Source of the DNA: an uncultured Candidatus Saccharibacteria bacterium
GTDB lineage: Bacteria; Patescibacteriota; Saccharimonadia; Saccharimonadales; JAGQNJ01
Direction of reading: 5' to 3'
Assembly (NCBI GenBank): GCA_964584895.1
Contig: CAZPAW010000002.1
Span: 194,748-258,747, forward strand
DNA: 64,000 nucleotides
Shown here: positions 1 to 64,000 of the stretch, piece by piece
Position numbering within the stretch: the stretch's first letter is position 1
Layout: each line of letters begins with the position of its first letter
The notes under the pieces: model-generated
What the model was told of the DNA's origin: nothing
The model's database searches: none
Seen by the model: the letters and a program-made list of their open reading frames with translations, nothing else
Made by a program: the position numbers and the translations under genes

Positions 1-197
1 GGTAACGCCATGAATGACAAATCCTGATCAATAGTTGGCCACCAATCACTCCAAGCCCCAGCATGATCTATAATCTCGTCGCGGGCTTTGACTGCTAAGT
101 GAGCTGCGCTTAAATCGCCTGTTATATACATTCTAAATGGACCTTTTAATTTATAATCACTCGTCAAAAAATCTGGTCTGTTTGCGCTAGTTATCAT
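1..197 (-). CDS. hypothetical protein, 5' part only (gene continues past window start)
   Basis: Own translation from the ATG at 197..195 gives MITSANRPDFLTSDYKLKGPFRMYITGDLSAAHLAVKARDEIIDHAGAWSDWW... and stays open to base 1. It starts 2 nt after the stop of ORF 199..693. It is absent from the track because it is truncated. No family recognised; the N-terminus is not AtpD-like. Confidence 0.4.
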   Translation of the reverse strand, partial: MITSANRPDFLTSDYKLKGPFRMYITGDLSAAHLAVKARDEIIDHAGAWSDWWPTIDQDLSFMAL

Positions 198-198
198 C

Positions 199-693
199 TC
201 AATTCACTCCAAATTCATCAAAAGTTGGTTGAGGTTGTTCTAGTAACCATGCATTTGCGAGTCTTTCACTATAATCTGGCGCCCAAACTTTTCTCACATA
301 ATTATCAGGGGTGATTCTAACCTCTTCCCCGAAATTATCTTCAATTATAATAACTTTGTCTCTTAAAGGATCGATGCTTCTTTCTAATCCTTTAGCTCTC
401 CAACTTAAGCTCACCAGTGCAGATCTGCCGATTCGCTCAGCAATCGGGTTTGTTTGTTCTTCTATAATTTCAGCTAACTCTTCAGGGAATATGGTAGGCT
501 CAGATTGACCAAGCATTACATAACTCTTGCTAAGGTACGGTGATTCACTAAAAGCAATTAAGCCCACAACCGCCTCACCGTATTTTTCATATTTTCTTCT
601 TAATCGAGGACTCATCTCGGCAGCTGATTTAAGTGCATCGTGTGCCATATCCTCTACTAACTCATAAGCCAATTGTGTACTTTGTGTGCTCAT
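199..693 (-). CDS. hypothetical protein occupying the position where atpD is normally found
   Basis: 164 aa track ORF. Its ATG overlaps the atpG stop (ATGA at 690-693), suggesting translational coupling. No recognisable motif. Confidence 0.5.
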   Translation of the reverse strand: MSTQSTQLAYELVEDMAHDALKSAAEMSPRLRRKYEKYGEAVVGLIAFSESPYLSKSYVMLGQSEPTIFPEELAEIIEEQTNPIAERIGRSALVSLSWRAKGLERSIDPLRDKVIIIEDNFGEEVRITPDNYVRKVWAPDYSERLANAWLLEQPQPTFDEFGVN

Positions 694-1559
694 TTTATAG
701 CCTCCGCTCCACCAGTAATTTCTGCTAATTCTTGAGTGATTCCGGCTTGTCGTGCGGTATTAAATTCTAGCGTAAGATCATCTACTAGATCATTAGCGTT
801 ATCTGTGGCATTTTTCATGGCCATCATTCGCATAGAATGTTCACTGGCTTGTGATTCTAAAAATGCCTGGCTCAGTTGAGCTTCAGCTAATCGTAATGTA
901 ATATTTTCAAGCACGGCTTTCGGAGAAGGTTCAAACTCAGCCATATCCATATCGCCAGTAGTTTGTTCTTTCGAATATGCAACAGGTAGCAATCGATCAT
1001 ATTTTACCTCTTGGACAATACTAGATTTGAAATCAGTGTATAAGATGTCTGCTATATCAATTCTGTTGTCTATATATTTTTCGGTAATCATATTAAGTAT
1101 TGGGCGAATATCGTTGGCGGTAGGGCTCTCGGGGAAATCACGATACACCGCACTGACCTCAACGTCACTAAATCTAGATATAAACCGCGCTGCCTGTTTT
1201 CCGATTACTATAACTTCGCTTTTTACTTTTTGGTCTTTATCTACTTGTAACTCTTTTGCAAGTTGCCTCAATACATTGCTATTGTATGCTCCAGCCAACC
1301 CACGATCACTAGTTATAACTATATGAAGCCGAGTTTTTACGTTATGTCGGATTTTAAAAAGAGGGTGTTTATCGACATCTGTTAATTGGCGCAATCGATT
1401 AAGAATTTCATTAGCTAGATTTCTAAAATCACGGGATTTGGCAGCGTTTTCTTGAGCTTTGCGCATTTTACTGGCCGCCACTAGCTCCATAGCCTTGGTA
1501 ATCTGCTTGGTGTTGGAAACACTTGTAATCCGCCTCTTTAATTGTTGGGTGCTAGCCAT
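690..1559 (-). CDS. atpG: F1 ATP synthase gamma subunit
   Basis: 289 aa. Conserved gamma termini: TKQITKAMELVAASKMRKAQ at the N-terminus and ARQAGITQELAEITGGAEA at the C-terminus. Lies in the ATP synthase operon. Confidence 0.9.
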   Translation of the reverse strand: MASTQQLKRRITSVSNTKQITKAMELVAASKMRKAQENAAKSRDFRNLANEILNRLRQLTDVDKHPLFKIRHNVKTRLHIVITSDRGLAGAYNSNVLRQLAKELQVDKDQKVKSEVIVIGKQAARFISRFSDVEVSAVYRDFPESPTANDIRPILNMITEKYIDNRIDIADILYTDFKSSIVQEVKYDRLLPVAYSKEQTTGDMDMAEFEPSPKAVLENITLRLAEAQLSQAFLESQASEHSMRMMAMKNATDNANDLVDDLTLEFNTARQAGITQELAEITGGAEAIK

Positions 1560-1562
1560 TTG

Positions 1563-1886
1563 CTACTTTTCCTCCTGCAGTGCTTCAGTAGTAAATCGGT
1601 GACCTTGTTTCATGCCACGTAGAACATTTGGCTGGCATAGCAGCCGAAGATCATCGACGACATCAAGATCAGTACAATCAGGCAACATTTCACGAGCTAA
1701 TGTAGATCCGATTCTCAACATGTAATCTTCTGCGCATTGCCAAGCCAGACCTTTTTTAGGGAAAGGATTCTCTTCAGAGACTGAAGGCGGAAAACCAGAT
1801 GTAGTTAGTGTTTCCAGCGCATACCCAAGTTTTGCCATCCCCTCAGGAGAAGCCATTGCACCGCCTTGCTCAATAATAATTGGCAT
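1563..1886 (-). CDS. hypothetical protein inserted between atpA and atpG
   Basis: 107 aa ORF that exactly fills the atpA-atpG gap. Its ATG overlaps the atpA stop (TAATG at 1884-1888), and an AGGAGA Shine-Dalgarno lies upstream. No family recognised. Confidence 0.45.
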   Translation of the reverse strand: MPIIIEQGGAMASPEGMAKLGYALETLTTSGFPPSVSEENPFPKKGLAWQCAEDYMLRIGSTLAREMLPDCTDLDVVDDLRLLCQPNVLRGMKQGHRFTTEALQEEK

Positions 1887-3415
1887 TATTTCTCCTGATA
1901 CTCCTTGGCTATTTCTTTAGCTGTATCTACAATTATTTTCTGCAGTTTTTCATCTGGTTTGTCGCCTTTTTCTAATGTGGTCGTCTCTTTTTTGTGTTGA
2001 GACGAAAGAGCTGATAATAATGCATCCTTTGAATTTTTGATTTTTTCGACCGGAACACCGTCAAATGCTCCTTCGTTAGCAGCCATAAGCAGGGAAGTTT
2101 GTTGCCACACAGATAATGGGCTGTATTGTGGCTGTTTTAACAACTCAGTTAGGCGTTGACCACGTTCAATACGTTGTTTAGTCTCGGCATCCAAGTCAGT
2201 AGAAAATTGCGAAAAAGCGGCAAGCTCGCGGAATTGTGCTAAAGATAGTCGTAAGTTACCAGCAACACTTTTAACCGCCTTTGTCTGAGCGCTACCACCC
2301 ACGCGGGAAACAGACAAACCAACAGAGATAGCTGGTCTAATTCCTTGATAGAATAGATTTGTTTCCATAAAAATCTGACCATCAGTAATCGAGATAACGT
2401 TGGTAGGGATGTAGGCACTAATATCGCCGGCCTGAGTCTCAATAATCGGCAGGGCAGTAAGACTACCACCACCTAATTTATCGCTAAGTTTAGCTGAACG
2501 TTCGAGAAGGCGAGAATGAAGGTAGAAAACATCACCCGGATAGGCCTCTCGTCCTGGTGGACGGCGAAGTAGTAACGACATCTGTCTATAGGCAACCGCG
2601 TGTTTTGATAAATCATCATAAATAATCAAAGCATGTTGAGCATTATCACGGAAGTATTCACCCATGGCGGTTCCAGAGTATGGCGCAAGATATTGCATGC
2701 TGGCAGGATCTGATGCTGAGGTTGCTACAATAATCGACTGATCCATCACACCTTCACGCTTTAGGCGTTCTGCAAGACGAGCAACTTTACTTAGCTTTTG
2801 CCCGACAGCAACGTAAATATTAACAACGCCAGTGCCTTGTTTGTGCTGATTAATCATTGTATCGACAGCAATTGCAGTCTTTCCAGTTTGCCTGTCACCG
2901 ATAATAAGCTCTCGCTGACCACGTCCAATCGGCACCATAGCATCGACCGACATTAGACCAGTCATCAAGGGTTCATGCACACTTTTTCTATCTAACACTC
3001 CTGGCGCTGATCGTTCAACTGGACTCGTACTTTTTGTCTTAACTGGTCCTTTGTTGTCAAGCGGCCTACCAAGAGGGTCGACAATACGGCCAATCAATTC
3101 TGGCCCGACTGGCACTTCCAACACTTTTCCGGACAATCGCACTTTGGCTCCAGCTTTAACATCAACATCCTCACCCAGTAAAACCAATCCAATTTCGTCT
3201 TCCATTAAGTTTAGAGCAAAGGCGGGGACTGCGCCGTTAACACCTTCAATTTCTACCATTTCAGCAAATCCACACTTGTAAAGACCATAAACCCAAGCAA
3301 TGCCGTCACCAACTCGTGTCACGACACCTACATTTTCAACTTCTGGCGTGTTTTTTAAAGCTTCAATCGCTTGTCTAATATCTGAGGATAGTTCTTTTAC
3401 TGATAAATCTTTCAT
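1886..3415 (-). CDS. atpA: F1 ATP synthase alpha subunit
   Basis: 509 aa. Walker A GDRQTGKT and the signature stretch [42 protein letters not shown]. Confidence 0.97.
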
Positions 3416-3523
3416 CCGATTAAACCCCGCTAAACTTTCTTAGATTAGTTTGTGATTCAAATGTTAATCTAGCCTTCATAACTCTCCTTATTATATTCAT
3501 TTCTTGGGGTTTAACGGGATTCA

Positions 3524-3907
3524 CTATACAATCGCTCCTTCTCGTAATTTTGTTAGTCGGTTGCGTACGGTTAGATCCAGCAATTTTTCGCTAGTCTCTA
3601 CCCGAACACCACCGACAACTGATTCATCGATAATATTATTAACAACAAATGAATCAGAGTCTATTAATTTCATAATTTTATTAACTTCATTTTGATCAAG
3701 TTTTTTCCTACTGGTTAGATTAACTTCAACTACACCTGTAGTTTTTTCACGAATACTGCCAATTTCTCTCATAATCGCATCAAGTTCGTTTGAGCGATGA
3801 TTTTCGATCAAATAAGCCGCAAGTAACGTTGCCAGTTGTTTTTTTGAATATTTGTTAGTTAGCTTTAAAGTCGCTGTTGCAATTTGCTTTTTTGTAGGTT
3901 TACTCAT
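3524..3907 (-). CDS. atpH: F1 ATP synthase delta (OSCP) subunit, short form
   Basis: 127 aa between atpF and atpA. The C-terminal VVGGVRVE...LDLTVRNRL resembles the OSCP C-terminal motif. Shorter than the typical delta subunit. Confidence 0.7.
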   Translation of the reverse strand: MSKPTKKQIATATLKLTNKYSKKQLATLLAAYLIENHRSNELDAIMREIGSIREKTTGVVEVNLTSRKKLDQNEVNKIMKLIDSDSFVVNNIIDESVVGGVRVETSEKLLDLTVRNRLTKLREGAIV

Positions 3908-4458
3908 CGTTTATTAGCACCTACTTCATCAAATACTTGCTTGAGTAGTTTTTCGTCAGCTTTCGAATCAAGCTTCGTTCTAATAATAGCTTCAGTTGCT
4001 TCGGCTACTAAGCCACGCATTTCTTTCTCTAAGCCTAATCTAGCTTTTTCGATATCTTCCTCGATTTTTGTGTGCGCATCCGCAAGCATAGTGTCGGCCT
4101 TTCGATTGGCGACATCCTCAGCCTCTTTAATAACTGATCCAGCCTCTTCATGTGACGCTGCGATAATCTTGTCAGACTCTAAGCGTGCCTCTTTTAATGT
4201 AGCTTTTACTTTTTCGTCTAGTTTTTCTTTCTCGGCCTCCATCTCTCTGCCTAATCGAATACCATCGTCTATTGTTTTTCGACGAGCTTCGAGAGAAGTA
4301 ACAATTTTTGTTAAAGCAAACTTTTTAATAATAAAGAACAAAAGGAGGAAAGTGGCCGCTTGAGCCAAAATTGCTAGCGGATCAATACCAAGAGCACCAA
4401 TACCCGACACTTCTTCGGTGCTTGCGAATATTGTTATCAGCACTGTAATATCTACCAC
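3904..4458 (-). CDS. atpF: Fo ATP synthase b subunit
   Basis: 184 aa. One N-terminal TM helix followed by a long charged coiled coil. Operon position fits. Confidence 0.85.
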   Translation of the reverse strand: MVDITVLITIFASTEEVSGIGALGIDPLAILAQAATFLLLFFIIKKFALTKIVTSLEARRKTIDDGIRLGREMEAEKEKLDEKVKATLKEARLESDKIIAASHEEAGSVIKEAEDVANRKADTMLADAHTKIEEDIEKARLGLEKEMRGLVAEATEAIIRTKLDSKADEKLLKQVFDEVGANKR

Positions 4459-4485
4459 TTTTTCTCCTTTATTTTCTTCTTATAA

Positions 4486-4731
4486 TTATGCGAGCAAGAA
4501 TGCGCCCAGTAGAAACGCAAGCAACGCCGTAACCTCGATCATCGCTGCGATAATCACGATCTGGCTGGCTGCTTTTCCAGCTTCTGGGTTGCGTCCTAAG
4601 GCTTTCATGTAGTTTGAGCCTACCCAACCTAACGCGAGAGCAGCTGCACCTAGAGCAATTCCTAACATTATACCTTTTGCCATAATGTCGTTGCTGCCTG
4701 CTTCAGCTGCAAATGTTGTTATTGGAACCAT
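4486..4731 (-). CDS. atpE: Fo ATP synthase c subunit
   Basis: 81 aa two-helix hairpin with a GRNPEA loop and a carboxylate residue in AAMIEVTALLAF. Confidence 0.9.
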   Translation of the reverse strand: MVPITTFAAEAGSNDIMAKGIMLGIALGAAALALGWVGSNYMKALGRNPEAGKAASQIVIIAAMIEVTALLAFLLGAFLLA

Positions 4732-4780
4732 GTTATTTCTCCTTTTACCTTGTTTTTATCCCCTTTTGACGGTTCACTCA

Positions 4781-5638
4781 TCACGAAGCTGTCGACCCAA
4801 TCTCGACCTGTTTTTGGGTCCCTTCCTGATGTTCTTTACCGTGCTCATCATCATGAGCGTGCGAAATCGCTAATCCCAGATACGTTGCTGATAATACTGT
4901 AAATACGTAAGCCTGTATACCCGCAACCAACACTTCAAATAAAATTATTGGTAGCGCGGCTAGCGGAGTACGGCCTCCAGCTAACACTAAGGAAGTAAAA
5001 ACTGCTATTAAAATCTCTCCGACAGCTGTATTCAAAAACAACCTCAAACTCAAACTCAAAATCCTTGTCAACTCACCAAATACTTCTAGTACTCCTATAA
5101 AAAAATTGAGCGGATTCCATGGTTTATTCGTAAAATAGTGCTGTAGATGTTTCTTGCCGCCTTGTTCTTTAATTGATAAGACCTGAACCATCAAAATTGC
5201 AGCAACAGCCATCGCTATAGTCGCATTAAGATCTGCTGTAAATGGACGCAACAAAGGCGTTGCGACGCCTTCATAAGTTATTTCTACAGATGGACCGACA
5301 ACAGGCAAAAGTCCAAGTGTGTTGTTAACAAGAATAAAAATAAAAAAGCTCCCGAAGATTGGAGCAAATTTTATAGCTAACTTGCGACTTCCGAAGACTC
5401 CTTCGAGCATTGACAGAATATAATCCATAATCATCTCTACAAATTGAGCCCAACCTTTTTTTGGTCGAATAGAAATCTTTTTTGCCGCCCAAACCAACAT
5501 CAATATTATAAAAGCCGATGACAAAATACCATAAAGCATCGAATTGGTTACAGTTAGTGGCCCAATCTGTGCAATCGGCTCTGCCTTTAAACTAACGTGT
5601 ATATCGCTAGACGCAAAATGAAGTAGAGAACCTAACAT
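4781..5638 (-). CDS. atpB: Fo ATP synthase a subunit
   Basis: 285 aa polytopic membrane protein. LSLRLFLNTAVGE contains the conserved Arg (RLFxN). First gene of the operon. Confidence 0.9.
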   Translation of the reverse strand: MLGSLLHFASSDIHVSLKAEPIAQIGPLTVTNSMLYGILSSAFIILMLVWAAKKISIRPKKGWAQFVEMIMDYILSMLEGVFGSRKLAIKFAPIFGSFFIFILVNNTLGLLPVVGPSVEITYEGVATPLLRPFTADLNATIAMAVAAILMVQVLSIKEQGGKKHLQHYFTNKPWNPLNFFIGVLEVFGELTRILSLSLRLFLNTAVGEILIAVFTSLVLAGGRTPLAALPIILFEVLVAGIQAYVFTVLSATYLGLAISHAHDDEHGKEHQEGTQKQVEIGSTAS

Positions 5639-5765
5639 TGTTGGTCCTCCTCACTAATCCGATTTGTCGTCGGCAAACTGTCGGCGGCTCTTTTCATTTA
5701 CGTGTGTCTACTATATACAATTTGGCCTCTGTACGCAAGAGGGATGTATCAGACTGAATAATCCT

Positions 5766-6266
5766 CTATTCGGCTGGATTTTGGCTTGCTTCGCAAAATA
5801 CCTCAACAGATTGCTCTACTGCCGTTAAAAGACCTAAAGCCAATCTTTCATCGAAGCCATCACGGATGAGAGCAGGAGAAAACGGTTCAATAATTGGATC
5901 AAGTCTTGGCCTTACTCCAGGTAAATGACCAAACCCATCAGGGAATTCGCCAAAACTATATGTTGCGCGCATATATGGTCCGACAGGATCACTAGATATT
6001 TGAAGATATGTGGCGGGCATAAGTCCTTCTGCAGGCGACACTTCAATAGTATTCGTTGAACGCATAACATCAGTATTTTTCAATGAATCATGTTTATTCG
6101 GGTCATACTGATCTTTTAAGTGTGGCGCGATTTTGACGTTTAATGCATCCCAACGTTCTTGAGGCGTAAGTTCACATTCTTTTTGAGCCAAATCTTCGTA
6201 ATTACGGAGTTCTATGGCTTGTACTTCTAATTTTCTAATTTTTTCGATTCTTGATAATTCCATCAA
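5766..6266 (-). CDS. hypothetical protein
   Basis: 166 aa track ORF with no competing ORF. No family recognised. Confidence 0.5.
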   Translation of the reverse strand: MMELSRIEKIRKLEVQAIELRNYEDLAQKECELTPQERWDALNVKIAPHLKDQYDPNKHDSLKNTDVMRSTNTIEVSPAEGLMPATYLQISSDPVGPYMRATYSFGEFPDGFGHLPGVRPRLDPIIEPFSPALIRDGFDERLALGLLTAVEQSVEVFCEASQNPAE

Positions 6267-6403
6267 AAAATATCCTATACAAAAGTATATTTCAGTGCAA
6301 GCATAACAATTATCATATGCTATAAATAGAATGAGACTTTACAATGTATAGTTACTTTGATAGTATTCTAGTTGGTAACTTAAACAGAAAGGGAAGTAAA
6401 AAA

Positions 6404-6631
6404 ATGATAACAGTATACTCAACCCCAACCTGCGGCTTTTGCCATGCCTTAAAAGCTTATCTCAATGACAAAAAGGTCAAATTTGAAGAAAAAGATCTTA
6501 CGACCGACGAATCCGCCGCAAAGTGGGTCTATAACCACACTGGACAATTAGCTGTACCTGTTACTGATATTAACGGCAAAATTATTATAGGCTTTGATCG
6601 ACCTAGTATCGATGCCGCACTAGCAAGCTAA
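6404..6631 (+). CDS. glutaredoxin-like protein (NrdH/YruB-like)
   Basis: Redox motif CGFC in ITVYSTPTCGFCHALKAYL on a thioredoxin-fold-sized protein. The internal ATG at 6404 (MITVYS) is preferred over the track start at 6344. Confidence 0.8.
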   Translation: MITVYSTPTCGFCHALKAYLNDKKVKFEEKDLTTDESAAKWVYNHTGQLAVPVTDINGKIIIGFDRPSIDAALAS

Positions 6632-6682
6632 ATGTGATAAATATCACAACTCATTTCTATTTTTTCGAATAAAATATCAGGT

Positions 6683-7222
6683 ATGAGCAATGCATATTCA
6701 GAACAAATGCCAATCACACCACCTGATATCGAGGGGCCGTTAGGCGTAGAACAACATTTAGACGGCCCACAAGGGCCGTTATTTATTTATGACACCTTTC
6801 CGCAACCTATCGATTTCGATAAAATCTCTGCTGAACTAACAAAAGTACATGATGGTAAAGAAATTGTCTTTCAATTGCTAAAAAAAGTTGGCGTAATTGT
6901 TCCTCTAGGCAATGATCCAATCGAGATTACTGAAGGCGAAGAGAGAAATGATCCACCAGAAAGCGAAATTCTTAAAAAGTTAAAGATGGCTGAAGATTTT
7001 TATCACGAATATTTCTTTGACGACTTTCATCATGGGCGAAAAGGATTAGATGGTGATGGAATATTAGATTTACATGTTCAAACCGAGGACTACGATAATA
7101 AACCATTTTTGGGATTCTTTGTCAGGCTAACGATAAGAGAAGGCGATCATGAATACGTCCGCGATGCTGAACGTATTGCCAGAATATTAGTCCTAGATGA
7201 AGTTAATTCACTAAATCAATAA
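6683..7222 (+). CDS. hypothetical protein
   Basis: 179 aa track ORF. TAAAAT box lies 7 nt upstream of the ATG. No family recognised. Confidence 0.5.
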   Translation: MSNAYSEQMPITPPDIEGPLGVEQHLDGPQGPLFIYDTFPQPIDFDKISAELTKVHDGKEIVFQLLKKVGVIVPLGNDPIEITEGEERNDPPESEILKKLKMAEDFYHEYFFDDFHHGRKGLDGDGILDLHVQTEDYDNKPFLGFFVRLTIREGDHEYVRDAERIARILVLDEVNSLNQ

Positions 7223-7240
7223 TCATGTAAAATAGACCTA

Positions 7241-7813
7241 ATGGGAACATTCGACGACTTCAAACAAAAAGACTCAGTAGTTATCGTCTATACCGGAGAA
7301 GGCAAGGGAAAAACTAGCGCCAGTATGGGTTTAATGGCCCGTGCGCTAGGTACTGGCTGGTCGGTGGCATTTATCCAATTTATAAAACACTGGGAAGTTG
7401 GCGAGCACAAATTTATCTCCGATATAAAACCACTGTACAAATCAAAATTACTGTTTTATAAAGGCGGAAAAGGTTTTTATAATGCCGGTAAGCTCAGCGC
7501 CAAAGGCATAACAAAAGCCCAACACAAACAAGCCGCCAAAGAAACATTTGATCAGGCTATGCGTGCAGTCAACAGCGGCAAATACCAAGTTGTAATCTGT
7601 GACGAAATCAATAACGCCCTTAATGACGGATTACTAACTAAAACTCAAGTAAAAAAACTAATAAAATCAAAACACAAAAATACCAGCCTATGTTTAACTG
7701 GTCGTAACTTTCCAAGCGACTTATTGCCACTTGTCGACATTGCCACCAACATGACAAAACTAAAACATCACTTTGACGACAAATACCTTGCCAATCCCGG
7801 TATTGATTATTGA
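7241..7813 (+). CDS. cobO: ATP:cob(I)alamin adenosyltransferase, CobO/BtuR type
   Basis: 190 aa. P-loop VIVYTGEGKGKTSASMGLMARALG, plus FIQFIK and VICDEINNAL, typical of the CobA/CobO/BtuR family. Confidence 0.8.
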   Translation: MGTFDDFKQKDSVVIVYTGEGKGKTSASMGLMARALGTGWSVAFIQFIKHWEVGEHKFISDIKPLYKSKLLFYKGGKGFYNAGKLSAKGITKAQHKQAAKETFDQAMRAVNSGKYQVVICDEINNALNDGLLTKTQVKKLIKSKHKNTSLCLTGRNFPSDLLPLVDIATNMTKLKHHFDDKYLANPGIDY

Positions 7814-7817
7814 TTGA

Positions 7818-8219
7818 TTACTGAGGTATCGCGAAATCTTCTGCAGTTAATCGACCGTCTTCGCATGCAGGGTGCTCTGTACTTATTTCGAGGCCAGCGC
7901 CTCCGGACTTACCATCATCCCCTACGAACAGGCTATATCTATCTCCACCATCGCACCACTCAACTAATTGTTGTCTCCAGTAAAACGTGTTTCCACCATT
8001 TGTAATTTCAACGTTTCTGGTCCCATTCCCATAATATTCAATTGAAAAACTTGGACCACTTCCTGCGTTTTCGTTTATAGCCTCTACGTCGTTTGGTGCA
8101 GGAGAAGGTTCAGATTCAGAACTCCCCCCACTGCTTCCGCAAGCAGTTAACGCCGAACCGGCAAGCATTAAAATTAAAGATGTCTGTACCACCCTATTTT
8201 TAAGCACTTCTTTTGTCAT
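7818..8219 (-). CDS. lipoprotein, unknown function
   Basis: Signal peptide with the lipobox LTAC followed by a Gly/Ser-rich linker. The start at MTKEVL (8219) is preferred over the track start at 8255. Confidence 0.65.
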   Translation of the reverse strand: MTKEVLKNRVVQTSLILMLAGSALTACGSSGGSSESEPSPAPNDVEAINENAGSGPSFSIEYYGNGTRNVEITNGGNTFYWRQQLVEWCDGGDRYSLFVGDDGKSGGAGLEISTEHPACEDGRLTAEDFAIPQ

Positions 8220-8296
8220 GAAACTTATATTAGCACTTTTATTACCTTCAATCAACTTTATACTATCGTATCTCGTTATTAAGTTTTAAGGCTTTT

Positions 8297-8329
8297 GAAC
8301 TGGCACTCTTGACATGAGAGTGCCAGTTC
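8297..8329. promoter_or_regulatory. CIRCE-like inverted repeat overlapping a TTGACA(-35)/TACACT(-10) promoter upstream of hsp20
   Basis: GAACTGGCACTCT-tgacatg-AGAGTGCCAGTTC is a perfect 13 bp inverted repeat. Its core GCACTC-N9-GAGTGC matches the CIRCE consensus TTAGCACTC-N9-GAGTGCTAA. TTGACA at 8309-8314 is followed by a 17 nt spacer and TACACT at 8332-8337. Confidence 0.6.
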
Positions 8330-8388
8330 ATTACACTAATAACGGTGGTGCAGTCCACTAAAATTAACGTAATATAAAGGGGGTAAAA

Positions 8389-8814
8389 ATGGCAATAATT
8401 CAATTTGACCCGTTTGATGATTTTCGGGCATTACAAAAACAGTTTTTTGGTGATGACTTTTGGTCGCCATCAACAACAACCGCACAATTACCAACAACAG
8501 ACATCTACTCAGAGGACGACAAATCAATGATTGTTGAGGCTCATTTGCCACATTTTGATCAAAAAGATGTCGATGTTAGCGTAGATCGAGGTGTGCTAAC
8601 AATCAGCGCCGAAAAACATGAAAAAGAAGAAGACAAGAAAAAGAAATATGTAATCCGCGAGAGCTCGTCTAGCTTTTATCGACGCGTAGCGTTGCCAAAG
8701 CATGCTGATGGCGATCATGTATCGGCTCACTTTGACAAAGGCGTACTCAAAGTTACAGTACCATTCAAAGAGCTACCAAAACCTAAGAAAGTCCAAATCA
8801 AAGCCAAAAACTAG
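8389..8814 (+). CDS. small heat-shock protein, Hsp20/alpha-crystallin family
   Basis: 141 aa. Alpha-crystallin domain (TDIYSEDDKSMIVEAHLPHFDQKDVDVSVDRGVLTISAE ... GVLKVTVP). GGGGG-type Shine-Dalgarno upstream. Confidence 0.9.
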   Translation: MAIIQFDPFDDFRALQKQFFGDDFWSPSTTTAQLPTTDIYSEDDKSMIVEAHLPHFDQKDVDVSVDRGVLTISAEKHEKEEDKKKKYVIRESSSSFYRRVALPKHADGDHVSAHFDKGVLKVTVPFKELPKPKKVQIKAKN

Positions 8815-8910
8815 TTATTTTGTACATTCGTTAAAGTTGATAAAAAAGGTAATGACTATTGATGGGTTTTGTCGTGTTAATATTCTAGTTATTAACGATA
8901 AAACAAACAC

Positions 8911-9480
8911 ATGACTAAAAGGCTAGAAAAAAACCTATTTAAAGTAATTATCGGCATCTTGCTGGTTATTGGCTCATTAGTTTACTCAAAATATCAGCCG
9001 GTGGTTCAAGCTCCTATTACACAAGCCGGCTACTACAATGTCTCTAAATTTGATGATGGAGATACTATTGTTGTTGATATGAACGGAATAGATGAAAAAG
9101 TACGGTTTATAGGTGTAGACACGCCAGAAACTCATGATCCCAGAAAGCCGGTACAGTGCTTCGGAAAAGCTGCCGCTAAATTCACAAAGGACCTAATAGG
9201 TAATAATCAGGTTAGATTAGAAGCTGATCCGACAAATACCAACCGAGATAGATACAATAGATTACTTCGTTATGTTTATCTACCTGACGGTACGCTAGTT
9301 AATCTCGAAATTATTAAGCAGGGTTATGGATTTGCATATTTAAGCTTTCCTGTACAAAAAGCAGAAGAATTTAGATTAGCTCAAAAAATTGCTCGAGAAA
9401 ACGAGAAAGGGCTATGGTCGTCCTGCGATCCAGAAAAAAATCAGTACGGCGGGTACACCTCACCTCCAGAAGACAATTAG
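8911..9480 (+). CDS. secreted/membrane-anchored thermonuclease (SNase family)
   Basis: 189 aa. N-terminal TM/signal segment, then GDTIVV...VRFIGVDTPE...CFGKAA..., DRYNRLLRYVYL and the EIIKQGYG pattern of staphylococcal nuclease homologues. Confidence 0.85.
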   Translation: MTKRLEKNLFKVIIGILLVIGSLVYSKYQPVVQAPITQAGYYNVSKFDDGDTIVVDMNGIDEKVRFIGVDTPETHDPRKPVQCFGKAAAKFTKDLIGNNQVRLEADPTNTNRDRYNRLLRYVYLPDGTLVNLEIIKQGYGFAYLSFPVQKAEEFRLAQKIARENEKGLWSSCDPEKNQYGGYTSPPEDN

Positions 9481-9494
9481 TCTATAATTATAAT

Positions 9495-9764
9495 GTGACT
9501 TTTAACCCAGAAAAAAATTTAAAGATACGCGCCGTGCTTTATGTCATCGGTGTGGGTGGATTAATCCATCTATCGACTCTGCTAATTCTAGCTATTTCAA
9601 AGCAAGACCTAGATTATTTCAGCCCACTATACACTGTAGATATCGATCAATTATGGAGCGGGGTAAATAATAATTATTTTATCTATATTAGTGGATGGTT
9701 AATCTTTTTCTCGGCAATTACCATCGTCTACAAACTCTTAGTCAAAGCACATAAAAAACCTTAA
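9495..9764 (+). CDS. small membrane protein
   Basis: Two predicted TM helices. GTG at 9495 is preceded by TATAAT (9483-9488) plus 6 nt. The track start at 9414 would overlap the nuclease gene. Confidence 0.4.
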   Translation: MTFNPEKNLKIRAVLYVIGVGGLIHLSTLLILAISKQDLDYFSPLYTVDIDQLWSGVNNNYFIYISGWLIFFSAITIVYKLLVKAHKKP

Positions 9765-10438
9765 TGCACCGTTTTTGTCTTTAACCACATTCCTGGATAA
9801 TGTGACCAATTTTTGAACCTTCTATTGCAAACTGTTGCTGTTAATTTTTTATCAAAAATAACTGGTATGGAATGCTGATTTAAATGAACGGCCAAATCCA
9901 TATCTTCATGAATATCATTTCTTAGACAAGTAGAATCTTTTACTGCCTCCCATGCATGTTTAGATATATACATATTTGATCCAAATAAAGTTTGATGACC
10001 AAATAACAACCTACTGCTCCAAAAATACACAGCCCTATGGAGCCAAAACGTCAGAATATTTGGTATTTTTCCGCGAAAACTACAAGGCCCAGTAACCGCG
10101 ACCTGTTTGGGCAGATTTATTATTTCATTTTTAATATCTTTTACCCAATTTATTGGCAAAATCGTGTCGGCATCAATCCGAGCAATGACGTCGCTTTTAC
10201 ATTTGTTAAATCCGGTATTACGTGCAAAAACAATGCCTTGTTTTGACTCTTTTACAACTTTTACTAATTTGTATTTCTTGGCTATTCTTACAGTATCATC
10301 AGTGCAATTGTTGTCTACAATAATGACTTCATCTGGAGCAACAGATTGACGACTAATCGAATCAAGACATTTCACAATGTGGTGTTGCTCGTTATATACT
10401 GGAATAACGATAGATAACGTTAATGCTTTTATTTGCAT
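9761..10438 (-). CDS. family 2 glycosyltransferase
   Basis: 225 aa. LSIVIPVYNE, IIVDNNCTDDT and RIDADT (DxD) are GT2 hallmarks. Confidence 0.85.
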   Translation of the reverse strand: MQIKALTLSIVIPVYNEQHHIVKCLDSISRQSVAPDEVIIVDNNCTDDTVRIAKKYKLVKVVKESKQGIVFARNTGFNKCKSDVIARIDADTILPINWVKDIKNEIINLPKQVAVTGPCSFRGKIPNILTFWLHRAVYFWSSRLLFGHQTLFGSNMYISKHAWEAVKDSTCLRNDIHEDMDLAVHLNQHSIPVIFDKKLTATVCNRRFKNWSHYPGMWLKTKTVH

Positions 10439-10458
10439 ACTAATTTGATACTAACAAA

Positions 10459-11694
10459 ATGCCTAAAACTAACAAGAAGAAATCCAGAACCAAGAAAAAA
10501 CAGCATCTTCATCATCGGGCCTATAATCGTACCAAATCAAGCGCTATAAAAGGAATAAAAGTAGTCAAGCCCTATGCTGTAAAAGCAAAACATTGGTATC
10601 AAAGACGCGTTTTTTGGCAAAAAACACTTATATGGATAGCGGTGGTAATATTTTTTATTACATCAATTATGTATGGAATCGCTCAATGGTATATTCACAA
10701 ACATCAGAACGAACCTCTCACAATTGGCGCGACATTCATCCCTAGCTATGCAAAATATTATAATCTTAGCCCAGAAAAGACATTGGATGCCATGATTGAC
10801 GATCTCGGTATTCGACGTTTTCGACTGGTTAGTTATTGGAATGATATTGAAAAGAGTCCTGGCAAATATGATTTTAGTCAACTAGATTGGCAATTCGACA
10901 AAATTGAAAAAGCCGGTGGCACTATTTCGCTTGCTATTGGGCTCCGTCAGCCACGCTGGCCAGAATGCCATTGGCCGCAGTGGGCCCATAAACTCCCGAA
11001 AGCACAGTGGCAAGGCAAACTAAAAGATGTTATGGGCAAGGTAATCGATCGATATAAAAACCGAACGGTGCTAAAAGATTATCAATTAGAAAACGAATAC
11101 TTTTTAGAAGTTTTTGGTGACTGCCCCGACCACAGCAGAGAACGTCTAATTGATGAGTTTAATTTTGTTAAATACAAAGACCCAAGCCGTCCAGTCATCG
11201 TGACGCGTAGTAACAATGCGGTCCCAAGCTGGCCAGTTGGTGAGCCCAGAGCCGATATCAACGGAGCTTCAATCTATAAACGAGTTTGGGACAGGACGAT
11301 TACCAAAAGATATTTTGAATACCCACTGCCACCTTGGTTTTACGCCTTTCTAGCCGGCGGGGCAGAGCTCACTACTGGCAGAAATACATTCATCCACGAG
11401 ATGCAGACAGAAGCCTGGCCCCCAGTACCAATGAAACAAGCTAGCATAGAAGAACAAGACAAATCAATGCCACCTGAAAAGTTAAGAGACCGCATCAAAT
11501 ATGGTATCGACACTGGTATGCGTACAATTGATCTTTGGGGTGTCGAATGGTGGTACTGGCGAAAAGTCGAGCTTAATGATCCTCGGTTATGGGACGAAGG
11601 TAAAAAAGCTATCGAAGAATTCACGACTAGCGATAAACAATGTCCACAGTATTACCGTAATGTACCAAACGGTCGTTCAACAAGCCCTTGTTAA
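10459..11694 (+). CDS. membrane-anchored glycoside hydrolase (clan GH-A-like)
   Basis: 411 aa. Lys-rich tail and one TM helix, then a TIM-barrel-like region with YQLENEYF (NE acid/base motif of GH5/GH42-like families). The exact family cannot be assigned by eye. Confidence 0.55.
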   Translation: MPKTNKKKSRTKKKQHLHHRAYNRTKSSAIKGIKVVKPYAVKAKHWYQRRVFWQKTLIWIAVVIFFITSIMYGIAQWYIHKHQNEPLTIGATFIPSYAKYYNLSPEKTLDAMIDDLGIRRFRLVSYWNDIEKSPGKYDFSQLDWQFDKIEKAGGTISLAIGLRQPRWPECHWPQWAHKLPKAQWQGKLKDVMGKVIDRYKNRTVLKDYQLENEYFLEVFGDCPDHSRERLIDEFNFVKYKDPSRPVIVTRSNNAVPSWPVGEPRADINGASIYKRVWDRTITKRYFEYPLPPWFYAFLAGGAELTTGRNTFIHEMQTEAWPPVPMKQASIEEQDKSMPPEKLRDRIKYGIDTGMRTIDLWGVEWWYWRKVELNDPRLWDEGKKAIEEFTTSDKQCPQYYRNVPNGRSTSPC

Positions 11695-11766
11695 AATATA
11701 CTAGACCATAGTTATACGTATTAGTCTATGTACAATCAAACTGAGGTACGTTATACTTATGTCAAT

Positions 11767-12231
11767 ATGAAAAAAAGAAAAGTAACTCCTGGCCGTATCC
11801 AAAACCGCCGCGCAAAGTTTGATTACCAACTTGGCGATAGTTTTGTCGTGGGCATTGTTTTGTCGGGCAAGGAAGCCAAATCTTTGCGACAAGGACACGC
11901 TCAACTACGTGGATCATACGTAATAATTAAAGACTCTAAAAAAGGTGGGGAGCTATGGTTAATTAATGCGACTATCTCTGATGGCAAAACATTCCAAATC
12001 CCCGAAAACGAACAAACAAGAAACCGTAAACTTCTAGCGCATAGAAAAGAAATCGAAAAGTTGGCTCAGGCTAAAAAACAGGGCAATAGCATCATCCCAA
12101 CCGAATTCTTGACCGCCTCAAAGCATATAAAACTTCGCATCTCAATCGGTAAAGGCAAAAAACGCTACGACAAACGCGAAACCCTCAAACGCAAAGACCA
12201 GGAACGCGATGTCGCCCGCGCATCCCGTTAG
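11767..12231 (+). CDS. smpB: SsrA-binding protein
   Basis: RIQNRRAKFDYQLGDSFVVGIVLSGKEAKSLR and a basic C-terminal tail. ATG at 11767 (MKKRK) is preferred over the track start at 11728. Confidence 0.9.
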   Translation: MKKRKVTPGRIQNRRAKFDYQLGDSFVVGIVLSGKEAKSLRQGHAQLRGSYVIIKDSKKGGELWLINATISDGKTFQIPENEQTRNRKLLAHRKEIEKLAQAKKQGNSIIPTEFLTASKHIKLRISIGKGKKRYDKRETLKRKDQERDVARASR

Positions 12232-12378
12232 GATTGCGAACAAACCCATATTTCGCTATAATTTTCGTCTGTATTCCCTTATGAGTTAAGGGAAAAGAGT
12301 AGCCGGAGCAAAAATCGCACTTTTTGCCCCGCGCGATGAGAAAAACCATAGGTTTGTCTTATAAGCCGAAGGCGCTAA

Positions 12379-12453
12379 TCCCGGGTAGCTCAATGGTGGA
12401 GCAAGAAGCTGTTAACTTCGAGGTTGTCGGTTCGAGTCCGACCCCGGGAGCCA
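12379..12453 (+). tRNA. tRNA-Asn (anticodon GUU), CCA encoded
   Basis: Hand-folded cloverleaf: acceptor TCCCGGG/CCCGGGA, D arm GCTC/GAGC, anticodon loop CTGTTAA, T arm GTCGG-TTCGAGT-CCGAC, discriminator G plus CCA. Confidence 0.9.
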
Positions 12454-12475
12454 GACCCAGCACTAACAGAGGTAG

Positions 12476-12498
12476 ACCAGGTTCCTAGACCTGGTTTT
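12476..12498 (+). terminator. hairpin plus T-run downstream of tRNA-Asn
   Basis: ACCAGG-ttcctaga-CCTGGT followed by TTTT. Confidence 0.45.
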
Positions 12499-12706
12499 CT
12501 TATTTTCGTCAAACCACCTCTTATCTGTTATTTGGTTCGAGTCTGATTCATCTAAACTTATGTAAAGTAGTGTGGTTGTTGGAACCGAAAATAAGACAGA
12601 CGGTACCTGTTATTTCTTCTCTGTTTGGTTCTAAGCCTGACTGATTGTTCTATGACAAACAGGCAGGCTGAAAGCCGACCAGGCTCTGTGACCATCAATT
12701 ATTAGT

Positions 12707-13786
12707 TTAGTACCGACGTATTTGTCGGATTAGGCTATGTAGAACACCTCCGCTTTGCTCAAAGTCGGGTTGGCTGTGAAGATCTTCAATTTTTTCTTGA
12801 ACGCCATCGTCGATTTGCCACCTAGCTCCAACCAGAGCATCTGCTAAATATTCAGGCTTTGTAACGGCTGCAAGCACGACAGTGCTTTCACGAGTTGCAA
12901 GCCACGCAATAGCGGCTTGAGCCAAGTTATGGCTAGTAGTCTCAGCTTCGGAGGCTATTCCTTGCAGTAATCCAACAGTCTCAATCAATTGAACAATTAT
13001 TGGCGCTGGAGGCTGATCTATGGCTTCTGCTTCTTCCACTTCATGGCTTAATGCAGTCATTATCTCAGGAAGCCTTTTATTAGTTAAAACACCTTTTACT
13101 AAAGGACTATGAGCAAGTACAGTTAGTCCTTCATCATGTGCTAGCTCAACTTCGACTAGCTGCGATGGCGATAACATATTCACAAACGGCTGAGTCGCTG
13201 CTGGTCTTCTAAGTCCACGATCATCACATGCTTCCAGAAATGCTTCGAGTTGAGCAACACTATAGTTAGATAGCCCATATTCACGAATTTTCTCAGCTTC
13301 AATCAGTTCACTCATAGTTTCAGCGTGGGCTTCATGAGCAACTCGTTCATCTGGAACATGCAACTGATAAAGATCAATTATGCCCACATCATCACCAAGG
13401 ACAAGCAGACTCCTATCAACCTGATTGCGGATTCTCTCTGGTGTAGTGTCACCTTGATGACCTTCTTCACGCCATCTCATCTGCTGCTCAGCAGTTGTGC
13501 CAAGTCCAGTTTTTGTAGCGATTATTACTTCATTTCTTGGTAGCACTTCAGCGCTCACAGCTCTACCAATTGCCAGCTCAGTTCCGTAATTATCAGAGGT
13601 ATCAAATAATGTTATTCCAGCTTCGTGAGCACGCCTGAATGACTCAATGGTGTCGGCCGCGTCTAGTTTGTCACCCAAGTGGTACGTTCCGTAGCCAATA
13701 TTCGGGGAGGTTACAGGTATATCTCCTATATGAATAGCTTGTTCAGCTTCACTGAAACCTTCTGGTTGAGAATTCGACATACTCAA
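12707..13786 (-). CDS. aldo/keto reductase family oxidoreductase
   Basis: 359 aa. GYGTYHLGD..., ITLFDTSDNYG and IIATKTG fit the AKR pattern. Confidence 0.8.
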   Translation of the reverse strand: MSMSNSQPEGFSEAEQAIHIGDIPVTSPNIGYGTYHLGDKLDAADTIESFRRAHEAGITLFDTSDNYGTELAIGRAVSAEVLPRNEVIIATKTGLGTTAEQQMRWREEGHQGDTTPERIRNQVDRSLLVLGDDVGIIDLYQLHVPDERVAHEAHAETMSELIEAEKIREYGLSNYSVAQLEAFLEACDDRGLRRPAATQPFVNMLSPSQLVEVELAHDEGLTVLAHSPLVKGVLTNKRLPEIMTALSHEVEEAEAIDQPPAPIIVQLIETVGLLQGIASEAETTSHNLAQAAIAWLATRESTVVLAAVTKPEYLADALVGARWQIDDGVQEKIEDLHSQPDFEQSGGVLHSLIRQIRRY

Positions 13787-13853
13787 TAGTATGTTAGAGT
13801 AGTAATATTTCTACAAGCATTAACAGTATTGTCAAATTTATAAGCAGTATAGT

Positions 13854-15143
13854 TTGGAAGCCAACCTGATTAGGCTATGCGATACTATCAGTATGCCGAC
13901 AATTAACGGAACAATTTATCCTGAATCAAAACCGATACTTCATAACTTCAATGAGCTCAACATACTAATACTTGGAGAATTAGGTGACGACGTTGAACAG
14001 TTTGTAGCCAGTCTTGAGGTTCTCAAACGATATCTTATAGATGCAGGTCGTCCTGATATCAGTATCAAGCTTCATTGCACTAGCACTGCAACAGATACAG
14101 TGGCTAATAGATTAAATATTACTAAACATAGTATTAATCCTGTCACTCAAGAACAGCTGATAGAAGCAGTTATTAGCCTAGATATCGATATTGTCTTTGA
14201 TCAAGATGTTCAATTTGACCAAAAGTTCCTTTGGAGTAAATTCTATGAATTCGACGCGGTTAAATCCATCAATAAACTTCGAAGATCAGTAGAAGACTAC
14301 TTGGTTGGCAGCGGTATTGCTTGGACATTTGAAAGTCCAATATGGAACATGCCTCTTTTCATGAAGTATATGGCAGTGCCAGGTATTTGCATGGACTTTT
14401 TCACATTCATGGGCGAATGTGTAGAGAATCGAGGGTACACAGATGATCAAAAAGAAAAGGTTAGATATATAACCAACAAAATCAAACAGGTTGAGTATGC
14501 TCGTGACATTCTGCATTACCATATAAAGCGCATGCGAAAAGCAAGGCGCAATGGCATGTCTGATGATGATTACAACATTCAGCTTAACTATCACCTGAGC
14601 AACTTCTATTTCCTTTTAGCAGGCACATTAGACTCTTTAGCGAGACTAATCAATGATGTTTATAGATTAAAACTTACGAAATACTCTGACTTAGGGGTCG
14701 AAAAGAAGGGGTTCATTAATGCAAACCGCAAAAAACGAACAGGCTTCGTTAGCGTTTTTAATCTCAAGAAGCCCAAAAAATGGATCTCTTTTCTAAAGGA
14801 GCGTCGTAATTTTATAGCTCATGATGGAGATATGAGACAAACACCTATCGTAAAAGAGAAGAAAAAGAAACTAACAGATGAAGAGGTAAACAATATTGTA
14901 GACAGACAAGTTGACTGGGTATTGCTGGCACGTATATTACCTTCAGAAATATATCAGGCTCAGAGAGATCAAGCCGTAGAACTGACTAGAATCAAGAATA
15001 ATTATGAAGTAATTGCAGAAAAGATTATGATGGTGCCAAAAAAAGGAGGGATTAAAATGCACTCTCCACTTATAGATATTGATCATGATTACGAGCAGTT
15101 CGTGGAAATATTATCAAAGGCCTTAGACAGGCTTAAGAAGTAA
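13854..15143 (+). CDS. hypothetical protein with HEPN-like RX4H motif
   Basis: 429 aa (TTG start in the track; the ATG at 13893 is an alternative). ERRNFIAHDG contains R-x4-H inside a predicted helical C-terminal half, as in Abi/HEPN-type proteins. Assignment is tentative. Confidence 0.45.
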   Translation: MEANLIRLCDTISMPTINGTIYPESKPILHNFNELNILILGELGDDVEQFVASLEVLKRYLIDAGRPDISIKLHCTSTATDTVANRLNITKHSINPVTQEQLIEAVISLDIDIVFDQDVQFDQKFLWSKFYEFDAVKSINKLRRSVEDYLVGSGIAWTFESPIWNMPLFMKYMAVPGICMDFFTFMGECVENRGYTDDQKEKVRYITNKIKQVEYARDILHYHIKRMRKARRNGMSDDDYNIQLNYHLSNFYFLLAGTLDSLARLINDVYRLKLTKYSDLGVEKKGFINANRKKRTGFVSVFNLKKPKKWISFLKERRNFIAHDGDMRQTPIVKEKKKKLTDEEVNNIVDRQVDWVLLARILPSEIYQAQRDQAVELTRIKNNYEVIAEKIMMVPKKGGIKMHSPLIDIDHDYEQFVEILSKALDRLKK

Positions 15144-16431
15144 CTCCTTTTATAAATATTTGACCATTTTTAATGCTTAATTTTGAGACAATTCCTTCAG
15201 AAAGTGCTGTTTTCTCAAAATCTGTACCGCTTTGTAAAACGTACCTTGAGTACTCAATCAATGGCTGATCCAGCTTTTGACTAAACTTATAGTGTTTGAA
15301 TATGGCATCAGAAGTGTTTCGATGCTTTTCAGAAGCTGAAACTAGTTTGCTGCTAAACTTCATTTCTTGGTGGTTTGATTCTATAAAATTCTGGAGCAAT
15401 ACACATAAGTCCTTCTCATTTATATACTTTTCTTTGCAATTCGGATCAACTCGGCGTGTACAGTTGTAGTAGACGTGCCGATTGTACTCACCATTCTTTA
15501 GTTTCTTGAATTTCTCTTGAGCCGTGATATCAGCTCCACATCGACCGCACTTTAGTAAGCCACGAAAAGGGAAGCGCTTTGATCCCCAAACCCCTTTATT
15601 TGCTCCTCTCGTTTGCTGTACGTGCTCAAAGAGCTCTTTAGAGATAAGTGGCTTGTGAGCGCCTTTATACCATTTAGCACCCGGTCCTTCTGGGTATTGA
15701 AACTCTCCGTAGTAGAAAGGATTTTTCAGTAGAGCTAAAACTTGGCTTAACGTCACTGGGCCACCAGATCTACTAGTAAAGTTTTGATCGTCCAGCCAGT
15801 TCTTCGTTCTTCGACCACTCCAGCCCTCATAAGCTGTTTTCTTGAACACTTCGACAATAATTTCAGCACGTTCTGGATCAGGAATGATGTCTTTCACGCC
15901 ACCGAACGCTCTGTTGATATATCCAAGTGGGGCAACTCCAGGGCGCCAACCCATCTCACACTTGGTTCGTATGCCTCGTTTCACATTGATACTTTTGTTG
16001 TCATTTTCGAGCTTAGCTTGTGAGCACAGGATCATCAGCAGGAACTTCTCATTCGGGTTATTGCTGAAGGTTTGAGAGAAGGTTTTGATGTGTAGGAGCT
16101 TTCCTTGGTCCATGAGATCGACTATTGCGCCTAAGTCTCCTGCGTTCCTACTGAGCCTATCGGGAGCCCAAGTTAGCACTGCATTGTACTTACCCTCATC
16201 AATTCCTTTTAGCAGTTCATTATAGACTGGACGTTGCCCAGAGTCTTTAGCTGAATGACTTTCTTTTAATTCGCTGACGATATCAAGACTATCGTTTTCT
16301 GCCAGCGACCTCATCTCTTTCAGTTGCGAATCGACGGAGAGTGCTTGCTGTTCATCACCTTCAGATGATTTACGGGCATATAGGCAATATTTTAGTGGTG
16401 ATTGATCCTTATCTACCATGACCAGCAACAA
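15133..16431 (-). CDS. large serine recombinase
   Basis: 432 aa. Resolvase-type catalytic domain (YCLYARKSSEGD with the nucleophile Ser, WAPDRLSRN), a recombinase domain and a zinc ribbon (CGRCG...YYNCTRR). Probable true start is MVDKD at 16419. Paralogue at 32555..33838. Confidence 0.9.
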   Translation of the reverse strand: MLLVMVDKDQSPLKYCLYARKSSEGDEQQALSVDSQLKEMRSLAENDSLDIVSELKESHSAKDSGQRPVYNELLKGIDEGKYNAVLTWAPDRLSRNAGDLGAIVDLMDQGKLLHIKTFSQTFSNNPNEKFLLMILCSQAKLENDNKSINVKRGIRTKCEMGWRPGVAPLGYINRAFGGVKDIIPDPERAEIIVEVFKKTAYEGWSGRRTKNWLDDQNFTSRSGGPVTLSQVLALLKNPFYYGEFQYPEGPGAKWYKGAHKPLISKELFEHVQQTRGANKGVWGSKRFPFRGLLKCGRCGADITAQEKFKKLKNGEYNRHVYYNCTRRVDPNCKEKYINEKDLCVLLQNFIESNHQEMKFSSKLVSASEKHRNTSDAIFKHYKFSQKLDQPLIEYSRYVLQSGTDFEKTALSEGIVSKLSIKNGQIFIKGVTS

Positions 16432-16478
16432 GGTACCGCAATGGTTTTAGAAGTCCAGCGATATTGTAAAATTTAACT

Positions 16479-17129
16479 ATGACAAAAGTATTTGACGTAT
16501 TACCTGAAATTGAAAAGAAATTGATTAATTCATTAGCTGATTTTCTTAAAGCAGATGATGGCAAGTTTCACATGTGGGAAATTGCAGTATTTGTGCCGGC
16601 TGTAAATCAGTTTATCCACTATTTAAGTGGTCTCAATGCCTCTTTAGAGAAGAAGAATTACATTACGGCAATGAGCAGTTTGAGAGGAATGATAGAATCG
16701 CTGGCTGTTGTTATATATGATGGTACTGAAAAATTAACTGAGGAAGCCTACAAAGAATTTATGTCGAAAGGCAGGCTCCCAATATGGAACGACAAAAAGA
16801 AGAAATGGCGCAAGGTAACCAATAAGGAGCTCGTAAAAGGACTTGAAGATAAGCTCAAGATTAATGTTGTAGAGATATATGATCATACGAATGATTTGCT
16901 GCACTTTTCAGCTACGCACATGTCATTTTTAGGAGGTGCAAACCCACAGGAAGACAACGAAGAGAGAATAGCCAAAATACACGTAGGATCAGAAGATGAA
17001 ATACCCCCAGAAAAAGTAAAGGAAATTATTGAATATAGTGTCGAGCTAGCAGCACGATTAGGGGGCTGCATTGAATCAGGAATTGAAGAGAAGGAGCGAC
17101 GATCTATGCGCTCAAATCAAAAAAACTGA
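16479..17129 (+). CDS. hypothetical protein
   Basis: 216 aa. TAAAAT box lies exactly 6 nt before the ATG. No family recognised. Confidence 0.5.
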   Translation: MTKVFDVLPEIEKKLINSLADFLKADDGKFHMWEIAVFVPAVNQFIHYLSGLNASLEKKNYITAMSSLRGMIESLAVVIYDGTEKLTEEAYKEFMSKGRLPIWNDKKKKWRKVTNKELVKGLEDKLKINVVEIYDHTNDLLHFSATHMSFLGGANPQEDNEERIAKIHVGSEDEIPPEKVKEIIEYSVELAARLGGCIESGIEEKERRSMRSNQKN

Positions 17130-17141
17130 TCTAGACCGTAA

Positions 17142-18215
17142 CTAGATAACGAATTCACTAACTGCTTCGACTATCTTTTCTGCATTCTTCTCAACATATT
17201 CTGCTGGGATGTTTCCGAAAACTTTTAGCTCTGCATCTTCTACGTCAGTAACACCTTCTACATTAATATATTTCTTTAGCGTGTCGTGCAGACGTTTACG
17301 CTCAGCTTTATCAGGCATCCAAGCATAGCTGACTGTGATCGAGCCATCGGTATAGACAGATATGAAGGCATTCGGAGAGATCTCGTTGAACGTTGGGTTA
17401 AATGATCCTCTTTTTGTCCCTGAGCCCCAACGGACAATATCAGCATGCTTTAGCGACCAGTCATATAGCTTTCTGAGCGCAGCTACCTGTGACGGTGGAA
17501 GATTTTGTTCAACTTCTTGCCAATAAGACTGTTCATCCCATTTTCTTCGACCACCAGATTTCTTAGTACTACCCATGTCTTTCTTAACTTCCGTGCCGTA
17601 GATTTTTGGGATCATTATTTCGTACGTGTCGTGTTTGTAGTATTCAAGCTCTACTGCATAAACATCAAACTGACTGTTACGGTTAATGAACAGAATCAGG
17701 TCTTTCAACTGGCGATGCAGACTATCCATCAGTACAACGAACTTGAAGATGCCGTTGTTTAAGTTGTTCTGAATACTGTCTAGTAGCGTATCCGTAGCTT
17801 CCTGATCGATGCTAAAAAATTCTTGTAACTGCTCGTGCAGGCTTTTATCAAACTGTTTTTGAACATGTTTCTCTAGCTGGGAAGTGAAGTCAGTGAAATC
17901 GATCGAGCTAGTCCATAACGACGCACCGTAGTCTAGAACTTGAGCCACAACTGTCCGTTTGTCCGGATTTTTGTACAGTTTAGTCTCTATTAGGTATATG
18001 TTGCCATTCTGATCAACGCCTAAGGCGTCAATTGGACCACTGTCAGTAGGGAATTCACGCGCAAGTACGAGTAGTCGAATATCCTCGTCAATTTCATAAA
18101 CTGGAATCGCATCAGGATTGTTATAAATGTATTGCTGTAGGTAATCTTCTTGTTCGAAGCTGCTTTTGCTGACTCTACGAGCACCTTTGCCGTTTTCTGA
18201 AACTATTATCGCCAC
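17142..18215 (-). CDS. PD-(D/E)xK (NucS/DUF91-like) nuclease-domain protein
   Basis: 357 aa. N-terminal IDALGVDQNGNIYLIETKLYKNPDKRTVVAQVLDY fits the D...ExK...Q..Y pattern of NucS-type endonuclease domains. The C-terminal 250 aa are unassigned. Confidence 0.55.
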   Translation of the reverse strand: MAIIVSENGKGARRVSKSSFEQEDYLQQYIYNNPDAIPVYEIDEDIRLLVLAREFPTDSGPIDALGVDQNGNIYLIETKLYKNPDKRTVVAQVLDYGASLWTSSIDFTDFTSQLEKHVQKQFDKSLHEQLQEFFSIDQEATDTLLDSIQNNLNNGIFKFVVLMDSLHRQLKDLILFINRNSQFDVYAVELEYYKHDTYEIMIPKIYGTEVKKDMGSTKKSGGRRKWDEQSYWQEVEQNLPPSQVAALRKLYDWSLKHADIVRWGSGTKRGSFNPTFNEISPNAFISVYTDGSITVSYAWMPDKAERKRLHDTLKKYINVEGVTDVEDAELKVFGNIPAEYVEKNAEKIVEAVSEFVI

Positions 18216-18258
18216 TGGACCTCCTGGTTAGTTTGATCCTTCGTGGCTCACATAAAAG

Positions 18259-18355
18259 GACAGCCACGCTGGATGTTGAGATCCCAAGCAAGCAGATTAT
18301 GCCTACTCTTTTATGCGTAGCTGCCCATTTGTTGGCATAATCTACGCATACAAGC
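18259..18355. other. conserved structured non-coding block (copy A)
   Basis: GACAGCCACGCTGGA and ATGCCTACTCTTTT are shared with 35441-35536. The hairpin ATGCGTAG(18313-18320)/CTACGCAT(18342-18349) is replaced in copy B by GTACGT/ACGTAC, with two compensatory pair changes. Confidence 0.5.
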
Positions 18356-18427
18356 AATGCGCTCTGCATACTTGGAATCTCAACGCTAACATTGTACCGC
18401 TAACAGATGTAGATTGCTAGTTAATAG

Positions 18428-19882
18428 TTAAATGCGATAGTTCGGACCAAAGAGGTCAGACCGCTTGCCGAAACGTATCGTACCGACGTTTGATTGTTCA
18501 TTGTTGTGTTCCAGCACAGCTAGTGTCAGCGCGTCGACAAGGTCATCGTGTTTTTCTACTCCAAACCCAACTAATTGCGTAATCAGCTCGTCAACTCCGC
18601 GTTCAGGAAACAGTATTATTCCTCGGTTTATTTTGTCGGCAATCATGTTGAGCCGTGCACGTTTTTCCGCCTTTGGTACTGAGCCAGTTACGTCGAGTCC
18701 ATCTGCCATCAGCACCTGTACAACTGCTGCTTGGTAGCCAACTTGTTCAACGTACAGTTTTGGCTGATCTTCAGAAGTGCTTAGTTGTTTAAGCTGGTCA
18801 ATAGTGGCGCTAAACGATAGTCGTTTATTGACTGGATTTGGTCTTACATACATACGCATGTTTTCACCACTTCCGATCACGTCGATTGCAAGTATCGCAG
18901 TAAAGTCAGCCTTGTCGTGTTCTGAGATAGCCAAGTCCACTCCAACAATGACCCGTGAGTACTGATCCCGAACCGGATCGGGTACCCGCTTATAGTGATG
19001 GATCATTTTATGCGTAATTATCTGTTCATCATCTGGAACTAGATGCAACATATACTCACGCTCCCAAGCAATCCTATTAGCAACTGAACGCTCTAGCTTC
19101 TTCAATGCCTGCTGATCAGGGTACTTGTCTGGCCAGTTACTCTTGCCATCCGTCATGATTGGACATTGAACAAACTTGCCATCAAGTTCATCTCGCTCGA
19201 TTCGCTCTTTTAGGCGCATCAGCAGTGAATCTTCATGCAGTAAGTTCCCGACTACAATCTTTTTAGTACCAGTATCACCAGCCGGGATTATTTCACTTGT
19301 GTACCAGTCAAAGGTTTTGCTCCGGCCTTCTTTTGTTTTGACTGAACTAATATCCTCGACATCATCGGCAATGATGAGATCTGGACGGTGAGCACCATGT
19401 CTAATCCCTCGTACGCTCTGTTCAGTCGAGATTGCTGCGATTCGGGCATTAAACTTCGGAATGAACAGAGAAGTCGAACCCCATTCTTCACGCTGTTCAA
19501 CAAATGGTCCAAGATCATTTGTTAGCAGTTCATTGCTTTCAAGTTCACGCTTTATGTTTTTTAGGTGAACCCCTGCCTGGTAGGTGGTTTGACTAGCAAT
19601 CAGTACGAACTTCTTTTGCTGAACACCAAGCACTGCCCAGATTGGGTATGACATAGTCATGATTGTCGACTTAGCAGAGCCGCGGAAAGCCATTACAACG
19701 GCCAAACTTAAGTCCTCATCTTCCGACAAAGCAAACAGTTCTTTGTGAATGTCAGCTATGCCGTGAGTGATGTAAGCCGAGAAGTACATGGCAAAGAACC
19801 ATTGATGGCTTTTAGTTGTAATTTCAGAACGTAATTTTTGATTGTTAAACATTTGTTTGGTTAATTCGTTAGTTGTCATCAT
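18428..19882 (-). CDS. terL: phage terminase large subunit-like protein
   Basis: 484 aa. Walker A-like AFRGSAKST, Walker B DLIIADDVED, and C-terminal RNase H-like nuclease residues (VGVDLAISE, KHDDLVDALT). Confidence 0.85.
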   Translation of the reverse strand: MMTTNELTKQMFNNQKLRSEITTKSHQWFFAMYFSAYITHGIADIHKELFALSEDEDLSLAVVMAFRGSAKSTIMTMSYPIWAVLGVQQKKFVLIASQTTYQAGVHLKNIKRELESNELLTNDLGPFVEQREEWGSTSLFIPKFNARIAAISTEQSVRGIRHGAHRPDLIIADDVEDISSVKTKEGRSKTFDWYTSEIIPAGDTGTKKIVVGNLLHEDSLLMRLKERIERDELDGKFVQCPIMTDGKSNWPDKYPDQQALKKLERSVANRIAWEREYMLHLVPDDEQIITHKMIHHYKRVPDPVRDQYSRVIVGVDLAISEHDKADFTAILAIDVIGSGENMRMYVRPNPVNKRLSFSATIDQLKQLSTSEDQPKLYVEQVGYQAAVVQVLMADGLDVTGSVPKAEKRARLNMIADKINRGIILFPERGVDELITQLVGFGVEKHDDLVDALTLAVLEHNNEQSNVGTIRFGKRSDLFGPNYRI

Positions 19883-20315
19883 TTTCCTCCTTAGTGGTTA
19901 GTAGTCCGGCCATTTGCAAAGCACCTGACACCATTTCGGCTTGCTCAGGCGATAGTTCTTGCTGTTTGGCTTGAACAGTTGCATCAACCTGCACTCGTGT
20001 CGCATATGCACGGTGATGATGTTTCAGCCAAAAGATTATGGCTGTCATATTCTTTTCTTTTATCCCCGAGATTAATTGCGATTCAGCCATGTCATTGATT
20101 AGTCCCGCGCTCTGTTCAAGCGCATCGTCACAAGCATCAGCAAAGACCTCGTCAGCTTTTCTCCACCGATAGTAAGTACTGCGGGGGACGCCTGCTTGTT
20201 TACAGGCGACCTCCACAACTGGCGTTTTGCTTAATTTTTCTACTAGCTTTTGTTTGTCTTTTTCTTGGTTACGACTCATAGCTTCTTCCTTTTCTGGCCT
20301 GTTAACTTCTCCCAA
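19869..20315 (-). CDS. HTH protein, small-terminase-like
   Basis: 148 aa. HTH at VACKQAGVPRSTYYRWRK. It overlaps terL downstream and the ParB-methylase gene upstream. The role is inferred from position and size. Confidence 0.55.
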   Translation of the reverse strand: MGEVNRPEKEEAMSRNQEKDKQKLVEKLSKTPVVEVACKQAGVPRSTYYRWRKADEVFADACDDALEQSAGLINDMAESQLISGIKEKNMTAIIFWLKHHHRAYATRVQVDATVQAKQQELSPEQAEMVSGALQMAGLLTTKEENDDN

Positions 20316-21598
20316 CGCTTCATGATCACTTCTGCGTAAACAGGTGACTTCTCCATTAAGTTACAGCGACGTTTGAGCTTTTCGGCAGCAATAAGTGTTG
20401 ATCCTGACCCTCCGAACGGCTCAATTACTAGATCACCTCGTTTTGTCAGTACTTTCATGTAGGGAATTAGGATTGGTACAGGTTTAGTACCAAATATGAC
20501 TCCCTGACCGCTGTGTTTCTCATCTTCAGCTGAATGTTCGATGAAATCAGTCGGCACATACTTTTTGCCCTTACTGTGCTTCTCCCAATGCGGTTTACCC
20601 GCAATGGCAAAAAGGGCAGTTTCGTATTCTTCCTGTAGTGGCCCGGTTTCATCGTCGTAGTTGTATTCAACGCTACCGCTAGCGCCGAGCATTGCTATGT
20701 CATATTTCGAGAAAAACTTGTGCTGTGCAGCGAAGTTCTGGTGTCTATTGGCAAGGTGCCAGACGATCATATTACGCACCTGCCAATGTTTCTCCATTTC
20801 TGACCAAATAACGCGGAGATTTTTCCAATTTTCATACACCATAATGCTGAAGTCTGGTTTAGCGACTTTGGCAACGTTAGTCATCCAAAGTTCTGTGAAG
20901 TTTGGCGGTAACTCGTCGGTTTCTAAATACCTGCGATTCCGTTTGGCGCCAAAGCCTGTCGTTGCTTTGCCGTGACGCTTGCCTTGGAGGTAATTTAACA
21001 GATACGGAGGGTCCGTTTGGCAAAACGATGCTTGCTCGTTATTCATGAGTTTTAGAACGTCTGCTTCAATGGTCGAATCACCTACCATTACTCGATGCTC
21101 ACCAAGCTGATATACATCACCCTTCTTGGCTGAAACCTTTTTGATGTCTAGCTTCTTTAGTTCTTTTTGCAGATCGAAGTTTTCTGGTTCATCCAGGTCG
21201 ATGTCGAAGATGTCATCGAGTTCTTCACTCGTGAAACCAACGTCATCGAGTAACTTTTCATCGAACTCTGCTAGCAAGGAATAGTCCCACTCTCCCTGGT
21301 TCCTGTTCAAACGGAGGTTAAGTTCCTTTTCTTTTGCTTCGTCCGGAATGTCGACGTAGACAACTGGTACATCTTTAATACCAAGGTCTTTAGCGACCTT
21401 TAGTCTAAAGTGACCGCCGATAACGACGTTTTTGCGATCCTCAGCGCCGTTAACCAGAATAGGGTCGACTAGACCGAATCGCTTGATACTTTCTGTTAAA
21501 CCAGCAATGGCTTCATCTGACCAAGTACGTGGGTTGTACGTAGCAGCCTTAAGCTGACTGACCTTAATGTGTTTAATATTTAATTGTTCCTGAGACAT
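20276..21598 (-). CDS. ParB-like nuclease domain / DNA methyltransferase fusion
   Basis: 440 aa. ParB N-terminal domain (ATYNPRTWS, GGHFRLKVAK), then a methylase with TDPPY and EPFGGSGSTLIAAEKLKR. Confidence 0.85.
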   Translation of the reverse strand: MSQEQLNIKHIKVSQLKAATYNPRTWSDEAIAGLTESIKRFGLVDPILVNGAEDRKNVVIGGHFRLKVAKDLGIKDVPVVYVDIPDEAKEKELNLRLNRNQGEWDYSLLAEFDEKLLDDVGFTSEELDDIFDIDLDEPENFDLQKELKKLDIKKVSAKKGDVYQLGEHRVMVGDSTIEADVLKLMNNEQASFCQTDPPYLLNYLQGKRHGKATTGFGAKRNRRYLETDELPPNFTELWMTNVAKVAKPDFSIMVYENWKNLRVIWSEMEKHWQVRNMIVWHLANRHQNFAAQHKFFSKYDIAMLGASGSVEYNYDDETGPLQEEYETALFAIAGKPHWEKHSKGKKYVPTDFIEHSAEDEKHSGQGVIFGTKPVPILIPYMKVLTKRGDLVIEPFGGSGSTLIAAEKLKRRCNLMEKSPVYAEVIMKRWEKLTGQKRKKL

Positions 21599-21600
21599 AG

Positions 21601-21649
21601 AAAACTCCTTTCTGTCTCGCGGTTTACCTCACGAGCAGTCAGGAGTTTT
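21601..21649 (-). promoter_or_regulatory. 5'-UTR hairpin able to sequester the Shine-Dalgarno of the ParB-methylase gene
   Basis: AAAACTCCT (21601-21609) and AGGAGTTTT (21641-21649) are perfect 9 nt complements. On the minus-strand mRNA the 3' arm contains the AAGGAG Shine-Dalgarno just upstream of the ATG at 21598. Confidence 0.4.
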
Positions 21650-21889
21650 GTTGTTACAAACAAAAAAACAACCACTAGAAATAAACCATTTAGATTTATT
21701 TCCTCGAGCTGTTTTTTATCAAACTTGTTTAATCTCTTGGAAACGTGTTTTTAATAAAGTTCGAGCTAATGCTCAAAGAAAGTTTAGCAAAGAAAAACTT
21801 ACCACGCAACATCACAAACTCTTGTAAAGTCTTGCAAAACTACTGTATTTTTTATGCTCTTGGGGAAAATGTAAGCTATACTACTGTAA

Positions 21890-22735
21890 ATGAGTAAAGC
21901 AAAACCTTTTCTAAAATGGGCCGGTGGTAAATCTAGAATCGCGAACAAAATAGTCCAGTTCTTTCCCAAAGATTTCGACAAGTACTATGAACCTTTTCTT
22001 GGAAGTGGAGCAATATATTTTACAATTTCACCGCAAAAAGGTGTCTTAAATGATCTAAACAAGTACCTAATTGGAGTATACGAGACTATTCGCGACAATC
22101 CTCATGGGCTAATTAAAGCCCTTAGTAAAATAGATAAAGAATATCACTCTCTTCCAAATCTTGATAAGAAAGCCGAGTACTACTACGAGACACGAAAACG
22201 ATATAACAAAATGAATACGGCAGACACAAAAAAAGCCGCTTTATTCATATTCTTGAATAAAGCAGGATACAACGGAATGTACAGAGAAAATCGAAATGGT
22301 GATTATAATATCCCATTCGGGAAGCGAGAAAAGTGCCTGATCTGCGATAAGGACAATATATTAACAGTTTCGGAAGATCTATCAGATATAAAATTAAGTT
22401 CAGGGGATTACGCGAAGGCGCTGACATCTGCGAAAAAAAACGATTTAGTATATTTAGATCCACCATACATACCAGTAAGTAAAACTTCGAACTTCACCCA
22501 GTACCAGAAGGAAGGGTTTGGACGGGAAGAACAAATTAAGCTAAAAAAAATTGCTTTAGATTTACACAATAAAGGTTGCAAGGTTGTAATTAGTAACTCG
22601 TATTGTGAAGAAAGCATGAATCTCTACAGCGACAAAGCATTTACTATCAATAAAATTAGTGTAACGAGACAAATTCACTCAGCTAAAAAAATTGTTCCAG
22701 AGATAGTAGTTACCAACTTTAAAGCACAAGGATGA
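21890..22735 (+). CDS. Dam-type (D12 class) N6-adenine DNA methyltransferase
   Basis: 281 aa. KPFLKWAGGKSR, EPFLGSGA and YLDPPY appear in the Dam-family order. Confidence 0.9.
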   Translation: MSKAKPFLKWAGGKSRIANKIVQFFPKDFDKYYEPFLGSGAIYFTISPQKGVLNDLNKYLIGVYETIRDNPHGLIKALSKIDKEYHSLPNLDKKAEYYYETRKRYNKMNTADTKKAALFIFLNKAGYNGMYRENRNGDYNIPFGKREKCLICDKDNILTVSEDLSDIKLSSGDYAKALTSAKKNDLVYLDPPYIPVSKTSNFTQYQKEGFGREEQIKLKKIALDLHNKGCKVVISNSYCEESMNLYSDKAFTINKISVTRQIHSAKKIVPEIVVTNFKAQG

Positions 22736-22739
22736 ATTA

Positions 22740-24878
22740 ATGGATCTCTCGAAACTGCGACTGAAAGACTCATACTCTAGTGATACAGATGACATAGTAA
22801 ACCAGTTTTACAATCCTGTTCTATCGTGTGCTGTCTCTTATGATCGAATCACTGGTTATTTTTCACCAAGTATCCTATCAATAGTTTCAAGGGGTTTTGC
22901 AGGGATAATTCATAACAAAGGTAGAATACGTATTCTAACTAGCATTGAAGTCAATAAAGAATTATTTGAGGCAATTGATAGCGATAATTCACAAAAATTT
23001 GATGAAAAACTATTCAAGGAAATAGAGTTTGACATCGAATCCCTAAAGACCGAACTAGAAAAAGACTACCTTCGAGTATTCATGCACCTATATAAAACCG
23101 GAGCAATAGAGCTCAAAGTTGCAGTCCTGCAAGACAAGAGAGGAATTTTACATCAGAAAGTTGGTGTAGTTAAGGATTCTTTGAATAATGCAATTTCATT
23201 TAGTGGATCAAATAATGAAACTCCCGGAGGAGTGCTGAATAATATAGAGGAGTTTAAGGTTTTCAAAAATTGGATAATTTCCAGTTCGCCTTATTTTGCA
23301 AACGATCAGTCGAAATTTGATAAATATTGGAATAATGAAGTTAAGGGTATAAATGTAGTGGGGATTGACAATGCGGTAAAGGAAAAACTAGTAAACTTAA
23401 TCGACTCGAACGATGACTTAGAGAAAATTATTTCCAGAATAAAAACCAAAGAACAGAATAGCGCTGCCGACTATAATAGTGTTGAAACTCCACAGAGATC
23501 CCTGAGAGACTATCAGCAAGAAGCTATTAACCATTGGGTTAAAAATGGCTACAAATCTATGTTTGAAATGGCAACAGGCACTGGCAAAACTTTCACAGCA
23601 ATCAATGCCTTAAAAAAGTTTCACGATGATAAAAAATACTTAAGATCCGTCGTTGTCGTTCCTTTAACCACTTTAACCATTCAGTGGCAGGACGATGTAA
23701 AAGAATTATTTCCGAATATAACAATCATTAACACTTCAACAAACCATAAATGGAAAGACGAAGTAAACAACCTAATATTTTCCAGCGAACTCGGGCGAAA
23801 CAAAGATTACATTTTAATTACTACGTATTCCATGTTTACCAAGAAAGATTTTAATGAGAGGGTTAATAAACTAGGCGATGACATTGTTCTGCTAGCTGAC
23901 GAAATGCACAATTTAGTTAATAAAAATAGAATTAAATCTTTGAGTCATCCAAGTTATTTATACAAACTAGGGTTAAGCGCCACTCCTACAAGGTTATGGC
24001 AACAAGATGAAAGTTTAATTGTTCGTAAACATTTCGGTGACAATAGCTTTCAATATTCACTCGAGGACGCTATTAAAAACGGATTTCTGGTGCCATACAA
24101 CTATCACCCACTTCCAATAAATTTAACGATAGACGAGTTTGAAAGGTATCTAGAACTAAGTCGGCAAATCTCTCGTATTTCGAACTTCAAGTCTGAAACG
24201 AATAATGAAAATACAACCCTACATATGAAATTAATTGAAAGAGCCAGGATTAAGAAGAATGCTGAAAACAAGCTGTTTATGCTAGAGAGCTCCTTAAGAA
24301 AACTACAGATTGAAGGTCCGCTACAGAACACGTTAATCTATGTTGATAACGAAGACTTTCTTAAAGACCTACAAATAATGTTGTCCAATAACAACATCAG
24401 AACAACCAAATTCACAGGAGACAACACTTTGGCTGAACGCATATCAGCAATAGACAGCCTTAGGAGTCACTCGATCAATGCAATTGTTGCGATAAAGTGT
24501 TTAGACGAAGGAGTTGATATTCCATCGGCCAAGTTAGCATTTTTCTTATCAAATAACACTGATCCCAGAGAATATGTCCAAAGGCTCGGGAGGGTATTGC
24601 GTTTAGATAAAAAAAGCAATAAGACCATTTCTGAGATTTACGACTACATTGTTTTCCCGCCCACTGAAGTACAATTTGACAATGAAAAAGACAGAAAAAT
24701 CACCAGAAATATGGTTAAAAATGAACTAATCAGGGCTCACTTTTTCAATCAATTGTCGTCAAACTCTAGTTCTGCACAAGATATTATCGATGATGCAGTT
24801 GACAAATACGGTTTTTATTTTGAGGAAAATGAGTTAACCTATAATCAGGGAGAAGAAGATGAATTTGCTGACAGATGA
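22740..24878 (+). CDS. PLD-nuclease domain / SF2 helicase fusion protein
   Basis: 712 aa. N-terminal HxK(x4)D motif LHQKVGVVKD, then helicase Walker A MATGTGKTF, DEAH-like ADEMHN and motif VI QRLGRVLR. Confidence 0.85.
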   Translation: MDLSKLRLKDSYSSDTDDIVNQFYNPVLSCAVSYDRITGYFSPSILSIVSRGFAGIIHNKGRIRILTSIEVNKELFEAIDSDNSQKFDEKLFKEIEFDIESLKTELEKDYLRVFMHLYKTGAIELKVAVLQDKRGILHQKVGVVKDSLNNAISFSGSNNETPGGVLNNIEEFKVFKNWIISSSPYFANDQSKFDKYWNNEVKGINVVGIDNAVKEKLVNLIDSNDDLEKIISRIKTKEQNSAADYNSVETPQRSLRDYQQEAINHWVKNGYKSMFEMATGTGKTFTAINALKKFHDDKKYLRSVVVVPLTTLTIQWQDDVKELFPNITIINTSTNHKWKDEVNNLIFSSELGRNKDYILITTYSMFTKKDFNERVNKLGDDIVLLADEMHNLVNKNRIKSLSHPSYLYKLGLSATPTRLWQQDESLIVRKHFGDNSFQYSLEDAIKNGFLVPYNYHPLPINLTIDEFERYLELSRQISRISNFKSETNNENTTLHMKLIERARIKKNAENKLFMLESSLRKLQIEGPLQNTLIYVDNEDFLKDLQIMLSNNNIRTTKFTGDNTLAERISAIDSLRSHSINAIVAIKCLDEGVDIPSAKLAFFLSNNTDPREYVQRLGRVLRLDKKSNKTISEIYDYIVFPPTEVQFDNEKDRKITRNMVKNELIRAHFFNQLSSNSSSAQDIIDDAVDKYGFYFEENELTYNQGEEDEFADR

Positions 24879-25047
24879 TATGTCCTCAGCTATTGATAAT
24901 GCAAAATTATCCAGTGGTGACAAGGGCAAACTTAAAAAAATACTTTACCAAGAGCGCCAAAACAAGGAGCGTGTTTGGGACAAAGACGCAGAAAAATTCA
25001 TATCAAAACTGATTGATGAAGATACAAAGGAGCAGTCAGAGAAATGA
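24859..25047 (+). CDS. small hypothetical protein
   Basis: 62 aa. It overlaps both neighbouring genes (20 nt and 4 nt) inside a tightly packed operon. No other support. Confidence 0.3.
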   Translation: MNLLTDDMSSAIDNAKLSSGDKGKLKKILYQERQNKERVWDKDAEKFISKLIDEDTKEQSEK

Positions 25048-26960
25048 TTGTTTTTCATCATATAAAAATTAAACAGTTTAGAGCTTATGAAGATGTGTCG
25101 GTTAGCCTTGATGCAAACAAAGGCGTCATTCTCATGCATGGGGACAATGGATCTGGTAAATCCACTCTATTAAATGCAATCAACTGGTGCTTGTACGGAG
25201 ACACTCCGTTTTACACAACCACCAAAGTAACCGCTGTTTTAAATCGACATGCACCAAAAGGGTCGACTGCAGAGGTCGAAATCATTGCTAGTATCGAGGA
25301 TAAGAAGTATAGATTCTACCGTAAAACCGATTCAGATGCTGCGCCGGGTGGAATGCTTGAAGTGTCTTACGAAACTAACGGAGACTGGACTGTTCTAGAT
25401 GGAGCTGCAGGCAACGACGCAGTGAGAAGAATTCTGCCAAAAGACATTAGACATCTATTCTTTTTTAACGGAGAGAGGTTAAAGGACATCTTTTCTCACA
25501 ATAGCGATCATGACTTAAAGTCTAGTGTATATAAAGTTGCTGAGCTGAACGTCATTGATAACGCAGTCAAACACCTAAAATCTGTTGAAGATTCGTACTT
25601 AAAACAGATTAGTAAGGTCAGTAAAAATTCAAGAAAAATTGAAGAGCTTAAAGATGCGAAAGAAACATTTGAACGTGCAATTAATGGTCATGACGAGGTC
25701 TTGGAAGAACAAAGACAAGAAAAGAGAAAACTGAAAGCTCAAATAGCAGAGCTGGACAAGCTTATAAAAGATACTGCATTAGCCAGGGAGTACCTATCTC
25801 AACGTGACGTAGCCAAAGAACGATTGGCGGAAGCTGAAGAAAGATTGCAAACTGCCAAATTAAATCAAACTGATTTGTTCCAAAAAAATTATCATAAATT
25901 GCTGTTGTCTGACCAAATTGCTGATTACAAAAAGGCTCTGGAGTCAGCAAAAGACGCGGGCGCAATACCTCCACCAGTAAATCCTAAAGTCACAAGCGAA
26001 ATACTTAAAAGCAAGGTATGTATTTGCGGTAGGCACATTACTAAATCTGAAACTGAATTTATCGAAAAACAACATGCAGATTATAGAGCTAAAGACCAGC
26101 TTAGATTCTTGACTGACGGAATCTTCACATTTGCCGATCTTGGTACAAAAATACAGGATATTAGGTACGAATTTTTAGATACAACAGATGTAATTGATGA
26201 ATCTACCCAGAAAAAACAAGAATTACAGGAAACTCTATCGAAAATTAACGAAAGTCTTTCGGAAATAGATCAAAGCAAGATGCATGATAATCCTGAAGCA
26301 CGACGTACAAAACTAGAAAATAAGATGAGTAATTTAGACATGCTCATCGGCGGAGCGGCGAATGAAAAGGTAAAAATTGAAGATAAGCTAAAAGAGACCG
26401 AGCGTGAATTAAGAAAAAGCATATCTGAAGACAAATCTACGTCTGAGTTGGAAGATAAACGAGAAACAGCAGAACGCCTTTATAAGAAACTCCAAGAGAT
26501 AAAAGTTAACATGGAGACAGCAATAAGAACCAAGCTGCAGTCTAGCGTTTGGCAGACTTTTTCTAAGATATTGCCAGATACTAACTTTAATCGCATAGAG
26601 ATAGACGAAAATTATGACATTTCATTAATCGCCAATGACGGCACTACATATACAACCAACATTCTTTCCGTAGGACAAACAAAAGCTTTGGGTCTATCAC
26701 TGGCATATGGATTATCTAAGGATCTTGGGTACCAGGAGATTCCACTATTAATAGACAACTTATACGGTGACCTAAGCGAAGCACATTTTGCTGATGTTAC
26801 AAACATGATTAGTTCTTTGGCCGCAGACAAACAGGTTATTATTATGGATCTAAATGTCGAGAAGACCAGTAAAATGTTTGATAGTGGAATTATTTCACAG
26901 AAGTTCTTAATTAAGAGATCTGCAGACGACAATCAGACTATTATTGAGGAGATCAAGTAA
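25044..26960 (+). CDS. SMC-like ATPase, DndD/SbcC-like
   Basis: 638 aa. P-loop GDNGSGKSTLLNAINWCLYG, a long Lys/Glu coiled coil with a central CICGRH, C-terminal LSVGQTKAL and the Walker-B-like PLLIDNLYGDLS (compare the DndD-type IDTPLGRLD pattern). Confidence 0.8.
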   Translation: MIVFHHIKIKQFRAYEDVSVSLDANKGVILMHGDNGSGKSTLLNAINWCLYGDTPFYTTTKVTAVLNRHAPKGSTAEVEIIASIEDKKYRFYRKTDSDAAPGGMLEVSYETNGDWTVLDGAAGNDAVRRILPKDIRHLFFFNGERLKDIFSHNSDHDLKSSVYKVAELNVIDNAVKHLKSVEDSYLKQISKVSKNSRKIEELKDAKETFERAINGHDEVLEEQRQEKRKLKAQIAELDKLIKDTALAREYLSQRDVAKERLAEAEERLQTAKLNQTDLFQKNYHKLLLSDQIADYKKALESAKDAGAIPPPVNPKVTSEILKSKVCICGRHITKSETEFIEKQHADYRAKDQLRFLTDGIFTFADLGTKIQDIRYEFLDTTDVIDESTQKKQELQETLSKINESLSEIDQSKMHDNPEARRTKLENKMSNLDMLIGGAANEKVKIEDKLKETERELRKSISEDKSTSELEDKRETAERLYKKLQEIKVNMETAIRTKLQSSVWQTFSKILPDTNFNRIEIDENYDISLIANDGTTYTTNILSVGQTKALGLSLAYGLSKDLGYQEIPLLIDNLYGDLSEAHFADVTNMISSLAADKQVIIMDLNVEKTSKMFDSGIISQKFLIKRSADDNQTIIEEIK

Positions 26961-27397
26961 TGAGCGATATTAAATGGCCAGGTATTTCGATAACCGAAGA
27001 CGACAGTGAACTTGCAACAAGAATCATTAAACAAGATGGAATACTGCGAAATATTGATCAAAAAGATTTACTAATGTTAGCAGCAGCGCTTGCCATAAAG
27101 ACCAATGCACCAGATGTAATCGCAAAATCTACCAAAAGAAAGGATGTTACCCACCAAAGTTTGATTAATGGAGAAAACTACAGCGAATATCGCCAATATA
27201 TTTCGATGATATATTACCAAACGGAAGGCAAAAAAGATCTTAAAAGCATGGCCGATCCTAAAGCAATGGTAGATAACTTCGTTAATTATGCACGGCGAGG
27301 TTTGCACTTGTTGAGAGCCGAGTATCTGGAGTCTAAGGATTCCGACGAAGCATTACTCAAAGACTTTGTAGAACTTCTTAAAAAAACTTCAAGATAG
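26960..27397 (+). CDS. hypothetical protein, possibly DndE-like
   Basis: 145 aa. Its start overlaps the stop of the ATPase gene. Size, position directly after a DndD-like gene, and segments LLMLAAALAIKTN and YARRGLHLL recall DndE. Weak, from memory only. Confidence 0.35.
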   Translation: MSDIKWPGISITEDDSELATRIIKQDGILRNIDQKDLLMLAAALAIKTNAPDVIAKSTKRKDVTHQSLINGENYSEYRQYISMIYYQTEGKKDLKSMADPKAMVDNFVNYARRGLHLLRAEYLESKDSDEALLKDFVELLKKTSR

Positions 27398-27403
27398 CCT
27401 CAA

Positions 27404-27931
27404 TTACTCATTGCTCTCAGTCTCGAGTATCTCTAATAGATTAGGGTTATCTTTCCGCAAAGTCATATTCGGTCCATTCGGAATTGACCTAGCTTTAATT
27501 TTGCCTTGCCTGATTAACTTTCGAATGGTCTGTATATGTAGCCCTGAACGATAAGACAGGCTAGTATCCGGAATGGACTTCTCGTGTTTGTAATCTCCGC
27601 ATAATGATCCTGGGATCTTCTTTCTGTTTACTGCATCTTGGCAGTTCATACACTTAAAACCCCATTTGTCGTACCAGCCGTCTGTCTCATAGACACTTAT
27701 GCCACACAGTGAGCAATTACGACCCTTACCGGGCATGGAAAAGCCCTTAGGTTCATCTTTGAGTCTGGCTTTACGTTCTCGCTCCTCCATGTCCATTTGA
27801 ACCAGAAGATCGATAAAATTAACAAGGTTATCGGCAGACTGTCGCATTTCCAAGTCTGATTTGTATTTAACACCTTCTTTTTCGCTTAGTTTTCTAAACT
27901 CTTCGTGATCCTTGTCTTTTAATGTGACCAT
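27404..27931 (-). CDS. zinc-ribbon plus HTH protein (possible excisionase-like DNA binder)
   Basis: 175 aa. CSLCG...CMNC zinc ribbon and a C-terminal HTH-like LHIQTIRKLIRQGKIKA. AAAGGAG Shine-Dalgarno upstream. Lies at the right end of element A. Confidence 0.45.
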   Translation of the reverse strand: MVTLKDKDHEEFRKLSEKEGVKYKSDLEMRQSADNLVNFIDLLVQMDMEERERKARLKDEPKGFSMPGKGRNCSLCGISVYETDGWYDKWGFKCMNCQDAVNRKKIPGSLCGDYKHEKSIPDTSLSYRSGLHIQTIRKLIRQGKIKARSIPNGPNMTLRKDNPNLLEILETESNE

Positions 27932-27932
27932 A

Positions 27933-28076
27933 TCATTTCTCCTTTTTGGTTGATGATTGTTTCGATTTGTAGTCTTTGTATATATCTAGGATCAGCTGGG
28001 CAAGCTTCATTGCTTCTTTTTTGATCTCCTCGCTAGTAGGTGATTGGGTTTGTTTGTTTCTTGATACGTATGCCAT
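27933..28076 (-). CDS. small hypothetical protein
   Basis: The ATG at 28076 is preceded by AAGGAGG. The 47 aa form is preferred over the 68 aa track ORF. Confidence 0.35.
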   Translation of the reverse strand: MAYVSRNKQTQSPTSEEIKKEAMKLAQLILDIYKDYKSKQSSTKKEK

Positions 28077-28154
28077 AAAAACCTCCTTAATGTAGTGGCA
28101 GATGAGACTACCTTTTATAGGGTGTCCTAATTGTCTCATTTACCTCTGTTAAGG

Positions 28155-28179
28155 GGTTCAAGACCCGCATGGGGAGCCA
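28155..28179 (+). repeat. degenerate copy of the tRNA-Asn 3' end (att-like junction between elements A and B)
   Basis: GGTTCAAGACCCGCATGGGGAGCCA compared with the tRNA 12429-12453 GGTTCGAGTCCGACCCCGGGAGCCA. There is no 5' tRNA half. The next 250 bp share blocks with 12454-12706 (AGCA, GTAGACC..GTTCCTAGACCT, TGTTGGAACCG). Confidence 0.7.
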
Positions 28180-28406
28180 GACCAAGCAGAGAAAAACGTA
28201 GACCTAGTTCCTAGACCTACATTAACTTCTCTCTTTGGTCAGAGAAATACTAATTTACAGTTCGTAAGTTACAAATGTTGGAACCGTCAGAAATGGCGGC
28301 TCTTTCATTTTACCCCTGTAATTTAGTTCGAACCCAGCCTCTCCTGTCCTGAAGGAGCAAGCACCCCAAAAGCTGACCCGTTCCCTAGACCTGTCCCTTT
28401 ACATAG

Positions 28407-28421
28407 TACCCCCTAGGGGTA
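28407..28421. promoter_or_regulatory. CsoR-type operator overlapping the csoR/copB promoter
   Basis: TACCCC-cta-GGGGTA is a GC-rich pseudo-palindrome of the kind bound by CsoR. It abuts the TATACT -10 box (28422-28427), which lies 6 nt before the ATG at 28434. Confidence 0.55.
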
Positions 28422-28433
28422 TATACTTTAGAT

Positions 28434-28718
28434 ATGAGAGAAGATATTAAAAAGCGTGCCAGTCACCGTACCAAAATTATTGAAGGCCAGATAAAAGGCT
28501 TACAAAAGATGATAGACAATGAGCAATACTGCATGGATATTCTCACCCAGAGTTTAGCAATTCAAAAGTCTTTAGCCTCCCTAAATAAGCTGATTGTAGA
28601 AAACCATTTAACGACGCATATTACTGAAATGCTTAGCTCTGGTGAAGAAAAGGAACAGACCAAAGCTATAGAAGAACTACTGAACCTGTACGAGCTCAAC
28701 AACGTCAGGAGTAAGTAA
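28434..28718 (+). CDS. csoR: CsoR/RcnR-family metal-sensing repressor
   Basis: 94 aa. RIEGQIKGLQKMI-like segment (KIIEGQIKGLQKMIDNEQYCMDILTQ) with conserved Cys and His positions (C...H...). Confidence 0.85.
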   Translation: MREDIKKRASHRTKIIEGQIKGLQKMIDNEQYCMDILTQSLAIQKSLASLNKLIVENHLTTHITEMLSSGEEKEQTKAIEELLNLYELNNVRSK

Positions 28719-30730
28719 TGGATCATTCCATGCACGAAGGTCATCATGAATCTCATGACCACGATAAGCACGCGGGTCATAATCCAGACATGTTCAAGAA
28801 AAAATTTTGGCTAAGCTTTGTTTTAACTATCCCTGTCCTTATTTTCTCTGAAACAATTCAGGAACTCTTTAACTACACAGCACCTACATTTCCAGGAAGC
28901 GAATGGGTTCCAGCTATTTTGGGCACAATCATCTTTTTCTACGGTGGACTCGTATTCCTAAAGAGCGCAAAAGCTGAGCTATCTGCTAGACAGCCCGGCA
29001 TGATGACCCTAATTTCGCTAGCCATTACTGTTGCATTCGGCTATAGCATTGCGGTGTCGTTTGGGCTACAAGGCATGGATTTCTGGTGGGAACTTGCAAC
29101 GTTAGTAACCATCATGCTCTTGGGGCACTGGTTAGAGATGGCTTCCGTGCAAAGTGCACAAGGTGCATTAAAAGAACTCGCAAAACTATTGCCTGATGAA
29201 GCTGAACTAGTGACAAAAAACGGTACTAAAATAGTTACGGTCACTAGCTTGAAAGTCGGCGATCTTGTATTGGTTCGCCCTGGCTCGACCATCCCAACAG
29301 ACGGCGTTGTCATGAACGGTGAATCTAAAGTTAATGAATCAATGCTTACGGGTGAATCAAAACCAGTAAATAAGCTCGTTAAATCACTCGTTATTGGTGG
29401 TGCAATAAATGGAAGTGGTGCACTGACTATTAAAGTTACAAAGGTTGGAGAAGATACTGCTCTCGCAGGAATCATGAAATTGGTTGCAGATGCACAGAAT
29501 AGTAAATCAAAAACACAGATTGTCGCTGACCGAGCTGCCTTCTACTTAACCTTTGTAGCTTTAGGTGCGGCAGTACTCACCGCAATAGGCTGGACGTTCT
29601 TTAGCGACCAGTCTGCTTCATTTATTCTTGAACGTGTCGTAACGGTGCTAGTAATCGCATGTCCTCATGCACTCGGGCTTGCAGTACCACTTGTAACCGC
29701 AATCTCTACCACCCTCGCTGCTAAAAATGGACTACTCGTTCGCGAACGCATGGCTCTCGAATCAGCAAGAAACATTGACGTCGTATTATTCGATAAAACA
29801 GGAACCCTTACCAGGGGAGAGCAAGGCGTCGTCGATATAATCACTGATGATGCAAAAGTTAAGGATGTACTTGCTATAGCTGCTTCGGTTGAACTTGAAT
29901 CTGAGCACCCTATTGCTAGGGCTATAGTCACATTTGCAAAGAGCAAGAAGCTTCATACTGTAGTTGCGAAGAAGTTCTCAGCAATGTCTGGTCGTGGTGC
30001 AAAAGCTTTAATCGGCGCAGACACAGTCTACGTAGGCGGACCAAGACTCCTAGAAGAGTTATCGCTAAAGTTAACTCAAGAGTTAAAAAGTGCAACCACG
30101 AGCGCGAGTAATGATGGCAAGACAGTAGTTTATGTCATCAAGTCAAAAAAGGTTATAGGAGCAATTATGCTAGCCGATGTAATTCGACCAGAATCAAAAC
30201 AAGCTGTTCAAGCATTGCAAAAAGCTGGGAAGCGCGTAGCTATGCTAACTGGTGATGCTAAAGGAGTTGCGGCTTGGGTGTCGAAAGAACTCGGCATAAC
30301 CGAGTTCTTTGCTGAAGTGTTGCCTGAGCATAAAGCCGATGTTGTTAAAAAGCTTCAATCTGATGGGAGCAAAGTTGCTATGGTTGGTGATGGTGTAAAC
30401 GACGCTCCCGCACTTACCCAAGCTGACGTTGGTATAGCGATTGGAGCTGGTACAGACGTCGCCATTGAATCTGCTGGAATTGTACTGGCTAGCAGTGATC
30501 CACGTGGTGTTGCAAAGATCGTAATTCTTTCAAAAGCTACTTACAGAAAAATGATTCAGAATTTGGCTTGGGCAACAGGATACAACGCCATTGCAATACC
30601 TCTAGCTGCAGGCGTGACAGTTGGACTCGGTTTTGTATTGTCTCCAGCTATAGGTGCAGTGCTCATGTCGCTTTCTACTATCGTAGTAGCAGTTAATGCT
30701 CAATTCTTACGGAAGTTGGACTTAGGGTAA
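28718..30730 (+). CDS. copB: copper-translocating P1B-type ATPase (CopB-like)
   Basis: 670 aa. His-rich N-terminus MDHSMHEGHHESHDHDKHAGH, TGES, CPH in ACPHALGLAVP, DKTGTLT and GDGVNDAP. Confidence 0.93.
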   Translation: MDHSMHEGHHESHDHDKHAGHNPDMFKKKFWLSFVLTIPVLIFSETIQELFNYTAPTFPGSEWVPAILGTIIFFYGGLVFLKSAKAELSARQPGMMTLISLAITVAFGYSIAVSFGLQGMDFWWELATLVTIMLLGHWLEMASVQSAQGALKELAKLLPDEAELVTKNGTKIVTVTSLKVGDLVLVRPGSTIPTDGVVMNGESKVNESMLTGESKPVNKLVKSLVIGGAINGSGALTIKVTKVGEDTALAGIMKLVADAQNSKSKTQIVADRAAFYLTFVALGAAVLTAIGWTFFSDQSASFILERVVTVLVIACPHALGLAVPLVTAISTTLAAKNGLLVRERMALESARNIDVVLFDKTGTLTRGEQGVVDIITDDAKVKDVLAIAASVELESEHPIARAIVTFAKSKKLHTVVAKKFSAMSGRGAKALIGADTVYVGGPRLLEELSLKLTQELKSATTSASNDGKTVVYVIKSKKVIGAIMLADVIRPESKQAVQALQKAGKRVAMLTGDAKGVAAWVSKELGITEFFAEVLPEHKADVVKKLQSDGSKVAMVGDGVNDAPALTQADVGIAIGAGTDVAIESAGIVLASSDPRGVAKIVILSKATYRKMIQNLAWATGYNAIAIPLAAGVTVGLGFVLSPAIGAVLMSLSTIVVAVNAQFLRKLDLG

Positions 30731-30739
30731 AATATAAGT

Positions 30740-31099
30740 ATGAAGAAGCTATTTACCAGCATCATTACAGTCTTTACCATCCTACTGTTAAACACATTTG
30801 GTTCGGCTCTACATGCTTCAGCGATGCCAATGACCGCTCATAAATTGGGTAGCATGAATCATGAGACTAGCAGTTCAGCTTCCTGTGCAACACTATGCCG
30901 TACGGCTGTTATTAATAAAGATGAGTTTCTTAACTTAGAACTTGATGAAGAGAACGATGAGCCAACAATACCGTTTTACGCTCAGGGTGAAGTTTTTAAG
31001 TTCAGCGAGATTCATGTAAATCAGAGGATCTATGCTGATTCTGTTAAGCCACCACCAAAAATACCGATATATATTCTGTACGGTGTATTTAGAGTCTAG
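30740..31099 (+). CDS. secreted hypothetical protein
   Basis: 119 aa with an N-terminal signal-like helix. Lies in the copper module. Confidence 0.45.
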   Translation: MKKLFTSIITVFTILLLNTFGSALHASAMPMTAHKLGSMNHETSSSASCATLCRTAVINKDEFLNLELDEENDEPTIPFYAQGEVFKFSEIHVNQRIYADSVKPPPKIPIYILYGVFRV

Positions 31100-31148
31100 G
31101 ATTTGTTTGTTAGTTCAAGCAATACCTTTAATTTAACGTGGAGAATAT

Positions 31149-31835
31149 ATGAAGAAGAAAACCAATAAGAACAACATCGTTATAGTGGCAACTGTCGCAA
31201 TCGTGGCTATTGCAGGAGTCAGTGTCTACGCAATTAGTAACAATGACGATGGGATGATGGGTAAAAACAATATGATGGGTAAAAACTCGTCACAGCAAGT
31301 AAGTTCAAGCAGTCTAGTAGACAAGAACTCGGCTGATTACAAAATGTACAGCGAACTTACTGGTGACGACTATGACCGTATGTTTATCGCCAATATGATT
31401 GAGCACCACAAGGGTGCGGTTGATATGGCAAAGTTAGCAAAGACTAACGCAAAGCACCAAGAACTAAAAGACATGGCTGATGATATAATTTCAGCTCAAA
31501 CCAAAGAAATTACTGATATGGAAAGCTGGCAAACAGCTTGGAGTTACCCGTCAAGTAGTGGAGAAATGATGATGGATCACTCTGCAATGGGTATGATGGC
31601 CGATATGGGGCAAATGACAGAGGAGCTTAAAGCACTAAACGGTGATGCATTTGATAAGGCATTTCTGTCTTCGATGATAGAACATCACCAATCGGCAATA
31701 AATATGGCCTATCCTGGTCAGACAAACGCTAAGCATGATGAAGTAAAAACATTAACTAAAGCTATCGTAGCTGCTCAGAGCAGTGAAATCGCCCAGATGA
31801 AACAATGGCAAAAAGACTGGGGCTATACAAACTAG
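31149..31835 (+). CDS. DUF305 family protein (copper-resistance associated)
   Basis: 228 aa. Two repeats of the MIxHHxxAxxMA motif (MIEHHKGAVDMA, MIEHHQSAINMA). N-terminal TM anchor and a Met-rich linker. Confidence 0.8.
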   Translation: MKKKTNKNNIVIVATVAIVAIAGVSVYAISNNDDGMMGKNNMMGKNSSQQVSSSSLVDKNSADYKMYSELTGDDYDRMFIANMIEHHKGAVDMAKLAKTNAKHQELKDMADDIISAQTKEITDMESWQTAWSYPSSSGEMMMDHSAMGMMADMGQMTEELKALNGDAFDKAFLSSMIEHHQSAINMAYPGQTNAKHDEVKTLTKAIVAAQSSEIAQMKQWQKDWGYTN

Positions 31836-31900
31836 TACGCGGATACTAGAAGTGTATAAATCCTAGAAACATTAAATAGTAATAAACACTCGGAGAGTAT

Positions 31901-32524
31901 ATGAAAACCCCAGAGCTTAGAAGACCGAATAAAGCCGTAATAGGCATTACGGGCGTATTGATTGGTATGTTGTTAATATTGGGCATAAGATTTGTGTCGT
32001 ATCAACCGCCAAAAGATGTACATTATCATGCTAACTTTGCAGTCTATGTTGATGGTAAGCAAGAACAGTTTAGTAACCCGCTGCTTTATGAAGAAATTTC
32101 TGAATGTAGCATAAGTACTGAAGAGAAGCCTGGCGAACGCGCACATTTGCATGAAAATATAAAAGATGCAGTGCACGTCGAAGATAGTGCCGTCACATGG
32201 GGCAATTTTTTCCAGAACATAAATTGGAATGTCAGTGACAAGTATTTAGATACTTCTGACGTACTGTTAGTTAACACCGACACAAAAAAAGTGACCTATA
32301 TATTAAACGGTGAAGAGGTCAGCAATATAACTAACAAAGTAATTGGGGATAAAGACAGATTGCTAGTAAGTTACGGTACATCAACAAAAGACGAGCTAAG
32401 TAAACAGTTTGATACTGTTGCTAAGACTGCAGAAAAGTACAATATTACAAAAGACCCAGCATCATGCAGCGGTGGTCATAGCGAAGACAGCATAAAAGAT
32501 AGGCTGAAGCATTTGTTTAAATAA
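31901..32524 (+). CDS. membrane-anchored hypothetical protein, His-rich motifs
   Basis: 207 aa. One N-terminal TM helix, plus VHYHANF and HLHENIKDAVHVED. Last gene of the copper module. Confidence 0.45.
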   Translation: MKTPELRRPNKAVIGITGVLIGMLLILGIRFVSYQPPKDVHYHANFAVYVDGKQEQFSNPLLYEEISECSISTEEKPGERAHLHENIKDAVHVEDSAVTWGNFFQNINWNVSDKYLDTSDVLLVNTDTKKVTYILNGEEVSNITNKVIGDKDRLLVSYGTSTKDELSKQFDTVAKTAEKYNITKDPASCSGGHSEDSIKDRLKHLFK

Positions 32525-32554
32525 TATATAGATTTAAAGAAGTAATCCAAGAGT

Positions 32555-33838
32555 CTAACCATAGAACTCAAGTTCGCCATCCTTTATTTGAAGCATAGGA
32601 CCCATATTTGATGCTAAGAATGTTCTCTCACTATCCGTACCATCAGCAAGTACGTATCGAGCATACTCAATGAATGGATTATCTAGTTTTTGATCGATTT
32701 TGTAGTGAGTAAGTATCGTTTTAGTTGTATAGAAGTGTTTGTCGACCCTTGCTCTAAGTTTTTCCGTTATTTTTATGTCCTCGTGTTGTTTCTCAATAAA
32801 ACCCTGCATCAATTCACAAAGTCTTTCTTCATTCACATATTTCTCGGCACAGCTTGGGTCTTTACGCCTTGTGCAGTTGTAGTAGACGAATCTTTTTACG
32901 TCACCATTTTTTAGCGTCTTGAATTTGTCTTGTGCTGTGATATCTGCAGTACACCGTCCACACTTCAATAGTCCTCGGAAGGCGAATGTCTTTGATCCCC
33001 ACACACCCTTATTAACGCCTCTTGTTTCTTGCACGAGATCGAACAATTCTTTAGATATGAGTGGTTTATGAGCACCTGTATACCATGGTGCATCAGGAGC
33101 TTCGGGATATTGAAATTTACCGTAGTAAAAGGACGTGCTGAGAATCACCAGTATTTGGCTCACACTAATTGGTTTGCCAGAACGGTTAGTGAAGCCTTGC
33201 TCATCAAGCCATGCTTTTATCCTGCGACCACTCCAACGTTCATACCCAGCTTTTTGAAAGGCTTCGATAATTAGTTCTGATCTATCAGGATCAAGGATAA
33301 TGTCGTTAACACCTGCAAATGCTCGATTCATGTATCCAAGTGGCGCAACGCCTGGTCGCCAGCCCATCTCGCATTTATTTCTGATACCTCGTTTGACGTT
33401 GATACTTTTGTTATCGTTCTCAAGTTTGGCTTGCGAACACAAAATCATGAGCAAGAACTTTTCGTTCGGATTATTCGTGAATGTCTGCGAGTAAGTACGG
33501 ATATGTAGCAGCTTACCCTGATCCATTAGGTCGACAACTGACCCTAGATCACCAGCATTTCTACTTAGTCGATCTGGTGCCCACGTAAGTACTGCATTGT
33601 ATTCTTCGTTCGCCAAGCCTTTTAGAAGCTTGTTATATACGGGTCGTTTGCCTGAGTCTTTGGCTGAGTGACTCTCTTGAAGTTCACAAACAATATGTAA
33701 TCCTTCATTTTCAGCCAATGCTCGCATCTCGTTAAGTTGCGAATCAATCGACATTGCCTGACGCTCATCACTCTCGGAAGATTTGCGAGCATACAGGCAA
33801 TATTTTAGTGTCGATTGATTGTCCAGCATGGCAAGCAC
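32555..33838 (-). CDS. large serine recombinase (paralogue of 15133..16431)
   Basis: 427 aa. Long runs identical to the element A enzyme (NAVLTWAPDRLSRNAGDLG, NNPNEKFLLMILCSQAKLENDNKSINVKRGIR). Probable start MLDNQ at 33829. Confidence 0.9.
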   Translation of the reverse strand: MLAMLDNQSTLKYCLYARKSSESDERQAMSIDSQLNEMRALAENEGLHIVCELQESHSAKDSGKRPVYNKLLKGLANEEYNAVLTWAPDRLSRNAGDLGSVVDLMDQGKLLHIRTYSQTFTNNPNEKFLLMILCSQAKLENDNKSINVKRGIRNKCEMGWRPGVAPLGYMNRAFAGVNDIILDPDRSELIIEAFQKAGYERWSGRRIKAWLDEQGFTNRSGKPISVSQILVILSTSFYYGKFQYPEAPDAPWYTGAHKPLISKELFDLVQETRGVNKGVWGSKTFAFRGLLKCGRCTADITAQDKFKTLKNGDVKRFVYYNCTRRKDPSCAEKYVNEERLCELMQGFIEKQHEDIKITEKLRARVDKHFYTTKTILTHYKIDQKLDNPFIEYARYVLADGTDSERTFLASNMGPMLQIKDGELEFYG

Positions 33839-33894
33839 AACAGTACCGCTGGGTCTTGAGTAAGTCCAGCCTGTAATTGGGGTATAATCAGGGT

Positions 33895-34719
33895 ATGTCT
33901 AGTGCCCAACCACGCCTCATTCAAACATATCTGCCCGATGGAACTCTTGAGGGCACACGCATTATTGAACTTAGTGACAGCAACATCAAAGCATATGTCA
34001 TCCCACGTCTCCAATTAAACTCGGTTAAAGGCCGAGAGGATTTATTGCACCCGTCACTATACTTTTTAGTTAGCAGTAGTGAGTCACTAGGGTATATAGG
34101 TGAAAGTGAAAACTTTTTTCATAGAATAAAAAATCATGATCAAAACAAACAGTTTTGGGACGTTGCAATTGCGATTGTTTCGACAACTAATTCGCTTGAA
34201 AAAAGTGACGTGAAGTACCTAGAATCTCTTGCCGTAGAGCGAGCACAAGCTGGAAGTATGAAGATAGAAAATAAAACTGTGCCAGCAAAAAATAACATTC
34301 ACGAATTCAAATTACACACCATGCAGAAAATACTTGATGACACACAGCTCATTCTGACTTCACTTGGATATGACATTCTTTCCAGCCCTCAAAAACAAGA
34401 GCAGACATGGTATTGCACCGCAAAAAAGACCAACGCTAAAGCACAATTTAGAGGTGTTCAGTTTGTACTTCTTGCAGGATCAATAATCGATAAGAGCTAT
34501 GCACCAAGCTGGGGTCAGAAATGGCATAAGTCACTTGTTGAACGTGAAGATATTTTTGCAAAATCGGGACGCGATTTAGGCGATACAGTAGAGCTTGTAG
34601 AAAATGTTGCGTTCAAGAGCCCCAACCATGCAGGTGGTTTTGCAACTGGACATAATATAAATGCTTGGGTTACATGGAAAGATGAAGAGGGTCGAACCAT
34701 GGACGAGGTAATGCGCTAG
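33895..34719 (+). CDS. GIY-YIG nuclease-like protein with DUF4357-like C-terminus
   Basis: LYFLV...LGYIGESENFFHRIKNH (GIY-YIG-like) and a C-terminal FKSPNHAGGFATGHNINAWVTWKDEEGRTMDEV. ATG at 33895 is preceded by TATAAT plus 6 nt. Confidence 0.6.
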   Translation: MSSAQPRLIQTYLPDGTLEGTRIIELSDSNIKAYVIPRLQLNSVKGREDLLHPSLYFLVSSSESLGYIGESENFFHRIKNHDQNKQFWDVAIAIVSTTNSLEKSDVKYLESLAVERAQAGSMKIENKTVPAKNNIHEFKLHTMQKILDDTQLILTSLGYDILSSPQKQEQTWYCTAKKTNAKAQFRGVQFVLLAGSIIDKSYAPSWGQKWHKSLVEREDIFAKSGRDLGDTVELVENVAFKSPNHAGGFATGHNINAWVTWKDEEGRTMDEVMR

Positions 34720-35396
34720 TTATTGATATCTAGTACAAGTGGCACATGATCACTGTGCATTAACCAGTCTTCATGTGCTCCAATCTCAAGCTTTGCGTTC
34801 TGTATTAATGTCTCGGATCCAAACACATAATCGATGTGATATCCACGCTCGGGCTGACGATACCAAAATAGCGTCGATACAGATTCCAGTCCGTGTTCTT
34901 CACCCTTAGTTTTGTGCCACACGCTGTGTTTATCGAGTTTTCTAAGCACTTCGATATACGTAGCCCATTGCCATTCTTTTTTGGTTTTGTGATCCCAACG
35001 AACGTTATTATTCATGTCGCCAATAAATAGGCCAGTATCCTTACGTAGCAGGGAGTCATAGTGAACTAGTGCATTTAGCAGTCCTTCAACATATGTCTGT
35101 CCAGCGTCTTTGTGTGCCCACATTGCAAGTACATCTACGGTGTCAGATTCAATTGGGATAGCCCAATGAATAGTATCGTTATAATTATCGGCTACGCGGA
35201 AGTTGTGATCACTGAAGCCTAGTGCTCCCAAACCTTTATGAGGATTATGACCAACCCAATGTTTGAAAACGGCTTGTGAATTTTCTATATCAGCTTTTGA
35301 ACATTCTTGAAGAATCAATAAATCAGGCTTGTGCTTGAGGATTGCATCGCTTTTGTTTCGGAACGCCATGTTGCAGTTCCATGAAATAATACGCAC
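34716..35396 (-). CDS. endonuclease/exonuclease/phosphatase (EEP) family protein
   Basis: 226 aa. MRIISWNCN at the N-terminus and a C-terminal SDHVPLVLDI, typical EEP termini. Confidence 0.75.
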   Translation of the reverse strand: MRIISWNCNMAFRNKSDAILKHKPDLLILQECSKADIENSQAVFKHWVGHNPHKGLGALGFSDHNFRVADNYNDTIHWAIPIESDTVDVLAMWAHKDAGQTYVEGLLNALVHYDSLLRKDTGLFIGDMNNNVRWDHKTKKEWQWATYIEVLRKLDKHSVWHKTKGEEHGLESVSTLFWYRQPERGYHIDYVFGSETLIQNAKLEIGAHEDWLMHSDHVPLVLDINN

Positions 35397-35440
35397 TTTT
35401 GGTCTGACAGCCTTTCCCCAGAGACTGTCATAAAAAAAGT

Positions 35441-35536
35441 GACAGCCACGCTGGACTGTCTAGGACCCAAATAAGCATTATTCATGCCTACTCTTTTGTA
35501 CGTAGCTGCCACTTTCTTGGCATGAAACGTACGCAA
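35441..35536. other. conserved structured non-coding block (copy B)
   Basis: See 18259..18355. GACAGCCACGCTGGA at 35441-35455; hairpin GTACGT(35498-35503)/ACGTAC(35527-35532). Confidence 0.5.
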
Positions 35537-35607
35537 GATAAATCCTACGGTTAATACTTATTTAGATCCTAGACAAGTACCATTATACCGCTGTCAGATG
35601 ATGAAAC

Positions 35608-35931
35608 CTAGGACATGAGCCTACTAATATGTTCTGAAATTTGTTTTTTGATCCATTCGTAGGAATTTATATTTTTACCACCCACATGCCACTCACATAT
35701 TTGCTCATGCTCAAGTCCTGATGCACCGAGATAAGCCTTGCCGTCTTTGTAGTTATAAATGGTTGCGATGCCGTAGGGAGTTTTAATTATCCACTCAACA
35801 TCAATTTTGTAATCATCGCCGAGAGTTGACGGGTCTCCAAAGACAGCAATCAAATCTTTATAGTTCGTTAGCACATAACCCTTGAAGCTCGTGCCATTTC
35901 GCTGGTTCTGTAATTCCTTATACTTTTTCAT
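35608..35931 (-). CDS. hypothetical protein
   Basis: 107 aa from MKKYKELQ. AAAGGA Shine-Dalgarno lies 7 nt upstream. The track start at 35958 is judged less likely. Confidence 0.45.
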   Translation of the reverse strand: MKKYKELQNQRNGTSFKGYVLTNYKDLIAVFGDPSTLGDDYKIDVEWIIKTPYGIATIYNYKDGKAYLGASGLEHEQICEWHVGGKNINSYEWIKKQISEHISRLMS

Positions 35932-35988
35932 AATTGATCCTTTCTTTTCAGGGTACAAAGGTAACGCCGAAGTGTATTAATAGCTAGC

Positions 35989-37446
35989 TCATAACCACCG
36001 AATACTCGGCTCTCTATGAGCGGATAATTCAACCAACTTAGTTATCACTATTGTTATAGCGTCTACTAGGTCATCATGCTTTTCTTTACCGAACCCTGTA
36101 AGTTGCATAATCAGCTCATTGCAACCAGTTTTGGGGAACAATATTCTTTCTTCTTCAAACATGTAACTAATCAAAGTTAGCCGCCCTCGTTTGTCGAGTG
36201 ATCCTACGGGCACACCCTCTGCATCGATACCCTCGGACTGTAATTGTTGGACAGCTGAATACTGATAGCCGACATTCTCTATGAAAATCTTTAGATGTAA
36301 GCCCTTACTTCGCATCTTTGCGTACGCATGACGCGAAGTTTCCATAGTAACCATGTGCGACTGCCGTGCGTTAACAGGGTTTGGGTGTATATAGATTTTC
36401 ATATCATTGCCACGACCATGAACCTCAGCTGTGACCATAGCAGTACAATCGGCAGATCTTCGCTCAGATATTGCAAGGTCAACACCCATAGCAACTCTTA
36501 GTGGCTTGGTGCTTGGTAACTCATCATAGTAATGAATCATTGCTGGGGTAATTACTTGTCCGTGTTCAGGCACAATCCTGAGCATGAATTCACGTTCAAA
36601 CGCCAGCTCATCGCCAATACTCCGTTTTACCTTGGCTATGTCTTTGTCGGTGGGATATTTCCCGACCCATAATGATTTGCCGTTACGAACCAGCGGGTAT
36701 GATTTGAACATGCCATCAATTTCACCTCGTTCTATGCGTTCTTTGAGCCTCATAAGTAGCGAATCACTATGAAGCAAGTTACCTATGACAATTTTCTGTG
36801 TGTACAAATCTCCTCCAGGCAAAACTTCGCTTGCAAGCCAGTTGAAAACTTTATTACGCCCCTCAATTGTTTTTACAGAATCAAGATCCTCGACATCGTC
36901 CACGATCAGTAAATCTGGTCGGCGTGAACCGTGTCGAAGACCTCTAATACTTTGCTCAGTTGAAGCTGCAATTACTTGTACATTAAACTCTGGAACAAAT
37001 AATGCTGATCGCCCCCATGTGTCACTATTTTCTTCAAGAGCACCAAAGTCAGCCCGAAGTAACTCATTACCCTCAATTTCACGCTTCAAACTAGCAAGGT
37101 GAGCTTTTGCCTGTGGTTGGGTACGACTAATGATGAGAATGAATCGCTTTTCAGGTACACCAATAATTGCCCACAGTGGGTAAAAGGTGGTTACGATAGA
37201 AGACTTACCTGAACCTCGAAAGGCAACAAACGCTAACAAACCTTGCTGGTTATCCTGTAACATTTGGTACATTTCCTTTTGAAAGTCAGCCGTGGGATGC
37301 GTAATGTATTGGCTAAAGTAGATGTGGGCAAACCAGTAGAAGCTTTGTCTGGCGAGCATAAGCCGCGTCGCCCGATCTAAACGAATATGCCTCCAAAGCT
37401 CAGCACTAACATCATCTGGGCTATCAGGAATCTTTAGCGATCTCAT
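35989..37446 (-). CDS. terL: phage terminase large subunit-like protein (paralogue of 18428..19882)
   Basis: 485 aa. AFRGSGKSS, DLLIVDDVED, MGVDLAISE and KHDDLVDAIT. Confidence 0.85.
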   Translation of the reverse strand: MRSLKIPDSPDDVSAELWRHIRLDRATRLMLARQSFYWFAHIYFSQYITHPTADFQKEMYQMLQDNQQGLLAFVAFRGSGKSSIVTTFYPLWAIIGVPEKRFILIISRTQPQAKAHLASLKREIEGNELLRADFGALEENSDTWGRSALFVPEFNVQVIAASTEQSIRGLRHGSRRPDLLIVDDVEDLDSVKTIEGRNKVFNWLASEVLPGGDLYTQKIVIGNLLHSDSLLMRLKERIERGEIDGMFKSYPLVRNGKSLWVGKYPTDKDIAKVKRSIGDELAFEREFMLRIVPEHGQVITPAMIHYYDELPSTKPLRVAMGVDLAISERRSADCTAMVTAEVHGRGNDMKIYIHPNPVNARQSHMVTMETSRHAYAKMRSKGLHLKIFIENVGYQYSAVQQLQSEGIDAEGVPVGSLDKRGRLTLISYMFEEERILFPKTGCNELIMQLTGFGKEKHDDLVDAITIVITKLVELSAHREPSIRWL

Positions 37447-37843
37447 CCTGAGCCTCGTTCGAAATTAGCCCCGCAAAATTAAGTGACTTTTGTACAAGCA
37501 ACATTTGCTCAGGCGTTAATTCCTGTTGTACGGCTTGAATACGAGCATCGATCTCTAGCTTGTTGCGGTATTTGCCGTGGTGGTGCTTCAGCCAAAAAGT
37601 AATTGCGGTTATGTTCTGATTTTTAATAGCATTGATCAATTGAGACTCAGCAAGGTCGTTAATCCGCCCGATACTTAGTTCGATTGTTTCATCGCACAAT
37701 TCAGCAAATGCTTCATCATCTTTACGCCACCTATAGTATGTGGACCGAGGCAAGCCCATTTGTTTGCAAGCTGCCTCCACAATTGGGGTCTTTGCAAGCC
37801 GTGCCAAAAGTAGTTTTTTATCCGCATCTTGGTTTCTACTCAT
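37424..37843 (-). CDS. HTH protein, small-terminase-like (paralogue of 19869..20315)
   Basis: 139 aa. ACKQMGLPRSTYYRWRK. Same overlap pattern with its neighbouring genes. Confidence 0.55.
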   Translation of the reverse strand: MSRNQDADKKLLLARLAKTPIVEAACKQMGLPRSTYYRWRKDDEAFAELCDETIELSIGRINDLAESQLINAIKNQNITAITFWLKHHHGKYRNKLEIDARIQAVQQELTPEQMLLVQKSLNFAGLISNEAQDEIAKDS

Positions 37844-39159
37844 AGTTTGACTCGCTTCAGACCTGTTAGGTTTTCCCAGCGCTTCATAGCTACCTCAGCA
37901 TAGGTTGGTGACTTTTCCATGATGTAACACCTGCGCTTTAACTTTGTGCTGGCTATAAGTGTTGAGCCACTGCCACAGAAGGGCTCGACTACAAGGTCAC
38001 CTCGCTTTGTGAGCACCTTTATGTACGGGATAAGAATTTCTATTGGCTTGGTTCCAAAAATAACGCCTTGGCCAGAACTTTTTTCATCACTAGCTATGTA
38101 GTCGATAAAGTCTGTAGGCTGGTATTTCTTACCACCCTCATAACCCTCCCAATGTGGTTTGCCGGATATTGCATATAGAGCTGTTTCGAATTCTTCTTGC
38201 AAGCCATCAGGCTCCTCACCATGGTTATATTCAACAACTCCGCTAGCACCGACCATGGCAATATCGTGCTTACTAAAGAATTTGTACTTGGAAGCAAAGC
38301 CTTGATGACGGTTAGACAGATGCCAAACAATCATGTTTTTAATCTTCCAGTGCTCAGCCATTGCTTCCCATATAACAGGGATGTTCTTCCAGTTTTCGTA
38401 GCAGATAATGCTGAAGTTGGGGTTGGCATGCTTTGCGACATTAGCCATCCATAGCTCCGAGAAGTTGTCTGGCAGCACATCAGTTTCAAGGTACCTGCGG
38501 TTGCGTTTTGCACCAAATCCTGTAACTGGTTTACCGCCACGTTTGGCGTGTAAGTAATCCAATATGTATGGTGGGTCGGTCATGCACATGTTTGCTTGCT
38601 CGCCATTCATGAGCTTATCGAAATCAGCCTCAATGGTTGAATCTCCACACATGAGTCGTGAATCGCCCAGCTGGTATACATCGCCTTTTTGTACTTCGAC
38701 ACTTTTGATATCTAGTTTTGCTAGTTCTTTTTCCAAATCAAACGTTTCGGGTTCATCAACGGATAGATCAAATATTTCATCAAGCTCCTCGCTCTCAAAG
38801 CCAATATCTGCCAGCAGGGACTCATCAAATTCAGCTAACATCTCATAGTCCCAGTCGCCCAAGTTTTTATTTAATCGAATGTTTAATTCTTTTTCTTTTG
38901 CTTCATCAGCGATATCTATATAGACAACGGGTACTTCTTTTATGCCAAGGTCTTTAGCAACTTTTAAGCGAAAATGGCCACCGATTACAATGTTATGCCT
39001 ATTCTCATTGCTGTTAACCAGCACTGGGTCTACTAGTCCAAAACGTTTTATACTCTCAGTGAGCTGTTCCGCTGCAGACTCGCTCCATTTACGTGGATTG
39101 TAGGTGGCTGGCTTTAGCTCAGATACCTTTATTTGCTGTATTTTTAAGTTATTATTCAC
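37840..39159 (-). CDS. ParB-like nuclease domain / DNA methyltransferase fusion (paralogue of 20276..21598)
   Basis: 439 aa with a GTG start and AAGGAG Shine-Dalgarno. GGHFRLKVAK, TDPPY and EPFCGSGSTLIA. Confidence 0.85.
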   Translation of the reverse strand: MNNNLKIQQIKVSELKPATYNPRKWSESAAEQLTESIKRFGLVDPVLVNSNENRHNIVIGGHFRLKVAKDLGIKEVPVVYIDIADEAKEKELNIRLNKNLGDWDYEMLAEFDESLLADIGFESEELDEIFDLSVDEPETFDLEKELAKLDIKSVEVQKGDVYQLGDSRLMCGDSTIEADFDKLMNGEQANMCMTDPPYILDYLHAKRGGKPVTGFGAKRNRRYLETDVLPDNFSELWMANVAKHANPNFSIICYENWKNIPVIWEAMAEHWKIKNMIVWHLSNRHQGFASKYKFFSKHDIAMVGASGVVEYNHGEEPDGLQEEFETALYAISGKPHWEGYEGGKKYQPTDFIDYIASDEKSSGQGVIFGTKPIEILIPYIKVLTKRGDLVVEPFCGSGSTLIASTKLKRRCYIMEKSPTYAEVAMKRWENLTGLKRVKL

Positions 39160-39319
39160 CTTATTACTCCTTATTATTTAGCTTATTGCTACCCCTTAAA
39201 CGAGAAAAACAGCATCCGCCTCATTAATAAGGCATTTGCTGTTCTTTTCGTAATTCAATAGTAGTACTTTAAAAAGGTTACGTCAACAAAATACACGCAG
39301 TAGAGATATGTGTGCATTC

Positions 39320-39346
39320 AAAAACAATTGACTTTCAATTGTTTTT
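39320..39346. promoter_or_regulatory. 12 bp-arm inverted repeat over the -35 of the Type I R-M promoter
   Basis: AAAAACAATTGA-ctt-TCAATTGTTTTT. TTGACT (39328-39333), 17 nt spacer, TATTCT (39351-39356), 6 nt, then ATG at 39363. Confidence 0.45.
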
Positions 39347-39362
39347 CAAGTATTCTCGGGGT

Positions 39363-39938
39363 ATGAGTAAGACTTTACGACTAGGCGAAATAGCGACAAT
39401 CCAATCAGGATATAGTTTTCGCGCTAAAGTCGTAAGTGTAGATGGCGGTAGCCTAGGTGTGGTTCAAGCAAAAGATATTAACGGTCTTTATGTTGCTGAA
39501 GATAGTATCGCTAAAATAAATCAGCCGTATGCCGAGAGTCGCATACTAAGAACTGGAGATGTCCTACTTACCTCGCGCGGATCATTTCGTGCTGGTGTTA
39601 GTAAGTTTATTAAGCCGACCATTGCTTCATCGTCGTTGTTTACAATACGACTTACCTCAGGAGATGTATTGCCAGAGTATCTTGCAATATACCTTAACTC
39701 TGACCAAGCCCAGTATTATTTTTCACTAAACGCTAAAGGCGCAACAATTCAGAGCCTTGCCATACCTGATTTACAGAACCTAAATGTACCTATAGTACCG
39801 CTATCGTCACAGAGAATAATCATTGATCTGCAACAGAATGTTGAATCGCAAAGAAATATATTGAGTCGTAAACAAGACATTATTAACCAATTACTGAAAA
39901 GTAGTGTAGCCAAGACACTAGAAGGAGCAACAAAATGA
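39363..39938 (+). CDS. hsdS: Type I R-M specificity subunit, single-TRD (half-size) form
   Basis: 191 aa from MSKTLRLGEIATIQSGYSF. One target-recognition domain plus one conserved helical region. The stop overlaps the hsdM ATG. Confidence 0.7.
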   Translation: MSKTLRLGEIATIQSGYSFRAKVVSVDGGSLGVVQAKDINGLYVAEDSIAKINQPYAESRILRTGDVLLTSRGSFRAGVSKFIKPTIASSSLFTIRLTSGDVLPEYLAIYLNSDQAQYYFSLNAKGATIQSLAIPDLQNLNVPIVPLSSQRIIIDLQQNVESQRNILSRKQDIINQLLKSSVAKTLEGATK

Positions 39939-41446
39939 CAGTAAAAAAATACACCCAGGAGCAACTTAACGATATTCTTTGGGCAGCCGCCGATTCGAGC
40001 CGAGTTGGTGTAGACGGCGGAGTATATAAAGACTACGCACTAACAATGTTGTTTGTGAAGTATCTAAGTGACCTATCCAAAAAACAACACGCAAAATATG
40101 TTGAACGTTTTGGCAATGATGAAGAGCGAATTGCTGCAAAAATGAAGCAGGATCGCTTCTACCTCCCACCTAATACCAACTTCGATTACATTTACTCGAA
40201 GAAAGAAGAAGACAATATTGGTGAAGAAATTAACAAGGTCATGCACCGAATCGAAGATACTAACAAATCTAAGCTCGAAGGTGTATTTAGTGTAGATTTT
40301 AACTCTGAAGCTATTTTAGGTAAGCAGGCGCAACGTAATAAGATGCTTCGTCACCTAATTGATGATTTTTACAAAATTGATCTTAGCGAGGCAGATGAAG
40401 ATATTATTGGTAACTCCTACATGTACCTGATAGAGCGCTTCGGTGCAGATGCAGGTAAAAAGGCTGGTGAATTCTTTACCGTAAAATCTGTCGCCAAGTT
40501 AGTAGCTATGCTGGCACAGCCTAAGCCTGGCGATCGAATCGCTGACCCAGCCATGGGAAGTGGTGGTTTGCTATTACTTGCGGGTGAAGAAGTCGAAAAG
40601 CAAGGGTCTAATAACTATGCATTGTACGGCCAAGAGTCAACCGGAAGTACCTTCCAACTTGCTCGAATGAACATGTTCTTACACGGAAAAGATTCGGCAT
40701 ATCTTGAATGGGGCGATACGCTTAACAACCCGCAACTTGTTGAGAACGATAAGCTAATGAAGTTTGATGTTTGCGTAGCCAATCCTCCGTTCTCTCTTAA
40801 AAAATGGGGTGCTGAGAATGCTGACAGCGACAAATACAATCGCTTTTGGCGCGGTGTACCACCAAAGGACAAAGGCGACTATGCGTTTATTACACATATG
40901 ATTGAAACAGCAAAGCCGAAAAGTGGCCGAGTGTCGGTTATTGTGCCTCACGGCGTACTGTTTCGCAGTGGCGCAGAAGGTAAGATTCGTGAAGCTCTCC
41001 TCAAAGAAAATATAGTAGATGCAGTAATTGGCCTGCCTGCTGGCTTATTCCAAACTACTGGCATACCTGTAGCAATTCTTATATTAGACCGTTCTCGTGA
41101 AGAAGGTGGTAAGAACGCCAATAAGAAAGACGTACTATTTATTGAGGCATCAAAAGAGTTTAAGCCCGGAAAGGCTCAAAACAGCCTGACAGAGGAAAAT
41201 ATCGGCAAAATCTACAATGCATATGTTGAACGTAAAGATGTAGATAAATTTGCGCACGTTGCCGGCTTCGATGAGATCAAGGAAAACGACTTCAATCTAA
41301 ACATCACGCGTTATGTTGATACTTTTGAGGAAGAGGCTGAAATCGATATTGCAGCCAACTTGGACGAGCTGGAAAAGCTTAATCCTGAGCTAGATAGGCT
41401 TGAAGCACAGATGAATGACTACCTTAAGCAGTTGGGGATTAAATAG
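39935..41446 (+). CDS. hsdM: Type I R-M DNA methyltransferase subunit
   Basis: 503 aa. DPAMGSGGLL AdoMet loop, catalytic NPPF in VANPPFSLKKW. GAAGGAG Shine-Dalgarno upstream. Confidence 0.95.
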   Translation: MTVKKYTQEQLNDILWAAADSSRVGVDGGVYKDYALTMLFVKYLSDLSKKQHAKYVERFGNDEERIAAKMKQDRFYLPPNTNFDYIYSKKEEDNIGEEINKVMHRIEDTNKSKLEGVFSVDFNSEAILGKQAQRNKMLRHLIDDFYKIDLSEADEDIIGNSYMYLIERFGADAGKKAGEFFTVKSVAKLVAMLAQPKPGDRIADPAMGSGGLLLLAGEEVEKQGSNNYALYGQESTGSTFQLARMNMFLHGKDSAYLEWGDTLNNPQLVENDKLMKFDVCVANPPFSLKKWGAENADSDKYNRFWRGVPPKDKGDYAFITHMIETAKPKSGRVSVIVPHGVLFRSGAEGKIREALLKENIVDAVIGLPAGLFQTTGIPVAILILDRSREEGGKNANKKDVLFIEASKEFKPGKAQNSLTEENIGKIYNAYVERKDVDKFAHVAGFDEIKENDFNLNITRYVDTFEEEAEIDIAANLDELEKLNPELDRLEAQMNDYLKQLGIK

Positions 41447-41447
41447 T

Positions 41448-42416
41448 ATGCGTTTAGGGAAAGTTCGAAATACAGTTACCGAAGTTACAAACTCCTCTGG
41501 CCAAATGGTGATTGAGGCAGATGCTGTTTATGGGGGCCAAGCATACACAGTTAAAAAATTCGATAAGCTATCAGCTGCTCTGACAGTTGTTTCAGATCAA
41601 AAATGGAATGACTTAGATTTCTCACCAGTTAAGACAGTTCTCGATGCGTACGATAAATCTGCGACACAAACAATAACCAATACTGAATATGACCAAATTA
41701 ACTCCTACATAGCATCTGTAAACCAAAAGTTGCCGATTTTTATTGGCCTAATTCAAACTATGGTTGAAGACCAAGACGAACAAACTATAAACGTCAAACT
41801 TCCAGCGAAAGCGACTAGTCTAAAAGACCTTAATGCCTTAAACACTAAACTCGATAAACTCTTCACGAAATTCAATATAGACGGTAAGCCAATAGATTTT
41901 AAGGGCTTTGATACAGGAACCGACTGGTATGTATTCGCAGTTGGCGGCGTTATAACGTATCGATTTATTATTGGTTGTATAAAGATTGCCCATGATTACT
42001 TCGATATGCGAAAAAAGTACTTTGACTCAAAGCGTTCAAAATTGGACTACGAAGCGTCTTTAAAGGCTAGCGAGAAATTTGATGACAAGGCATTTAAAGA
42101 ATTCCAACAGCGACGGCTAGATCTAGAAGTCGCTACAAGTATTGATGAGCTCGTTAAGCACATAAATGAAAAAAACGGTCATGAAGTCGCAGAGCTTAAT
42201 AACAAATTGATTATCGCAACAAAAGATTTAATTGAAGTTTTAGATGAAGGCGCAGAGTTTCATCTTTCACTTAATCCACCTAAGTATGTCGAAGAAGATT
42301 CTAGTGGCTTACTAACAATAAATTATTCACAGATGCCAAAACTAGAGACAAAAAAAGAAGTTAAAACTATAGAGTCTGGTAAAACTAAAGCGACCGAGGA
42401 CGTAGTTAATGAGTAG
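41448..42416 (+). CDS. single-pass membrane / coiled-coil protein of unknown function embedded in the R-M operon
   Basis: 322 aa from MRLGKV (an alternative ATG at 41415 lies inside hsdM). One central hydrophobic helix WYVFAVGGVITYRFIIGCIKIA, then a charged helical C-terminal half. The stop overlaps the hsdS ATG. Confidence 0.55.
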   Translation: MRLGKVRNTVTEVTNSSGQMVIEADAVYGGQAYTVKKFDKLSAALTVVSDQKWNDLDFSPVKTVLDAYDKSATQTITNTEYDQINSYIASVNQKLPIFIGLIQTMVEDQDEQTINVKLPAKATSLKDLNALNTKLDKLFTKFNIDGKPIDFKGFDTGTDWYVFAVGGVITYRFIIGCIKIAHDYFDMRKKYFDSKRSKLDYEASLKASEKFDDKAFKEFQQRRLDLEVATSIDELVKHINEKNGHEVAELNNKLIIATKDLIEVLDEGAEFHLSLNPPKYVEEDSSGLLTINYSQMPKLETKKEVKTIESGKTKATEDVVNE

Positions 42417-43608
42417 TACAGGATTTCCGTCTGGGTGGGATGAATTAACTATAAAAAAGGCGACCATACTACTGAAGGATGGTTCACATGGGACTCACAA
42501 AGACGTTGATGGGGGTATTCCTTTGCTAAGCGCAAAAGACATTCGACATGGTCGTGTCTGGTTTGAAAATGATCCAAGGCACATCTCTAGCGATGACTTT
42601 AATCAAATTCATAAGAACTACAAATTATGTAATGGTGACGTATTACTAACAATTGTCGGTACGCTTGGTCGTATAGCTAGGGTTCAAAATTACAGTAATA
42701 GCTATACTCTACAAAGAAGCGTCGCTGTTTTAAGATTCGATAATAGTTTAGTTGACAGCGAGTACGCATATTACTTACTAACAGCACCTAGGTTTCAGGC
42801 GGACTTAAAGAGACGAGAAAATAGAGGGGCTCAGGGCGGAGTTTATCTAGGTGAAATAGCAAAGATTAAAGTATTGATTCCGGGCCTTCCAATGCAGAGA
42901 AATATAGTTCAAATTCTAAATACGTGGGATAAGTGTCTTGCAAATTTGGACAAGAAAATTGCTGCCAAAAAGCATATAAAGAAAGGGCTGATGCAGCGAT
43001 TGCTGTCTGGCAAGGTGCGGCTACCAGGCTTTAACGAAAGATGGACGCCAAGAACATTAGGTGCTGTTAGTAATATAAAAACTGGCAAGAAGGACAACAA
43101 AGACAAAGTAGAGTCTGGTGAATACCCTTTCTTTGTGCGCTCTCCAAATATTGAAAGAATAAATTCCTATTCATTTGATGGTGAAGCGATACTCATACCA
43201 GGCGAAGGTAATATAGGAAAAATATTTCATTACATAAATGGTAAGTTTGATTTTCATCAAAGAGTCTACAAAATAAGTAATTTTGATAAAGACACAAATG
43301 GTAAATTTATTTACTATCTGCTGTCTAAAGACTTCGCAAATCACACAAAGCGTCATTCAGTAAAAGCTACTGTTGATTCATTAAGATTACCAACTTTTAA
43401 AATGTTCGAGTATCTAGCGCCTAACCGAAAAGAACAAGATGCCATTGCCGATGTTCTTAGTGCGGCAGATGAAGAGATTGAACTGCTTTCGAAGGAACGT
43501 GGATACATTGCTGAGCAAAGGAAGTTTTTGCTCAACGGTTTAATTAACGGTAAGATTCGCGTCCCAGAGTCTGTACGAGAAAAACAATTGGAGGTTGCTA
43601 ATGCTTGA
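42409..43608 (+). CDS. hsdS: Type I R-M specificity subunit, two TRDs
   Basis: 399 aa. Two TRDs separated by conserved helices (LLSGKVRLPGF ... LINGKIRVPE). Confidence 0.9.
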   Translation: MSSTGFPSGWDELTIKKATILLKDGSHGTHKDVDGGIPLLSAKDIRHGRVWFENDPRHISSDDFNQIHKNYKLCNGDVLLTIVGTLGRIARVQNYSNSYTLQRSVAVLRFDNSLVDSEYAYYLLTAPRFQADLKRRENRGAQGGVYLGEIAKIKVLIPGLPMQRNIVQILNTWDKCLANLDKKIAAKKHIKKGLMQRLLSGKVRLPGFNERWTPRTLGAVSNIKTGKKDNKDKVESGEYPFFVRSPNIERINSYSFDGEAILIPGEGNIGKIFHYINGKFDFHQRVYKISNFDKDTNGKFIYYLLSKDFANHTKRHSVKATVDSLRLPTFKMFEYLAPNRKEQDAIADVLSAADEEIELLSKERGYIAEQRKFLLNGLINGKIRVPESVREKQLEVANA

Positions 43609-46600
43609 AAACATAAACTTTGACGAAGCTCGTCAGTCACAACTTCCTTTTGTAGAAATGCTTATTAATATGGGCTATAAGTATCTACCGACCGCTGAGC
43701 TGATGCGCCAGCGTAGTGACGACACATCATACTATCTGTTAAAAGAAATTGCTGCAGATTCTTTAATGCGGATAAACGACTACGAACATCATGGTCAAAC
43801 TTTGAAGTTCACCGAAAAAGACGTAGCCGAAGCCATTGACGAGCTAGAAAATCTCCAGTACGAAGGTCTGATTGATACATCTAAAACTGTATATAACACC
43901 ATTATGCCGTTGAAGGGCGGTAAAACTATACGTGTATTTCATGATGGCAAATACGAATCTAAAAGCTTCCGATTTATCGACTTTGAACATCCAGAAAACA
44001 ATGTATTCCATGTAGCGGTAGAAGTTGAAGTCAGTGCTAAGAACGGTACTCGCCGTCCAGATATAGTCTGTTACATTAACGGCATCCCGTTTGTAGTTAT
44101 AGAAAATAAGAAGTCGAGTGTTGATGTTAGCGATGCTATCAACCAAATGATCCGCAACCAAGGCCCCGATTACAGCCCTCGGTTCTTTATTTACCCTCAA
44201 CTGCTAATTGCGAGTAACGGTAAAGATGTGCGCTACGGAACTACTGGTACACCAGCCGAGTTCTATGTAAATTGGCGAGAAAAAGACCACACAGCTGAAG
44301 AAATTGATGAAAAAGTACGCGAATTTATCTCTACTAAAATTGATGACGAGCTGTACGCACAGCTACTAACTGATTTAAATGGCTTCACGCATAACCACAC
44401 CCAGCGCCTTGAGCGCAAACCTACCGAACAAGATCGTTCCATCGTTGCCCTACTAGATAAAAAGCGACTGTTAGATATTACCAAGAACTATATTCTTTAT
44501 GACGGTGCTGAGAAGAAGGTTATGCGTTATCAGCAGTACTTTGCAATCCACCATGCGCTAAAGCGAATCGAAGAGAAAGAACCAACCAGTCACGGCGAAC
44601 GTCGCAAGGGCGGTATCATTTGGCATACTCAAGGCTCCGGCAAGTCATTGACGATGGTAATGTTTGTGCGAGCTTTAATTGAAGACCCTCGAATCATTAA
44701 CCCACGTATATTAATTGTTACTGATCGAAAAGATTTAGACCGACAGATTCTTGGCACCTTCCAAAACGCTGGACTCAAAAAGAAGGTCAAGCAAGCGCGC
44801 AGCGGCGAACACCTGCTGGAGCTCATAAAGTCCAAAGACACTAGCGTTGTTACGACGCTAATTCATAAGTTCCAATCGGCTTCGAGGCGACGTGCAGATT
44901 TTGTAGATAATGATCAAAACATATTTGTACTAATCGACGAAGCCCATCGCTCACAACAAGGTGAAGCAAATATTGAAATGAATCGCACTATTTCGAGTGC
45001 TTGCTACATAGCCTTTACGGGCACACCGCTACTTAAACGCGAGCAGTCACAAAACAAGTTTGGTAGTTTTATAGACAAATACACAATTGATGATGCGTTG
45101 GACGACAATATTGTTTTGCCCCTAATCTACGAGGGTCGCTACGTTGACTTGCACCAGGACAAGAACGAAATAGACCGACTGGTTGAACGCTTAACTGCCG
45201 ACCTAAGCGACGAGCAGAAAAAGCAACTACAGAAGAATATCGAAAACAAACTCATAAAAGATAATCCAAAACGTATTGCTGAAATCGCTTACGACATAGA
45301 AAGACACTACTCCGGTCGATTCCAGGGTTACGGCCTTAAGGCACAAATCGTTGCCCCATCGAAGTTTTCAGCCATGTTGTTCCAAAAGTACTTCAAAGAT
45401 AGCGGCAAGCTAAATACCGCCCTCGTCATATCCGACGAGAACGGCATCATCGATGATAAAGACGAGCACAAAAAAGAAGTTGAAGGTTACTTAAAAGAAA
45501 TTAAGGACAAGTACCAGAGTCTGCTAAGCTACGAAAAAGAAGTCATTGATAGCTTCAAGTACAACGACGAAGGCGTAGAAATTATTATTGTGGTCGACAA
45601 GCTTCTCACTGGTTTCGACGCGCCTCGCAATACAGTCCTGTACCTTGCTAAGGAGCTAAAAGATCATAACTTACTGCAGGCAATCGCCCGCGTCAATCGT
45701 TTGTATGATAACCCAGCCCTACCAAAAACAGCTGGATTCATTATTGACTACTCAGAAAATGCACAGAACATTCACACTGCTATGCAATTGTTTGGCAACT
45801 ACGACGAGAATGATGTCAAGGGCGCGCTGATTGATGTTAATGAAAAGATTCAAGATCTTGAAGCCAGCTACGGCGCATTGCATGACATATTCAACGGCAT
45901 TGCGAGCGATGACGAAGCCTACCTACAGCACCTGGGCGACGATCCAACTCGTAAAGAATTCTATGCCGCACTAAATAAGTTCATGCAGGAATTTAGTGAG
46001 TGTATGGTCTTACAGGACTTTGCACACGAATTCGAGGATCTTGATACCTACCGCCGCGAACTAAAGAAATTCATGGAGCTACGCAAAACGGCCACATTAA
46101 TGAATGAAGAACGTGTCGATTTTTCTAAGTACAAGAACGCACTAGTAAAAATCATGGACGAAAACATCAAGGCCGATGAAGCTGAGTTGTTAACCGAAGA
46201 GATCAATATTACCGACAAGGAATTGTTTGATAAAGCCATCGAAGAAATCGGTTCGGATAAATCCAAGGCCGAAGCAATCGCTGCTCAAACCAAACGTACA
46301 ATAACCGAGAAGTTCGATACTGATCCAGAATTCTACGGCAAGTTTTCAAAGAAAATTAGCGAAATCCTGGAAGCCATGCGAGCCAAGAAGCTAGCCGATA
46401 TCGAAGCACTCAAGCAACTTAAGCTAATAACCGATGAAGTTTTGCATAAAAAAGACGATTCACTGCCGTCAGTTATCGCTGAAACACCGGGTGTTGATAT
46501 CTTGTACCGCAACCTGCGCGGTGATCTTGATTTGGAAGAAGTTACATATATCAAAACCGTACTTGATATATACCAGGTACTAAGCAAAAATGCTCGAGTA

Positions 46601-46774
46601 GATTGGTGGAAGAATCACGAAATGAAGCGAATTATGCGAACCAGTATCGACGATTACCTATACGACGAAGTGAAAGTTAAGCTGGGCGTTGATCTTACCG
46701 CCGATCAAATTGACTCAATTGTAGACGACGTCATGAAGCTGGCAGAAAATAACTACGAGATATTCGTTAAATGA
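43601..46774 (+). CDS. hsdR: Type I R-M restriction/helicase subunit
   Basis: PD-(D/E)xK region RPDIVCYINGIPFVVIENKK, then SF2 motifs TQGSGKSLT, LIDEAHRSQ and QAIARVNR. The ATG at 43601 has a GGAGG Shine-Dalgarno 6 nt upstream (track start 43595 is TTG). Confidence 0.95.
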   Translation: MLENINFDEARQSQLPFVEMLINMGYKYLPTAELMRQRSDDTSYYLLKEIAADSLMRINDYEHHGQTLKFTEKDVAEAIDELENLQYEGLIDTSKTVYNTIMPLKGGKTIRVFHDGKYESKSFRFIDFEHPENNVFHVAVEVEVSAKNGTRRPDIVCYINGIPFVVIENKKSSVDVSDAINQMIRNQGPDYSPRFFIYPQLLIASNGKDVRYGTTGTPAEFYVNWREKDHTAEEIDEKVREFISTKIDDELYAQLLTDLNGFTHNHTQRLERKPTEQDRSIVALLDKKRLLDITKNYILYDGAEKKVMRYQQYFAIHHALKRIEEKEPTSHGERRKGGIIWHTQGSGKSLTMVMFVRALIEDPRIINPRILIVTDRKDLDRQILGTFQNAGLKKKVKQARSGEHLLELIKSKDTSVVTTLIHKFQSASRRRADFVDNDQNIFVLIDEAHRSQQGEANIEMNRTISSACYIAFTGTPLLKREQSQNKFGSFIDKYTIDDALDDNIVLPLIYEGRYVDLHQDKNEIDRLVERLTADLSDEQKKQLQKNIENKLIKDNPKRIAEIAYDIERHYSGRFQGYGLKAQIVAPSKFSAMLFQKYFKDSGKLNTALVISDENGIIDDKDEHKKEVEGYLKEIKDKYQSLLSYEKEVIDSFKYNDEGVEIIIVVDKLLTGFDAPRNTVLYLAKELKDHNLLQAIARVNRLYDNPALPKTAGFIIDYSENAQNIHTAMQLFGNYDENDVKGALIDVNEKIQDLEASYGALHDIFNGIASDDEAYLQHLGDDPTRKEFYAALNKFMQEFSECMVLQDFAHEFEDLDTYRRELKKFMELRKTATLMNEERVDFSKYKNALVKIMDENIKADEAELLTEEINITDKELFDKAIEEIGSDKSKAEAIAAQTKRTITEKFDTDPEFYGKFSKKISEILEAMRAKKLADIEALKQLKLITDEVLHKKDDSLPSVIAETPGVDILYRNLRGDLDLEEVTYIKTVLDIYQVLSKNARVDWWKNHEMKRIMRTSIDDYLYDEVKVKLGVDLTADQIDSIVDDVMKLAENNYEIFVK

Positions 46775-47472
46775 TGACACGGACTTTTGAATATGGCACA
46801 CATCGCTACATTTACGGGTTGATACGTCAGGACAGAAAAACGCTAAGTCTCACAGTTGAGCCTTGTCTAGATATTATCTTGAAAGTTCCGGAAGATGCCG
46901 ACGACGAACGAATCGAAAAGTTCCTACGTAAAAAATGGATGTGGCTCAACAAGCAAATAACCTTTTTCGAAAAATACCGTCGGAAGTATTACCAAAAAGA
47001 GTACGTTTCTGGTGAGAGTTTTTACTATCTTGGTCGTCAGTACAAACTAGTCGTAGTTAATGGCAATAAAAACTCAGTTGCTCTCAGTAAAGGTAAACTT
47101 ACTATTACGACCACTAAGAAAACGACGGATGGTAAATCTAATCGAGCTTTGCTCGAACGATGGTACAAAAACCGCAGGCACGTTGTTTTCGCGGAACGCT
47201 ACGCAGAAGTACTAAAGAACTTTGATTACAAATTCACTCCCGAACTGACTGTACGCGTAATGGCAAGGCGTTGGGGCAGCTACATCAAGGGTGAGCGGAT
47301 TATTTTGAATCCACTGCTGATCCAAGCTACCAAAGAAGCAATAGACTATGTTATTACCCACGAACTATGCCATATGAAGTACAAGAACCATGATGCTAAT
47401 TTCTATATGTTACTTGAAACCAAGTTTCCCAATTGGAGCAAAACAAAGGAAAAACTGGAGTTACTCATATGA
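46771..47472 (+). CDS. YgjP/DUF45 (M48-like) zinc metallohydrolase
   Basis: 233 aa. HExxH in ITHELCHMKYKNH. ATGA overlap with hsdR. This family commonly follows hsdR. Confidence 0.8.
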   Translation: MMTRTFEYGTHRYIYGLIRQDRKTLSLTVEPCLDIILKVPEDADDERIEKFLRKKWMWLNKQITFFEKYRRKYYQKEYVSGESFYYLGRQYKLVVVNGNKNSVALSKGKLTITTTKKTTDGKSNRALLERWYKNRRHVVFAERYAEVLKNFDYKFTPELTVRVMARRWGSYIKGERIILNPLLIQATKEAIDYVITHELCHMKYKNHDANFYMLLETKFPNWSKTKEKLELLI

Positions 47473-48821
47473 TAATTTCTAAATCTGAATACATGATGTT
47501 TTTGAAGCAACCAGCATGGCTGTGGCTAAAAAAGAACGATCCAAAAAAGTTGCCTCCAGTTGATGAAAACACACAGGCATTATTCGACGCTGGTCATCAA
47601 TTTGAACCTTATGCTGAATCATTATTCCCTGAAGGCGCAACACTTGGTTTCTCTGACTATAGTGAATACCTATCGTTGCCTGAGCGAACGCAGGATGCAA
47701 TCAAAAACGGTCATCAAGTATTATTCCAACCAAGATTTGAATGGCAGGACTTTACCTGTATTTGTGACATTGTCAGTTTTGTCGATGATAATGAAGTTGA
47801 TCTTTATGAAATCAAGGCAAGCACTACTGCCAAGGTCGAACATGAATTTGATCTCGCATTCCAGACTGCTGTACTTGAAGGTACTGGCTTGAAGGTGCGG
47901 AGCATTTTCGTAATCCACGTAAATAATCAGTATGTGAGACGTGGTGCGATCGAAGCAGAAAAAATAACGCACGTAGAGGACATTACCGAAAAAGTTCGTA
48001 AAAGAAGTGAAGCAACTGCGAAATATATGCCTATAGCAGTAGCTACAGCCCAAAAAAAGAATATGCCCGATCCGTCACCTAATCTTGCCAAACTTGGCTC
48101 AAAGAAAGATTGGCTAAAAGTTTACGAAGCAATTATTCCGCAGACACCAAAACAATACCCAGCCGATATTGCACCTACGATCCAGCGAGATGAGATAAAA
48201 AACTTCTTGAACAATCTGAAGTACCCATTGTATTTCTTAGATTACGAAACGCTGATGAGCCTCGTACCATATTTCGATGGTCATCGTCCGTATCAACAAG
48301 TGCCATTCCAATATTCACTTCACATTCTTAAGTCGCCAGATGCTGATCTCGAATGGCGTGAGTATCTACACAAAGACAATTCCGACCCGGCTCGCCCATT
48401 GACAGAACAACTGATAAAAGATATTGGCGATTCTGGAGCGGTACTCGTATGGTATGAAGGATTTGAAAAAGCCCGTAATAGTGAGCTTGGTGACATGTTA
48501 CCTGAATATAAAAAAGCGATGGAAGCCATAAATAACAGAATTATAGATCTTATGCTTCCGTTCAAGAATAAATGGTATGATGATCCGCGATTTGAAGGCA
48601 GCGCAAGCATTAAACAAGTACTTCCCGTGCTTTGTCCTGAGCTGTCCTACAAAGACCTTGGGATACAGGAAGGTGGCTCTGCGCAAAGGCTATGGATGGA
48701 AGCCGTGCTGGACAACAAACGAGCTGATCAAAAAGATCAGATTCTTGCCGACCTAATCGAATACTGCAAACTCGATACTCTCGCTATGGTTGAAATATTT
48801 AGAAGGTTGCGAGACCTATGA
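47469..48821 (+). CDS. DUF2779-like protein (PD-(D/E)xK plus DEDD-like exonuclease halves)
   Basis: The MIISKSEYMMFLKQPAWLW N-terminus, CDIV...DLYEIKAS (D..ExK), and later YFLDYET and YCKLDTLAMVEI acidic motifs. ATGA overlap with the DUF45 gene. Confidence 0.6.
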   Translation: MIISKSEYMMFLKQPAWLWLKKNDPKKLPPVDENTQALFDAGHQFEPYAESLFPEGATLGFSDYSEYLSLPERTQDAIKNGHQVLFQPRFEWQDFTCICDIVSFVDDNEVDLYEIKASTTAKVEHEFDLAFQTAVLEGTGLKVRSIFVIHVNNQYVRRGAIEAEKITHVEDITEKVRKRSEATAKYMPIAVATAQKKNMPDPSPNLAKLGSKKDWLKVYEAIIPQTPKQYPADIAPTIQRDEIKNFLNNLKYPLYFLDYETLMSLVPYFDGHRPYQQVPFQYSLHILKSPDADLEWREYLHKDNSDPARPLTEQLIKDIGDSGAVLVWYEGFEKARNSELGDMLPEYKKAMEAINNRIIDLMLPFKNKWYDDPRFEGSASIKQVLPVLCPELSYKDLGIQEGGSAQRLWMEAVLDNKRADQKDQILADLIEYCKLDTLAMVEIFRRLRDL

Positions 48822-49243
48822 CGAATATCTACTTAGACATTGACGGAGTGTTATTGGCAAACGACCTAAACCCAGCTAACCACGCACCCGAATTTCTGAA
48901 ATACGTTTTAGAAAAGTTTCCTGATTCAACATATTGGTTAACATCTCATTGTCAGGGAGATGCTAATGTTCCGATACAGCATATAGGGCATTTGTTCAAC
49001 ACCGAGACAGTCGAGCTAATGAAAAAGATAAAGCCAACCAGTTGGGATCTAGCAAAAACTCATGCAATTGATTTCTCTCGACCATTTCTATGGTTTGATG
49101 ATGATTTATTCTTCGAAGAAAAGCAGTCGCTAATTGAACACAATTCATTAGATAATTGGATAGAAGTAGATTTATCTAAGAACCCCGATCAGCTACTAAA
49201 TTTTATTAACAGCTTTCCTATACCTGCAGGGATGGAAAATTAA
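48818..49243 (+). CDS. small HAD-like hydrolase-fold protein
   Basis: 141 aa. N-terminal YLDIDGVLL (DxDx motif of the HAD superfamily). Weak assignment. Confidence 0.4.
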   Translation: MTNIYLDIDGVLLANDLNPANHAPEFLKYVLEKFPDSTYWLTSHCQGDANVPIQHIGHLFNTETVELMKKIKPTSWDLAKTHAIDFSRPFLWFDDDLFFEEKQSLIEHNSLDNWIEVDLSKNPDQLLNFINSFPIPAGMEN

Positions 49244-49257
49244 AGGAGCAACGACAT

Positions 49258-50712
49258 ATGGACGAAGAGCAATTTCGTAAACTATTCGAAGAAGGCCTAA
49301 TAACCGATAGACCTCCCGAAATGTGGATGCCGATGAATACCAAAGATCGCAAATGGCAGAACTATTACACGGGTCGTGGTGGTGTCACTATGCACTTAGG
49401 CGGTGGCTGGATGATGAATGTCGACACCAACGAATTAGCACAAATAGCCAGTAGCTCAGATGTTGATGAGCAACTTATTAAATCAGTACAGGCAGTATTT
49501 GATGATCTCGGATATGAATATGAAACAGTAAGCGATAAGTTTGGACATGCAATAATTGTGCGTCATCAATTTAGTGTTTTGGGAAGCAAAGCACCATTAA
49601 CTCTAAAATTTAGTGAGTATGGTTTTGACCCTAAGAAAACAATGAATGATGAATTTGAGAATGAACTACATTCCGTCACACCAGATCACATAAAGGTTAG
49701 TGTTAATAATGTACCTGAGTATGACGATGAAGGCGAAGAACTAGGTACCTTCGGAGAAACGGGCTTAGAGTTCACTACTGAAATAGACCAGCCAATAGCG
49801 GCTGATTCTTTTCCGAGTTTTGTTGAAGCAAGGCGTAAAGAAATCGATAAGATACTCAATAAACTGGGTAACTATAGATTTAGCGATGAACCACACAAAG
49901 TTGATCAAGTGTTTTATGATCTGCAAGATGCGCTTGATTCTAAAGAATATAAAAACGCCAAAGGTTCGTTATTGTTCCCAGTAGGAAAGGACGAGTCTGG
50001 AAAGTTTGTTATAGCTGACCTGCATAAATTGCCGCATATTTTGGCCGGTGGGCAAACAGGATCGGGTAAATCAAACTTTACAGAAGGAACACTGATCCTG
50101 AGTCTTTTACATCGCTATTCGTCTGATGAACTTAAGCTTCTGCTGGTCGATCCTAAGATGGTACAGTTCACGCAGTATAATGGCATCCCTCATTTGATCA
50201 AACCAGTTATTACAACTCCAGATGATTCAAAAAATGCTATGGATTGGCTACTGAACGAGACGGAAGATCGGTTCGATACTCTTGCAGACAGTAAATCTAA
50301 GAATATAGAACAATATAACTCATCAGGCAAAGGTCATATGCCATTTGTAGTACTAATCATCGATGAAGTTGCAGACTTGATGATGGTTGACGGTAAGTAC
50401 TATGAGAAATCGTTTATAAAACTGCTACAAAAATCTGCAGCGGTCGGTATTCATATCTACATAGGTACGAGTAGACCAAGTGTGGATGTCCTGCCTGACC
50501 TACTTAGAGCAAACTTCGTTACTAAAATAGCTTTTAAGACGGCTTCTAAAGTTGATAGCGAAGCATTGATTGATGTAGCTGGTGCAGAAAACCTACAAGG
50601 CAGAGGTGACTTACTATTCAGCTCGCTTGATAGCTCTCTCCCAATCCATCTGCAAGCCCCATATGTTTCGGATGAATATATGGCTAAGTACGTGGAGGAC
50701 TTGAAGGCATAG
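49258..50712 (+). CDS. FtsK/SpoIIIE-family DNA translocase ATPase, no membrane domain
   Basis: 484 aa. Walker A GGQTGSGKSN, LLLVDPKMV, Walker B VLIIDEVADLMM. AAAGGAG Shine-Dalgarno upstream. Confidence 0.8.
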   Translation: MDEEQFRKLFEEGLITDRPPEMWMPMNTKDRKWQNYYTGRGGVTMHLGGGWMMNVDTNELAQIASSSDVDEQLIKSVQAVFDDLGYEYETVSDKFGHAIIVRHQFSVLGSKAPLTLKFSEYGFDPKKTMNDEFENELHSVTPDHIKVSVNNVPEYDDEGEELGTFGETGLEFTTEIDQPIAADSFPSFVEARRKEIDKILNKLGNYRFSDEPHKVDQVFYDLQDALDSKEYKNAKGSLLFPVGKDESGKFVIADLHKLPHILAGGQTGSGKSNFTEGTLILSLLHRYSSDELKLLLVDPKMVQFTQYNGIPHLIKPVITTPDDSKNAMDWLLNETEDRFDTLADSKSKNIEQYNSSGKGHMPFVVLIIDEVADLMMVDGKYYEKSFIKLLQKSAAVGIHIYIGTSRPSVDVLPDLLRANFVTKIAFKTASKVDSEALIDVAGAENLQGRGDLLFSSLDSSLPIHLQAPYVSDEYMAKYVEDLKA

Positions 50713-50714
50713 AG

Positions 50715-52235
50715 ATGAGCACTTCGCATGTTTGCCGATTCTGCCTCCGACACAAGCCGCTTACTGTAGCTGGTGTTTGCGATCAGTGTACCAATGATCT
50801 TTTTGCAAATGATGGGAAAGCTTCGATTCAAGGCGTTTCAAAGCTACTAAAGCTAAGTACAGCAACACTCCGAAGGCTCGAATCAACCGGTCAATTAACA
50901 GTCGACAGAAATGAAGCGGGATCACGGCGATATAGCAAGGCGACTATCGAATCGTATATCCTCAAAAGCAGTGATCAGCTAGCTGCTCGACTCACAAAAG
51001 GCAAAGTACAAGAAGTTACAATGGATGAGGTTGAGCAACTATCTGCGCCGTTTTCATCACTGTGTCCACTCTGTAATGACAATGATGTTTTTGATAAGGG
51101 CTACTGCATTGATTGCCTCTCTGACCTTATCAGCAAAGTGGATGCTACTAAGATTCTTGGGATTAGCTTGCCAAGACTAGAACGATTGCTCGAAGAATAC
51201 CCCGACCTTATTCACACCTACCCGTACATGACGCAAGTACGCATGAGTAAACGCGAAGTAGAAAGTTTCTTGGCAAACCAACCCGCTAAAGAAGTTTCGC
51301 GAGGAGCAAGATGGTCAAACCATTTCAGGCAGTGTCGCATATGCAAGACAACCGACAATGAGCATTATGGCGGTGGATATTGTATTGAATGTTACCCAAA
51401 AACAAATGAAGCCAAACTATTAAAAGGCTACCTTGGTGGTGAAAATCTTTCTGAAATAGGAGTGCGTCTAGGCTTTAGTCGAGAACGAGCTAGACAACTA
51501 TTTAACAAAGCAGTTGCAATCGATATTGAGAGACTTGGTGATGTAACTGAATATCGTAAGCAAGAAATACGTGACCAAATTGAACTTACCTATAAACAAA
51601 ATCGTGCAGCACGTGAATTCAAACATATTATCGAAGAAAATTATCAAGAAATAGTCAACAAGTTATCGAGTGAAATAATTATAAGTGAGTCCGGTATTGT
51701 TAAGGCGATCGGTTTACCGCCTAGTGCATCCTACCTAATCGATGAAGAATATCCTGAGTTTTTAGAAATTATAGCCAACAATAAGAATCGTTGGTCGTGG
51801 AAGTATGATGTATGTAGGATGTGCGGTAAGACTGAAGCAAAACACAAAAGATGGGGTTACTGCGAAAACTGTTATACAAGATCTGATGAATGGAAGAAAC
51901 AACAGTACGAATATCGAACTAACAACTACGAAAAGTTTCGTGAACACCAAAAAGCTTATGAGGCGGAGTACCATAAGCGACCCGAAGTTAAAGAGCGCAT
52001 GATTCAAAAAAGTTACAAACGACGTTATGACGGTAAACGTGAGGCAACTATCGAGGCTGATAACTATAAATGTCGTGACTGTGGAATAAATAGAGATGAT
52101 CACAAGGCAAAATATGGCCAAGATCTAGGTGTATTCCATATAGATGGCAATTTAGATAATAATAATCCGTCAAACCTAGTTACATTATGTAAGAGCTGTA
52201 TGGCTAGACGTGGAACGAGCGCAGCCGATGAGTAG
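50715..52235 (+). CDS. multi-zinc-ribbon / HTH / HNH endonuclease protein
   Basis: 506 aa. Four CxxC-x(n)-CxxC units interleaved with HTH-like segments (LSEIGVRLGFSRERARQLFNKA). C-terminal HNH (CRDCG...HIDGN...NLVTLCKSC). Confidence 0.6.
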   Translation: MSTSHVCRFCLRHKPLTVAGVCDQCTNDLFANDGKASIQGVSKLLKLSTATLRRLESTGQLTVDRNEAGSRRYSKATIESYILKSSDQLAARLTKGKVQEVTMDEVEQLSAPFSSLCPLCNDNDVFDKGYCIDCLSDLISKVDATKILGISLPRLERLLEEYPDLIHTYPYMTQVRMSKREVESFLANQPAKEVSRGARWSNHFRQCRICKTTDNEHYGGGYCIECYPKTNEAKLLKGYLGGENLSEIGVRLGFSRERARQLFNKAVAIDIERLGDVTEYRKQEIRDQIELTYKQNRAAREFKHIIEENYQEIVNKLSSEIIISESGIVKAIGLPPSASYLIDEEYPEFLEIIANNKNRWSWKYDVCRMCGKTEAKHKRWGYCENCYTRSDEWKKQQYEYRTNNYEKFREHQKAYEAEYHKRPEVKERMIQKSYKRRYDGKREATIEADNYKCRDCGINRDDHKAKYGQDLGVFHIDGNLDNNNPSNLVTLCKSCMARRGTSAADE

Positions 52236-53682
52236 CTTCACTCATCTTCAGGACCGTTCATATTACGAAGATCGCTACGATGATGGCACTGTAGCAAAAT
52301 GTCGTTCGGGTGAGCGGATTGTTAACGATACTTTCAAGATCATGGAAAAGAAGCTCACAAAAAAAGAGCTGACAGAAAGATTGCCGGGCTGGTATCTCCA
52401 ATATAGTTTGTACTATTTTTGGTTTGTTGAAACGGCAGCTGCTGAACGAGCAGAAAATCGGGAGATTACCATTACGAAGTGGATGGAAGAAGATGAAAAG
52501 AAAGATGACCGCTTAGCCAAAGCTCACATTTCAGGAGGAACTTACTGTCGAACTTGCGGAAAGGACATGGGTGTTATCAGCAAGGACTATATGCGCCGAG
52601 ATAATCGCAAAGACGATGATATCCTCATCATGTTTGAATGCGTAGAATGCAATAAGCGTATGGCACTTTGGGAAGACGGCACAGAATGGGAGGGTGCGAA
52701 GCATGAATGCGAGAAATGTGGCGGTAATACTGTCTCAAAAATCACCAAAAAGTTTGATGTTATTACATGGACTGAGACGTGTGAGAAATGCAAGCATATT
52801 AAAACTGACACAATTGATCTAACGGATACAAAAAGTGAACCAGAACCAGTCGATAAATACCTAGAATTAGACCGTAAACGTTTCGTATTCGACAAAGATA
52901 TGATGTTCAGATACGAGCAAAAGCTCAACCATTTGGTTCGTAGAGCAAAGTTACACGCAACCGAACAAGATAAAGTCGAGCATGTTGATGTATATGATGG
53001 TATCAAGCAAGTTAAGAAGCTCAAGATCGCCCAACTCAAGGAACTACTAGAGCCAATATTCACAAAAGAAGGTTATAGTGACTTCAAACTCGGTGATCCG
53101 CAGATTGGTCGTGAAGTATCGCTTGAATTCAGCTGTCTAGATACTAAAGATGACCGTGAAGAGTACCAAAGCAAGAAAACGCTTCACAAGGCAATTGAGA
53201 AGGCTCTGGAGGAAACTAACTGGCGGTTAATGAGTGCTGGTGTGAGTTACAGGCTCGGATTTTTGACAGGAAGTCTAAGGGCGTACGAAAGTGAAGAAGA
53301 TTTAAAGAAATTAGTCGAGCAATGCATGAAGAAGGGCTACGTTCCGAAAGCAGAGCCTAAAGAACCAGCAGAAACTGACAGTAAGCCAAAAGACGAGTTC
53401 TATAACCGCGATATGCGTGAATCGGTCCTCGTCTATTTCGATAAGTTGACGCTAGGCAGCGTACCAGCTGAGATTACACTCAAAAGCGGAATCGTAAAGC
53501 CGACTAGTCTACCAGTATTGTATGGAGAAATGAACCCACTGTTACGAGTATTTATTCCTATGCGAGATGACGATAATTCGGTGCCAAAGTTTGTTCGAAA
53601 CTACGATTTTAAGTTTGGTGATGACAAGAAAATGGCAAAAGTCCGCAAGGATAGTCGAGGACGCAAGATACGCCTCGTTTAG
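52228..53682 (+). CDS. zinc-ribbon protein, unknown function
   Basis: CRTCGKDM...CVECNKRM and CEKCGG...CEKCKH ribbons. ATG at 52228 overlaps the upstream stop (track GTG start at 52210). Confidence 0.45.
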   Translation: MSSFTHLQDRSYYEDRYDDGTVAKCRSGERIVNDTFKIMEKKLTKKELTERLPGWYLQYSLYYFWFVETAAAERAENREITITKWMEEDEKKDDRLAKAHISGGTYCRTCGKDMGVISKDYMRRDNRKDDDILIMFECVECNKRMALWEDGTEWEGAKHECEKCGGNTVSKITKKFDVITWTETCEKCKHIKTDTIDLTDTKSEPEPVDKYLELDRKRFVFDKDMMFRYEQKLNHLVRRAKLHATEQDKVEHVDVYDGIKQVKKLKIAQLKELLEPIFTKEGYSDFKLGDPQIGREVSLEFSCLDTKDDREEYQSKKTLHKAIEKALEETNWRLMSAGVSYRLGFLTGSLRAYESEEDLKKLVEQCMKKGYVPKAEPKEPAETDSKPKDEFYNRDMRESVLVYFDKLTLGSVPAEITLKSGIVKPTSLPVLYGEMNPLLRVFIPMRDDDNSVPKFVRNYDFKFGDDKKMAKVRKDSRGRKIRLV

Positions 53683-53803
53683 GTGAGCAAAGTGCGGGTT
53701 ATGTTCGTAAAAACTTACTAAATTCGACTAAAAATGAGACATTTCAAATATATGCGTTTCGTGTCTCATTTGTCTCGTTTTGTGTCCTCTGATCCCTGTA
53801 AAA

Positions 53804-53828
53804 GTTCCGTGACCACTATGGGGAGCCA
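53804..53828 (+). repeat. tRNA-3'-end-like att copy (right end of element B)
   Basis: GTTCCGTGACCACTATGGGGAGCCA. It shares ATGGGGAGCCA with 28169-28179. Extended by three bases on the left (53801-53828), it matches 23 of 28 positions of 57130-57157. Confidence 0.65.
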
Positions 53829-54007
53829 TGAGTCTGGCAATAATCTTTAGATTATGGCTAGGCTCATTGTTTTCGGGTCAGACTCAATCAAGACAACACA
53901 TACAAGCTTTAGCTTGTGTGAATGTTGTCGGTACGGTCGGCAAGCCCACGCGCAGAAGCTTGCTTCGAGCATGGGCGCAGTCGTGCAATGCCCCGGCCCC
54001 GGGGGCC

Positions 54008-54052
54008 ATAGACCTGTGAGTAGTTTTCGTTGCTGACAGGTCTATTGTTTTT
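54008..54052 (+). terminator. strong hairpin plus T-run closing a GC-rich non-coding segment
   Basis: ATAGACCTGT(54008-54017)...ACAGGTCTAT(54036-54045) followed by TGTTTTT. Confidence 0.55.
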
Positions 54053-54066
54053 CAGGGGGAGGTAAT

Positions 54067-54696
54067 TTAGTGCGGACCAGTAACTACATCGATTAGCCCG
54101 GTTACTGCAGCCCGAAAATCAACGCCCAAACTCTCTGCGCTTTGATTAGCATCAATATTCAGCACTGTGGCATGCTGACTTAGCTCATCAAGCGCCCGCA
54201 TAGTAGTGTCTGTATCTTGCAGATACCTAGTTTCGGCAAATTCTCGTAGGTTATCGTCATCTGTCATTTCGCCACTTCTTACGCCACGCGCGAGGATACG
54301 AGTTATACTTTCTTCAAGAGAAACCTGTAGCACAAGGACACCGAGAAAATTATGTTTTCCAGAGTCCACAGCATCCATAAATACCTCAACAGCACTGGGG
54401 TGCCGCGGATAGCCATCAATAAGGGCAAGTGTTTGCGCCACCGAATCGTCATCTGGCTGAATTAGCTCAAAAATCGCCTCATTAACAATATCATCAGGTA
54501 GAGGTGATGGCGCTTCTGGATCATTTATAAAATCTTCGACACTCGAGTCACTGCGCCCAGTTCTAATATCTCTCATACGATCTCCTACAGATATGTGCCT
54601 GACCTGATATTTGTATAAGCCTTCTCGTTGGACCAGCTCACATTGTGTTGACTTCCCGGACCCAGGATTTCCGTGTACTACAATTATTTCTGCCAT
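54067..54696 (-). CDS. adenylate/nucleoside-monophosphate kinase-like protein
   Basis: 209 aa. P-loop GNPGSGKSTQ and LIDGYPR (Adk-family motif). TATCTT box lies 6 nt before the ATG. Confidence 0.65.
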   Translation of the reverse strand: MAEIIVVHGNPGSGKSTQCELVQREGLYKYQVRHISVGDRMRDIRTGRSDSSVEDFINDPEAPSPLPDDIVNEAIFELIQPDDDSVAQTLALIDGYPRHPSAVEVFMDAVDSGKHNFLGVLVLQVSLEESITRILARGVRSGEMTDDDNLREFAETRYLQDTDTTMRALDELSQHATVLNIDANQSAESLGVDFRAAVTGLIDVVTGPH

Positions 54697-54752
54697 ACAT
54701 TAAAGATACCAGATATTGCTAAATTATCTATTATAGTATAATATATATTACT

Positions 54753-55181
54753 ATGAATTCATTGGTAAAGGATAGAAAAGTCGTTTTACTGGCTTTTACT
54801 GACGAGCAAGGACTCATCATGTTCAACCGTCGTGCAGATGCTAGTTCTGAGGTGTGGGAGTTAATTGGAGGAAGTGCGAAACAAGGAGAAACTCCCCTAG
54901 AAGCAATCACCCGTGAAATACGAGAAGAGGTCGGATATCAACTTCGTACCAAAAAAGATCAGCTTAGACTTACGAAAGAATTTTTGTATGAATGCAACAA
55001 ATTCAGCGCGACAGTTTACTGTTTTACGGCAATCTTCCCCGGGATAAAGCACTTTAGGGACAGTGATGAGGTATTCGTTAAAGACTTAAAGATGTTTTCT
55101 ATAAAAGATGCTCGCAACTTGATTCTTTTGCCCATGACGAAAATTTTTCTTCAATCTCAAGAAAACCATGTCCGTACTTAG
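54753..55181 (+). CDS. NUDIX hydrolase
   Basis: 142 aa. Nudix box GGSAKQGETPLEAITREIREEVGY. Confidence 0.85.
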   Translation: MNSLVKDRKVVLLAFTDEQGLIMFNRRADASSEVWELIGGSAKQGETPLEAITREIREEVGYQLRTKKDQLRLTKEFLYECNKFSATVYCFTAIFPGIKHFRDSDEVFVKDLKMFSIKDARNLILLPMTKIFLQSQENHVRT

Positions 55182-55872
55182 ATCCGAAAGCGGCGCGAGC
55201 CATCGGGACCTGGATCTCTCTCTTGCGTCTAGCGTCAAAAATTGCTTAATGCCGAACAATGGTGATTTCCTAGTATTAACAGGTAGTTACTCGATTGAAG
55301 CAGTTACGAATGCCCCGAGTATTAGCCATAATGATATAGACATGAACGTGTTCACTGATAACGTTGATAACTCGCAAGCGAGCGCGATCCAAAAAATAAA
55401 CGGGCTGGGGCTTTCTCCAATAAATCAGTCTCAAAGCCGTCTGGAATATGAGCGGGGTGGTTCGCTTGTTGAGCTAGAGTTTGTCCTTTATCATGAAATA
55501 AGCCAAGGAGAAGAAGGGCCAACCTTCAAATTACCGAATGAAAATGGCCATGAAGTGTTTGTTCCCACAACTCAAGCAACGCTTTTAGACACTAACGGAG
55601 GTTCTCACGACTTCTATGTCAAAACTCTGTCCTTTGCGTTAGCGACATGGGCCTTGAGGATATCCGGAGTAGTTGAAGCCCAAAAACGTGCTGTTAGGCA
55701 GTCGGACGAAGACCATTTTAAAGTATTACTGCAAGCCCCTCATGACCGTAGGCTTGTGCTTGAAGCAATCACCCAACACCCACAAATGCCAGCTAATTTT
55801 GCGTGCAGCGCAGATACAGTTTTAGATATGGCGCTACGAGCAATAAAGCCAAATAGGAGCAATAATGATTAG
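55168..55872 (+). CDS. putative minimal nucleotidyltransferase-fold protein
   Basis: 234 aa. LVLTGSYSIEAV...SHNDIDMNVF fits the hG[GS]-x(9-13)-DhD pattern. The start is uncertain (55168 or 55249). Confidence 0.4.
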   Translation: MSVLRSESGASHRDLDLSLASSVKNCLMPNNGDFLVLTGSYSIEAVTNAPSISHNDIDMNVFTDNVDNSQASAIQKINGLGLSPINQSQSRLEYERGGSLVELEFVLYHEISQGEEGPTFKLPNENGHEVFVPTTQATLLDTNGGSHDFYVKTLSFALATWALRISGVVEAQKRAVRQSDEDHFKVLLQAPHDRRLVLEAITQHPQMPANFACSADTVLDMALRAIKPNRSNND

Positions 55873-57052
55873 CGAGAGAACTCTCGTCGGGGTCCCTTTT
55901 TTCGAAAAAGAAGGACAGGATTGTTTGGACGTAACCCTTCAGAACATAAATAGATGTCTTGCGACACTTGCCATCGATGCCGTTGTAGTCGTACAAGTAA
56001 ATGGTCCTGAAACGGCTAGTGGTCATAGTGTTTCACTCACAGCGAATACGAGTCAACTTAATGCTGAAGTCGAGATATTGGAAAGCGATAGAGTCGGTCA
56101 AGCACACGCAGTTGACGATCTTATAGAAATCGCCAAATCAAGAGGAATACAACGTGCATTTTTGACAGACGCCGATATATATCGCTTCCCGGACTCAATG
56201 CGAAACATGTGGGATTCTCAAAGTTGTGCTGTGGTTGGAGCAAGTTACCGGCCATACCCAATTGAAGTAGTTGAGGCACAGTTCGGTAGGCTAAACCTAG
56301 AAGAGAGACTACTTTATCAGATATTTGACGGTGATCAATCTCCGACCATACGTAGATCGATGGGTGAATATGGAATTCATAAACAAAATCGAGTAAAAGC
56401 ATCATTGATGCTTGTTGATGTGGACGAAACTACTGGCATGCATGACGGGCAAGACATCACGACTGACAGTGTAATGAATAGAATGCTGGGTCAAACTAAG
56501 ACTTCAGTAGCTACCGATGCTTTCTTTATGCACATGGGGCGTGTTGACATGACTGATCATATACAAGCGCGGCTTCGTCATTTTATGGCAGCTGCTGCAA
56601 GGGAAGAGCTGAACACCTTTCTTGACCAAGAGTTCCAGCTTCCGAAGGTGGATCTAATGGATGCCATCGCACAAAACGTAAGAGACCATGAACCCGATGG
56701 TGATTTTATAGCAATGCTATACCTCTCAAGGTGTGCTGTACGTGAAAAAGTTAATAGCATTTGTCTTGATATCGCATCTGGGGAATGGGACCAATCAAAG
56801 CTAGGCGAGGTTGACCCTATTAGCATGCAAGACATAAAAAACTATGCGGATGCTTGTCGCGCGATATCTCGTTTCTTCGTAGACATTGATTGGGGTTTAA
56901 TTGAAGGCTTAAAGGATGGCCCACCCCCAGTAACTCAAGAACGATTACGTCAGCCTTTTGATGTGGAAAAAATTATGTCGGATCATAATCTATTACAAAT
57001 TGCGTTAGATAGTTTTGGCTTTGTTTCGGGAGCATCATTAAGTCTTTCTTGA
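55865..57052 (+). CDS. putative GT-A-fold glycosyltransferase-like protein
   Basis: 395 aa. LVGVPFFEKEG at the N-terminus and a FLTDADIYRF DxD-like motif. GGAG Shine-Dalgarno upstream. Weak assignment. Confidence 0.4.
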   Translation: MISERTLVGVPFFEKEGQDCLDVTLQNINRCLATLAIDAVVVVQVNGPETASGHSVSLTANTSQLNAEVEILESDRVGQAHAVDDLIEIAKSRGIQRAFLTDADIYRFPDSMRNMWDSQSCAVVGASYRPYPIEVVEAQFGRLNLEERLLYQIFDGDQSPTIRRSMGEYGIHKQNRVKASLMLVDVDETTGMHDGQDITTDSVMNRMLGQTKTSVATDAFFMHMGRVDMTDHIQARLRHFMAAAAREELNTFLDQEFQLPKVDLMDAIAQNVRDHEPDGDFIAMLYLSRCAVREKVNSICLDIASGEWDQSKLGEVDPISMQDIKNYADACRAISRFFVDIDWGLIEGLKDGPPPVTQERLRQPFDVEKIMSDHNLLQIALDSFGFVSGASLSLS

Positions 57053-57132
57053 TTTCATCCCTAGCGGATGACAAGACACTTCTCACTATAGGCATTTTGA
57101 GTCTCATTTGTACCATTTTACCCCCGATAAAA

Positions 57133-57157
57133 GGTCCGTGACCTGTATGTTGAGCCA
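57133..57157 (+). repeat. tRNA-3'-end-like att copy
   Basis: GGTCCGTGACCTGTATGTTGAGCCA followed by AGCATAAGC. Confidence 0.6.
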
Positions 57158-57212
57158 AGCATAAGCGTTTTGAGGAAGATGCTAATCAGCCTCTTTTTGT
57201 TATCATAGACTT

Positions 57213-57953
57213 ATGAAGTTTCTACAGTGGAATATTTGGTATAAAGAAAAAGCAGACAACATTGTCGAACTAATCAAGAAGCTCAACCCCGATGTAGTCT
57301 GCCTCCAAGAACTAGCTATCGGCCCGCACGTTAACCCGGGCATTCCTGATGTTGCTCAGTACATAGCCGAAAAGACGGGTCTACATTATTATTTTGAGGA
57401 AGCTCAGCGATGGGCGGGCGATGATGAGATGGATGCTATCGGTAATGGGATATTCACTAAGCGCCCGATTACTCGACGCTTCGCAAAACATGTGCAAGCA
57501 CCAACTGAAGACTTCACTGATTACGCTCATGAGGGACGCATTTATGTTGAATGTGATATCGAGATAAATGGAAAGACTATTACAATTGGTACAGCCCATC
57601 TCTCTTACACGCACCGATTTGAGATTACAGAAGAAAAGAAAGCAGAAGTAGATAACCTATTAGCTATTGTTGGCACGCATAAGCAAAACTTCATCTTCTC
57701 TGGCGACCTCAACTCCGAGCCAACATCGTACACTATCCAAAAATTATCGAAACTCCTTCAAAGCTGTGGCCCAAATTTTTCACAAAATACCTGGACAACC
57801 AAACCATTCGAGCACCAAGGCTTTAAAGCTAGCACCCTCGACTGGCGGCTCGATTACGTTTTCGCTTCTGAAGATATCAAATGTAGTTCAGCTGAAATTA
57901 TTAGTACGGATTACTCAGACCATCTCCCGATACTAGTGAATGTTGAACTGTAA
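57213..57953 (+). CDS. endonuclease/exonuclease/phosphatase (EEP) family protein
   Basis: 246 aa. MKFLQWNIW, VVCLQE and a C-terminal SDHLPILVNV. TATCAT box lies 6 nt before the ATG. Confidence 0.8.
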   Translation: MKFLQWNIWYKEKADNIVELIKKLNPDVVCLQELAIGPHVNPGIPDVAQYIAEKTGLHYYFEEAQRWAGDDEMDAIGNGIFTKRPITRRFAKHVQAPTEDFTDYAHEGRIYVECDIEINGKTITIGTAHLSYTHRFEITEEKKAEVDNLLAIVGTHKQNFIFSGDLNSEPTSYTIQKLSKLLQSCGPNFSQNTWTTKPFEHQGFKASTLDWRLDYVFASEDIKCSSAEIISTDYSDHLPILVNVEL

Positions 57954-57958
57954 ATACA

Positions 57959-57987
57959 GTTCAAACTTCCGTCACTACCGAGAGCCA
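57959..57987 (+). repeat. tRNA-3'-end-like att copy
   Basis: GTTCAAACTTCCGTCACTACCGAGAGCCA. A second, degenerate copy (GTTCTGACTTTTTGCATACCCAGAGTAG) lies 35 nt downstream at 58023-58050. Confidence 0.6.
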
Positions 57988-58127
57988 AGGTTAGAAAGTA
58001 AAAAGCCTGAACCGTTAATTCAGTTCTGACTTTTTGCATACCCAGAGTAGAGTTGAAACCGTGTTTGTAAATGCTTATGCTTCGATATTAACCCAGCGTA
58101 AAGTAAAATTACTTCAAGGAGAAAAAC

Positions 58128-59300
58128 ATGAATTTTAGTGTAGGAGAAACAATTACAATACCGAGTCCAATAGACGTACACGCTCATTTGCGTGAACCAG
58201 GCGGAGAAACCAAAGAGACAATCGAAAGCGGAACGCATGCTGCTTTAATGGGTGGTTATCAAGCAGTGTTTGATATGCCTAACAACCCTAATGGTATGCA
58301 GACTTGGAGTGAGGAGCGAATTGACCAGAAAGTTGACATCGCCAAAAGTGACGCACATACACACATTGGTTTTTATGCAGGAGTTAATCTTGAAGAACCT
58401 GCACTGGAAGAATTTTCTGGAATGGTCACAAAAGCAGCAGGTCTTAAAATATACATGGGTCACACTACGGGCAATGTGAAAGAGCACGACCTTGAAGTTG
58501 CACGACCCTCTATTGACGCTTGGATTAAAGCAACTAGAGCTTCTGGTCAGGACGCAAATCCTCCAATCCTCCTTCATGCAAGAGAGGGTGTTGGAGAAGA
58601 GACGGCTGAATATATTGCAAGCCAAGGTTATCCTGTGCATTGGTGTCACCTATCAACCAATACGGAGGCACAAAGTGCTGGTAAATTGACAAGTCTTTAC
58701 CCTGAGTTTTTCACGGCTGGCGTTACTCCACATCACTTAACAATGACCGATAGAGACGCTGATTTTAAGTATGGTTGGAATGGTGCCAGAATGATGCCAC
58801 CACTTGGTAAAGAAGTAGATGGAGACGCCCTTTTGAGTGCTTTTAATAAGGGTCAGATTCAGATTCTAGAAACAGACCACGCACCACATACAGCAGAAGA
58901 CAAACAACGAGCCGAGGAAGAAAACCCCGAAGGACACGATAGAGTTGACTGCACAACGTGCTTTGGGGTTAGTGGCATAGAATTTGTGCTGCCGGTTATG
59001 ATGAGTCTAGTTCAAAGAAATAAGCTCTCAATGGATCGACTAGTAGAGGGTTTGTACAACGAACCAGCAAGAATGCTCGGTATTGTTGCGACTGGGCGTG
59101 CTAGTACAGAAATTGTTATCAGACCTTATGAGATTGGCGGTGATGATAGACAAGGAATGAGTCGCAATAATCCGTATGTTGGTTGGACTGCATGGGGCAG
59201 AGTTAGTAAAGTTACGATTGACGGAAACGTCAAACAAGACAACGGTAGGTATGCCCAAAAAGGGGGCAATAGAATTTTAAGGGCGGGAGCGGAGGTTTAA
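58128..59300 (+). CDS. pyrC: dihydroorotase-like amidohydrolase
   Basis: 390 aa. IDVHAHLREPG (HxH), FDMPN and ETDHAPH. AAGGAGAAAAAC Shine-Dalgarno region upstream. Confidence 0.8.
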   Translation: MNFSVGETITIPSPIDVHAHLREPGGETKETIESGTHAALMGGYQAVFDMPNNPNGMQTWSEERIDQKVDIAKSDAHTHIGFYAGVNLEEPALEEFSGMVTKAAGLKIYMGHTTGNVKEHDLEVARPSIDAWIKATRASGQDANPPILLHAREGVGEETAEYIASQGYPVHWCHLSTNTEAQSAGKLTSLYPEFFTAGVTPHHLTMTDRDADFKYGWNGARMMPPLGKEVDGDALLSAFNKGQIQILETDHAPHTAEDKQRAEEENPEGHDRVDCTTCFGVSGIEFVLPVMMSLVQRNKLSMDRLVEGLYNEPARMLGIVATGRASTEIVIRPYEIGGDDRQGMSRNNPYVGWTAWGRVSKVTIDGNVKQDNGRYAQKGGNRILRAGAEV

Positions 59301-59302
59301 TT

Positions 59303-60283
59303 ATGGCAAATGCAGAATATGCTGTTGCAGGAGTAGAGCTAGAAGCACCATTACTCAATGCAGCAGGTTCTATAAATGGTCCTAACGCAGAGGGTCTACT
59401 TCGCGAAGTTGATTTACTAGCGAATACAGGTATTGGGGCTATCACTGTGGGTTCATTCACCATTCCACGACAAGAGGGAAACGAGGCAAAGTACGGAAGT
59501 CCTACTTATTACCATGATTCTACCGAGGGTAAAACATATAACTCAATGGGTTTGCCAAATATCGGTATAGAGGAGGCACTAGCTTTAGCTCCTGCTGTGC
59601 TTAGTCGCTCCCATGACAAAGGGAAGCCAGTAGTATTTAGTGGATCACCGACCGTCTCTCCTGAAAGCGGTAGTTCTGTAGAGCAAGCACGCAATTTAGT
59701 TTATGAATTCCTGCAAACGGGAGCTGACTTAGTAGAACTGAACGTCTCATGTCCTAATGTGGTTACAGAGGGTGGTGGCAGAAAACCAATAATGGGTTAC
59801 GACTTAGAAAGTATGGCTGAGCTTGTTGACGTTCTAGCGTCAGAAGTTGGTGAAGGACAACGAATTGGCGTTAAGCTACCACCTTATGTTTCCGATGAAG
59901 AAAAGCTGTTAATTCCTGATGTGGCTAAGATTTTACGAGCTAAGAATGTATTCAGTTTCTTAGTGACAGCCAATACAATTCCAAACCAGATTGCTCGAAA
60001 CGCAGACGGCGATCCTATTCTAACCGTTCCAAATGGTGCAGGTGGTATGAGTGGTCCAGCCACAAAAGAGGTTGGTCGTGAGCAATTGAAAATGTGGTAC
60101 GAACAAATGGGTGATAGGTTGGATATTGTCAGTGCATTGGGTGTTGATAGCGGGCAAGAAGTACAAGTAAGACGCTCACTTGGTGCTGTTGCGGCAAAGG
60201 GCGTCACATTCTTATGGGAGAGTGATAATTGGGCTTCCAAAGTTTCTAGCGTGTTGTACGAATACGCTGGCGCAATAGAGTAA
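59303..60283 (+). CDS. pyrD: dihydroorotate dehydrogenase, class 1-like
   Basis: 326 aa. LLNAAGS, ELNVSCPN (Cys active-site loop) and GGMSGPA. GGAGG Shine-Dalgarno upstream. Confidence 0.8.
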   Translation: MANAEYAVAGVELEAPLLNAAGSINGPNAEGLLREVDLLANTGIGAITVGSFTIPRQEGNEAKYGSPTYYHDSTEGKTYNSMGLPNIGIEEALALAPAVLSRSHDKGKPVVFSGSPTVSPESGSSVEQARNLVYEFLQTGADLVELNVSCPNVVTEGGGRKPIMGYDLESMAELVDVLASEVGEGQRIGVKLPPYVSDEEKLLIPDVAKILRAKNVFSFLVTANTIPNQIARNADGDPILTVPNGAGGMSGPATKEVGREQLKMWYEQMGDRLDIVSALGVDSGQEVQVRRSLGAVAAKGVTFLWESDNWASKVSSVLYEYAGAIE

Positions 60284-60352
60284 TGCAATAACCAGTCAAT
60301 TTAAACTGATCGACACCTAATTGTAAGCTAAATCTTTCTTAATTGCAGTTAT

Positions 60353-60376
60353 AACTTCCTCTATGGTTGTGAGCCA
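60353..60376 (+). repeat. tRNA-3'-end-like att copy
   Basis: AACTTCCTCTATGGTTGTGAGCCA followed by AGTATAAGC. Confidence 0.55.
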
Positions 60377-60432
60377 AGTATAAGCTTTATTAGCAAAGAG
60401 GTAGAAATACCGCTATTTGCTATCATAAGTTC

Positions 60433-60921
60433 ATGGCTAAGAAAAACTATCTTGTTGAAGGCGTATCGGGGACTGGCAAAACCTCTGTTGCTGAAGATCT
60501 AACCAGGCGTGGCTATAAAGTTGTCCATGGTGACCGGGAGTTAGCTTATGTCGGTGATCCTCAAACAGGCGAACCGATAGAGAACGGGGAGCATGAAAAC
60601 TGGCTTTGGGATGTTAAAAAGGTCAAAAAGCTAGTCGAGGACAAGGATGACAAAGTATTATTCTTTTGTGGTGGCTCAAGAAACTTCAAGCAATTTATTC
60701 ATCTCTTTGACAACGTATTTATACTAGACGTCGACAATGAGACCTTACGTAAACGATTAGAAGCTCGCCCTGATGACGAGTGGGGTAATGAGAACGAAAC
60801 AGAGCTAGCTTTGCGACATAACCAAACTAAAGAAAGTATCCCGAGTGACGGTGTTATCATCGACGCCACCAAGCCACTCGCCATGGTTGTAGATGAAATC
60901 ATAAGTTTATCTGAAAAATAG
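60433..60921 (+). CDS. P-loop kinase-like protein (AAA/NMP-kinase fold)
   Basis: 162 aa. Walker A GVSGTGKTSV. TATCAT box lies 6 nt before the ATG. Confidence 0.55.
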   Translation: MAKKNYLVEGVSGTGKTSVAEDLTRRGYKVVHGDRELAYVGDPQTGEPIENGEHENWLWDVKKVKKLVEDKDDKVLFFCGGSRNFKQFIHLFDNVFILDVDNETLRKRLEARPDDEWGNENETELALRHNQTKESIPSDGVIIDATKPLAMVVDEIISLSEK

Positions 60922-60949
60922 TTCTGACTTCCGCAAACACCGAGAGCTA
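60921..60949 (+). repeat. tRNA-3'-end-like att copy
   Basis: GTTCTGACTTCCGCAAACACCGAGAGCTA followed by AGCATAAGC, then the hairpin GACCT-gcaa-AGGTC plus T5 (60966-60984). Confidence 0.6.
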
Positions 60950-61006
60950 AGCATAAGCGGTATGTGACCTGCAAAGGTCTTTTTCCTTATGAGGTATACT
61001 TAGGTA

Positions 61007-61360
61007 ATGTCAGAATCGCTGAAGCTTGCAAAAGATTACATTGGTAAAAATGTACGCGTTGAGGTTGATAGACCGCTAGGAAGCAAGCATCCAGAATATG
61101 ATTATGAGTATTTAGTGAACTATGGCTTTGTGCCAGGTACTAAAGCACCTGATGGTGAAGAATTAGACGCATATATACTTGGTATTGGTAAGCCACTACA
61201 GTCGTTTGAAGGTAAATGTATAGCAGTAGTTCACAGGAAAGATGATGACGACGACAAGTTAGTCGTTGTAGCCGAGGACAGCGAAGGCATCACTGACGAA
61301 GCGATTATAGGGCAGGTTCACTTTCAAGAATCATGGTTTAATTCTGTAATCGTAAGATAG
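61007..61360 (+). CDS. short inorganic-pyrophosphatase-like protein
   Basis: 117 aa. VDRPLGSKHP, NYGFVPGT and DGEELDAYILG resemble family I PPase core motifs (DGDPLD). TATACT box lies 6 nt before the ATG. Confidence 0.5.
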   Translation: MSESLKLAKDYIGKNVRVEVDRPLGSKHPEYDYEYLVNYGFVPGTKAPDGEELDAYILGIGKPLQSFEGKCIAVVHRKDDDDDKLVVVAEDSEGITDEAIIGQVHFQESWFNSVIVR

Positions 61361-61388
61361 TCCGAACTTCCAACACTACCGAGAGCCA
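61360..61388 (+). repeat. tRNA-3'-end-like att copy
   Basis: GTCCGAACTTCCAACACTACCGAGAGCCA followed by AGCATAAGC, then the hairpin GAGACC-tcatgag-GGTCTC plus T4. Confidence 0.6.
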
Positions 61389-61452
61389 AGCATAAGCAAT
61401 TTGAGACCTCATGAGGGTCTCTTTTAATTCTTCATGAGGTATACTTATTGGT

Positions 61453-61800
61453 ATGATTAACCAAACTTTTCAAGATGCAATCGATGCCACAAGACAATCT
61501 ATTACTCGCTTTCAAAAAATCGAAGGAAAACCGTGGGGTGTAGAAGGGGCAATTATAGAGCTTGCAAAACAAGTTGGCGATCTTGCAGCTTTAGTAATGA
61601 ACGAAGAGGGTTATTATTTCGCCAATAGGAATGAGCAAAGTGAGAAGTATGCATCATCGAAAGACAGTATTGCTGATGAGCTTGCTGACATCATGTTTGC
61701 CGTTGTGAGAATTGCAGACCACTACGGAATTGACCTGGTAGCAACGAATATAAAAACACGAAAAAAGGAAGATAAGTTTTTAAAAACAAAAGGCGTTTAA
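61453..61800 (+). CDS. MazG-like nucleotide pyrophosphohydrolase
   Basis: 115 aa, all-alpha. EGAIIELAKQVGDLA and ADELADIMFAVVRIADHYGIDL. Confidence 0.7.
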   Translation: MINQTFQDAIDATRQSITRFQKIEGKPWGVEGAIIELAKQVGDLAALVMNEEGYYFANRNEQSEKYASSKDSIADELADIMFAVVRIADHYGIDLVATNIKTRKKEDKFLKTKGV

Positions 61801-61803
61801 GAT

Positions 61804-62184
61804 ATGCTTACATACAAAGGAGTCCTCATTAGTCAGTCCGTAGTAAACCCTGAAAACATCCTCAAACTAGTCAACGTAATTTCTTCTCGTGATACAACCC
61901 TAGAAGGTGAGTCATTTCGTGGTAAGGTAAAGTTCCATAATCTTGAGGTTTCCGAAGATAATCTCTGGCCAGTACTTGAGCGTGTTGCCGATTCCATAAA
62001 ATCACCAGGTTGGTATTTTCACTTGGTAAACGAGGAGCGTCTCTATATCGTTATGTCCCAAGCTATTCTATTTGCTAGTGAAGATAATAAGGAGCTGCAA
62101 GCAATTGTTGATTACGCAGCTAGCCATGGCATACATCCCGACCAGCTAAATCTAAAACAATTGTTTGCAAACCCCTACGCATAG
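61804..62184 (+). CDS. hypothetical protein
   Basis: 126 aa. Starts 3 nt after the MazG-like stop. No family recognised. Confidence 0.45.
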   Translation: MLTYKGVLISQSVVNPENILKLVNVISSRDTTLEGESFRGKVKFHNLEVSEDNLWPVLERVADSIKSPGWYFHLVNEERLYIVMSQAILFASEDNKELQAIVDYAASHGIHPDQLNLKQLFANPYA

Positions 62185-62186
62185 AA

Positions 62187-62213
62187 GTTCGAATTTCCGC
62201 CCACCGAGAGCCA
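62187..62213 (+). repeat. tRNA-3'-end-like att copy (closest to a real T-loop)
   Basis: GTTCGAATTTCCGCCCACCGAGAGCCA, compared with the tRNA-Asn GTTCGAGTCCGACCCCGGGAGCCA. Confidence 0.6.
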
Positions 62214-62307
62214 AGCATTATCACTTCAGCTATTTAAAGGGTATCTTTTTGTTACAATAATGATTTCAAGTATTGTTTATTATACTTTTTTATGATATAA
62301 TTATACT

Positions 62308-62982
62308 ATGATTAAGACAGTTGCTAGTCGACGGCAAGCACATAAAGGGCCGACCACAAGCAGATGTGCAGATGCCCTTGTTGCGCGTTACGGGTTCGAA
62401 TCACTTGATGATATGGCAGCGAGTATCCCCGAAGAAGCTCACGTTCTTGATGTGGGTGCTGGCCTTTCTGACCTGGGTAACGAAGTTGCCAGTCGTAGGC
62501 CTGATATTCATTGGTTAAATCTTGACGCTTACTACAATTCTATTGGTCATGAATCAAATATGGGTTGGCGTTTTGATAGACTTACCACTACTGCACCTGA
62601 AAATGTTGAATATCTAAGTGGCTCTATACTCGACCTTGATGACTCTTTTAAGCATAGATGCTTTGCTCGAATTTTCAGTTACTATGTACTCCCGTATATC
62701 GCCCGAGGTAACCGTGGGAATGCTTTGATTGCCATGCATAACATGCGAGCAATTAGCTTACCCGGGGGAATTATAAGCATAGGCCCAATACCAGACGATT
62801 ACGACCCGGCAATTTCATTCATAGTCCCTCACGATGACCAACCATTCGATATCACTCCATTAACGCAAGCTGTTTGGTATCAGCAAGGCGAGCTAGATTA
62901 CGAGGGGGGTCTTACTTCAGATGCAGCTACAGCATTAATAGAAGATTATGGGGGCGGTGGAAAGCTCGTAGTTACAACCTAG
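62308..62982 (+). CDS. class I SAM-dependent methyltransferase
   Basis: 224 aa. Motif I VLDVGAGLSDLG. TATAAT box lies 6 nt before the ATG. Confidence 0.65.
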   Translation: MIKTVASRRQAHKGPTTSRCADALVARYGFESLDDMAASIPEEAHVLDVGAGLSDLGNEVASRRPDIHWLNLDAYYNSIGHESNMGWRFDRLTTTAPENVEYLSGSILDLDDSFKHRCFARIFSYYVLPYIARGNRGNALIAMHNMRAISLPGGIISIGPIPDDYDPAISFIVPHDDQPFDITPLTQAVWYQQGELDYEGGLTSDAATALIEDYGGGGKLVVTT

Positions 62983-63010
62983 TTCAGACATCAATCACCA
63001 CCAAGAGACA
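62982..63010 (+). repeat. degenerate tRNA-3'-end-like att copy
   Basis: GTTCAGACATCAATCACCACCAAGAGACA followed by AGTATAC. Confidence 0.45.
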
Positions 63011-63098
63011 AGTATACACACAGCCAGATAACTAAATGGTTTTGATTGGAATACAGTACAAATATTGATATATTTAATTTAGTAAAGTAAAAATAAAA

Positions 63099-64000
63099 AT
63101 GACAGAAATATTAGATACAAAAGAATTAGAAGCTCAAAGATCGCCTCGTCCACCACAGCAAGAAAAACCAGTAGAAAAATTTATAGATAGTCGAGGAATT
63201 GAGCGTCGTAGTGACTATCCGATTGTTCTTCTAGATCGAGAAGCAGAGCAAGCAATCGATGACTACTACAAAGAACATGACCAGTTAGCAGATACTACCG
63301 AAGCTACTATTGACGAGGCCAAGCAGCTTGAGACCGTAGATGTCTCAGAGGATAGATTCCTAAAAGCTATTACACTTGATTTATCGCCCACTACTAGCCC
63401 CCAAGAAGAAGGTAGCCAAAAAGATACATCAACCGAAGAAGACGGCACTGAACATCTCTCAGAAAATCAGAGTCTTCTTAAAGAACTCACTGATGACGTT
63501 GAAGCTATTGACTCTGAGATAAGAGATATTGCGGTCTTCCCGCCAGATGCCTCTTTTAAAGATTTAAAAGCATTCTACGAAGGTTTACCAGAAAAAGTAC
63601 GTGTATTTATCGACCAAGACGGCGGACCACCAGAATTCGGTCTTGGCGTCCGTTTTAGCGGAGGTAAAAAAAGCTCATTGAGAGTAAAGATTATCTTAGG
63701 ACTAGACCGTTATGAATCTGACCTAAAAGAACGTAGACGATTAGGGAGCAAGAAATTAGCTGAAGAATTAGCCGATCAATTGGCCGATGGTTTGGGCGAA
63801 GCTGCAGCAGAACTTGGAATCACAGTGCCTGAAACATGTCAGTTTTCAGAGTATGAATCTCCTGAAAGCCAAGAAAAAGTGCAGCAAGGCAAGACTCCGA
63901 CTGAAAATATAGCCTTACTAGATAAAAATCTGGCAAGAATGCGCGATATTGAACAGATAGACGGTCAGATTGAGGCAGCATCAGAAGTAATTGCCGCAGC
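63099..64000 (+). CDS. acidic hypothetical protein, 5' part (open to the window end)
   Basis: Own translation from the ATG at 63099 gives MTEILDTKELEAQRSPRPPQQEKPVEKFIDSRGIERRSDYPIVLLDREAEQ... with no stop through base 64000. Absent from the track because it is truncated. Confidence 0.5.
   Translation, partial: MTEILDTKELEAQRSPRPPQQEKPVEKFIDSRGIERRSDYPIVLLDREAEQAIDDYYKEHDQLADTTEATIDEAKQLETVDVSEDRFLKAITLDLSPTTSPQEEGSQKDTSTEEDGTEHLSENQSLLKELTDDVEAIDSEIRDIAVFPPDASFKDLKAFYEGLPEKVRVFIDQDGGPPEFGLGVRFSGGKKSSLRVKIILGLDRYESDLKERRRLGSKKLAEELADQLADGLGEAAAELGITVPETCQFSEYESPESQEKVQQGKTPTENIALLDKNLARMRDIEQIDGQIEAASEVIAA

Follow-up and report, generated by a model that had tools for sequence, protein, structure and literature searches.

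The tRNA-Asn locus and its repeats

The window, by which we mean the whole 64-kb stretch of DNA analysed here, contains two regions, termed elements A and B, whose host is Candidatus Saccharibacteria (TM7). The tRNA-Asn(GTT) gene at their left edge forms the left half of attB; the final 8 nt of the gene, GGGAGCCA, which include the encoded CCA, are the recombination core (Table 1). This octamer is common to all three sites, and its copies delimit A and B. Longer repeats link the sites in pairs: GGGAGCCAGACC is confined to 12446 and 28172 (expected count 0.07), and ATGGGGAGCCA only at 28169 and 53818, the latter being weak on its own because its expected count is 0.45. The tRNA and repeat positions given in a first-pass annotation, made without database searches, agree with the ARAGORN and Rfam call and with these counts.

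The sequences that flank the core copies are also alike. The ~230 nt 3' of copies 1 and 2 align locally with a score of 54 (shuffles, 21 +/- 3), and the ~130 nt 5' of copies 2 and 3 with a score of 44 (shuffles, 20 +/- 3); judged by these alignments, the ends of A and B are homologous beyond chance. Among relatives (designated by L numbers), the left-end (P') arm of A is conserved in L040, L184, L008, L010 and L103, with compensatory changes in the stem. The right-end (P) arm of A is tRNA-like, matching the T-arm/acceptor at 18 of 25 nt, while that of B is near-identical in L010 and has the same architecture in L008, L109 and L140.

Table 1. Annotated features of the tRNA-Asn locus and elements A and B, in window coordinates.
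Element	Feature	Position	Strand	Support or remark
	tRNA-Asn(GTT), encoded CCA	12379..12453	+	ARAGORN; Rfam RF00005, 63.6 bits
A	Core copy 1 (GGGAGCCA), attL of A	12446..12453	+	
A	Whole element, 15,726 bp	12454..28179		Boundary ambiguous within 8-bp core
A	Left-end (P') arm, GACCCAGCACTAACAGAGGTAGACCAGGTTCCTAGACCTGG + T-run	12454..12510	+	Terminator-like hairpin 12474-12497 right after tRNA (terminator scan)
A	Slot 1: aldo-keto reductase (AKR)	12707-13786	-	
A	Slot 1: 429-aa protein	13854-15143	+	Weak HEPN_Cthe2314 match
A	Large serine recombinase (LSR), 432 aa	15133..16431	-	Pfam Resolvase, Recombinase, Zn_ribbon_recom
A	Slot 2: 216-aa protein, function unknown	16479..17129	+	No Pfam/PHROG match
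A	Slot 3: PDC-S11 candidate defence protein, 357 aa	17142..18215	-	PADLOC, E 2.8e-20
A	Backbone structured ncRNA, ~134 nt	18253..18386	-	121.9 bits
A	Terminase large subunit (TerL)	18428..19882	-	phrog_38, E 5.6e-72
A	TerS-like HTH protein	19869..20315	-	phrog_4044, other TerS families; Pfam Sf6_terminase, HTH_Tnp_1_2
A	ParB_N + N6/N4 DNA methylase fusion	20276..21598	-	Pfam
A	Slot 4: Dam (D12 MTase), PbeA (PLD-helicase), PbeC (DndD-like SMC ATPase), 145-aa Dnd-associated-like protein	21890..27397	+	
A	Right-end 175-aa protein	27404..27931	-	Homologs at right end of L008, L109, L155, L159
A	Right-end (P) arm, TGTCTCATTT..CTGTTAAGGGGTTCAAGACCCGCATG	28132..28171	+	
A/B	Core copy 2 (GGGAGCCA), hybrid junction P(A)/P'(B)	28172..28179	+	
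B	Whole element, 25,649 bp	28180..53828		
B	Slot 1: CsoR, P-type ATPase, 119-aa protein, DUF305, 207-aa protein	28434..32524	+	Copper/metal resistance
B	LSR, 427 aa	32555..33838	-	Pfam Resolvase, Recombinase, Zn_ribbon
B	Slot 2: PDC-S14/DUF4357 candidate defence protein	33877..34719	+	
B	Slot 3: endonuclease/exonuclease/phosphatase-family (EEP) protein	34716..35396	-	
B	Backbone structured ncRNA	35435..35577	-	117.9 bits; terminator hairpin 35460-35441
B	116-aa protein	35608..35958	-	Semi-conserved beside TerL/TerS in L004, L006, L007, L109, L110
B	TerL	35989..37446	-	phrog_38, E 5.4e-71
B	TerS-like HTH protein	37424..37843	-	Pfam, PHROGs
B	ParB_N + N6/N4 DNA methylase	37840..39159	-	Pfam
B	Slot 4 part 1: half HsdS, HsdM, 333-aa protein, HsdS, HsdR (type I R-M); YgjP metallopeptidase	39312..47472	+	
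B	Slot 4 part 2: DUF2779 (Cas4-like), 141-aa protein, FtsK/SpoIIIE ATPase, 506-aa MerR-HTH + HNH protein, 490-aa unknown	47433..53682	+	
B	Right-end (P) arm, TGTCTCATTTGTCTCG..CCCTGTAAAAGTTCCGTGACCACTATG	53762..53820	+	
B	Core copy 3 (GGGAGCCA), attR of B	53821..53828	+	
	Chromosomal flank, TGAGTCTGG...	begins 53829		Right of attR of B

A common backbone and exchanged cargo

A collinear minus-strand backbone, consisting of genes for the ParB-methylase, the TerS-like protein, TerL, the structured ncRNA and the LSR, is present in both elements. The first-pass annotation had recognised such a backbone, and blastn, protein identities, Pfam and PHROGs all bear it out; what it called an HTH protein does contain an HTH domain but is now identified as TerS-like from PHROGs and Pfam, and the ncRNA, which in A is preceded by an invariant -10-like box, had been missed. 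The blastn match between A and B is limited to the backbone (65-80% nucleotide identity), and the encoded proteins are 70% (LSR), 48% (TerL), 57% (TerS-like) and 73% (ParB-methylase) identical. All backbone ORFs are intact in A and B; the LSR product of A on record has 428 aa (exact protein P0130).

The four slots hold different genes in A and B, as had been proposed, and their predicted cargo differs, comprising Pbe/Dnd-like, type I R-M, PDC-S11 and PDC-S14 defence or metal resistance. The earlier functional calls were broadly right, except that the "NucS-like" protein of A corresponds to PDC-S11 and the "GIY-YIG" protein of B to PDC-S14/DUF4357. Slot 4 of A encodes a Dnd-related system by PADLOC (PbeA, 5e-198; PbeC, 2e-63), its 145-aa product having a weak match to DNA_S_mod_dnd_assoc_4. 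The 175-aa right-end protein, without a Pfam, PHROG or PDB match, is a candidate regulator or directionality factor of unknown function. The right-hand module of B (slot 4 part 2) is conserved in L010; its FtsK-type ATPase could point to another transfer route.

Boundaries, relatives and the probable integrase

Four comparisons bear on the limits of the elements. In L103, a B-like element (91% nucleotide identity) extends down to the core and lies directly at tRNA-Asn/smpB without A, beside an smpB only 75% identical in nucleotides to that of the window genome. In L010, the alignment to B ends exactly at 53828 and is followed by the left end of another element, and L040 and L184 combine an A-type left end at tRNA-Asn and different cargo. 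L181 and L183 (same species) have a right flank that is 99.5-99.9% identical, with a different element from the core on: the BLAST alignments reach to window position 53808, and divergence by eye lies 5' of GAGCCA (53823). The repeats coincide with these synteny breakpoints, contrary to the outcome named beforehand as a refutation. We regard as established where the elements begin and end, that their ends are homologous and that B-like elements move horizontally.

The same comparisons support the first-pass proposal that A and B are, as far as can be read from sequence, a tandem pair of distinct but related integrative elements at the 3' end of tRNA-Asn. That the backbone appears twice in the same orientation, and that A and B occur together in all same-sample contigs, could also be expected of a single composite element or a diverged local duplication. 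This is scarcely credible given the divergence of the two copies (backbone DNA 65-80% identical, TerL proteins 48%), an internal junction with a full core and both arm types, B-like elements alone at tRNA-Asn (L103) or beside a different partner (L010), and A-type left ends with other cargo in L040 and L184. Tandem arrays also occur elsewhere, in IMG/VR contigs of L006+L010 and L003+L005 and in L008, L109 and L156. The suggested search for an empty or singly occupied site succeeded in part: a related genome showed single B-like occupancy, but neither an empty attB nor an attP junction was found for the window species, so excision and integration have not been directly observed.

The LSR is the sole recombinase seen in each element, and its PDB matches are SPbeta YokA/SprA and TP901-1 Int. 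We sampled 80 contigs out of thousands of homologues; 38 of these metagenomic relatives have a tRNA gene downstream of the LSR gene, convergent with it in every case (38/38) and sometimes only ~100-300 nt away. Four IMG/VR loci have the same convergent arrangement; the IMG/VR membership of relatives may merely reflect their terminase genes. In many relatives no other gene of the element lies closer to the tRNA than the LSR gene. In the LSR phylogeny the target tRNA follows the clade; A, B and the 8 other loci of their clade that have a tRNA gene downstream all use tRNA-Asn. A related LSR is found on L118, a contig of 5.8 kb that is probably circular, together with an attP-like site in which 18 nt of the tRNA-Gln 3' end are embedded; like L165, L118 holds little beyond the LSR and att sites.

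The LSR is associated with tRNA genes, whereas its role as sole integrase of A and B is inferred. Targeting of a tRNA 3' end through an identity block of 8 bp in A and B, and 18-25 bp in some relatives, is the classic signature of tyrosine integrases, of which such block lengths are more typical, and no quasi-palindromic half-sites, such as LSR att sites should have, were found, nor could a crossover dinucleotide be fixed in the att sites. Serine integrases rarely use t(m)RNA genes (14/297; PMC7192596). It is conceivable that a tyrosine integrase, encoded elsewhere in the host or by a helper phage, integrates the elements in trans, leaving the LSR to resolution or inversion. We consider this very improbable, as the LSR gene is nearest the tRNA in many relatives and always convergent with it, the target tRNA varies with LSR clade, and the minimal relatives L165 and L118 retain little more than the LSR and att sites. 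Moreover, no Phage_integrase domain was matched in any ORF scanned across the window, in keeping with the earlier remark that no tyrosine integrase was visible. That annotation's surprise at tRNA targeting by a serine recombinase was justified, and the phenomenon is general, extending beyond the A/B pair to the whole sampled family with clade-specific targets.

Packaging genes and a proposed life cycle

The Walker A, Walker B and nuclease acidic residues of TerL are at least 95% conserved among 36 TerLs averaging 44% identity. The nearest TerLs outside the elements (33-43% identity) lie on phage contigs with portal and capsid genes, the portal being the next ORF in five of the six scanned and followed by a major head protein in two; several have a ParB or ParB-methylase gene upstream. 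Neither A nor B nor any relative examined yielded a portal or capsid gene. At the level of the aligned sequences, then, the TerL catalytic motifs are intact and structural genes are absent, and we infer from a packaging-module backbone without virion genes a phage-satellite life cycle. Some relatives have TerS but no TerL, a state comparable to that of TerS-only satellites, which have TerS without TerL.

We propose that A and B are independent members of one family that inserted successively at the 3' end of tRNA-Asn. Each element's own LSR would recombine attP (a tRNA-like P arm, GGGAGCCA and a P' arm) with chromosomal attB (the tRNA-Asn T-arm/acceptor, GGGAGCCA and TGAGTCTGG). Crossover inside the shared 8-bp core would mean that the element resupplies the final bases of the tRNA and a terminator hairpin, leaving the tRNA intact. 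We infer that the later arrival most likely used the attR of the resident element as its point of entry, since the P arm imitates the tRNA arm and a P/B' junction would look like attB. Canonical LSRs are not known to recombine attP with attR or attL; tandem accretion would thus need relaxed specificity. Once excised, an element could have its DNA loaded by its own terminase into capsids of a helper phage that infects the same host lineage, again an inference, and the defence or metal-resistance cargo in the four slots would pay for carriage.

On balance we favour, with reasonable though far from complete confidence, the reading of A and B as LSR-mobilised, satellite-like defence islands; that the LSR is the only integrase, that elements accrete at attR and that packaging depends on a helper is inferred, without evidence of a helper phage or from virion reads. 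A doubtful but serious alternative accepts the LSR islands as real and assigns the packaging module to something other than capsid hijacking, either anti-phage defence or another mode of transfer, such as transformation or the FtsK-type double-strand DNA transfer by which actinomycete integrative conjugative elements move. In element A no gene for replication, repression or helper sensing of the satellite type can be recognised, TerL is missing in several relatives, defence genes dominate the cargo, and FtsK/SpoIIIE ATPases occur in B and in the alternative element of L181, which also encodes a Phage_CRI-type replication protein. However, the ATPase and nuclease residues of TerL are strictly conserved, the module is collinear with real phage packaging genes that lead on to portal and capsid, and FtsK is absent from A and most relatives, which marks it as cargo rather than backbone.

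The phage-derived packaging genes, together with the lack of an empty site or circular form for the window species, would also fit decayed, immobile prophage remnants of related temperate phages that have accreted unrelated genes. This is improbable: the compact architecture recurs in dozens of independent contigs, never with structural genes; no backbone ORF is disrupted, and catalytic residues are conserved; both ends are conserved base for base; a B-like element 91% identical in nucleotides resides in a host with an smpB of 75% identity; and strains of one species differ in the element occupying the site.

Comparison with known systems

Satellite-like islands of this kind have several counterparts. 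The SCC/SCCmec islands of staphylococci, moved by the CcrAB/CcrC LSRs, lie at the 3' end of rlmH/orfX, leave the gene intact, are flanked by short direct repeats and form tandem arrays with a shared backbone and swapped cargo. A and B are likewise LSR islands at the 3' end of a housekeeping gene, with flanking repeats and tandem arrays, but they target a tRNA rather than a protein gene, carry one LSR per element, inhabit Patescibacteria and have a terminase/ParB-methylase module as backbone; sequence kinship beyond the LSR superfamily was not compared. Among phage satellites, PICI/SaPI elements have TerS only, and capsid-forming PICIs have TerS, TerL and capsid genes. A and B share with satellites a small size (12-26 kb), an integrase, packaging-specificity genes, the lack of a full virion and defence cargo in fixed hot spots, and with PLE of Vibrio cholerae the use of an LSR integrase (PMC6002521). 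They differ in an intermediate gene set (TerS and TerL without capsid or portal), in lacking a recognisable primase/replication module or Stl-/AlpA-type regulator, in the ParB-methylase and ncRNA of the backbone, and in having no known helper phage.

Tycheposons of Prochlorococcus are similarly tRNA-site elements of a streamlined genome, with tandem arrays in islands and modular cargo. Their hallmark is a tyrosine recombinase (910/937) with replication genes; an LSR is present in a minority of those reported, and a PICI-like subset has terS or a capsid gene (bioRxiv 10.1101/2020.12.28.424599). They lack the ParB-methylase/TerL backbone and belong to a different phylum. Classical tRNA islands and prophages use tyrosine integrases at the 3' tRNA end (Williams 2002, as cited in PMC12884075). 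They resemble A and B in an attP that restores the tRNA end, clade-specific integrases and tandem arrays; A and B differ in their serine recombinase and an identity block as short as 8 bp.

Computationally predicted serine-integrase islands within t(m)RNA genes were called unprecedented and in need of proof in the TIGER report, which placed 14 of 297 in such genes and described no family, backbone or host lineage (Mageeney et al. 2020, PMC7192596). In contrast, every sampled member of the LSR family of A and B with a downstream tRNA shares the same arrangement (80 contigs sampled of thousands). The elements point to a large, apparently undescribed family, probably of phage parasites, whose integrases target tRNA genes.

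Anatomy and boundaries of the tandem elements

Elements A and B (table) are similar to each other only over a minus-strand backbone (65-80% nucleotide identity by blastn), which encodes, in order, a ParB_N plus N6/N4 methylase protein (ParB-methylase), a TerS-like protein, TerL (phrog_38, E ~1e-72), and a large serine recombinase (LSR) with Resolvase, Recombinase and zinc-ribbon domains. Between the elements these proteins are 73%, 57%, 48%, and 70% identical, respectively. The collinear backbone proposed in the first-pass annotation is thus borne out, as are its four cargo slots, all of which differ in content between A and B. Its "HTH protein" is indeed a small HTH protein in both backbones, reassigned here on matches to several TerS families.

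Among the cargo of A are defence genes related to Dnd: PbeA (PLD-helicase; 5e-198) and PbeC (DndD-like ATPase; 2e-63), with small partner genes of 62 and 145 aa, the latter having a weak Dnd-associated Pfam match. The 62-aa gene, called between PbeA and PbeC in the L268 record, is missing from our ORF list because of its 90-aa cut-off; it may be a PbeB-like partner, and a correspondence of the two small genes to PbeB and PbeD is not shown. In B, the type I R-M system is complete in HsdR, HsdM, and HsdS genes. The 175-aa and 490-aa proteins have no PDB sequence match.

Features of elements A and B and their surroundings, in window coordinates (for TerL, residue numbers)
Feature	Position	Strand	Content or remarks
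Left flank			ATP synthase operon, Hsp20, smpB; ordinary chromosome
tRNA-Asn(GTT)	12379-12453	+	CCA end encoded; sole tRNA in the window (ARAGORN, Rfam)
Repeat GGGAGCCAGACC	12446; 28172		two copies
Repeat ATGGGGAGCCA	28169; 53818		two copies
attL of tandem array			...GTCCGACCCC/GGGAGCCA/GACCCAGCAC; from sequence
Terminator	12474-12497		called directly after the tRNA (terminator scan)
Element A	12454-28179		15.7 kb
Cargo of A, four slots			AKR; weak HEPN match; 216-aa protein without assigned function; PDC-S11 (candidate defence family); Dam, PbeA, PbeC and small partners (Dnd-related)
ncRNA candidate of A	18253-18386	-	backbone strand
62-aa gene of A	24875-25044		between PbeA and PbeC
Middle junction			...GACCCGCATG/GGGAGCCA/GACCAAGCAG; from sequence
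Element B	28180-53828		25.6 kb
Cargo of B, first part			CsoR, P-type ATPase, DUF305, then PDC-S14 (candidate defence family), EEP enzyme
ncRNA candidate of B	35435-35577	-	backbone strand
Cargo of B, rest			type I R-M, YgjP, DUF2779, FtsK-type ATPase, HTH-HNH protein, 490-aa protein without assigned function
attR of tandem array			...GACCACTATG/GGGAGCCA/TGAGTCTGGC; from sequence
G+C-rich stretch	53930-54010		..GGCAAGCCCACGCGCAGAAGC..GCCCCGGCCCCGGGGGCC..
Right flank			ADK-like kinase, NUDIX, dihydroorotase/DHODH genes; ordinary chromosome
TerL Walker A	R67, S69, K71		at least 95% conserved
TerL Walker B	D173, D174, E176		at least 95% conserved
TerL RNase-H-like nuclease acidic residues	D316, D326, E379, D446, D447, D450		at least 95% conserved

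The repeats by which the first-pass annotation delimited the elements lie where it placed them and nowhere else in the window (0.07 copies of the first expected, and 0.45 of the second, which would be weak alone). Common to all three sites is an 8-nt core, GGGAGCCA, which forms the 3' terminus of the tRNA. Right of this core, the first and second sites share their sequence; left of it, the second and third do, exactly as expected from insertion of two related elements with attP ..ATG/GGGAGCCA/GACC.. into attB ..CCC/GGGAGCCA/TGAG... The two-insertion reading was essentially right, and it is one case of a much broader pattern. Similarity between the ends of A and B reaches well past the core, with alignment scores of 54 for the left ends (21 +/- 3 in shuffles) and 44 for the right ends (20 +/- 3).

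By reading of the A and B sites, the core holds possible crossover dinucleotides; the one used was not located, and none of the quasi-palindromic half-sites usual for LSR sites is convincing around it. A 9-bp inverted repeat in A (CCTCTGTTA/TAACAGAGG) was dropped as LSR-style symmetry because it lies off-centre and has no counterpart in B. Neither GTTCCTAGACCT nor TGTCTCATTT is enriched across the window; both matter only as parts of the element ends. Between attR and the ADK-like gene lies a short, markedly G+C-rich intergenic stretch without Rfam match, in a genome of ~41% G+C.

Occupancy of the tRNA-Asn site in other genomes

By its SmpB, the window belongs to Candidatus Saccharibacteria. 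The relative L103 carries a B-like element (91% nucleotide identity over 5.7 kb, proteins 94-99% identical) that extends to the core; tRNA-Asn and smpB come immediately after it, the latter only 75% identical to smpB of the window at the nucleotide level. This disparity indicates that B-type elements move between diverged hosts and can occupy the tRNA without A. In L010 (IMG/VR contig 3300009873_002614), the alignment to the right end of B stops exactly at 53828, beyond which the left end of yet another element begins. Two contigs of the same species as the window, L181 and L183, match its right chromosomal flank at 99.5-99.9% identity, and there the right end of a different element abuts the core (...CGCTAGCGAGAGCCA/TGAGTCTGG). 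That element (positions 10890-20630 of L181, Logan ERR4450749) lies next to the ADK-like gene and encodes a 543-aa LSR that shares only 28-34% identity with the A and B enzymes, an FtsK-type ATPase, a Phage_CRI-type replication protein, and DUF6804. The close relative L184 and the distant L040 have an A-type left end after tRNA-Asn, with other cargo. Together, these comparisons identify the repeats as synteny breakpoints, which removes one ground on which the first-pass annotation would have withdrawn its proposal, and the tRNA-Asn site as a strain-variable hot spot.

The same annotation had called for related genomes with an empty or singly occupied site. L103 supplies a B-like element without A, whereas no empty attB was found in this species, every same-species contig retrieved being occupied. 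Only two relatives, L023 and L035, both distant, had a tRNA-Asn free of LSR matches over the following 9-10 kb. In the search for other occupancy states, SmpB read from either of two start codons had no exact protein match, and the contigs reached through close homologues of SmpB and ADK were all of insufficient length or different arrangement (L265-L267). In the closest GTDB relative, L015, the contig ends ~100 bp past smpB. The right chromosomal flank, scanned as an exact 26-nt pattern against the JGI metagenomes, also gave no match, indicating that the species is absent from that collection. It is present in the runs SRR13355620, SRR13355621, ERR4450749, SRR11524805, SRR10178536, and SRR31968544 and in the reads of GCA_964494845.1.

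Tandem arrays are common across the family and not confined to the window; they are found in two IMG/VR contigs and also in L008, L109, and L156. We rejected the L008 junction as the attP of a circular form: the remainder of the contig has no ParB-methylase, and the junction is accordingly a further tandem one. In L109, a 12.15-kb element within a 979-kb contig is followed at its right end by another left end. The right end of L140 is built in the same way, with the tRNA-Ala 3' end as its core.

Mini-elements of 1-3 kb also occur between the tRNA and the next full element (L040, 12197-13278; L018, 11748-13191), with others 3.2 kb after the tRNA-Asn of L104 and ~1 kb after the tRNA-Ser of L162 and L150. 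Those at Asn sites end with a conserved ..CCTAAAATTAGG.. motif and a 25-nt copy of the tRNA 3' end, those at Ser sites with a shorter copy (10-14 nt) of the tRNA-Ser 3' end. Such mini-elements might be remnants or non-autonomous riders.

The large serine recombinase and its tRNA targets

Both LSRs contain the catalytic domain PF00239 (E 2e-19 in A and 2e-20 in B), PF07508, and the zinc ribbon PF13408 with four invariant cysteines; a YxRKSS motif, with S22 and S23, is invariant in ten LSR relatives. Their PDB relatives are SPbeta YokA/SprA and TP901-1 Int. Searching the JGI metagenomes with the ten-LSR alignment returned at least 563 relatives, and 80 of them were retained. Of these, 38 have a tRNA 101 nt to 9 kb downstream of the LSR gene, without exception on the opposite strand and with its 3' end facing that gene; four IMG/VR loci have the same convergent arrangement. 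The target tRNA tracks the LSR clade in a neighbour-joining tree: all eight other members of the A/B clade with a visible downstream tRNA are at tRNA-Asn, while other clades are at Gln, Ser, Glu/Lys, and Trp.

As the first-pass annotation had noted, the window has no visible tyrosine integrase; no ORF in it contains a tyrosine-recombinase domain. From the tRNA association, the second ends in relatives, and the absence of another recombinase, we predict, with high probability, that the LSR is the integrase of these elements. The 5,763-bp contig L118 (Ga0136601_1002110) is probably circular, judging by a 44-bp terminal overlap. It encodes a related LSR, JmjC, a methyltransferase, and NUDIX, and has an attP-like site in which arms resembling P and P' flank 18 nt of the tRNA-Gln(CTG) 3' end. 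The contig could represent a minimal member of the family in an excised or episomal state, and is the sole hint of an excised circle.

The element ends suggest how such insertion might proceed. The P arm (right end) of A, CTGTTAA...GGTTCAAGACC...GGGAGCCA, matches the tRNA T-arm/acceptor at 18 of 25 positions, and the remaining right ends have GTTC-N2-3-GACC-N6-core in common. The P' arm (left end) starts with GACC(C/A)AGCA, followed by a hairpin and a T-run; the hairpin stem shows compensatory changes between elements (CCAGG/CCTGG, CCGGG/CCCGG, CCTGG/CCAGG). With a P arm that mimics the tRNA, integration would restore the tRNA end, and the hairpin and T-run of the P' arm would supply the tRNA gene with a terminator. 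The likeness of the P arm to the tRNA arm makes attR, in which P is joined to the right chromosomal flank B', resemble attB, and a second element might be added distally there. This step is inference only, since canonical LSRs do not use attR as a substrate.

Serine integrases are textbook cases of recombinases that avoid tRNA genes. In the only large survey to have seen exceptions, Mageeney et al. (PMC7192596), 44.5% of tyrosine-integrase islands but only 14 of 297 serine-integrase islands lay in t(m)RNA genes, and the authors termed such use by serine integrases previously unreported and unprecedented, awaiting experimental proof. In the present data, the tRNA-3'-end habit, with clade-specific targets, is a property of a whole, very abundant LSR family, and can now be tested with a few attP/attB pairs. 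The family also offers natural serine integrases whose attB sites, tRNA genes, are present in every genome.

Packaging genes, a conserved RNA, and relation to known elements

Both elements carry their own packaging-specificity genes, TerS and an intact TerL (PHROG). Across a TerL family of 36 members averaging 44% identity, the catalytic residues are conserved (table), and known phage TerLs are at most 29% identical to that of the elements. In IMG/VR, all TerLs more than ~43% identical lie in a ParB-methylase-TerS-TerL(-LSR) context, while those 33-43% identical lie in phage contigs. In five of six scanned phage contigs of this kind, the next ORF encodes a portal protein (phrog_2662, E <= 1e-99); two of these five have a major head protein (phrog_10), and in several a ParB or ParB-methylase is upstream. 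Neither A and B nor their relatives yielded any virion structural genes (capsid, portal, head-tail connector) or lysis genes; the interval between TerL and LSR is filled by cargo, which in the relatives includes reverse transcriptases, VWA+AAA_5, and DISARM-like genes.

The simplest interpretation is a phage satellite with its own terminase and borrowed capsids; it is inferred from gene content, not shown, and no helper is known. The phage contigs with 33-43% identical TerLs are candidate helper-type phages, without functional data. TerL is missing, with TerS and ParB-methylase kept, in nine relatives (L010, L104, L109, L110, L128, L132, L150, L172, and L177), and in L010 a DISARM-like pair (PLD-helicase and Eco57I-type methylase) takes its place. 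A different explanation would retain the LSR mechanism and assign the module a role in interference, or have the elements transferred by another route; we regard it as unlikely, though worth keeping in mind, and prefer the satellite reading.

In L004, L006/L187, and L007, the LSR is 97% and the ParB-methylase 82-88% identical to those of B, but TerL is only ~45% identical to that of B and ~59% to that of A, indicating that the terminase gene is swapped between lineages and the backbone is mosaic. L210 (3809-6692) has two TerL genes side by side in one element. Genes for tRNA-Arg(TCT) and tRNA-Phe(GAA) lie inside elements just 3' of TerL as apparent cargo (L013, 864-1015; L191, 3741-3892).

Immediately 3' of TerL, or of TerS in elements without TerL, the backbone contains a ~130-nt noncoding RNA candidate that is 80% identical between A and B, above the conservation of the coding backbone, and is also found in L004, L005, L008, L009, L101, L104, L111, and L128. 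In eight aligned homologues, an invariant -10-like box precedes the RNA; its 5' and 3' ends pair in a 19-bp closing stem, and the other features are a variable hairpin, a hairpin whose loop (GGGCAGCUACG) is invariant, and a terminator hairpin. The covariation signal is strong: 97% of alignment cells are paired (27-39% after sliding the partners by 1-3 columns), double changes occur in 13 pairs (0-2 in the slid controls), and none of 500 shuffles reached the observed values. Rfam at gathering thresholds recognised only the tRNA in the window, and an E-value search of 18200-18440 in A gave only a sub-threshold DUF805b match and no family. A strict sigma-70 promoter scan called no promoter for the RNA, leaving the -10-like box as the only support. 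A covariance model matches ten elements in the A/B-proximal part of the family and, weakly, two more. The block represents a candidate for a new structured RNA that belongs to the backbone of a mobile element.

The elements resemble several known systems and fail some defining features of each. Their mode of action is like that of tRNA-targeting islands, with a serine integrase instead. Their accretion recalls composite SCC islands, by analogy only, as SCC integrates at rlmH (orfX) by Ccr recombinases and the target here is tRNA-Asn. Phage satellites are nearest in gene content, the elements falling between TerS-only PICIs and capsid-forming PICIs, which have capsid, portal, and head-tail connector genes of their own; PLE likewise has an LSR. 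Of the features of PICI-like satellites, an integrase, the lack of virion structural and lysis genes, and an own TerS and TerL are met. No replication module (primase/rep and ori) or helper-responsive master repressor was recognised in A, and B offers only FtsK, the HTH-HNH protein, and the 490-aa protein. Tycheposons of Prochlorococcus have a comparable role and share the tandem arrangement at tRNA sites; their hallmarks are a tyrosine recombinase, absent here, and replication genes. We found no description of serine-recombinase or terminase elements of Saccharibacteria or Patescibacteria in the literature.

Saccharibacteria and other Patescibacteria have tiny genomes, and to our knowledge little is known of their gene exchange; in them, these elements seem to be one of the main carriers of defence systems and of resistance to metals. 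We tentatively propose, as a possibility that falls somewhat short of an even bet, that a very large LSR clade specialised on tRNA 3' ends, with one tRNA per subclade (Asn, Gln, Ser, Glu/Lys, Trp, and others), drives an undescribed class of satellites with TerS and TerL, a ParB-methylase, a dedicated ncRNA, and no capsid genes, which would carry exchangeable defence genes in ultra-small episymbionts and grow in tandem via a tRNA-mimicking attP arm. If they are phage satellites, they would add a third layer, phage and then satellite, atop a parasitic bacterium-on-bacterium system. The clade counts at least ~8,000 protein clusters, as a protein search with the LSR returned 7,962 at E <= 1e-80; few are named, and almost all of those are labelled Saccharibacteria or Saccharimonadales. 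One LSR homologue (P0175, 74% identical) bears the NCBI label "Microbacteriaceae bacterium". Actinobacteria are the usual hosts of Saccharibacteria, and the label could reflect mis-binning or symbiont-host transfer.

Follow-up and report, generated by a model that had tools for sequence, protein, structure and literature searches.

In the stretch of DNA analysed here (the window, 64,000 nucleotides from an uncultured Candidatus Saccharibacteria bacterium), a 41.4 kb island bounded by att sites (12454 to ~53829) is formed by two integrative elements, E1 and E2, inserted in tandem at a tRNA-Asn gene. Each element harbours a ParB-methyltransferase fusion (PMT), a small-terminase-like protein (TerS) and a terminase large subunit (TerL), with no recognisable virion genes. 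The two are members of a large family of integrative elements of Saccharibacteria, which on balance probably package themselves in the procapsids of helper phages. The evidence is best read as a helper-dependent lifestyle like that of satellites, with capsid hijacking as a step that we infer.

Tandem integration and excision

Three att sites, identified in a three-way alignment, delimit E1 and E2 (Table 1). The core and the recombinase-side arm are common to attL and the junction between the elements, and the core and the distal arm are common to that junction and the site at ~53805-53829; two insertions in tandem would be expected to leave precisely this pattern. The crossover lies within a short core, GGGAGCCA in the window. 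The preliminary description of this DNA had spoken of 41 kb, a figure that corresponds to the extent of the att-bounded island. In a metagenome scan for an empty attB with the core and the host flank, the sole match was a chance one, inside an unrelated gene.

The large serine recombinases of the two elements are 70% identical (dN/dS 0.034 across the family) and are the only recombinases present; no ORF of at least 100 aa matched Phage_integrase. A gene for tRNA-Asn, tRNA-Gln or tRNA-Ser is located, at 15 loci, from a few hundred bases to ~6 kb downstream of the recombinase gene, on the opposite strand and with its 3' end toward the element, and at locus L038 an element of 13.1 kb is bounded by an exact 22-nt repeat of the 3' end of tRNA-Ser. 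On this sequence evidence, insertion at the tRNA 3' end is carried out by the predicted large serine recombinase. On contigs L041 and L026, the recombinase-side arm (as found at attL in L032 and L035) is joined to the distal arm found at attR in L032 and L042; since the arms meet around the core TGGCTG, these junctions represent attP. Their occurrence on two contigs indicates that the elements excise, and head-to-tail tandem copies, instead of free circles, could be an alternative source of the junction. No terminal direct repeats, a sign of circular assembly, were found on the full contigs, and no recombination directionality factor was recognisable in the elements. In the PLEs of Vibrio cholerae, excision depends on a directionality factor encoded by the helper; a similar dependence here would explain why none is visible.

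Table 1. Positions of the island, its two elements and their features in the window.
Feature	Position	Strand	Evidence or content
tRNA-Asn (GTT), integration target	12379..12453	+	ARAGORN, Rfam
attL, tRNA-Asn 3' end and recombinase-side arm of E1	12429-12492		repeat, three-way att alignment
E1, integrative terminase-only element, ~15.7 kb	12454..28179	-	bounds: attL, hybrid junction
Aldo-keto reductase (E1), between att site and recombinase	12707-13786	-	Pfam
HEPN-like 429-aa protein (E1), between att site and recombinase	13854-15143	+	Pfam
SR1, large serine recombinase, presumed integrase	15133..16431	-	Pfam Resolvase, Recombinase, Zn_ribbon_recom
TerL-to-recombinase slot (E1)	16479..18215	mixed	216-aa ORF (+), PDC-S11 gene
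Candidate defence protein (E1), 357 aa	17142-18215	-	PADLOC PDC-S11, E 3e-20
Structured RNA copy 1, directly 3' of TerL1	18251..18387	-	covariance model R1, 133 bits
TerL1, terminase large subunit	18428..19882	-	phrog_38 'terminase large subunit', E 6e-72
TerS1, small-terminase-like HTH protein	19869..20315	-	TerS PHROGs, E 1e-10
PMT1, ParB_N and N6/N4 DNA methyltransferase fusion	20276..21598	-	Pfam, PHROG
Upstream slot (E1)	21890..27397	+	methyltransferase, PbeA-like, PbeC/DndD-like, 145-aa ORF
Distal-end genes (E1), adjoining att site	27404..28139	-	175-aa Zn-finger protein (u175), 68-aa ORF
Hybrid att junction E1/E2	28155..28218	+	E1 distal arm, core GGGAGCCA, E2 recombinase-side arm
E2, integrative terminase-only element, ~25.6 kb	28180..53829	-	bounds: hybrid junction, attR
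Metal-resistance cargo (E2), att site to recombinase	28434..32524	+	Pfam
SR2, large serine recombinase	32555..33838	-	Pfam
TerL-to-recombinase slot (E2)	33877..35396	mixed	DUF4357/PDC-S14 (+), 226-aa EEP-family nuclease (-)
Structured RNA copy 2	35433..35577	-	covariance model R1, 136 bits
u116, small conserved protein	35608..35958	-	directly after TerL in many family members
TerL2	35989..37446	-	phrog_38 'terminase large subunit', E 5e-71
TerS2	37424..37843	-	TerS PHROGs, E 3e-8
PMT2, ParB_N and methyltransferase fusion	37840..39159	-	Pfam, PHROG
Upstream slot (E2), type I restriction-modification	39312..48821	+	Pfam, PADLOC
E2-specific genes	48818..52235	+	141-aa ORF, FtsK/SpoIIIE-type ATPase, 506-aa protein
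FtsK/SpoIIIE-type ATPase (E2)	49258-50712	+	motor domain ~40% identical to bacterial FtsK
506-aa protein (E2), excisionase-type HTH and C-terminal HNH nuclease	50715-52235	+	PHROG HNH, E 3e-10
u490, conserved Zn-ribbon protein at E2 distal end	52210..53682	+	405 homologues
attR, E2 distal arm and core (ATGGGGAGCCA), then host flank	53805..53829	+	three-way att alignment

The packaging genes

In both elements the PMT, TerS-like and TerL genes lie on the minus strand with adjacent frames overlapping; Pfam and PHROG matches and the ORF coordinates agree on this point with the preliminary description, as they do on the view that the two modules are diverged copies. The copies are paralogous, with an identity of 48% for TerL, 57% for TerS and 73% for the methyltransferase. 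The methyltransferase fusion was recognised by its ParB_N and N6_N4 methyltransferase domains (Pfam E-values of 1e-12 and 1e-17) and by phrog_498 (4e-88). TerS1 and TerS2 also match the Pfam families HTH_Tnp_1_2 and Sf6_terminase; the real start of TerS1 is probably the ATG at 20279, its alignment to TerS2 beginning at residue 13. No conserved DNA was found upstream of the PMT1 and PMT2 genes.

The Walker A, arginine finger, Walker B (DDVED) and GNLLH motifs and the acidic residues of the nuclease are invariant in 47 TerL sequences. The invariant positions comprise FRGSxKS (66-72), R158, R161, DDVED (173-177) and GNLLH (212-216), and, in the nuclease, D316, D326, E379 and D446/D447/D450. At motif level, TerL has both the Walker A/B ATPase and the RNase H-like nuclease acidic residues of a functional enzyme. 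Across many pairs of family members, dN/dS is 0.03 for TerL, 0.05 for TerS and 0.025 for the methyltransferase; the core genes are intact and, judged by these ratios, under strong purifying selection.

Virion, replication and transfer genes

Searches of all ORFs of at least 100 aa in the island with Pfam and PHROG revealed no portal, capsid, protease, tail or lysis match, as initially described, and two complete elements of the family (L038 and L041) likewise showed no virion genes by PHROG and Pfam. As a positive control, the same PHROG method did find portal and capsid genes in phage relatives. A capsid or portal hidden among ORFs of at least 100 aa was considered and rejected: there were no PHROG or Pfam matches, and the AlphaFold models of the two unassigned ORFs with the best conservation, u490 (pLDDT 79) and u116 (pLDDT 86), matched no viral (BFVD) or PDB fold at E <=1e-3. 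The absence of a replication module was also borne out, in that no primase, helicase-loader or Rep domain was recognised in E1 or E2 by Pfam and PHROG. The S24 repressor, frequent in relatives, is absent from both window copies, and the genes that precede the methyltransferase in relatives were not found in the window. A conjugative element (ICE/IME), considered in view of the FtsK-like gene of E2, was rejected; no relaxase was found in E1 or E2, and the FtsK-like gene is not conserved at the other loci.

Elements with neither virion genes nor a replication module, and with no helper known, might utilize a terminase outside capsids, TerS and TerL processing or translocating element DNA without a virion, either to provide unit-length linear DNA that is released and taken up by competent neighbours or in replication or resolution of the element; the FtsK-like translocase and the HNH nuclease of E2 would suit such a role. 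This use is very unlikely, because all characterised TerL proteins, to our knowledge, act on a portal, the family as a whole does not conserve the FtsK-like gene, and the nearest relatives of the cassette reside in ordinary head-tail phages. Virion genes could also be located elsewhere. The view taken here extends over 64 kb of this genome and, in the relatives, over flanks of 10 kb; in oral TM7, prophages are reported as a common feature (Shaiber et al., preprint, 10.1101/2020.04.29.069278). Both points favour a GTA-like or split system, with capsid, portal and tail genes elsewhere in the chromosome or in a resident prophage, and with the island contributing packaging specificity only. We regard such a system as unlikely, since att-bounded, copy-number-variable, self-excising elements look more like a mobile parasite than like a function domesticated by the host; moreover, a resident prophage supplying the capsids would itself be the helper, so that the explanation would merge with helper-dependent packaging.

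The element family and its phage ancestry

The family was sampled at 43 genome loci and 79 IMG/VR loci, of which 114 have TerL, 89 the methyltransferase, 80 TerS and 50 the recombinase. The same layout occurs at more than 80 loci, mostly in Saccharibacteria MAGs, adjoining tRNA-Asn, tRNA-Gln or tRNA-Ser, in the order methyltransferase, TerS, TerL, variable cargo and recombinase; element sizes are 13-26 kb (measured, 13.1-25.6 kb). Far from being an isolated case, the modules are part of a large family, as had been suspected from the two copies. This family is apparently undescribed, no existing description having been found in the literature searched. The membership of some loci in IMG/VR may perhaps reflect just the terminase hallmark gene, not encapsidation.

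The cassette has homologues in temperate head-tail phages. The IMG/VR contig 3300029288_007077 (L088) harbours a collinear methyltransferase-TerS-TerL cassette with 35/28/42% identity to that of E2, behind which lie a portal gene (phrog_2662, 3e-107), one for a protease or scaffold, a major head protein gene (phrog_10) and a tail gene; L093 has the same order, with methyltransferase, TerL, portal (phrog_64) and major head protein (phrog_1328). In the phages, the genes behind TerL are those for portal, protease, capsid and tail; in the islands, an RNA, cargo and the serine recombinase take their place. In a neighbour-joining tree, all recombinase-linked TerLs fall in one clade, sister to the portal-linked phage TerLs. 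The terminase cassette descends from phages with portal and capsid genes, as would be expected of a satellite with its origin in a phage lineage.

An origin in phages, together with the absence of all other phage modules, could also point to two defective prophages that have lost their structural genes and whose terminase genes are turning into pseudogenes. The preliminary description had allowed for such remnants, with TerL proteins lacking conserved residues, and this alternative failed; we find it scarcely credible and reject it on the dN/dS values (0.03-0.05 over many pairs; ~0.03 for TerL), the invariant catalytic motifs and the conserved truncated layout. The core ORFs are all intact in both copies, the truncated layout recurs in dozens of species within one deep clade (TerL identity down to ~43%), and complete elements of 13-14 kb have functional att sites and an attP form. 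An artefact of very recent spread is ruled out by the protein divergence of 43-70%.

A structured RNA after TerL

Downstream of TerL, each element carries a copy of a structured RNA (Table 1), which is, on the strength of its conservation and covariation, a well-supported new RNA family specific to these elements; there was no match in Rfam. Copy 2 has a minimum free energy of -57 kcal/mol (z -7.4) and a terminator-like hairpin at 35460-35441. The copies overlap the mechanical ORFs 18175-18369 and 35315-35536, respectively. These ORFs were rejected as proteins, as the near-identical DNA and the compensatory base changes are better explained by a structured RNA.

Cargo and defence genes

The variable slots carry defence genes, as initially proposed: PbeA/PbeC-like, type I restriction-modification, PDC-S11 and PDC-S14 genes were identified by PADLOC and Pfam. 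In the upstream slot of E1, PADLOC recognised a PbeA-like PLD-helicase (5e-198), a PbeC/DndD-like ATPase (2e-63) and a type II/Dam-like methyltransferase (MTase_II, 5e-86). The corresponding slot of E2 encodes HsdS, HsdM, a 333-aa ORF, a further HsdS, HsdR, a YgjP-like metallopeptidase and a DUF2779 (Cas4-like) protein, and the DUF4357 candidate defence protein between its TerL and recombinase genes matches PDC-S14 (PADLOC E 4e-68; Pfam). The metal-resistance cargo of E2 comprises a CsoR repressor, a P-type copper ATPase, a 119-aa ORF, a DUF305 protein and a 207-aa ORF; these genes also flank or lie within elements in L029, L036, L040, L049 and L050.

Among the small proteins, u116 is present at 15 loci (dN/dS 0.2), and u490 (dN/dS 0.043) adjoins the distal att site in L038. 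The distal-end region of E1, with u175 and the 68-aa ORF, had no Pfam or PHROG match, u175 has no similarity to u490, and a role of these E1 genes as regulator or directionality factor is speculative. The FtsK-like gene is found in E2 only, and an HNH domain is also found in some relatives of the elements. These two genes of E2, the large serine recombinases, the tRNA-Asn att sites and the post-TerL RNA are features beyond those of the preliminary description.

Defence genes in every variable slot, and a terminase with homologues in a genuine phage lineage, raise the alternative that the tRNA-integrated island serves defence and that its terminase is a decoy. The main reason for keeping TerS and TerL would then be to sabotage packaging by infecting phages of the related lineage, perhaps through competition for procapsids or cleavage of phage concatemers, and the island would move by other means, e.g. 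natural transformation. Known satellites do interfere with the packaging of their helpers. Nevertheless, this is a rather unlikely explanation: a pure decoy would have no need for an intact nuclease, ATPase and TerS and a co-conserved methyltransferase, all with dN/dS of ~0.03, and the attP forms indicate that the element itself mobilises. Interference and self-packaging are, in addition, compatible with each other.

Comparison with known satellites and islands

The likeness to phage satellites stated initially was a fair one, but the label 'PICI-type' was not, as defining features of PICIs and P4-like elements are lacking. Similarities to PICIs (e.g. SaPIs) include site-specific integration as islands of ~10-25 kb that lack virion genes, a layout with divergent repressor and operon in many members, an own TerS for redirecting packaging, and accessory and defence cargo. 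In terms of PICI definitions, the elements have no virion structural or lysis genes and a size in keeping with ~10-20 kb (13.1-25.6 kb here); on the other hand, they have a large serine recombinase in place of a tyrosine-recombinase integrase, and no primase-replicase (pri-rep) module with its own origin. Unlike PICIs, they encode a complete TerL as well as a ParB-methyltransferase, have no recognisable capsid-remodelling genes, and reside in a CPR host. Capsid-forming PICIs (cf-PICIs) similarly encode their own TerS, TerL and HNH (the latter found here in E2 and some relatives), but only they have their own major capsid, portal, protease and connectors and steal nothing but tails; none of these genes occurs in the elements. 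The P4-like psu/delta/sid, alpha primase, P4-type integrase and cos site were not recognised by Pfam and PHROG domains, and there were no PHROG matches to satellite genes. PLEs share integration by a large serine recombinase and manipulate the packaging motor of the helper; however, they possess their own replication initiator, use the helper TerL and integrate into a repeat, not a tRNA gene. The PLE gene set (RepA, NixI, TcaP etc.) is specific to Vibrio/ICP1 and seems unrelated to the genes of the elements, whose host phylum also differs.

Tycheposons of Prochlorococcus target tRNA genes in streamlined genomes, form tandem arrays at tRNA hotspots and carry modular cargo, mostly with a tyrosine recombinase and replication modules and in a minority with large serine recombinases; a PICI-like subset has TerS or a capsid gene, with no cargo and no TerL (10.1101/2020.12.28.424599). 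The elements share tRNA integration with partial tRNA repeats, tandem arrays and cargo modules. By description, they differ in combining packaging genes with cargo, in a universal TerL and in having no visible replication module. Finally, they lack the portal, major capsid, tail, lysis and replication modules of a functional tailed prophage (Caudoviricetes).

Proposed mechanism

Of the late operon of their phage ancestor, the elements have retained only the front, with ParB-methyltransferase, TerS and TerL. Under helper-dependent packaging, infection by, or induction of, a phage of the related lineage would trigger excision; alternatively, the trigger might be the SOS response, via the S24 repressor found in many members. 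The TerS of the element would recognise a putative pac site on the element, and its TerL would cut the DNA and pump it into helper-derived procapsids. Carried in the resulting particles, the element would reach new cells together with its defence genes and be reinserted at a tRNA gene by the recombinase. The ParB-methyltransferase probably marks or protects DNA, or aids pac recognition, and the probable role of the RNA is to control how much read-through reaches the cargo and recombinase genes from the packaging operon. Against this scheme, TerL would be obliged to dock on a foreign portal. We know of no characterised satellite with TerS and TerL but without capsid genes, and none was found in the literature searched; the proposed mechanism is therefore without direct precedent.

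A bolder version, which we consider doubtful, is that the elements constitute a novel satellite class equipped for packaging only, and that they are the chief means by which genes and defence systems are exchanged in Saccharibacteria, with a complete private terminase (TerS, TerL and ParB-methyltransferase) and a dedicated RNA loading helper capsids without, or to the exclusion of, the helper terminase. In that case the RNA would, by analogy, act as an immunity or antitermination switch like the CI RNA of P4, or as a motor adaptor like the pRNA of phi29.

Significance

Saccharibacteria are ultra-small epibionts with genomes of ~1 Mb, whose routes of gene transfer and phage defence are poorly known and which have become genetically tractable only recently. 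Widespread, actively excising elements that carry restriction-modification, Pbe-like and candidate defence genes as well as copper resistance would constitute a large share of their mobilome, and probably spread defence genes in borrowed phage capsids. An element that keeps TerS and TerL alone would extend the range of satellite strategies, at present known to reach from elements with just a TerS to those with an entire capsid module. For genetic work on Saccharibacteria, the serine recombinases with their defined att sites at tRNA genes are candidates for integration tools, and the sister phage clade offers a route to finding the helper phages of these bacteria.

Two tandem elements at tRNA-Asn

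E1 and E2, two related integrative elements, lie in tandem between stretches of ordinary chromosome, which carry ATP synthase, SmpB and tRNA-Asn at the left edge of the window and adenylate kinase, Nudix and pyrimidine genes at the right. Site 1, formed by the final 25 nt of tRNA-Asn and 39 nt downstream, is repeated in full as site 2, and a third copy of the core, ATGGGGAGCCA, stands directly past the last island gene. In a three-way alignment, sites 1 and 2 have the core and the rightward sequence in common, and sites 2 and 3 the core and the leftward sequence, after which site 3 runs into unrelated host DNA. This pattern of sharing marks the sites as attL, hybrid junction and attR, as expected of two related elements inserted successively at one tRNA, over a total span of 41.4 kb. 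The predicted attP of E1 and E2 has the order distal arm, core GGGAGCCA, recombinase-side arm. Fragments resembling the tRNA T-arm and the recombinase-arm motif (GGTTCGAGTCTGATTC, AGTTCGAACCC, GTTCCCTAGACCT) are also found near the att sites, which suggests leftovers of earlier insertions at a tRNA-Asn hotspot.

The preliminary description had placed in each element a packaging triad of ParB-methyltransferase, TerS and TerL with overlapping frames, and both triads were recovered by ORF listing together with Pfam and PHROG scans, on the minus strand and with neighbouring frames overlapping in each copy. The core of the two elements is mosaic, in that the methyltransferases and the large serine recombinases (SR1, SR2) are far more similar between E1 and E2 than TerS and, above all, TerL; TerL2 clusters with another subclade (L038, L039) than TerL1. 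Such mosaicism would fit selection that favours different packaging specificities where elements share one cell.

Features of the tandem elements and their positions in the window
Feature	Position (E1; E2 where paired)	Strand	Location or evidence	Identity between copies
Element	~12454-28179 (15.7 kb); ~28180-53829 (25.6 kb)			
att sites 1, 2, 3	12429-12492; 28155-28218; about 53805-53829			
att-like fragments	12500-12560; 28320-28395		near att sites	
ParB_N + N6_N4 methyltransferase	20276-21598; 37840-39159	-	phrog_498, about 1e-87	73%
TerS-like HTH protein	19869-20315; 37424-37843	-	TerS PHROGs, 1e-10; 3e-8	57%
TerL	18428-19882; 35989-37446	-	phrog_38, 6e-72; 5e-71	48%
Structured RNA, ~140 nt	18251-18387; 35433-35577	-	immediately 3' of TerL or u116; covariance model	
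Large serine recombinase	15133-16431; 32555-33838	as triad	downstream of triad, past some variable genes	70%
Type I restriction-modification operon	39312-43608		E2	
Imperfect 28-nt repeat	40378-40405 and 43452-43479		within the operon	
FtsK/SpoIIIE-type ATPase	within 49258-52235		E2 only	

Defence cargo lies upstream of both triads on the opposite strand, and comprises a Dam-like methyltransferase with PbeA-like and PbeC/DndD-like proteins for copy 1, and a type I restriction-modification system, YgjP and DUF2779 for copy 2. The interval between TerL and the recombinase holds the candidate defence genes PDC-S11 and PDC-S14 plus an EEP nuclease, and a copper-resistance cluster (CsoR, CopA, DUF305) follows the second recombinase. 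The type I operon of E2 has two HsdS genes, one half-size (208 aa) and one full (399 aa), with a 333-aa ORF without assignment between HsdM and the second HsdS, and an imperfect repeat joins two of its segments; it may be a specificity-shuffling arrangement. E2 also has an FtsK/SpoIIIE-type ATPase, with a motor domain ~40% identical to bacterial FtsK and an N-terminus of 220 aa without assignment, beside a protein of 506 aa that combines an excisionase-type HTH with an HNH nuclease at its C-terminus. Neither gene is conserved across the other loci; the two could form a nested module or serve in another way of transferring DNA.

A family of excising elements

Scanning a genome collection with TerL retrieved 43 loci, nearly all from Saccharibacteria MAGs of different species, and IMG/VR scans added 79; the TerL homologues are named Candidatus Saccharibacteria or Saccharimonadales and stand on contigs up to the 1.29 Mb of the one encoding MBL8160217.1. 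The bacterium that carries E1 and E2 is accordingly a Saccharibacterium (TM7, CPR). ORF calling and clustering of the loci yielded a recurring gene order. It begins with u490, a conserved Zn-ribbon protein on the opposite strand, often followed by an S24 LexA/CI-type repressor (PF00717, 9e-18), sometimes by a small HNH gene, and by an unassigned gene of 190-250 aa; the methyltransferase, TerS and TerL come next, then u116 (a small conserved protein) or DUF4352, 0-8 kb of variable cargo, sometimes DUF4268, and the serine recombinase. The cargo is mainly restriction-modification and other defence, and sometimes the same copper cluster as in E2. In the cargo slot of one locus (L038:13264-14823), a 519-aa fusion of HTH, S24 (LexA/CI/UmuD-like) peptidase and DNA methyltransferase may be an SOS-cleavable methyltransferase. 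Six IMG/VR loci of one island subclade (L060, L066, L069, L074, L075, L092) carry two full-length TerL paralogues in tandem ahead of the recombinase; first copies cluster together in the tree, as do second copies, which points to an old duplication that has been kept.

Beyond the recombinase, at a distance of a few hundred bases to about 6 kb, 15 loci have a tRNA gene (Asn, Gln or Ser according to recombinase subgroup) that is encoded on the other strand and points its 3' end toward the element. The 13.1 kb element of L038 is bounded, directly outside u490, by a perfect 22-nt repeat of the 3' end of tRNA-Ser, and L022 has similar repeats. At tRNA-Gln, the recombinase-side arm meets the tRNA at TGGCTG in two loci (L032, L035:19000-19050), and the distal arm follows TGGCTG and adjoins the host flank in L032 and L042; the L032 segments compared are 17-90 and 19290-19345. 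In two different MAGs (L041:12330-12420, L026:11490-11580) the two element arms flank TGGCTG directly, the recombinase lying beyond one and u490 beyond the other; such a junction is attP, from either an excised circle or elements concatenated head to tail. Element and tRNA have only ~6-8 bp of identity in common, which fits a serine recombinase, and the crossover lies in the final 6-8 nt of the tRNA gene. Elements of the E1/E2 type integrate specifically at tRNA genes, carry a serine recombinase and are able to excise.

A structured RNA downstream of TerL

The DNA directly past TerL is near-identical between loci that differ in their proteins. This stretch of the window appeared as mechanically called small ORFs, and a gene caller would give proteins of 64-73 aa; it is better read as a structured RNA. 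With nhmmer and a covariance model it was located at 23 places, all just 3' of TerL or u116, and in two diverged copies; besides the window, the loci are L001, L003, L006, L011-L014, L016, L018, L023, L025, L027-L029, L033, L036, L040, L043, L047, L048 and L051. An invariant, -10-like GGTAyAAT box precedes the RNA, and a terminator-like hairpin with a U run forms its 3' end. The closing helix of 20 bp is 96% paired, with both-sided changes at 11 pairs, a second helix has 3 compensatory pairs, and a variable hairpin lies between the two; for the E2 copy the folding energy is -57 kcal/mol (z = -7.4). The 3' half of the terminator, itself invariant, could pair without mismatch with an invariant loop, GGCAGCUACG, and this hints at either a pseudoknot or an anti-terminator switch, the segments of the modelled switch being GGCAGCUACG and CGUGGCUGUC. 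Rfam gave no match for the RNA, and none was found in the phage relatives.

Packaging genes without a virion

Virion genes were said at the outset to be missing, and this was borne out: no ORF of at least 100 aa in the window matched a structural gene in Pfam or PHROGs, none was found among those larger ORFs of the complete elements L038 and L041 that had lacked an assignment, and the structural models of u490 (pLDDT 79) and u116 (pLDDT 86) had no counterpart among viral or PDB folds. Phages with a related cassette served as positive control, and in these PHROGs readily detected structural genes, namely portal (3e-107), protease or scaffold, major head protein and tail protein in L088, and portal and major head protein in L093. 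Capsid genes encoded elsewhere in the genome are a rival explanation.

Among IMG/VR loci, the island layout goes with TerL identities of 43-59%, and the loci at 35-43% (L083, L088, L093, L094, L096, L098, L100) are head-tail phages. The methyltransferase-TerS-TerL cassette of L088 is collinear with that of E2 (35/28/42% identity), and in L093 and L094, too, TerL is preceded by the methyltransferase. By neighbour joining, all recombinase-linked TerLs fall into one clade, sister to portal-linked TerLs (two of the four 'portal' families verified by PHROGs, the other two inferred from size and position), which indicates that the islands arose once from such a phage. Through deep divergence they have remained without a capsid module. 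Phages of the sister TerL clade, among which a helper might be sought, include L083, L088, L097 and L098.

The preliminary description had named decayed prophage remnants, with TerLs lacking ATPase or nuclease residues, as the alternative. This is ruled out by dN/dS (Nei-Gojobori, unsaturated pairs), which is 0.03 for TerL, 0.05 for TerS, 0.025 for the methyltransferase, 0.034 for the recombinase, 0.043 for u490 and 0.2 for u116, and by the TerL motifs, as Walker A, arginine finger, Walker B, motif III and the nuclease acidic residues are all invariant in 47 of 47 TerLs.

Relation to phage satellites

What the elements have kept of a phage is its packaging front-end alone, which is under strong selection; defence cargo is added to it. 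The TerS and TerL of an element would load it into capsids of a helper phage from the related lineage, a reading favoured as the simplest account of an intact, complete terminase kept without a capsid. The terminase might instead serve as a decoy or for interference, or be used independently of a capsid. Of the satellite-like module first proposed, the terminase-only layout with an intact terminase stands, and capsid hijacking is probable; the likeness to PICI and P4-like elements did not extend to their defining features. In way of working the elements are closest to PICIs and PICI-like tycheposons, but they lack the tyrosine integrase and pri-rep module of PICIs and the capsid genes of cf-PICIs; with PLEs they have a large-serine-recombinase integrase in common. 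No description of these elements came up in the literature searched, and TM7 terminases and prophages appear only in supplementary tables of Shaiber et al. (10.1101/2020.04.29.069278). We class them as phage-satellite-like integrative islands.

Follow-up and report, generated by a model that had tools for sequence, protein, structure and literature searches.

What is the function of a gene that lies between the methyltransferase gene and the specificity gene of a Type I restriction-modification (R-M) operon? The question is raised by gene X, an open reading frame of 322 amino acids running from an ATG at 41448 to a TAG at 42416 on the + strand of a 64,000-nucleotide stretch of DNA (hereafter the window) from an uncultured Candidatus Saccharibacteria bacterium. 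Time and again, genes found nested within restriction operons have proved to be new immune systems, and CPR/Patescibacteria and similar ultra-small episymbionts are largely without CRISPR. We regard it as evenly balanced whether X is functional, fast-diverging cargo of defence islands and, by "guilt-by-embedding", a candidate phage-defence family.

We identified the neighbours of X from Pfam and PADLOC profile matches. The operon, all on the + strand, reads half-size hsdS, hsdM, X, full-size hsdS, hsdR, YgjP/DUF45, DUF2779 and a 141-aa ORF. The half-size hsdS (39363..39938) encodes a single target-recognition domain and the conserved helix; Pfam Methylase_S matches it in one stretch (E = 7.5e-13), and the PADLOC Specificity_I and mad5 models cover one half only. 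Next is hsdM (39935..41446), encoding a Type I N6-adenine DNA methyltransferase (Pfam HsdM_N and N6_Mtase, E = 3.5e-98; PADLOC MTase_I, E = 1.7e-119) that shares 63-76 % identity with its counterpart in many loci containing X. Downstream of X are the full-size hsdS (42409..43608; Pfam Methylase_S in two stretches, E = 1.1e-31; PADLOC Specificity_I, E = 2.4e-67) and an intact hsdR (43595..46774), whose 1059-aa product is the Type I restriction endonuclease/translocase (Pfam HSDR_N, SWI2_SNF2, ResIII and T1R_D3-like; PADLOC REase_I, E = 1.1e-147). The HsdM, HsdS and HsdR domains of a Type I R-M operon are all found in co-oriented adjacent genes. The YgjP-like (DUF45) zinc metallopeptidase gene that follows (46771..47472; Pfam YgjP-like, E = 2.9e-50) is the conserved last gene of this operon family and stands after hsdR in 11 related loci. 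Beyond it, the DUF2779/Cas4-like nuclease gene (47433..48821; Pfam DUF2779, E = 6.6e-41, with weak Cas4 matches) and the co-oriented 141-aa ORF (48818..49243) are joined by overlapping junctions, and neither is conserved in related loci. The initial annotation had called the pairing of a half-size with a full-size S gene atypical; this arrangement is instead conserved in the operon family, at least 12 related loci having a half-size hsdS ahead of hsdM.

The junctions within the operon are tight. The half-size hsdS and hsdM overlap by 4 nt, hsdM and X are separated by 1 nt (TAG T ATG), X and hsdS overlap by 8 nt such that the stop codon of X overlaps the hsdS start, hsdS overlaps hsdR, and hsdR overlaps the YgjP gene by 4 nt. 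A promoter and terminator scan, with site counts at chance level, returned a promoter-like site at 39328-39356, just 5' of the half-size hsdS, and no terminator-like site on the + strand from the half-size hsdS to hsdR. This layout places gene X in the same putative transcript as the Type I enzyme in the window.

The reading frame itself proved to be as first described, that is, 322 aa long, co-oriented and tightly coupled within a Type I R-M operon. All 38 aligned homologues (alignment A1) carry the N-terminus M-R-[LIV]-[GWA] at the equivalent of 41448. A longer ORF of 333 aa from an ATG at 41415 was rejected, since its 11 added residues are unconserved and the homologues in A1 begin with MR[LIV]. 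The gene is conserved in related copies of the operon (loci L049, L050 and L051/52). Comparison with the 95 %-identical copy in L049 gave a dS of ~0.93 and a dN of ~0.021; the resulting dN/dS of ~0.02 indicates strong purifying selection on gene X. Between the window and a close copy, X is 95 % and HsdM 92 % identical; across operons HsdM is 73-76 % identical and X falls to 36-41 %. Near the C-terminus, the motif E-F-H-L-S-L-N-P-P (residues 270-278; 42255..42281, + strand) is invariant at 9/9 columns in the 39 A1 sequences, which are 26-95 % identical, and AF2 models it as a β-strand (270-273) followed by a turn. The motif relaxes to G-[AT]-E-[IV]-H-x-[AS]-L-x-[AT]-P in a distant Halanaerobium-type subfamily (alignment A3), and its His is replaced by Glu, Tyr or Gln in the most distant members. 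The only GKT in X falls in a non-conserved disordered tail.

We found 71 close homologues of X and a wider family of ~610 clusters at 50 % identity (E<=1e-3), all of them full-length and single-domain and almost all of 295-345 aa; fusions to other domains were absent from all ~610 clusters. X has no match in Pfam, NCBIfam, PHROGs or PADLOC at E up to 10, and no consistent weak match emerged when all 39 A1 members were compared with Pfam and all 22 A3 members with PHROGs. PADLOC-DB 2.0.0, a library that includes PDC models (PDC-S48 was matched in another scan), returned 0 families at E<=0.01, and a sequence-profile search of the PDB returned no match to X below E 0.3. The X family is previously unannotated and absent from every library tested. 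Its close members occur only in uncultured CPR/Patescibacteria, gut Alphaproteobacteria and similar MAGs, to which hhalign joins the Halanaerobium-type subfamily of Firmicutes with a probability of 99.8 %. The family is found chiefly in CPR/Patescibacteria and in other host-associated lineages with small genomes. Little is known of the defence repertoire of these lineages, and screens of reference genomes pass them over. Searches of IMG/VR viral contigs, INPHARED phages and PLSDB plasmids recovered no homologue of the window protein, an absence that we count against a role in defence.

The AF2 model of the window protein (pLDDT 88.7, pTM 0.78) and that of a Halanaerobium-type member (pLDDT 88, pTM 0.73) are both confident and have the same topology, in which X is modelled as a compact single-chain α/β domain with a helical bundle. 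Foldseek searches of both models against the PDB and BFVD gave no match at E<=0.001; the best matches were to RRM/ferredoxin-like pieces of ~65 residues and, weakly and with TM below 0.2, to RF1/RF2. Three candidate identities were tried and rejected. A class-I peptide release factor with a YGGQA hairpin aligned poorly (Foldseek E 0.04-2, TM 0.13-0.18, rmsd 15-19 Å), the GG of the motif being variable in A1 and the motif missing from A3. A 2H-phosphoesterase-like reading of H-L-S-L, made by eye, lacked the second HxT/S motif, and the His gives way to E, Y or Q in distant members. For a divergent HsdS with a target-recognition domain and coiled-coil helices, no HsdS structure appeared among the Foldseek matches. 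Profile searches detected no DNA-binding or HTH domain. With no recognisable enzymatic, sensor or pore-forming domain in X, the defence reading rests on genomic context.

We therefore turn to the neighbourhoods of the family. Among 44 informative loci, fetched through an exact EFHLSLNP(P) motif and thus biased to one subfamily, 20 (~45 %) have X embedded in a Type I operon near hsdS. The hsdS gene comes immediately after X in 18 of these loci and second after it in 2, and other cargo is never found between the two. The embedded loci come from no fewer than four divergent Type I lineages (hsdM 22-76 % identical), and 3/3 of the closest homologues examined occupy the same hsdM-hsdS slot. In L022 the interval between hsdM and hsdS contains a remnant. 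RhuM, Bro-N, AlbA_2/HATPase_c_4, NYN, HigBA/HigA-ImmA and DUF4145 genes share X-bearing operons, at other positions. Further copies adjoin Type IIG enzymes (L001, L040, L055/56), an EcoRI-type MTase with DUF262-HNH (L004), a Type II MTase/HNH with an OLD-family nuclease (L057), or a HEPN-like protein or DUF2726. The association of homologues with R-M loci on which the initial annotation depended is borne out by the Type I-embedded loci and by these additional Type IIG and Type II neighbours. No conserved partner gene accompanies X: the small upstream ORFs differ by locus (c25, c28, c9), a gene for a 147-aa TM protein near X after Type IIG enzymes being one of them.

The remaining copies are solo, and about half of these lie next to common housekeeping genes such as DNA ligase, LpxC, rpoD-dnaG or SOD, which we count against the defence reading. 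In the tree of X, embedded copies are scattered among solo ones, which implies that X enters and leaves R-M operons over time and has to be capable of working alone. The link between X and R-M is frequent but facultative, unlike that of PrrC. The strict adjacency of X and hsdS nevertheless hints at a closer functional tie to HsdS than a shared expression platform.

Our preferred reading is that X would be a module complete in one protein, acting by abortive infection or exclusion and able to sense infection and to arrest the cell or the phage unaided. The hsdM-hsdS interval would then serve X mainly as an expression platform and a means of co-transfer, and X would add a second line of defence behind restriction. 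Precedent comes from genes embedded in Type I R-M, BREX, DISARM and Hma loci, which are often new defence systems (10.1101/2024.01.29.577857; TgvAB, PMC11411939). Should X defend its host, the defence catalogue would gain both a single-gene system and a fold that are new to it.

The initial annotation had proposed instead a guarded effector by analogy with PrrC. X would be kept inactive on HsdS/HsdM until a phage anti-restriction protein of the Ocr, ArdA or Stp type frees it to kill or arrest the cell. The adjacency to hsdS in embedded loci, the start/stop overlap and the absence of intervening cargo all suit such a guard, as does locus L050, in which hsdR is fragmented and X intact; PrrC and RonA-HsdMS (Ronin) supply precedents. 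Weighing against it are the half or so of the family that has no nearby hsd genes, the phylogenetic interspersion of embedded and solo copies, and the prophage-borne distant subfamily. X also resembles neither PrrC nor RonA in sequence or structure, and the analogy with PrrC in particular is weakened, X having no NTPase or nuclease signature. An obligate state of being held in check by R-M is improbable for the family as a whole given how much of it lies outside hsd operons, and we consider the guard reading unlikely. A more specific form, to which we give a still lower probability, would make X a new-fold effector physically coupled to HsdS in CPR/Patescibacteria-type episymbionts. There it would monitor R-M integrity and, upon phage inhibition of restriction, unpack a buried, hydrophobic strand-helix and arrest the cell, forming a PrrC/Ronin-type anti-anti-restriction layer built from an unrelated protein. 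Such coupling would explain why X is never parted from hsdS. The fixed position against hsdS gives rise to a testable hypothesis, that a Type I enzyme is coupled to an accessory protein, and binding of X to HsdS would provide a third independent example of an R-M-guarding effector, after PrrC and RonA.

X had also been described as a single-pass membrane protein. The central hydrophobic stretch and the charged helical C-terminal half behind that description are both present. The stretch, a hydropathy peak of moderate strength, covers residues 160-181 (WYVFAVGGVITYRFIIGCIKIA; 41925..41990, + strand), and a marginal peak recurs at about residue 160-165 throughout the family. As a membrane-acting effector, X would use this stretch as a true or conditionally inserting TM helix and depolarise or permeabilise the membrane. 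The constant position of the peak is consistent with this, as are the basic cluster that follows it (mean K+R of 2.8 on the C-side versus 1.1 on the N-side), a hydrophobicity exceeding that of any soluble Hsd neighbour, and the Halanaerobium-type subfamily (A3), where the uncharged run has a median of 22 residues with small-xxx-small patterns; runs of at least 18 uncharged residues occur in 41 % of the family. The hydrophobicity is marginal, however: the window segment has a KD19 of 1.76 and a Hessa-type sum of +3.0 kcal/mol, and the sum is above 0 in 170/170 family members, compared with -4.4 to +1.7 for true TM controls. Uncharged runs in the window protein reach at most 12 residues, being broken by R172 and the conserved K179, and many members have Glu at position 162.

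Both AF2 models argue in the same direction. They place the first six residues of the segment in a β-strand of a β-hairpin and the remainder in a long helix, inside the compact fold; in the window protein the strand is 160-165 and the helix 168-192, with the segment at pLDDT above 90. In place of structurally independent domains flanking a membrane, the prediction gives one compact body. The positive-inside rule would moreover demand export of a 160-aa N-terminal domain that has no signal peptide. The initial annotation had named burial of the segment as grounds for abandoning a transmembrane helix, and the compact predicted fold goes part of the way to establishing it. X is probably not a membrane protein, its hydrophobic stretch being modelled as a core strand and helix and not as a membrane anchor, and we judge a membrane-acting effector to be distinctly unlikely.

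That X is a selfish or mobile-element passenger serving some purpose other than defence, for example a phage-derived gene that collects in tolerant intergenic slots, is similarly improbable in our view. Genomes of phages and prophages carry the distant subfamily, the window operon is flanked by serine recombinases and a TerL / HTH / ParB-methylase trio, L051 is on a conjugative element, and an IS200-type transposase is adjacent in L053, all of which would fit a passenger. Such a gene would, however, be at odds with the strong purifying selection on X and with its specific position relative to hsdS, and tolerance alone hardly explains the enrichment beside several unrelated kinds of R-M enzyme. 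The Firmicute copies occupy prophage accessory regions (L058, L059, L060), in one locus an Abi_C protein lies alongside, and regions of this kind are themselves typical homes of defence genes. Finally, an accessory subunit or regulator acting on HsdS in assembly, specificity switching or restriction alleviation, an idea prompted by the two S genes of this operon family and consistent with the apparent translational coupling of X to hsdS and with its HsdM-like conservation at short range, is highly improbable given the many solo or phage-borne copies, the copies beside HsdS-free single-chain Type IIG enzymes, a divergence across operons unlike that of a co-evolving core subunit, and the lack of a DNA-binding or HTH domain.

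We then compared X, as candidate defence cargo, with known systems. PrrC, from the EcoprrI/prr Type I locus, is likewise a single extra gene co-transcribed among hsd genes and serves as the model for a second-line suicide effector. It combines an ABC-type NTPase domain with a C-terminal tRNA(Lys) anticodon nuclease. X differs from PrrC and RloC in having no Pfam, NCBIfam or PADLOC match at E<=10 and no conserved GxxxxGK[ST] (Walker A) in A1. It shares with them a location inside a Type I hsd operon, in the window and in the 20 embedded loci; yet nearly all PrrC genes are embedded (Payne et al., 10.1101/2024.01.29.577857), compared with ~45 % of X loci. Ronin of E. coli ECOR55 resembles X in the tight linkage of its effector gene to hsdM/hsdS and in the hydrophobic segment of the effector. 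In that system RonA, a peptide of 61 aa with a single clear TM helix, has its toxicity suppressed by HsdMS and has been proposed to be uncaged by anti-restriction proteins, and hsdR is lacking (10.1101/2023.04.06.535777). X, by contrast, is predicted to be a globular protein of 322 aa with a marginal hydrophobic segment; it is accompanied by an intact hsdR and has no sequence similarity to RonA.

TgvAB of Vibrio cholerae VPI-2 and the guilt-by-embedding candidates of the HEC/PDC sets (Payne et al. 2024) are also close to X, being uncharacterised genes within Type I R-M, BREX, DISARM or Hma operons that, like X, also occur outside them. Many nested genes of the HEC/PDC type have been proven to be independent defence systems (10.1101/2024.01.29.577857; PMC11411939), and the screens that recovered them drew on RefSeq genomes (10.1101/2024.01.29.577857), whereas the close X family is found in uncultured MAGs and X matches no PADLOC-DB 2.0.0 model, PDC entries included. 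RhuM, Bro-N, AlbA_2/Schlafen-like, NYN, DUF4145 and Fic genes also occupy hsdM-hsdS or hsdS-hsdR intervals, sometimes in the same operons as X. They are unrelated to it in sequence, and only X is fixed directly upstream of hsdS.

The gene under study, X (41448-42416, +), lies in a series of + strand genes that overlap or abut one another, as seen in the ORF listing of 36-50 kb of the window. Using Pfam and PADLOC, we identified its neighbours as a half-size HsdS with one Methylase_S domain (39363-39938, +), HsdM (39935-41446, +), a full HsdS (42409-43608, +), HsdR (43595-46774, +) and a YgjP/DUF45 metallopeptidase (46771-47472, +). The hsdM stop codon TAG ends at 41446, directly ahead of the X start ATG at 41448, and X and hsdS share 8 nt at their stop and start. 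Together, ORF listing, Pfam and PADLOC bear out the sequence and gene-order description of the operon in the initial annotation. A start at 41415, 11 codons earlier, is given by mechanical ORF calling and was rejected: all homologues start, with M-R-[LIV], at the position corresponding to 41448, and 322 aa is therefore the right X product. A promoter/terminator scan, whose site counts are at chance level, found no terminator-like site on the + strand from the half-S gene to hsdR and a promoter-like site directly before 39363.

Past YgjP, overlapping junctions extend the operon over 47433-49243 with a DUF2779/Cas4-like nuclease (47433-48821, +) and a 141-aa ORF without any family match (48818-49243, +), neither of which was found in the related operons compared; an FtsK/SpoIIIE-family ATPase follows at 49258-50712. 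The pairing of half-size and full-size S subunits had been taken as atypical. In related loci (L003, L007, L008, L010, L015, L022, L029, L050 and L051), as in the window, hsdM is immediately preceded by a half-size hsdS with one TRD, and a full-size hsdS lies farther along. This is the layout that the Type I operon family conserves, and not a peculiarity of this window. One HsdM/HsdR may serve two specificities, that of a half-S homodimer and that of the full S. Divergent from the operon is a phage-like trio (35989-39159, -) comprising a TerL-like large terminase (weak Terminase_6C match), a 139-aa small-terminase/transposase-like HTH protein and a ParB-N + N6/N4 DNA methyltransferase fusion. 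Its surroundings showed no recognisable phage structural genes. Two paralogous large serine recombinases (15133-16431, -, and 32555-33838, -) bracket part of the region; the domains Resolvase, Recombinase and Zn_ribbon_recom were identified by Pfam on the 32555-33838 copy. Related recombinases occur in L019 and adjoining the R-M operon of L050, which suggests that the R-M/X operon is carried on integrative elements.

X is kept in related copies of the operon, including a 95 %-identical copy in the same slot of L049. Between these two copies more than half of the synonymous sites differ (pS 0.53, dS ~0.93) and non-synonymous changes are few (dN 0.021), giving a dN/dS of ~0.02, similar to that of hsdM in the same comparison (0.017). 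A word-indexed search returned 71 homologues of 26-95 % identity, 308-332 aa long except for three fragments, all named "hypothetical" and none with a Pfam domain. An exhaustive profile search of 1.84 billion representatives yielded 610 clusters at E<=1e-3, of which 242 reach <=1e-10 and 83 reach <=1e-30. Among the 150 cluster matches listed, nearly all are either full-length (295-345 aa) or fragmentary, and no match has the length that a fusion protein would need. X has no match even at E 10 in Pfam, NCBIfam, PHROGs or PADLOC, and scanning all aligned family members gave no consistent weak match. Most of the source names in the records belong to CPR/Patescibacteria (Saccharibacteria, Parcubacteria, Peribacteria) and to MAGs of gut Alphaproteobacteria and Holosporales; Bdellovibrionales, Gammaproteobacteria and Nanoarchaeota contribute one MAG each. 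A distant subfamily, homologous to X over its full length (hhalign 99.8 %, E 5e-28), covers cultured Firmicutes (Halanaerobium praevalens WP_014554174.1, Desulfosporosinus, Cytobacillus). Searches of IMG/VR contigs, INPHARED phages and PLSDB plasmids gave no homologue. Three homologues (P0040, P0043, P0057) carry Trp at an otherwise conserved Gly (FKWLDKWTSWY vs FKGFDKGTSWY), and table 11 translation of L057:7001-7969 does not give the database protein; evidently the organisms concerned use genetic code 25 (TGA = Gly; Gracilibacteria/Absconditabacteria), whereas the source database translated them with code 4.

An alignment of 39 family sequences (mean column identity 45 %) contains the invariant residues M1, R2, N92, Q109, N115, F151, E270-F-H-L-S-L-N-P-P278 and Y293, and the near-invariant patterns QDE..INIKLP and FKGFDxGTxWY. 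The distant subfamily retains MRL-, -SI[KR][LI]-, -[FVW][DE]xG[ST]xW- and G[AT]E[IV]HxxLx[AT]P. Since the most distant members replace the His of the C-terminal motif, a universal catalytic role of E270/H272 appears doubtful. AlphaFold2 run with the 39-sequence alignment gave a model of mean pLDDT 88.7 and pTM 0.78, disordered only in the K/E-rich tail (302-322). In the model an N-terminal α/β region is followed by β113-117, α125-142, β149-154 and β160-165, then by long helices (168-192, 195-204, 213-239, 247-266) and three short C-terminal strands, the first being EFHL. An independent AlphaFold prediction for the Halanaerobium-type protein, from its own alignment, has the same element order (pLDDT 87.7, pTM 0.73).

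X had been proposed to be a single-pass membrane protein. We assessed this with simple scales (KD 19-mer and a plain sum of Hessa biological-scale values), not a trained predictor. The hydrophobic segment is present, its hydropathy peak always at residues ~160-165, and an uncharged run of at least 18 residues occurs in 41 % of members; in the distant subfamily the median run is 22, with small-xxx-small patterns. However, the peak is marginal (KD 1.76 for X of the window, family median 1.6), and the Hessa sum, +3.0 kcal/mol for this protein, exceeds zero in 170/170 full-length members. X falls between obvious TM segments of neighbouring proteins (KD 1.9-3.2, Hessa -4.4 to +1.7) and soluble HsdM/R/S (KD 1.0-1.45, Hessa +6 to +12). 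Charges also interrupt the segment: the longest D/E/K/R-free run in the window protein is 12 residues (R172, then conserved K179), and many members have Glu at position 162. In the models of both subfamilies, W160-V165 is placed in a β-hairpin and the remainder starts a 25-33-residue helix, all at pLDDT >90. The high whole-chain pTM would be unexpected if the two halves flanked a membrane, and the basic cluster after the segment would place the C-terminus in the cytoplasm, so that an N-terminal domain of 160 aa would have to be exported with no signal peptide. The segment thus resembles an element of the fold more than a membrane anchor, and X is probably soluble, or at most peripherally or conditionally membrane-active.

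To place X in its genomic context we collected 48 loci via the invariant motif, which are phylogenetically non-independent, and 13 by exact protein look-up, and compared them with the window proteins by tblastn and by clustering of ORFs called with a crude longest-ORF heuristic. Of the 44 loci with at least 500 nt of sequence after X, 18 have hsdS as the next gene and 2 have it as the second-next; after removal of duplicate contigs, X is embedded in ~18/39 loci. The recurrent order is half-S, hsdM, 0-3 genes, X, hsdS, 0-2 genes, hsdR, YgjP, with hsdM 63-76 % identical to that of the window. Type I lineages clearly distinct from this one likewise hold an embedded X (hsdM 39 % in L030, 22-24 % in L018/L046). 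Apart from the 2 loci with hsdS second-next, embedded X adjoins hsdS by a start/stop overlap or a gap of <=5 nt; other cargo sits between hsdM and X, or after hsdS. This cargo is classic for Type I operons (RhuM, Bro-N, AlbA_2 + HATPase_c_4, NYN, HigB-like + HigA-ImmA, DUF4145; in L009 Fic-like and GIY-YIG-like proteins, recognised by eye only). Across operons X is 36-41 % identical vs 73-76 % for HsdM, and so diverges faster.

Individual loci add further detail. In the same operon of a Gastranaerophilales MAG (hsdM 63 % identical), a 38-residue remnant spanning X aa 265-303, conserved motif included, lies between hsdM and hsdS (L022:8702-8815), evidence of decay or loss in place. At L050:10123-13309 hsdR is broken up into three or more ORFs, a probable pseudogene, with X, hsdM and both S genes intact; a TIR-domain protein, the serine recombinase and an AAA_5 ATPase flank this locus. 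The X-containing operon closest in architecture to the window's, that of L051, lies on a conjugative element with a TraG/T4SS coupling protein and a Replic_Relax relaxase. HARE-HTH, a UvrD-like helicase and an Mrr-type nuclease come after the operon, and the whole makes up a defence island carried by a mobile element (L051:46-3528 and 13252-16047).

Non-embedded copies lie next to or downstream of Type IIG/ISP-type enzymes (L001, L040, L055/56). At L040:6239-10930 and L055/L056:3272-7933, in gut Alphaproteobacteria-type contigs, three genes recur in the same order: a 1056-1067-aa Type IIG R-M enzyme, a protein of 147 aa whose N-terminus holds a TM helix, and X. This is a second, Type I-independent R-M association of the family. 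In L004 X has an EcoRI-type methylase on one side and a DUF262-HNH protein on the other, and in L057 its neighbours are a Type II methylase/HNH pair together with a LexA-like protein and an OLD-family nuclease. Elsewhere X is next to DUF2726 or to a protein judged HEPN-like by eye, with an Rx4H motif. Some copies are alone among housekeeping genes (dnaG-rpoD, DNA ligase, LpxC). Immediately upstream of solo X we observed a 70-75-aa protein family (C-terminal ...DFKL, no annotated domain) at L025:393-602, L031:1623-1847, L033:9563-9787 and L035:8903-9130, representing three distinct loci; at one of them it shares the orientation of X, at the rest it is divergent, and a role as regulator or partner is possible. 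Members of the distant Firmicute subfamily sit in prophage or phage genomes, either at a prophage end or separating phage modules, and in one case an Abi_C protein is the neighbour. The positions are after tail genes near DUF771 at a prophage end (L058:7001-7942), between replication and packaging modules (L059:7001-7984), and between an integrase and the end of a tail/baseplate operon (L060:1428-2366), all typical of "morons". Embedded and solo copies are interspersed in a neighbour-joining tree.

The tie to R-M loci proposed initially therefore holds, and the link to Type I systems, though strong, is facultative. Genes nested in R-M, BREX, DISARM and Hma operons are often independent defence systems that also occur non-embedded (Payne et al., bioRxiv 10.1101/2024.01.29.577857; TgvAB, PMC11411939). 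X matches this guilt-by-embedding class: it is embedded in several R-M lineages, neighbours other R-M types, occurs in prophage accessory regions, and diverges fast relative to HsdM with strong purifying selection at short range. On this basis we regard X as a new candidate defence gene, a reading to which we give an even chance, and it would most likely act as a self-contained single-protein module. The initial annotation suggested, by analogy, a membrane-acting abortive-infection effector or an accessory factor held in check by the R-M complex. A guard or decoy role has precedents in PrrC and RonA-HsdMS (bioRxiv 10.1101/2023.04.06.535777), and it draws on the unbroken X-hsdS adjacency, the sole feature pointing beyond mere co-expression; we consider this role unlikely. 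An accessory subunit of the Type I enzyme and a non-defence passenger are less likely readings.

PrrC was singled out by Payne et al. as almost exclusively embedded, whereas X is facultatively so. X is not a member of PrrC/RloC, lacking an NTPase or nuclease signature, nor of Ronin, since it has 322 aa vs 61 aa and hsdR is present at its locus, and it matches none of the PADLOC families, PDC candidates included. Its likeness to PrrC, Ronin and the PADLOC systems would be at most one of genomic logic. Uncharacterised genes embedded in Type I operons are well known, and thousands of such families exist. Among them X stands out somewhat for its family size, its confident but unmatched fold and its fixed position against hsdS, and for its restriction to poorly studied small-genome lineages missed by RefSeq-based screens.
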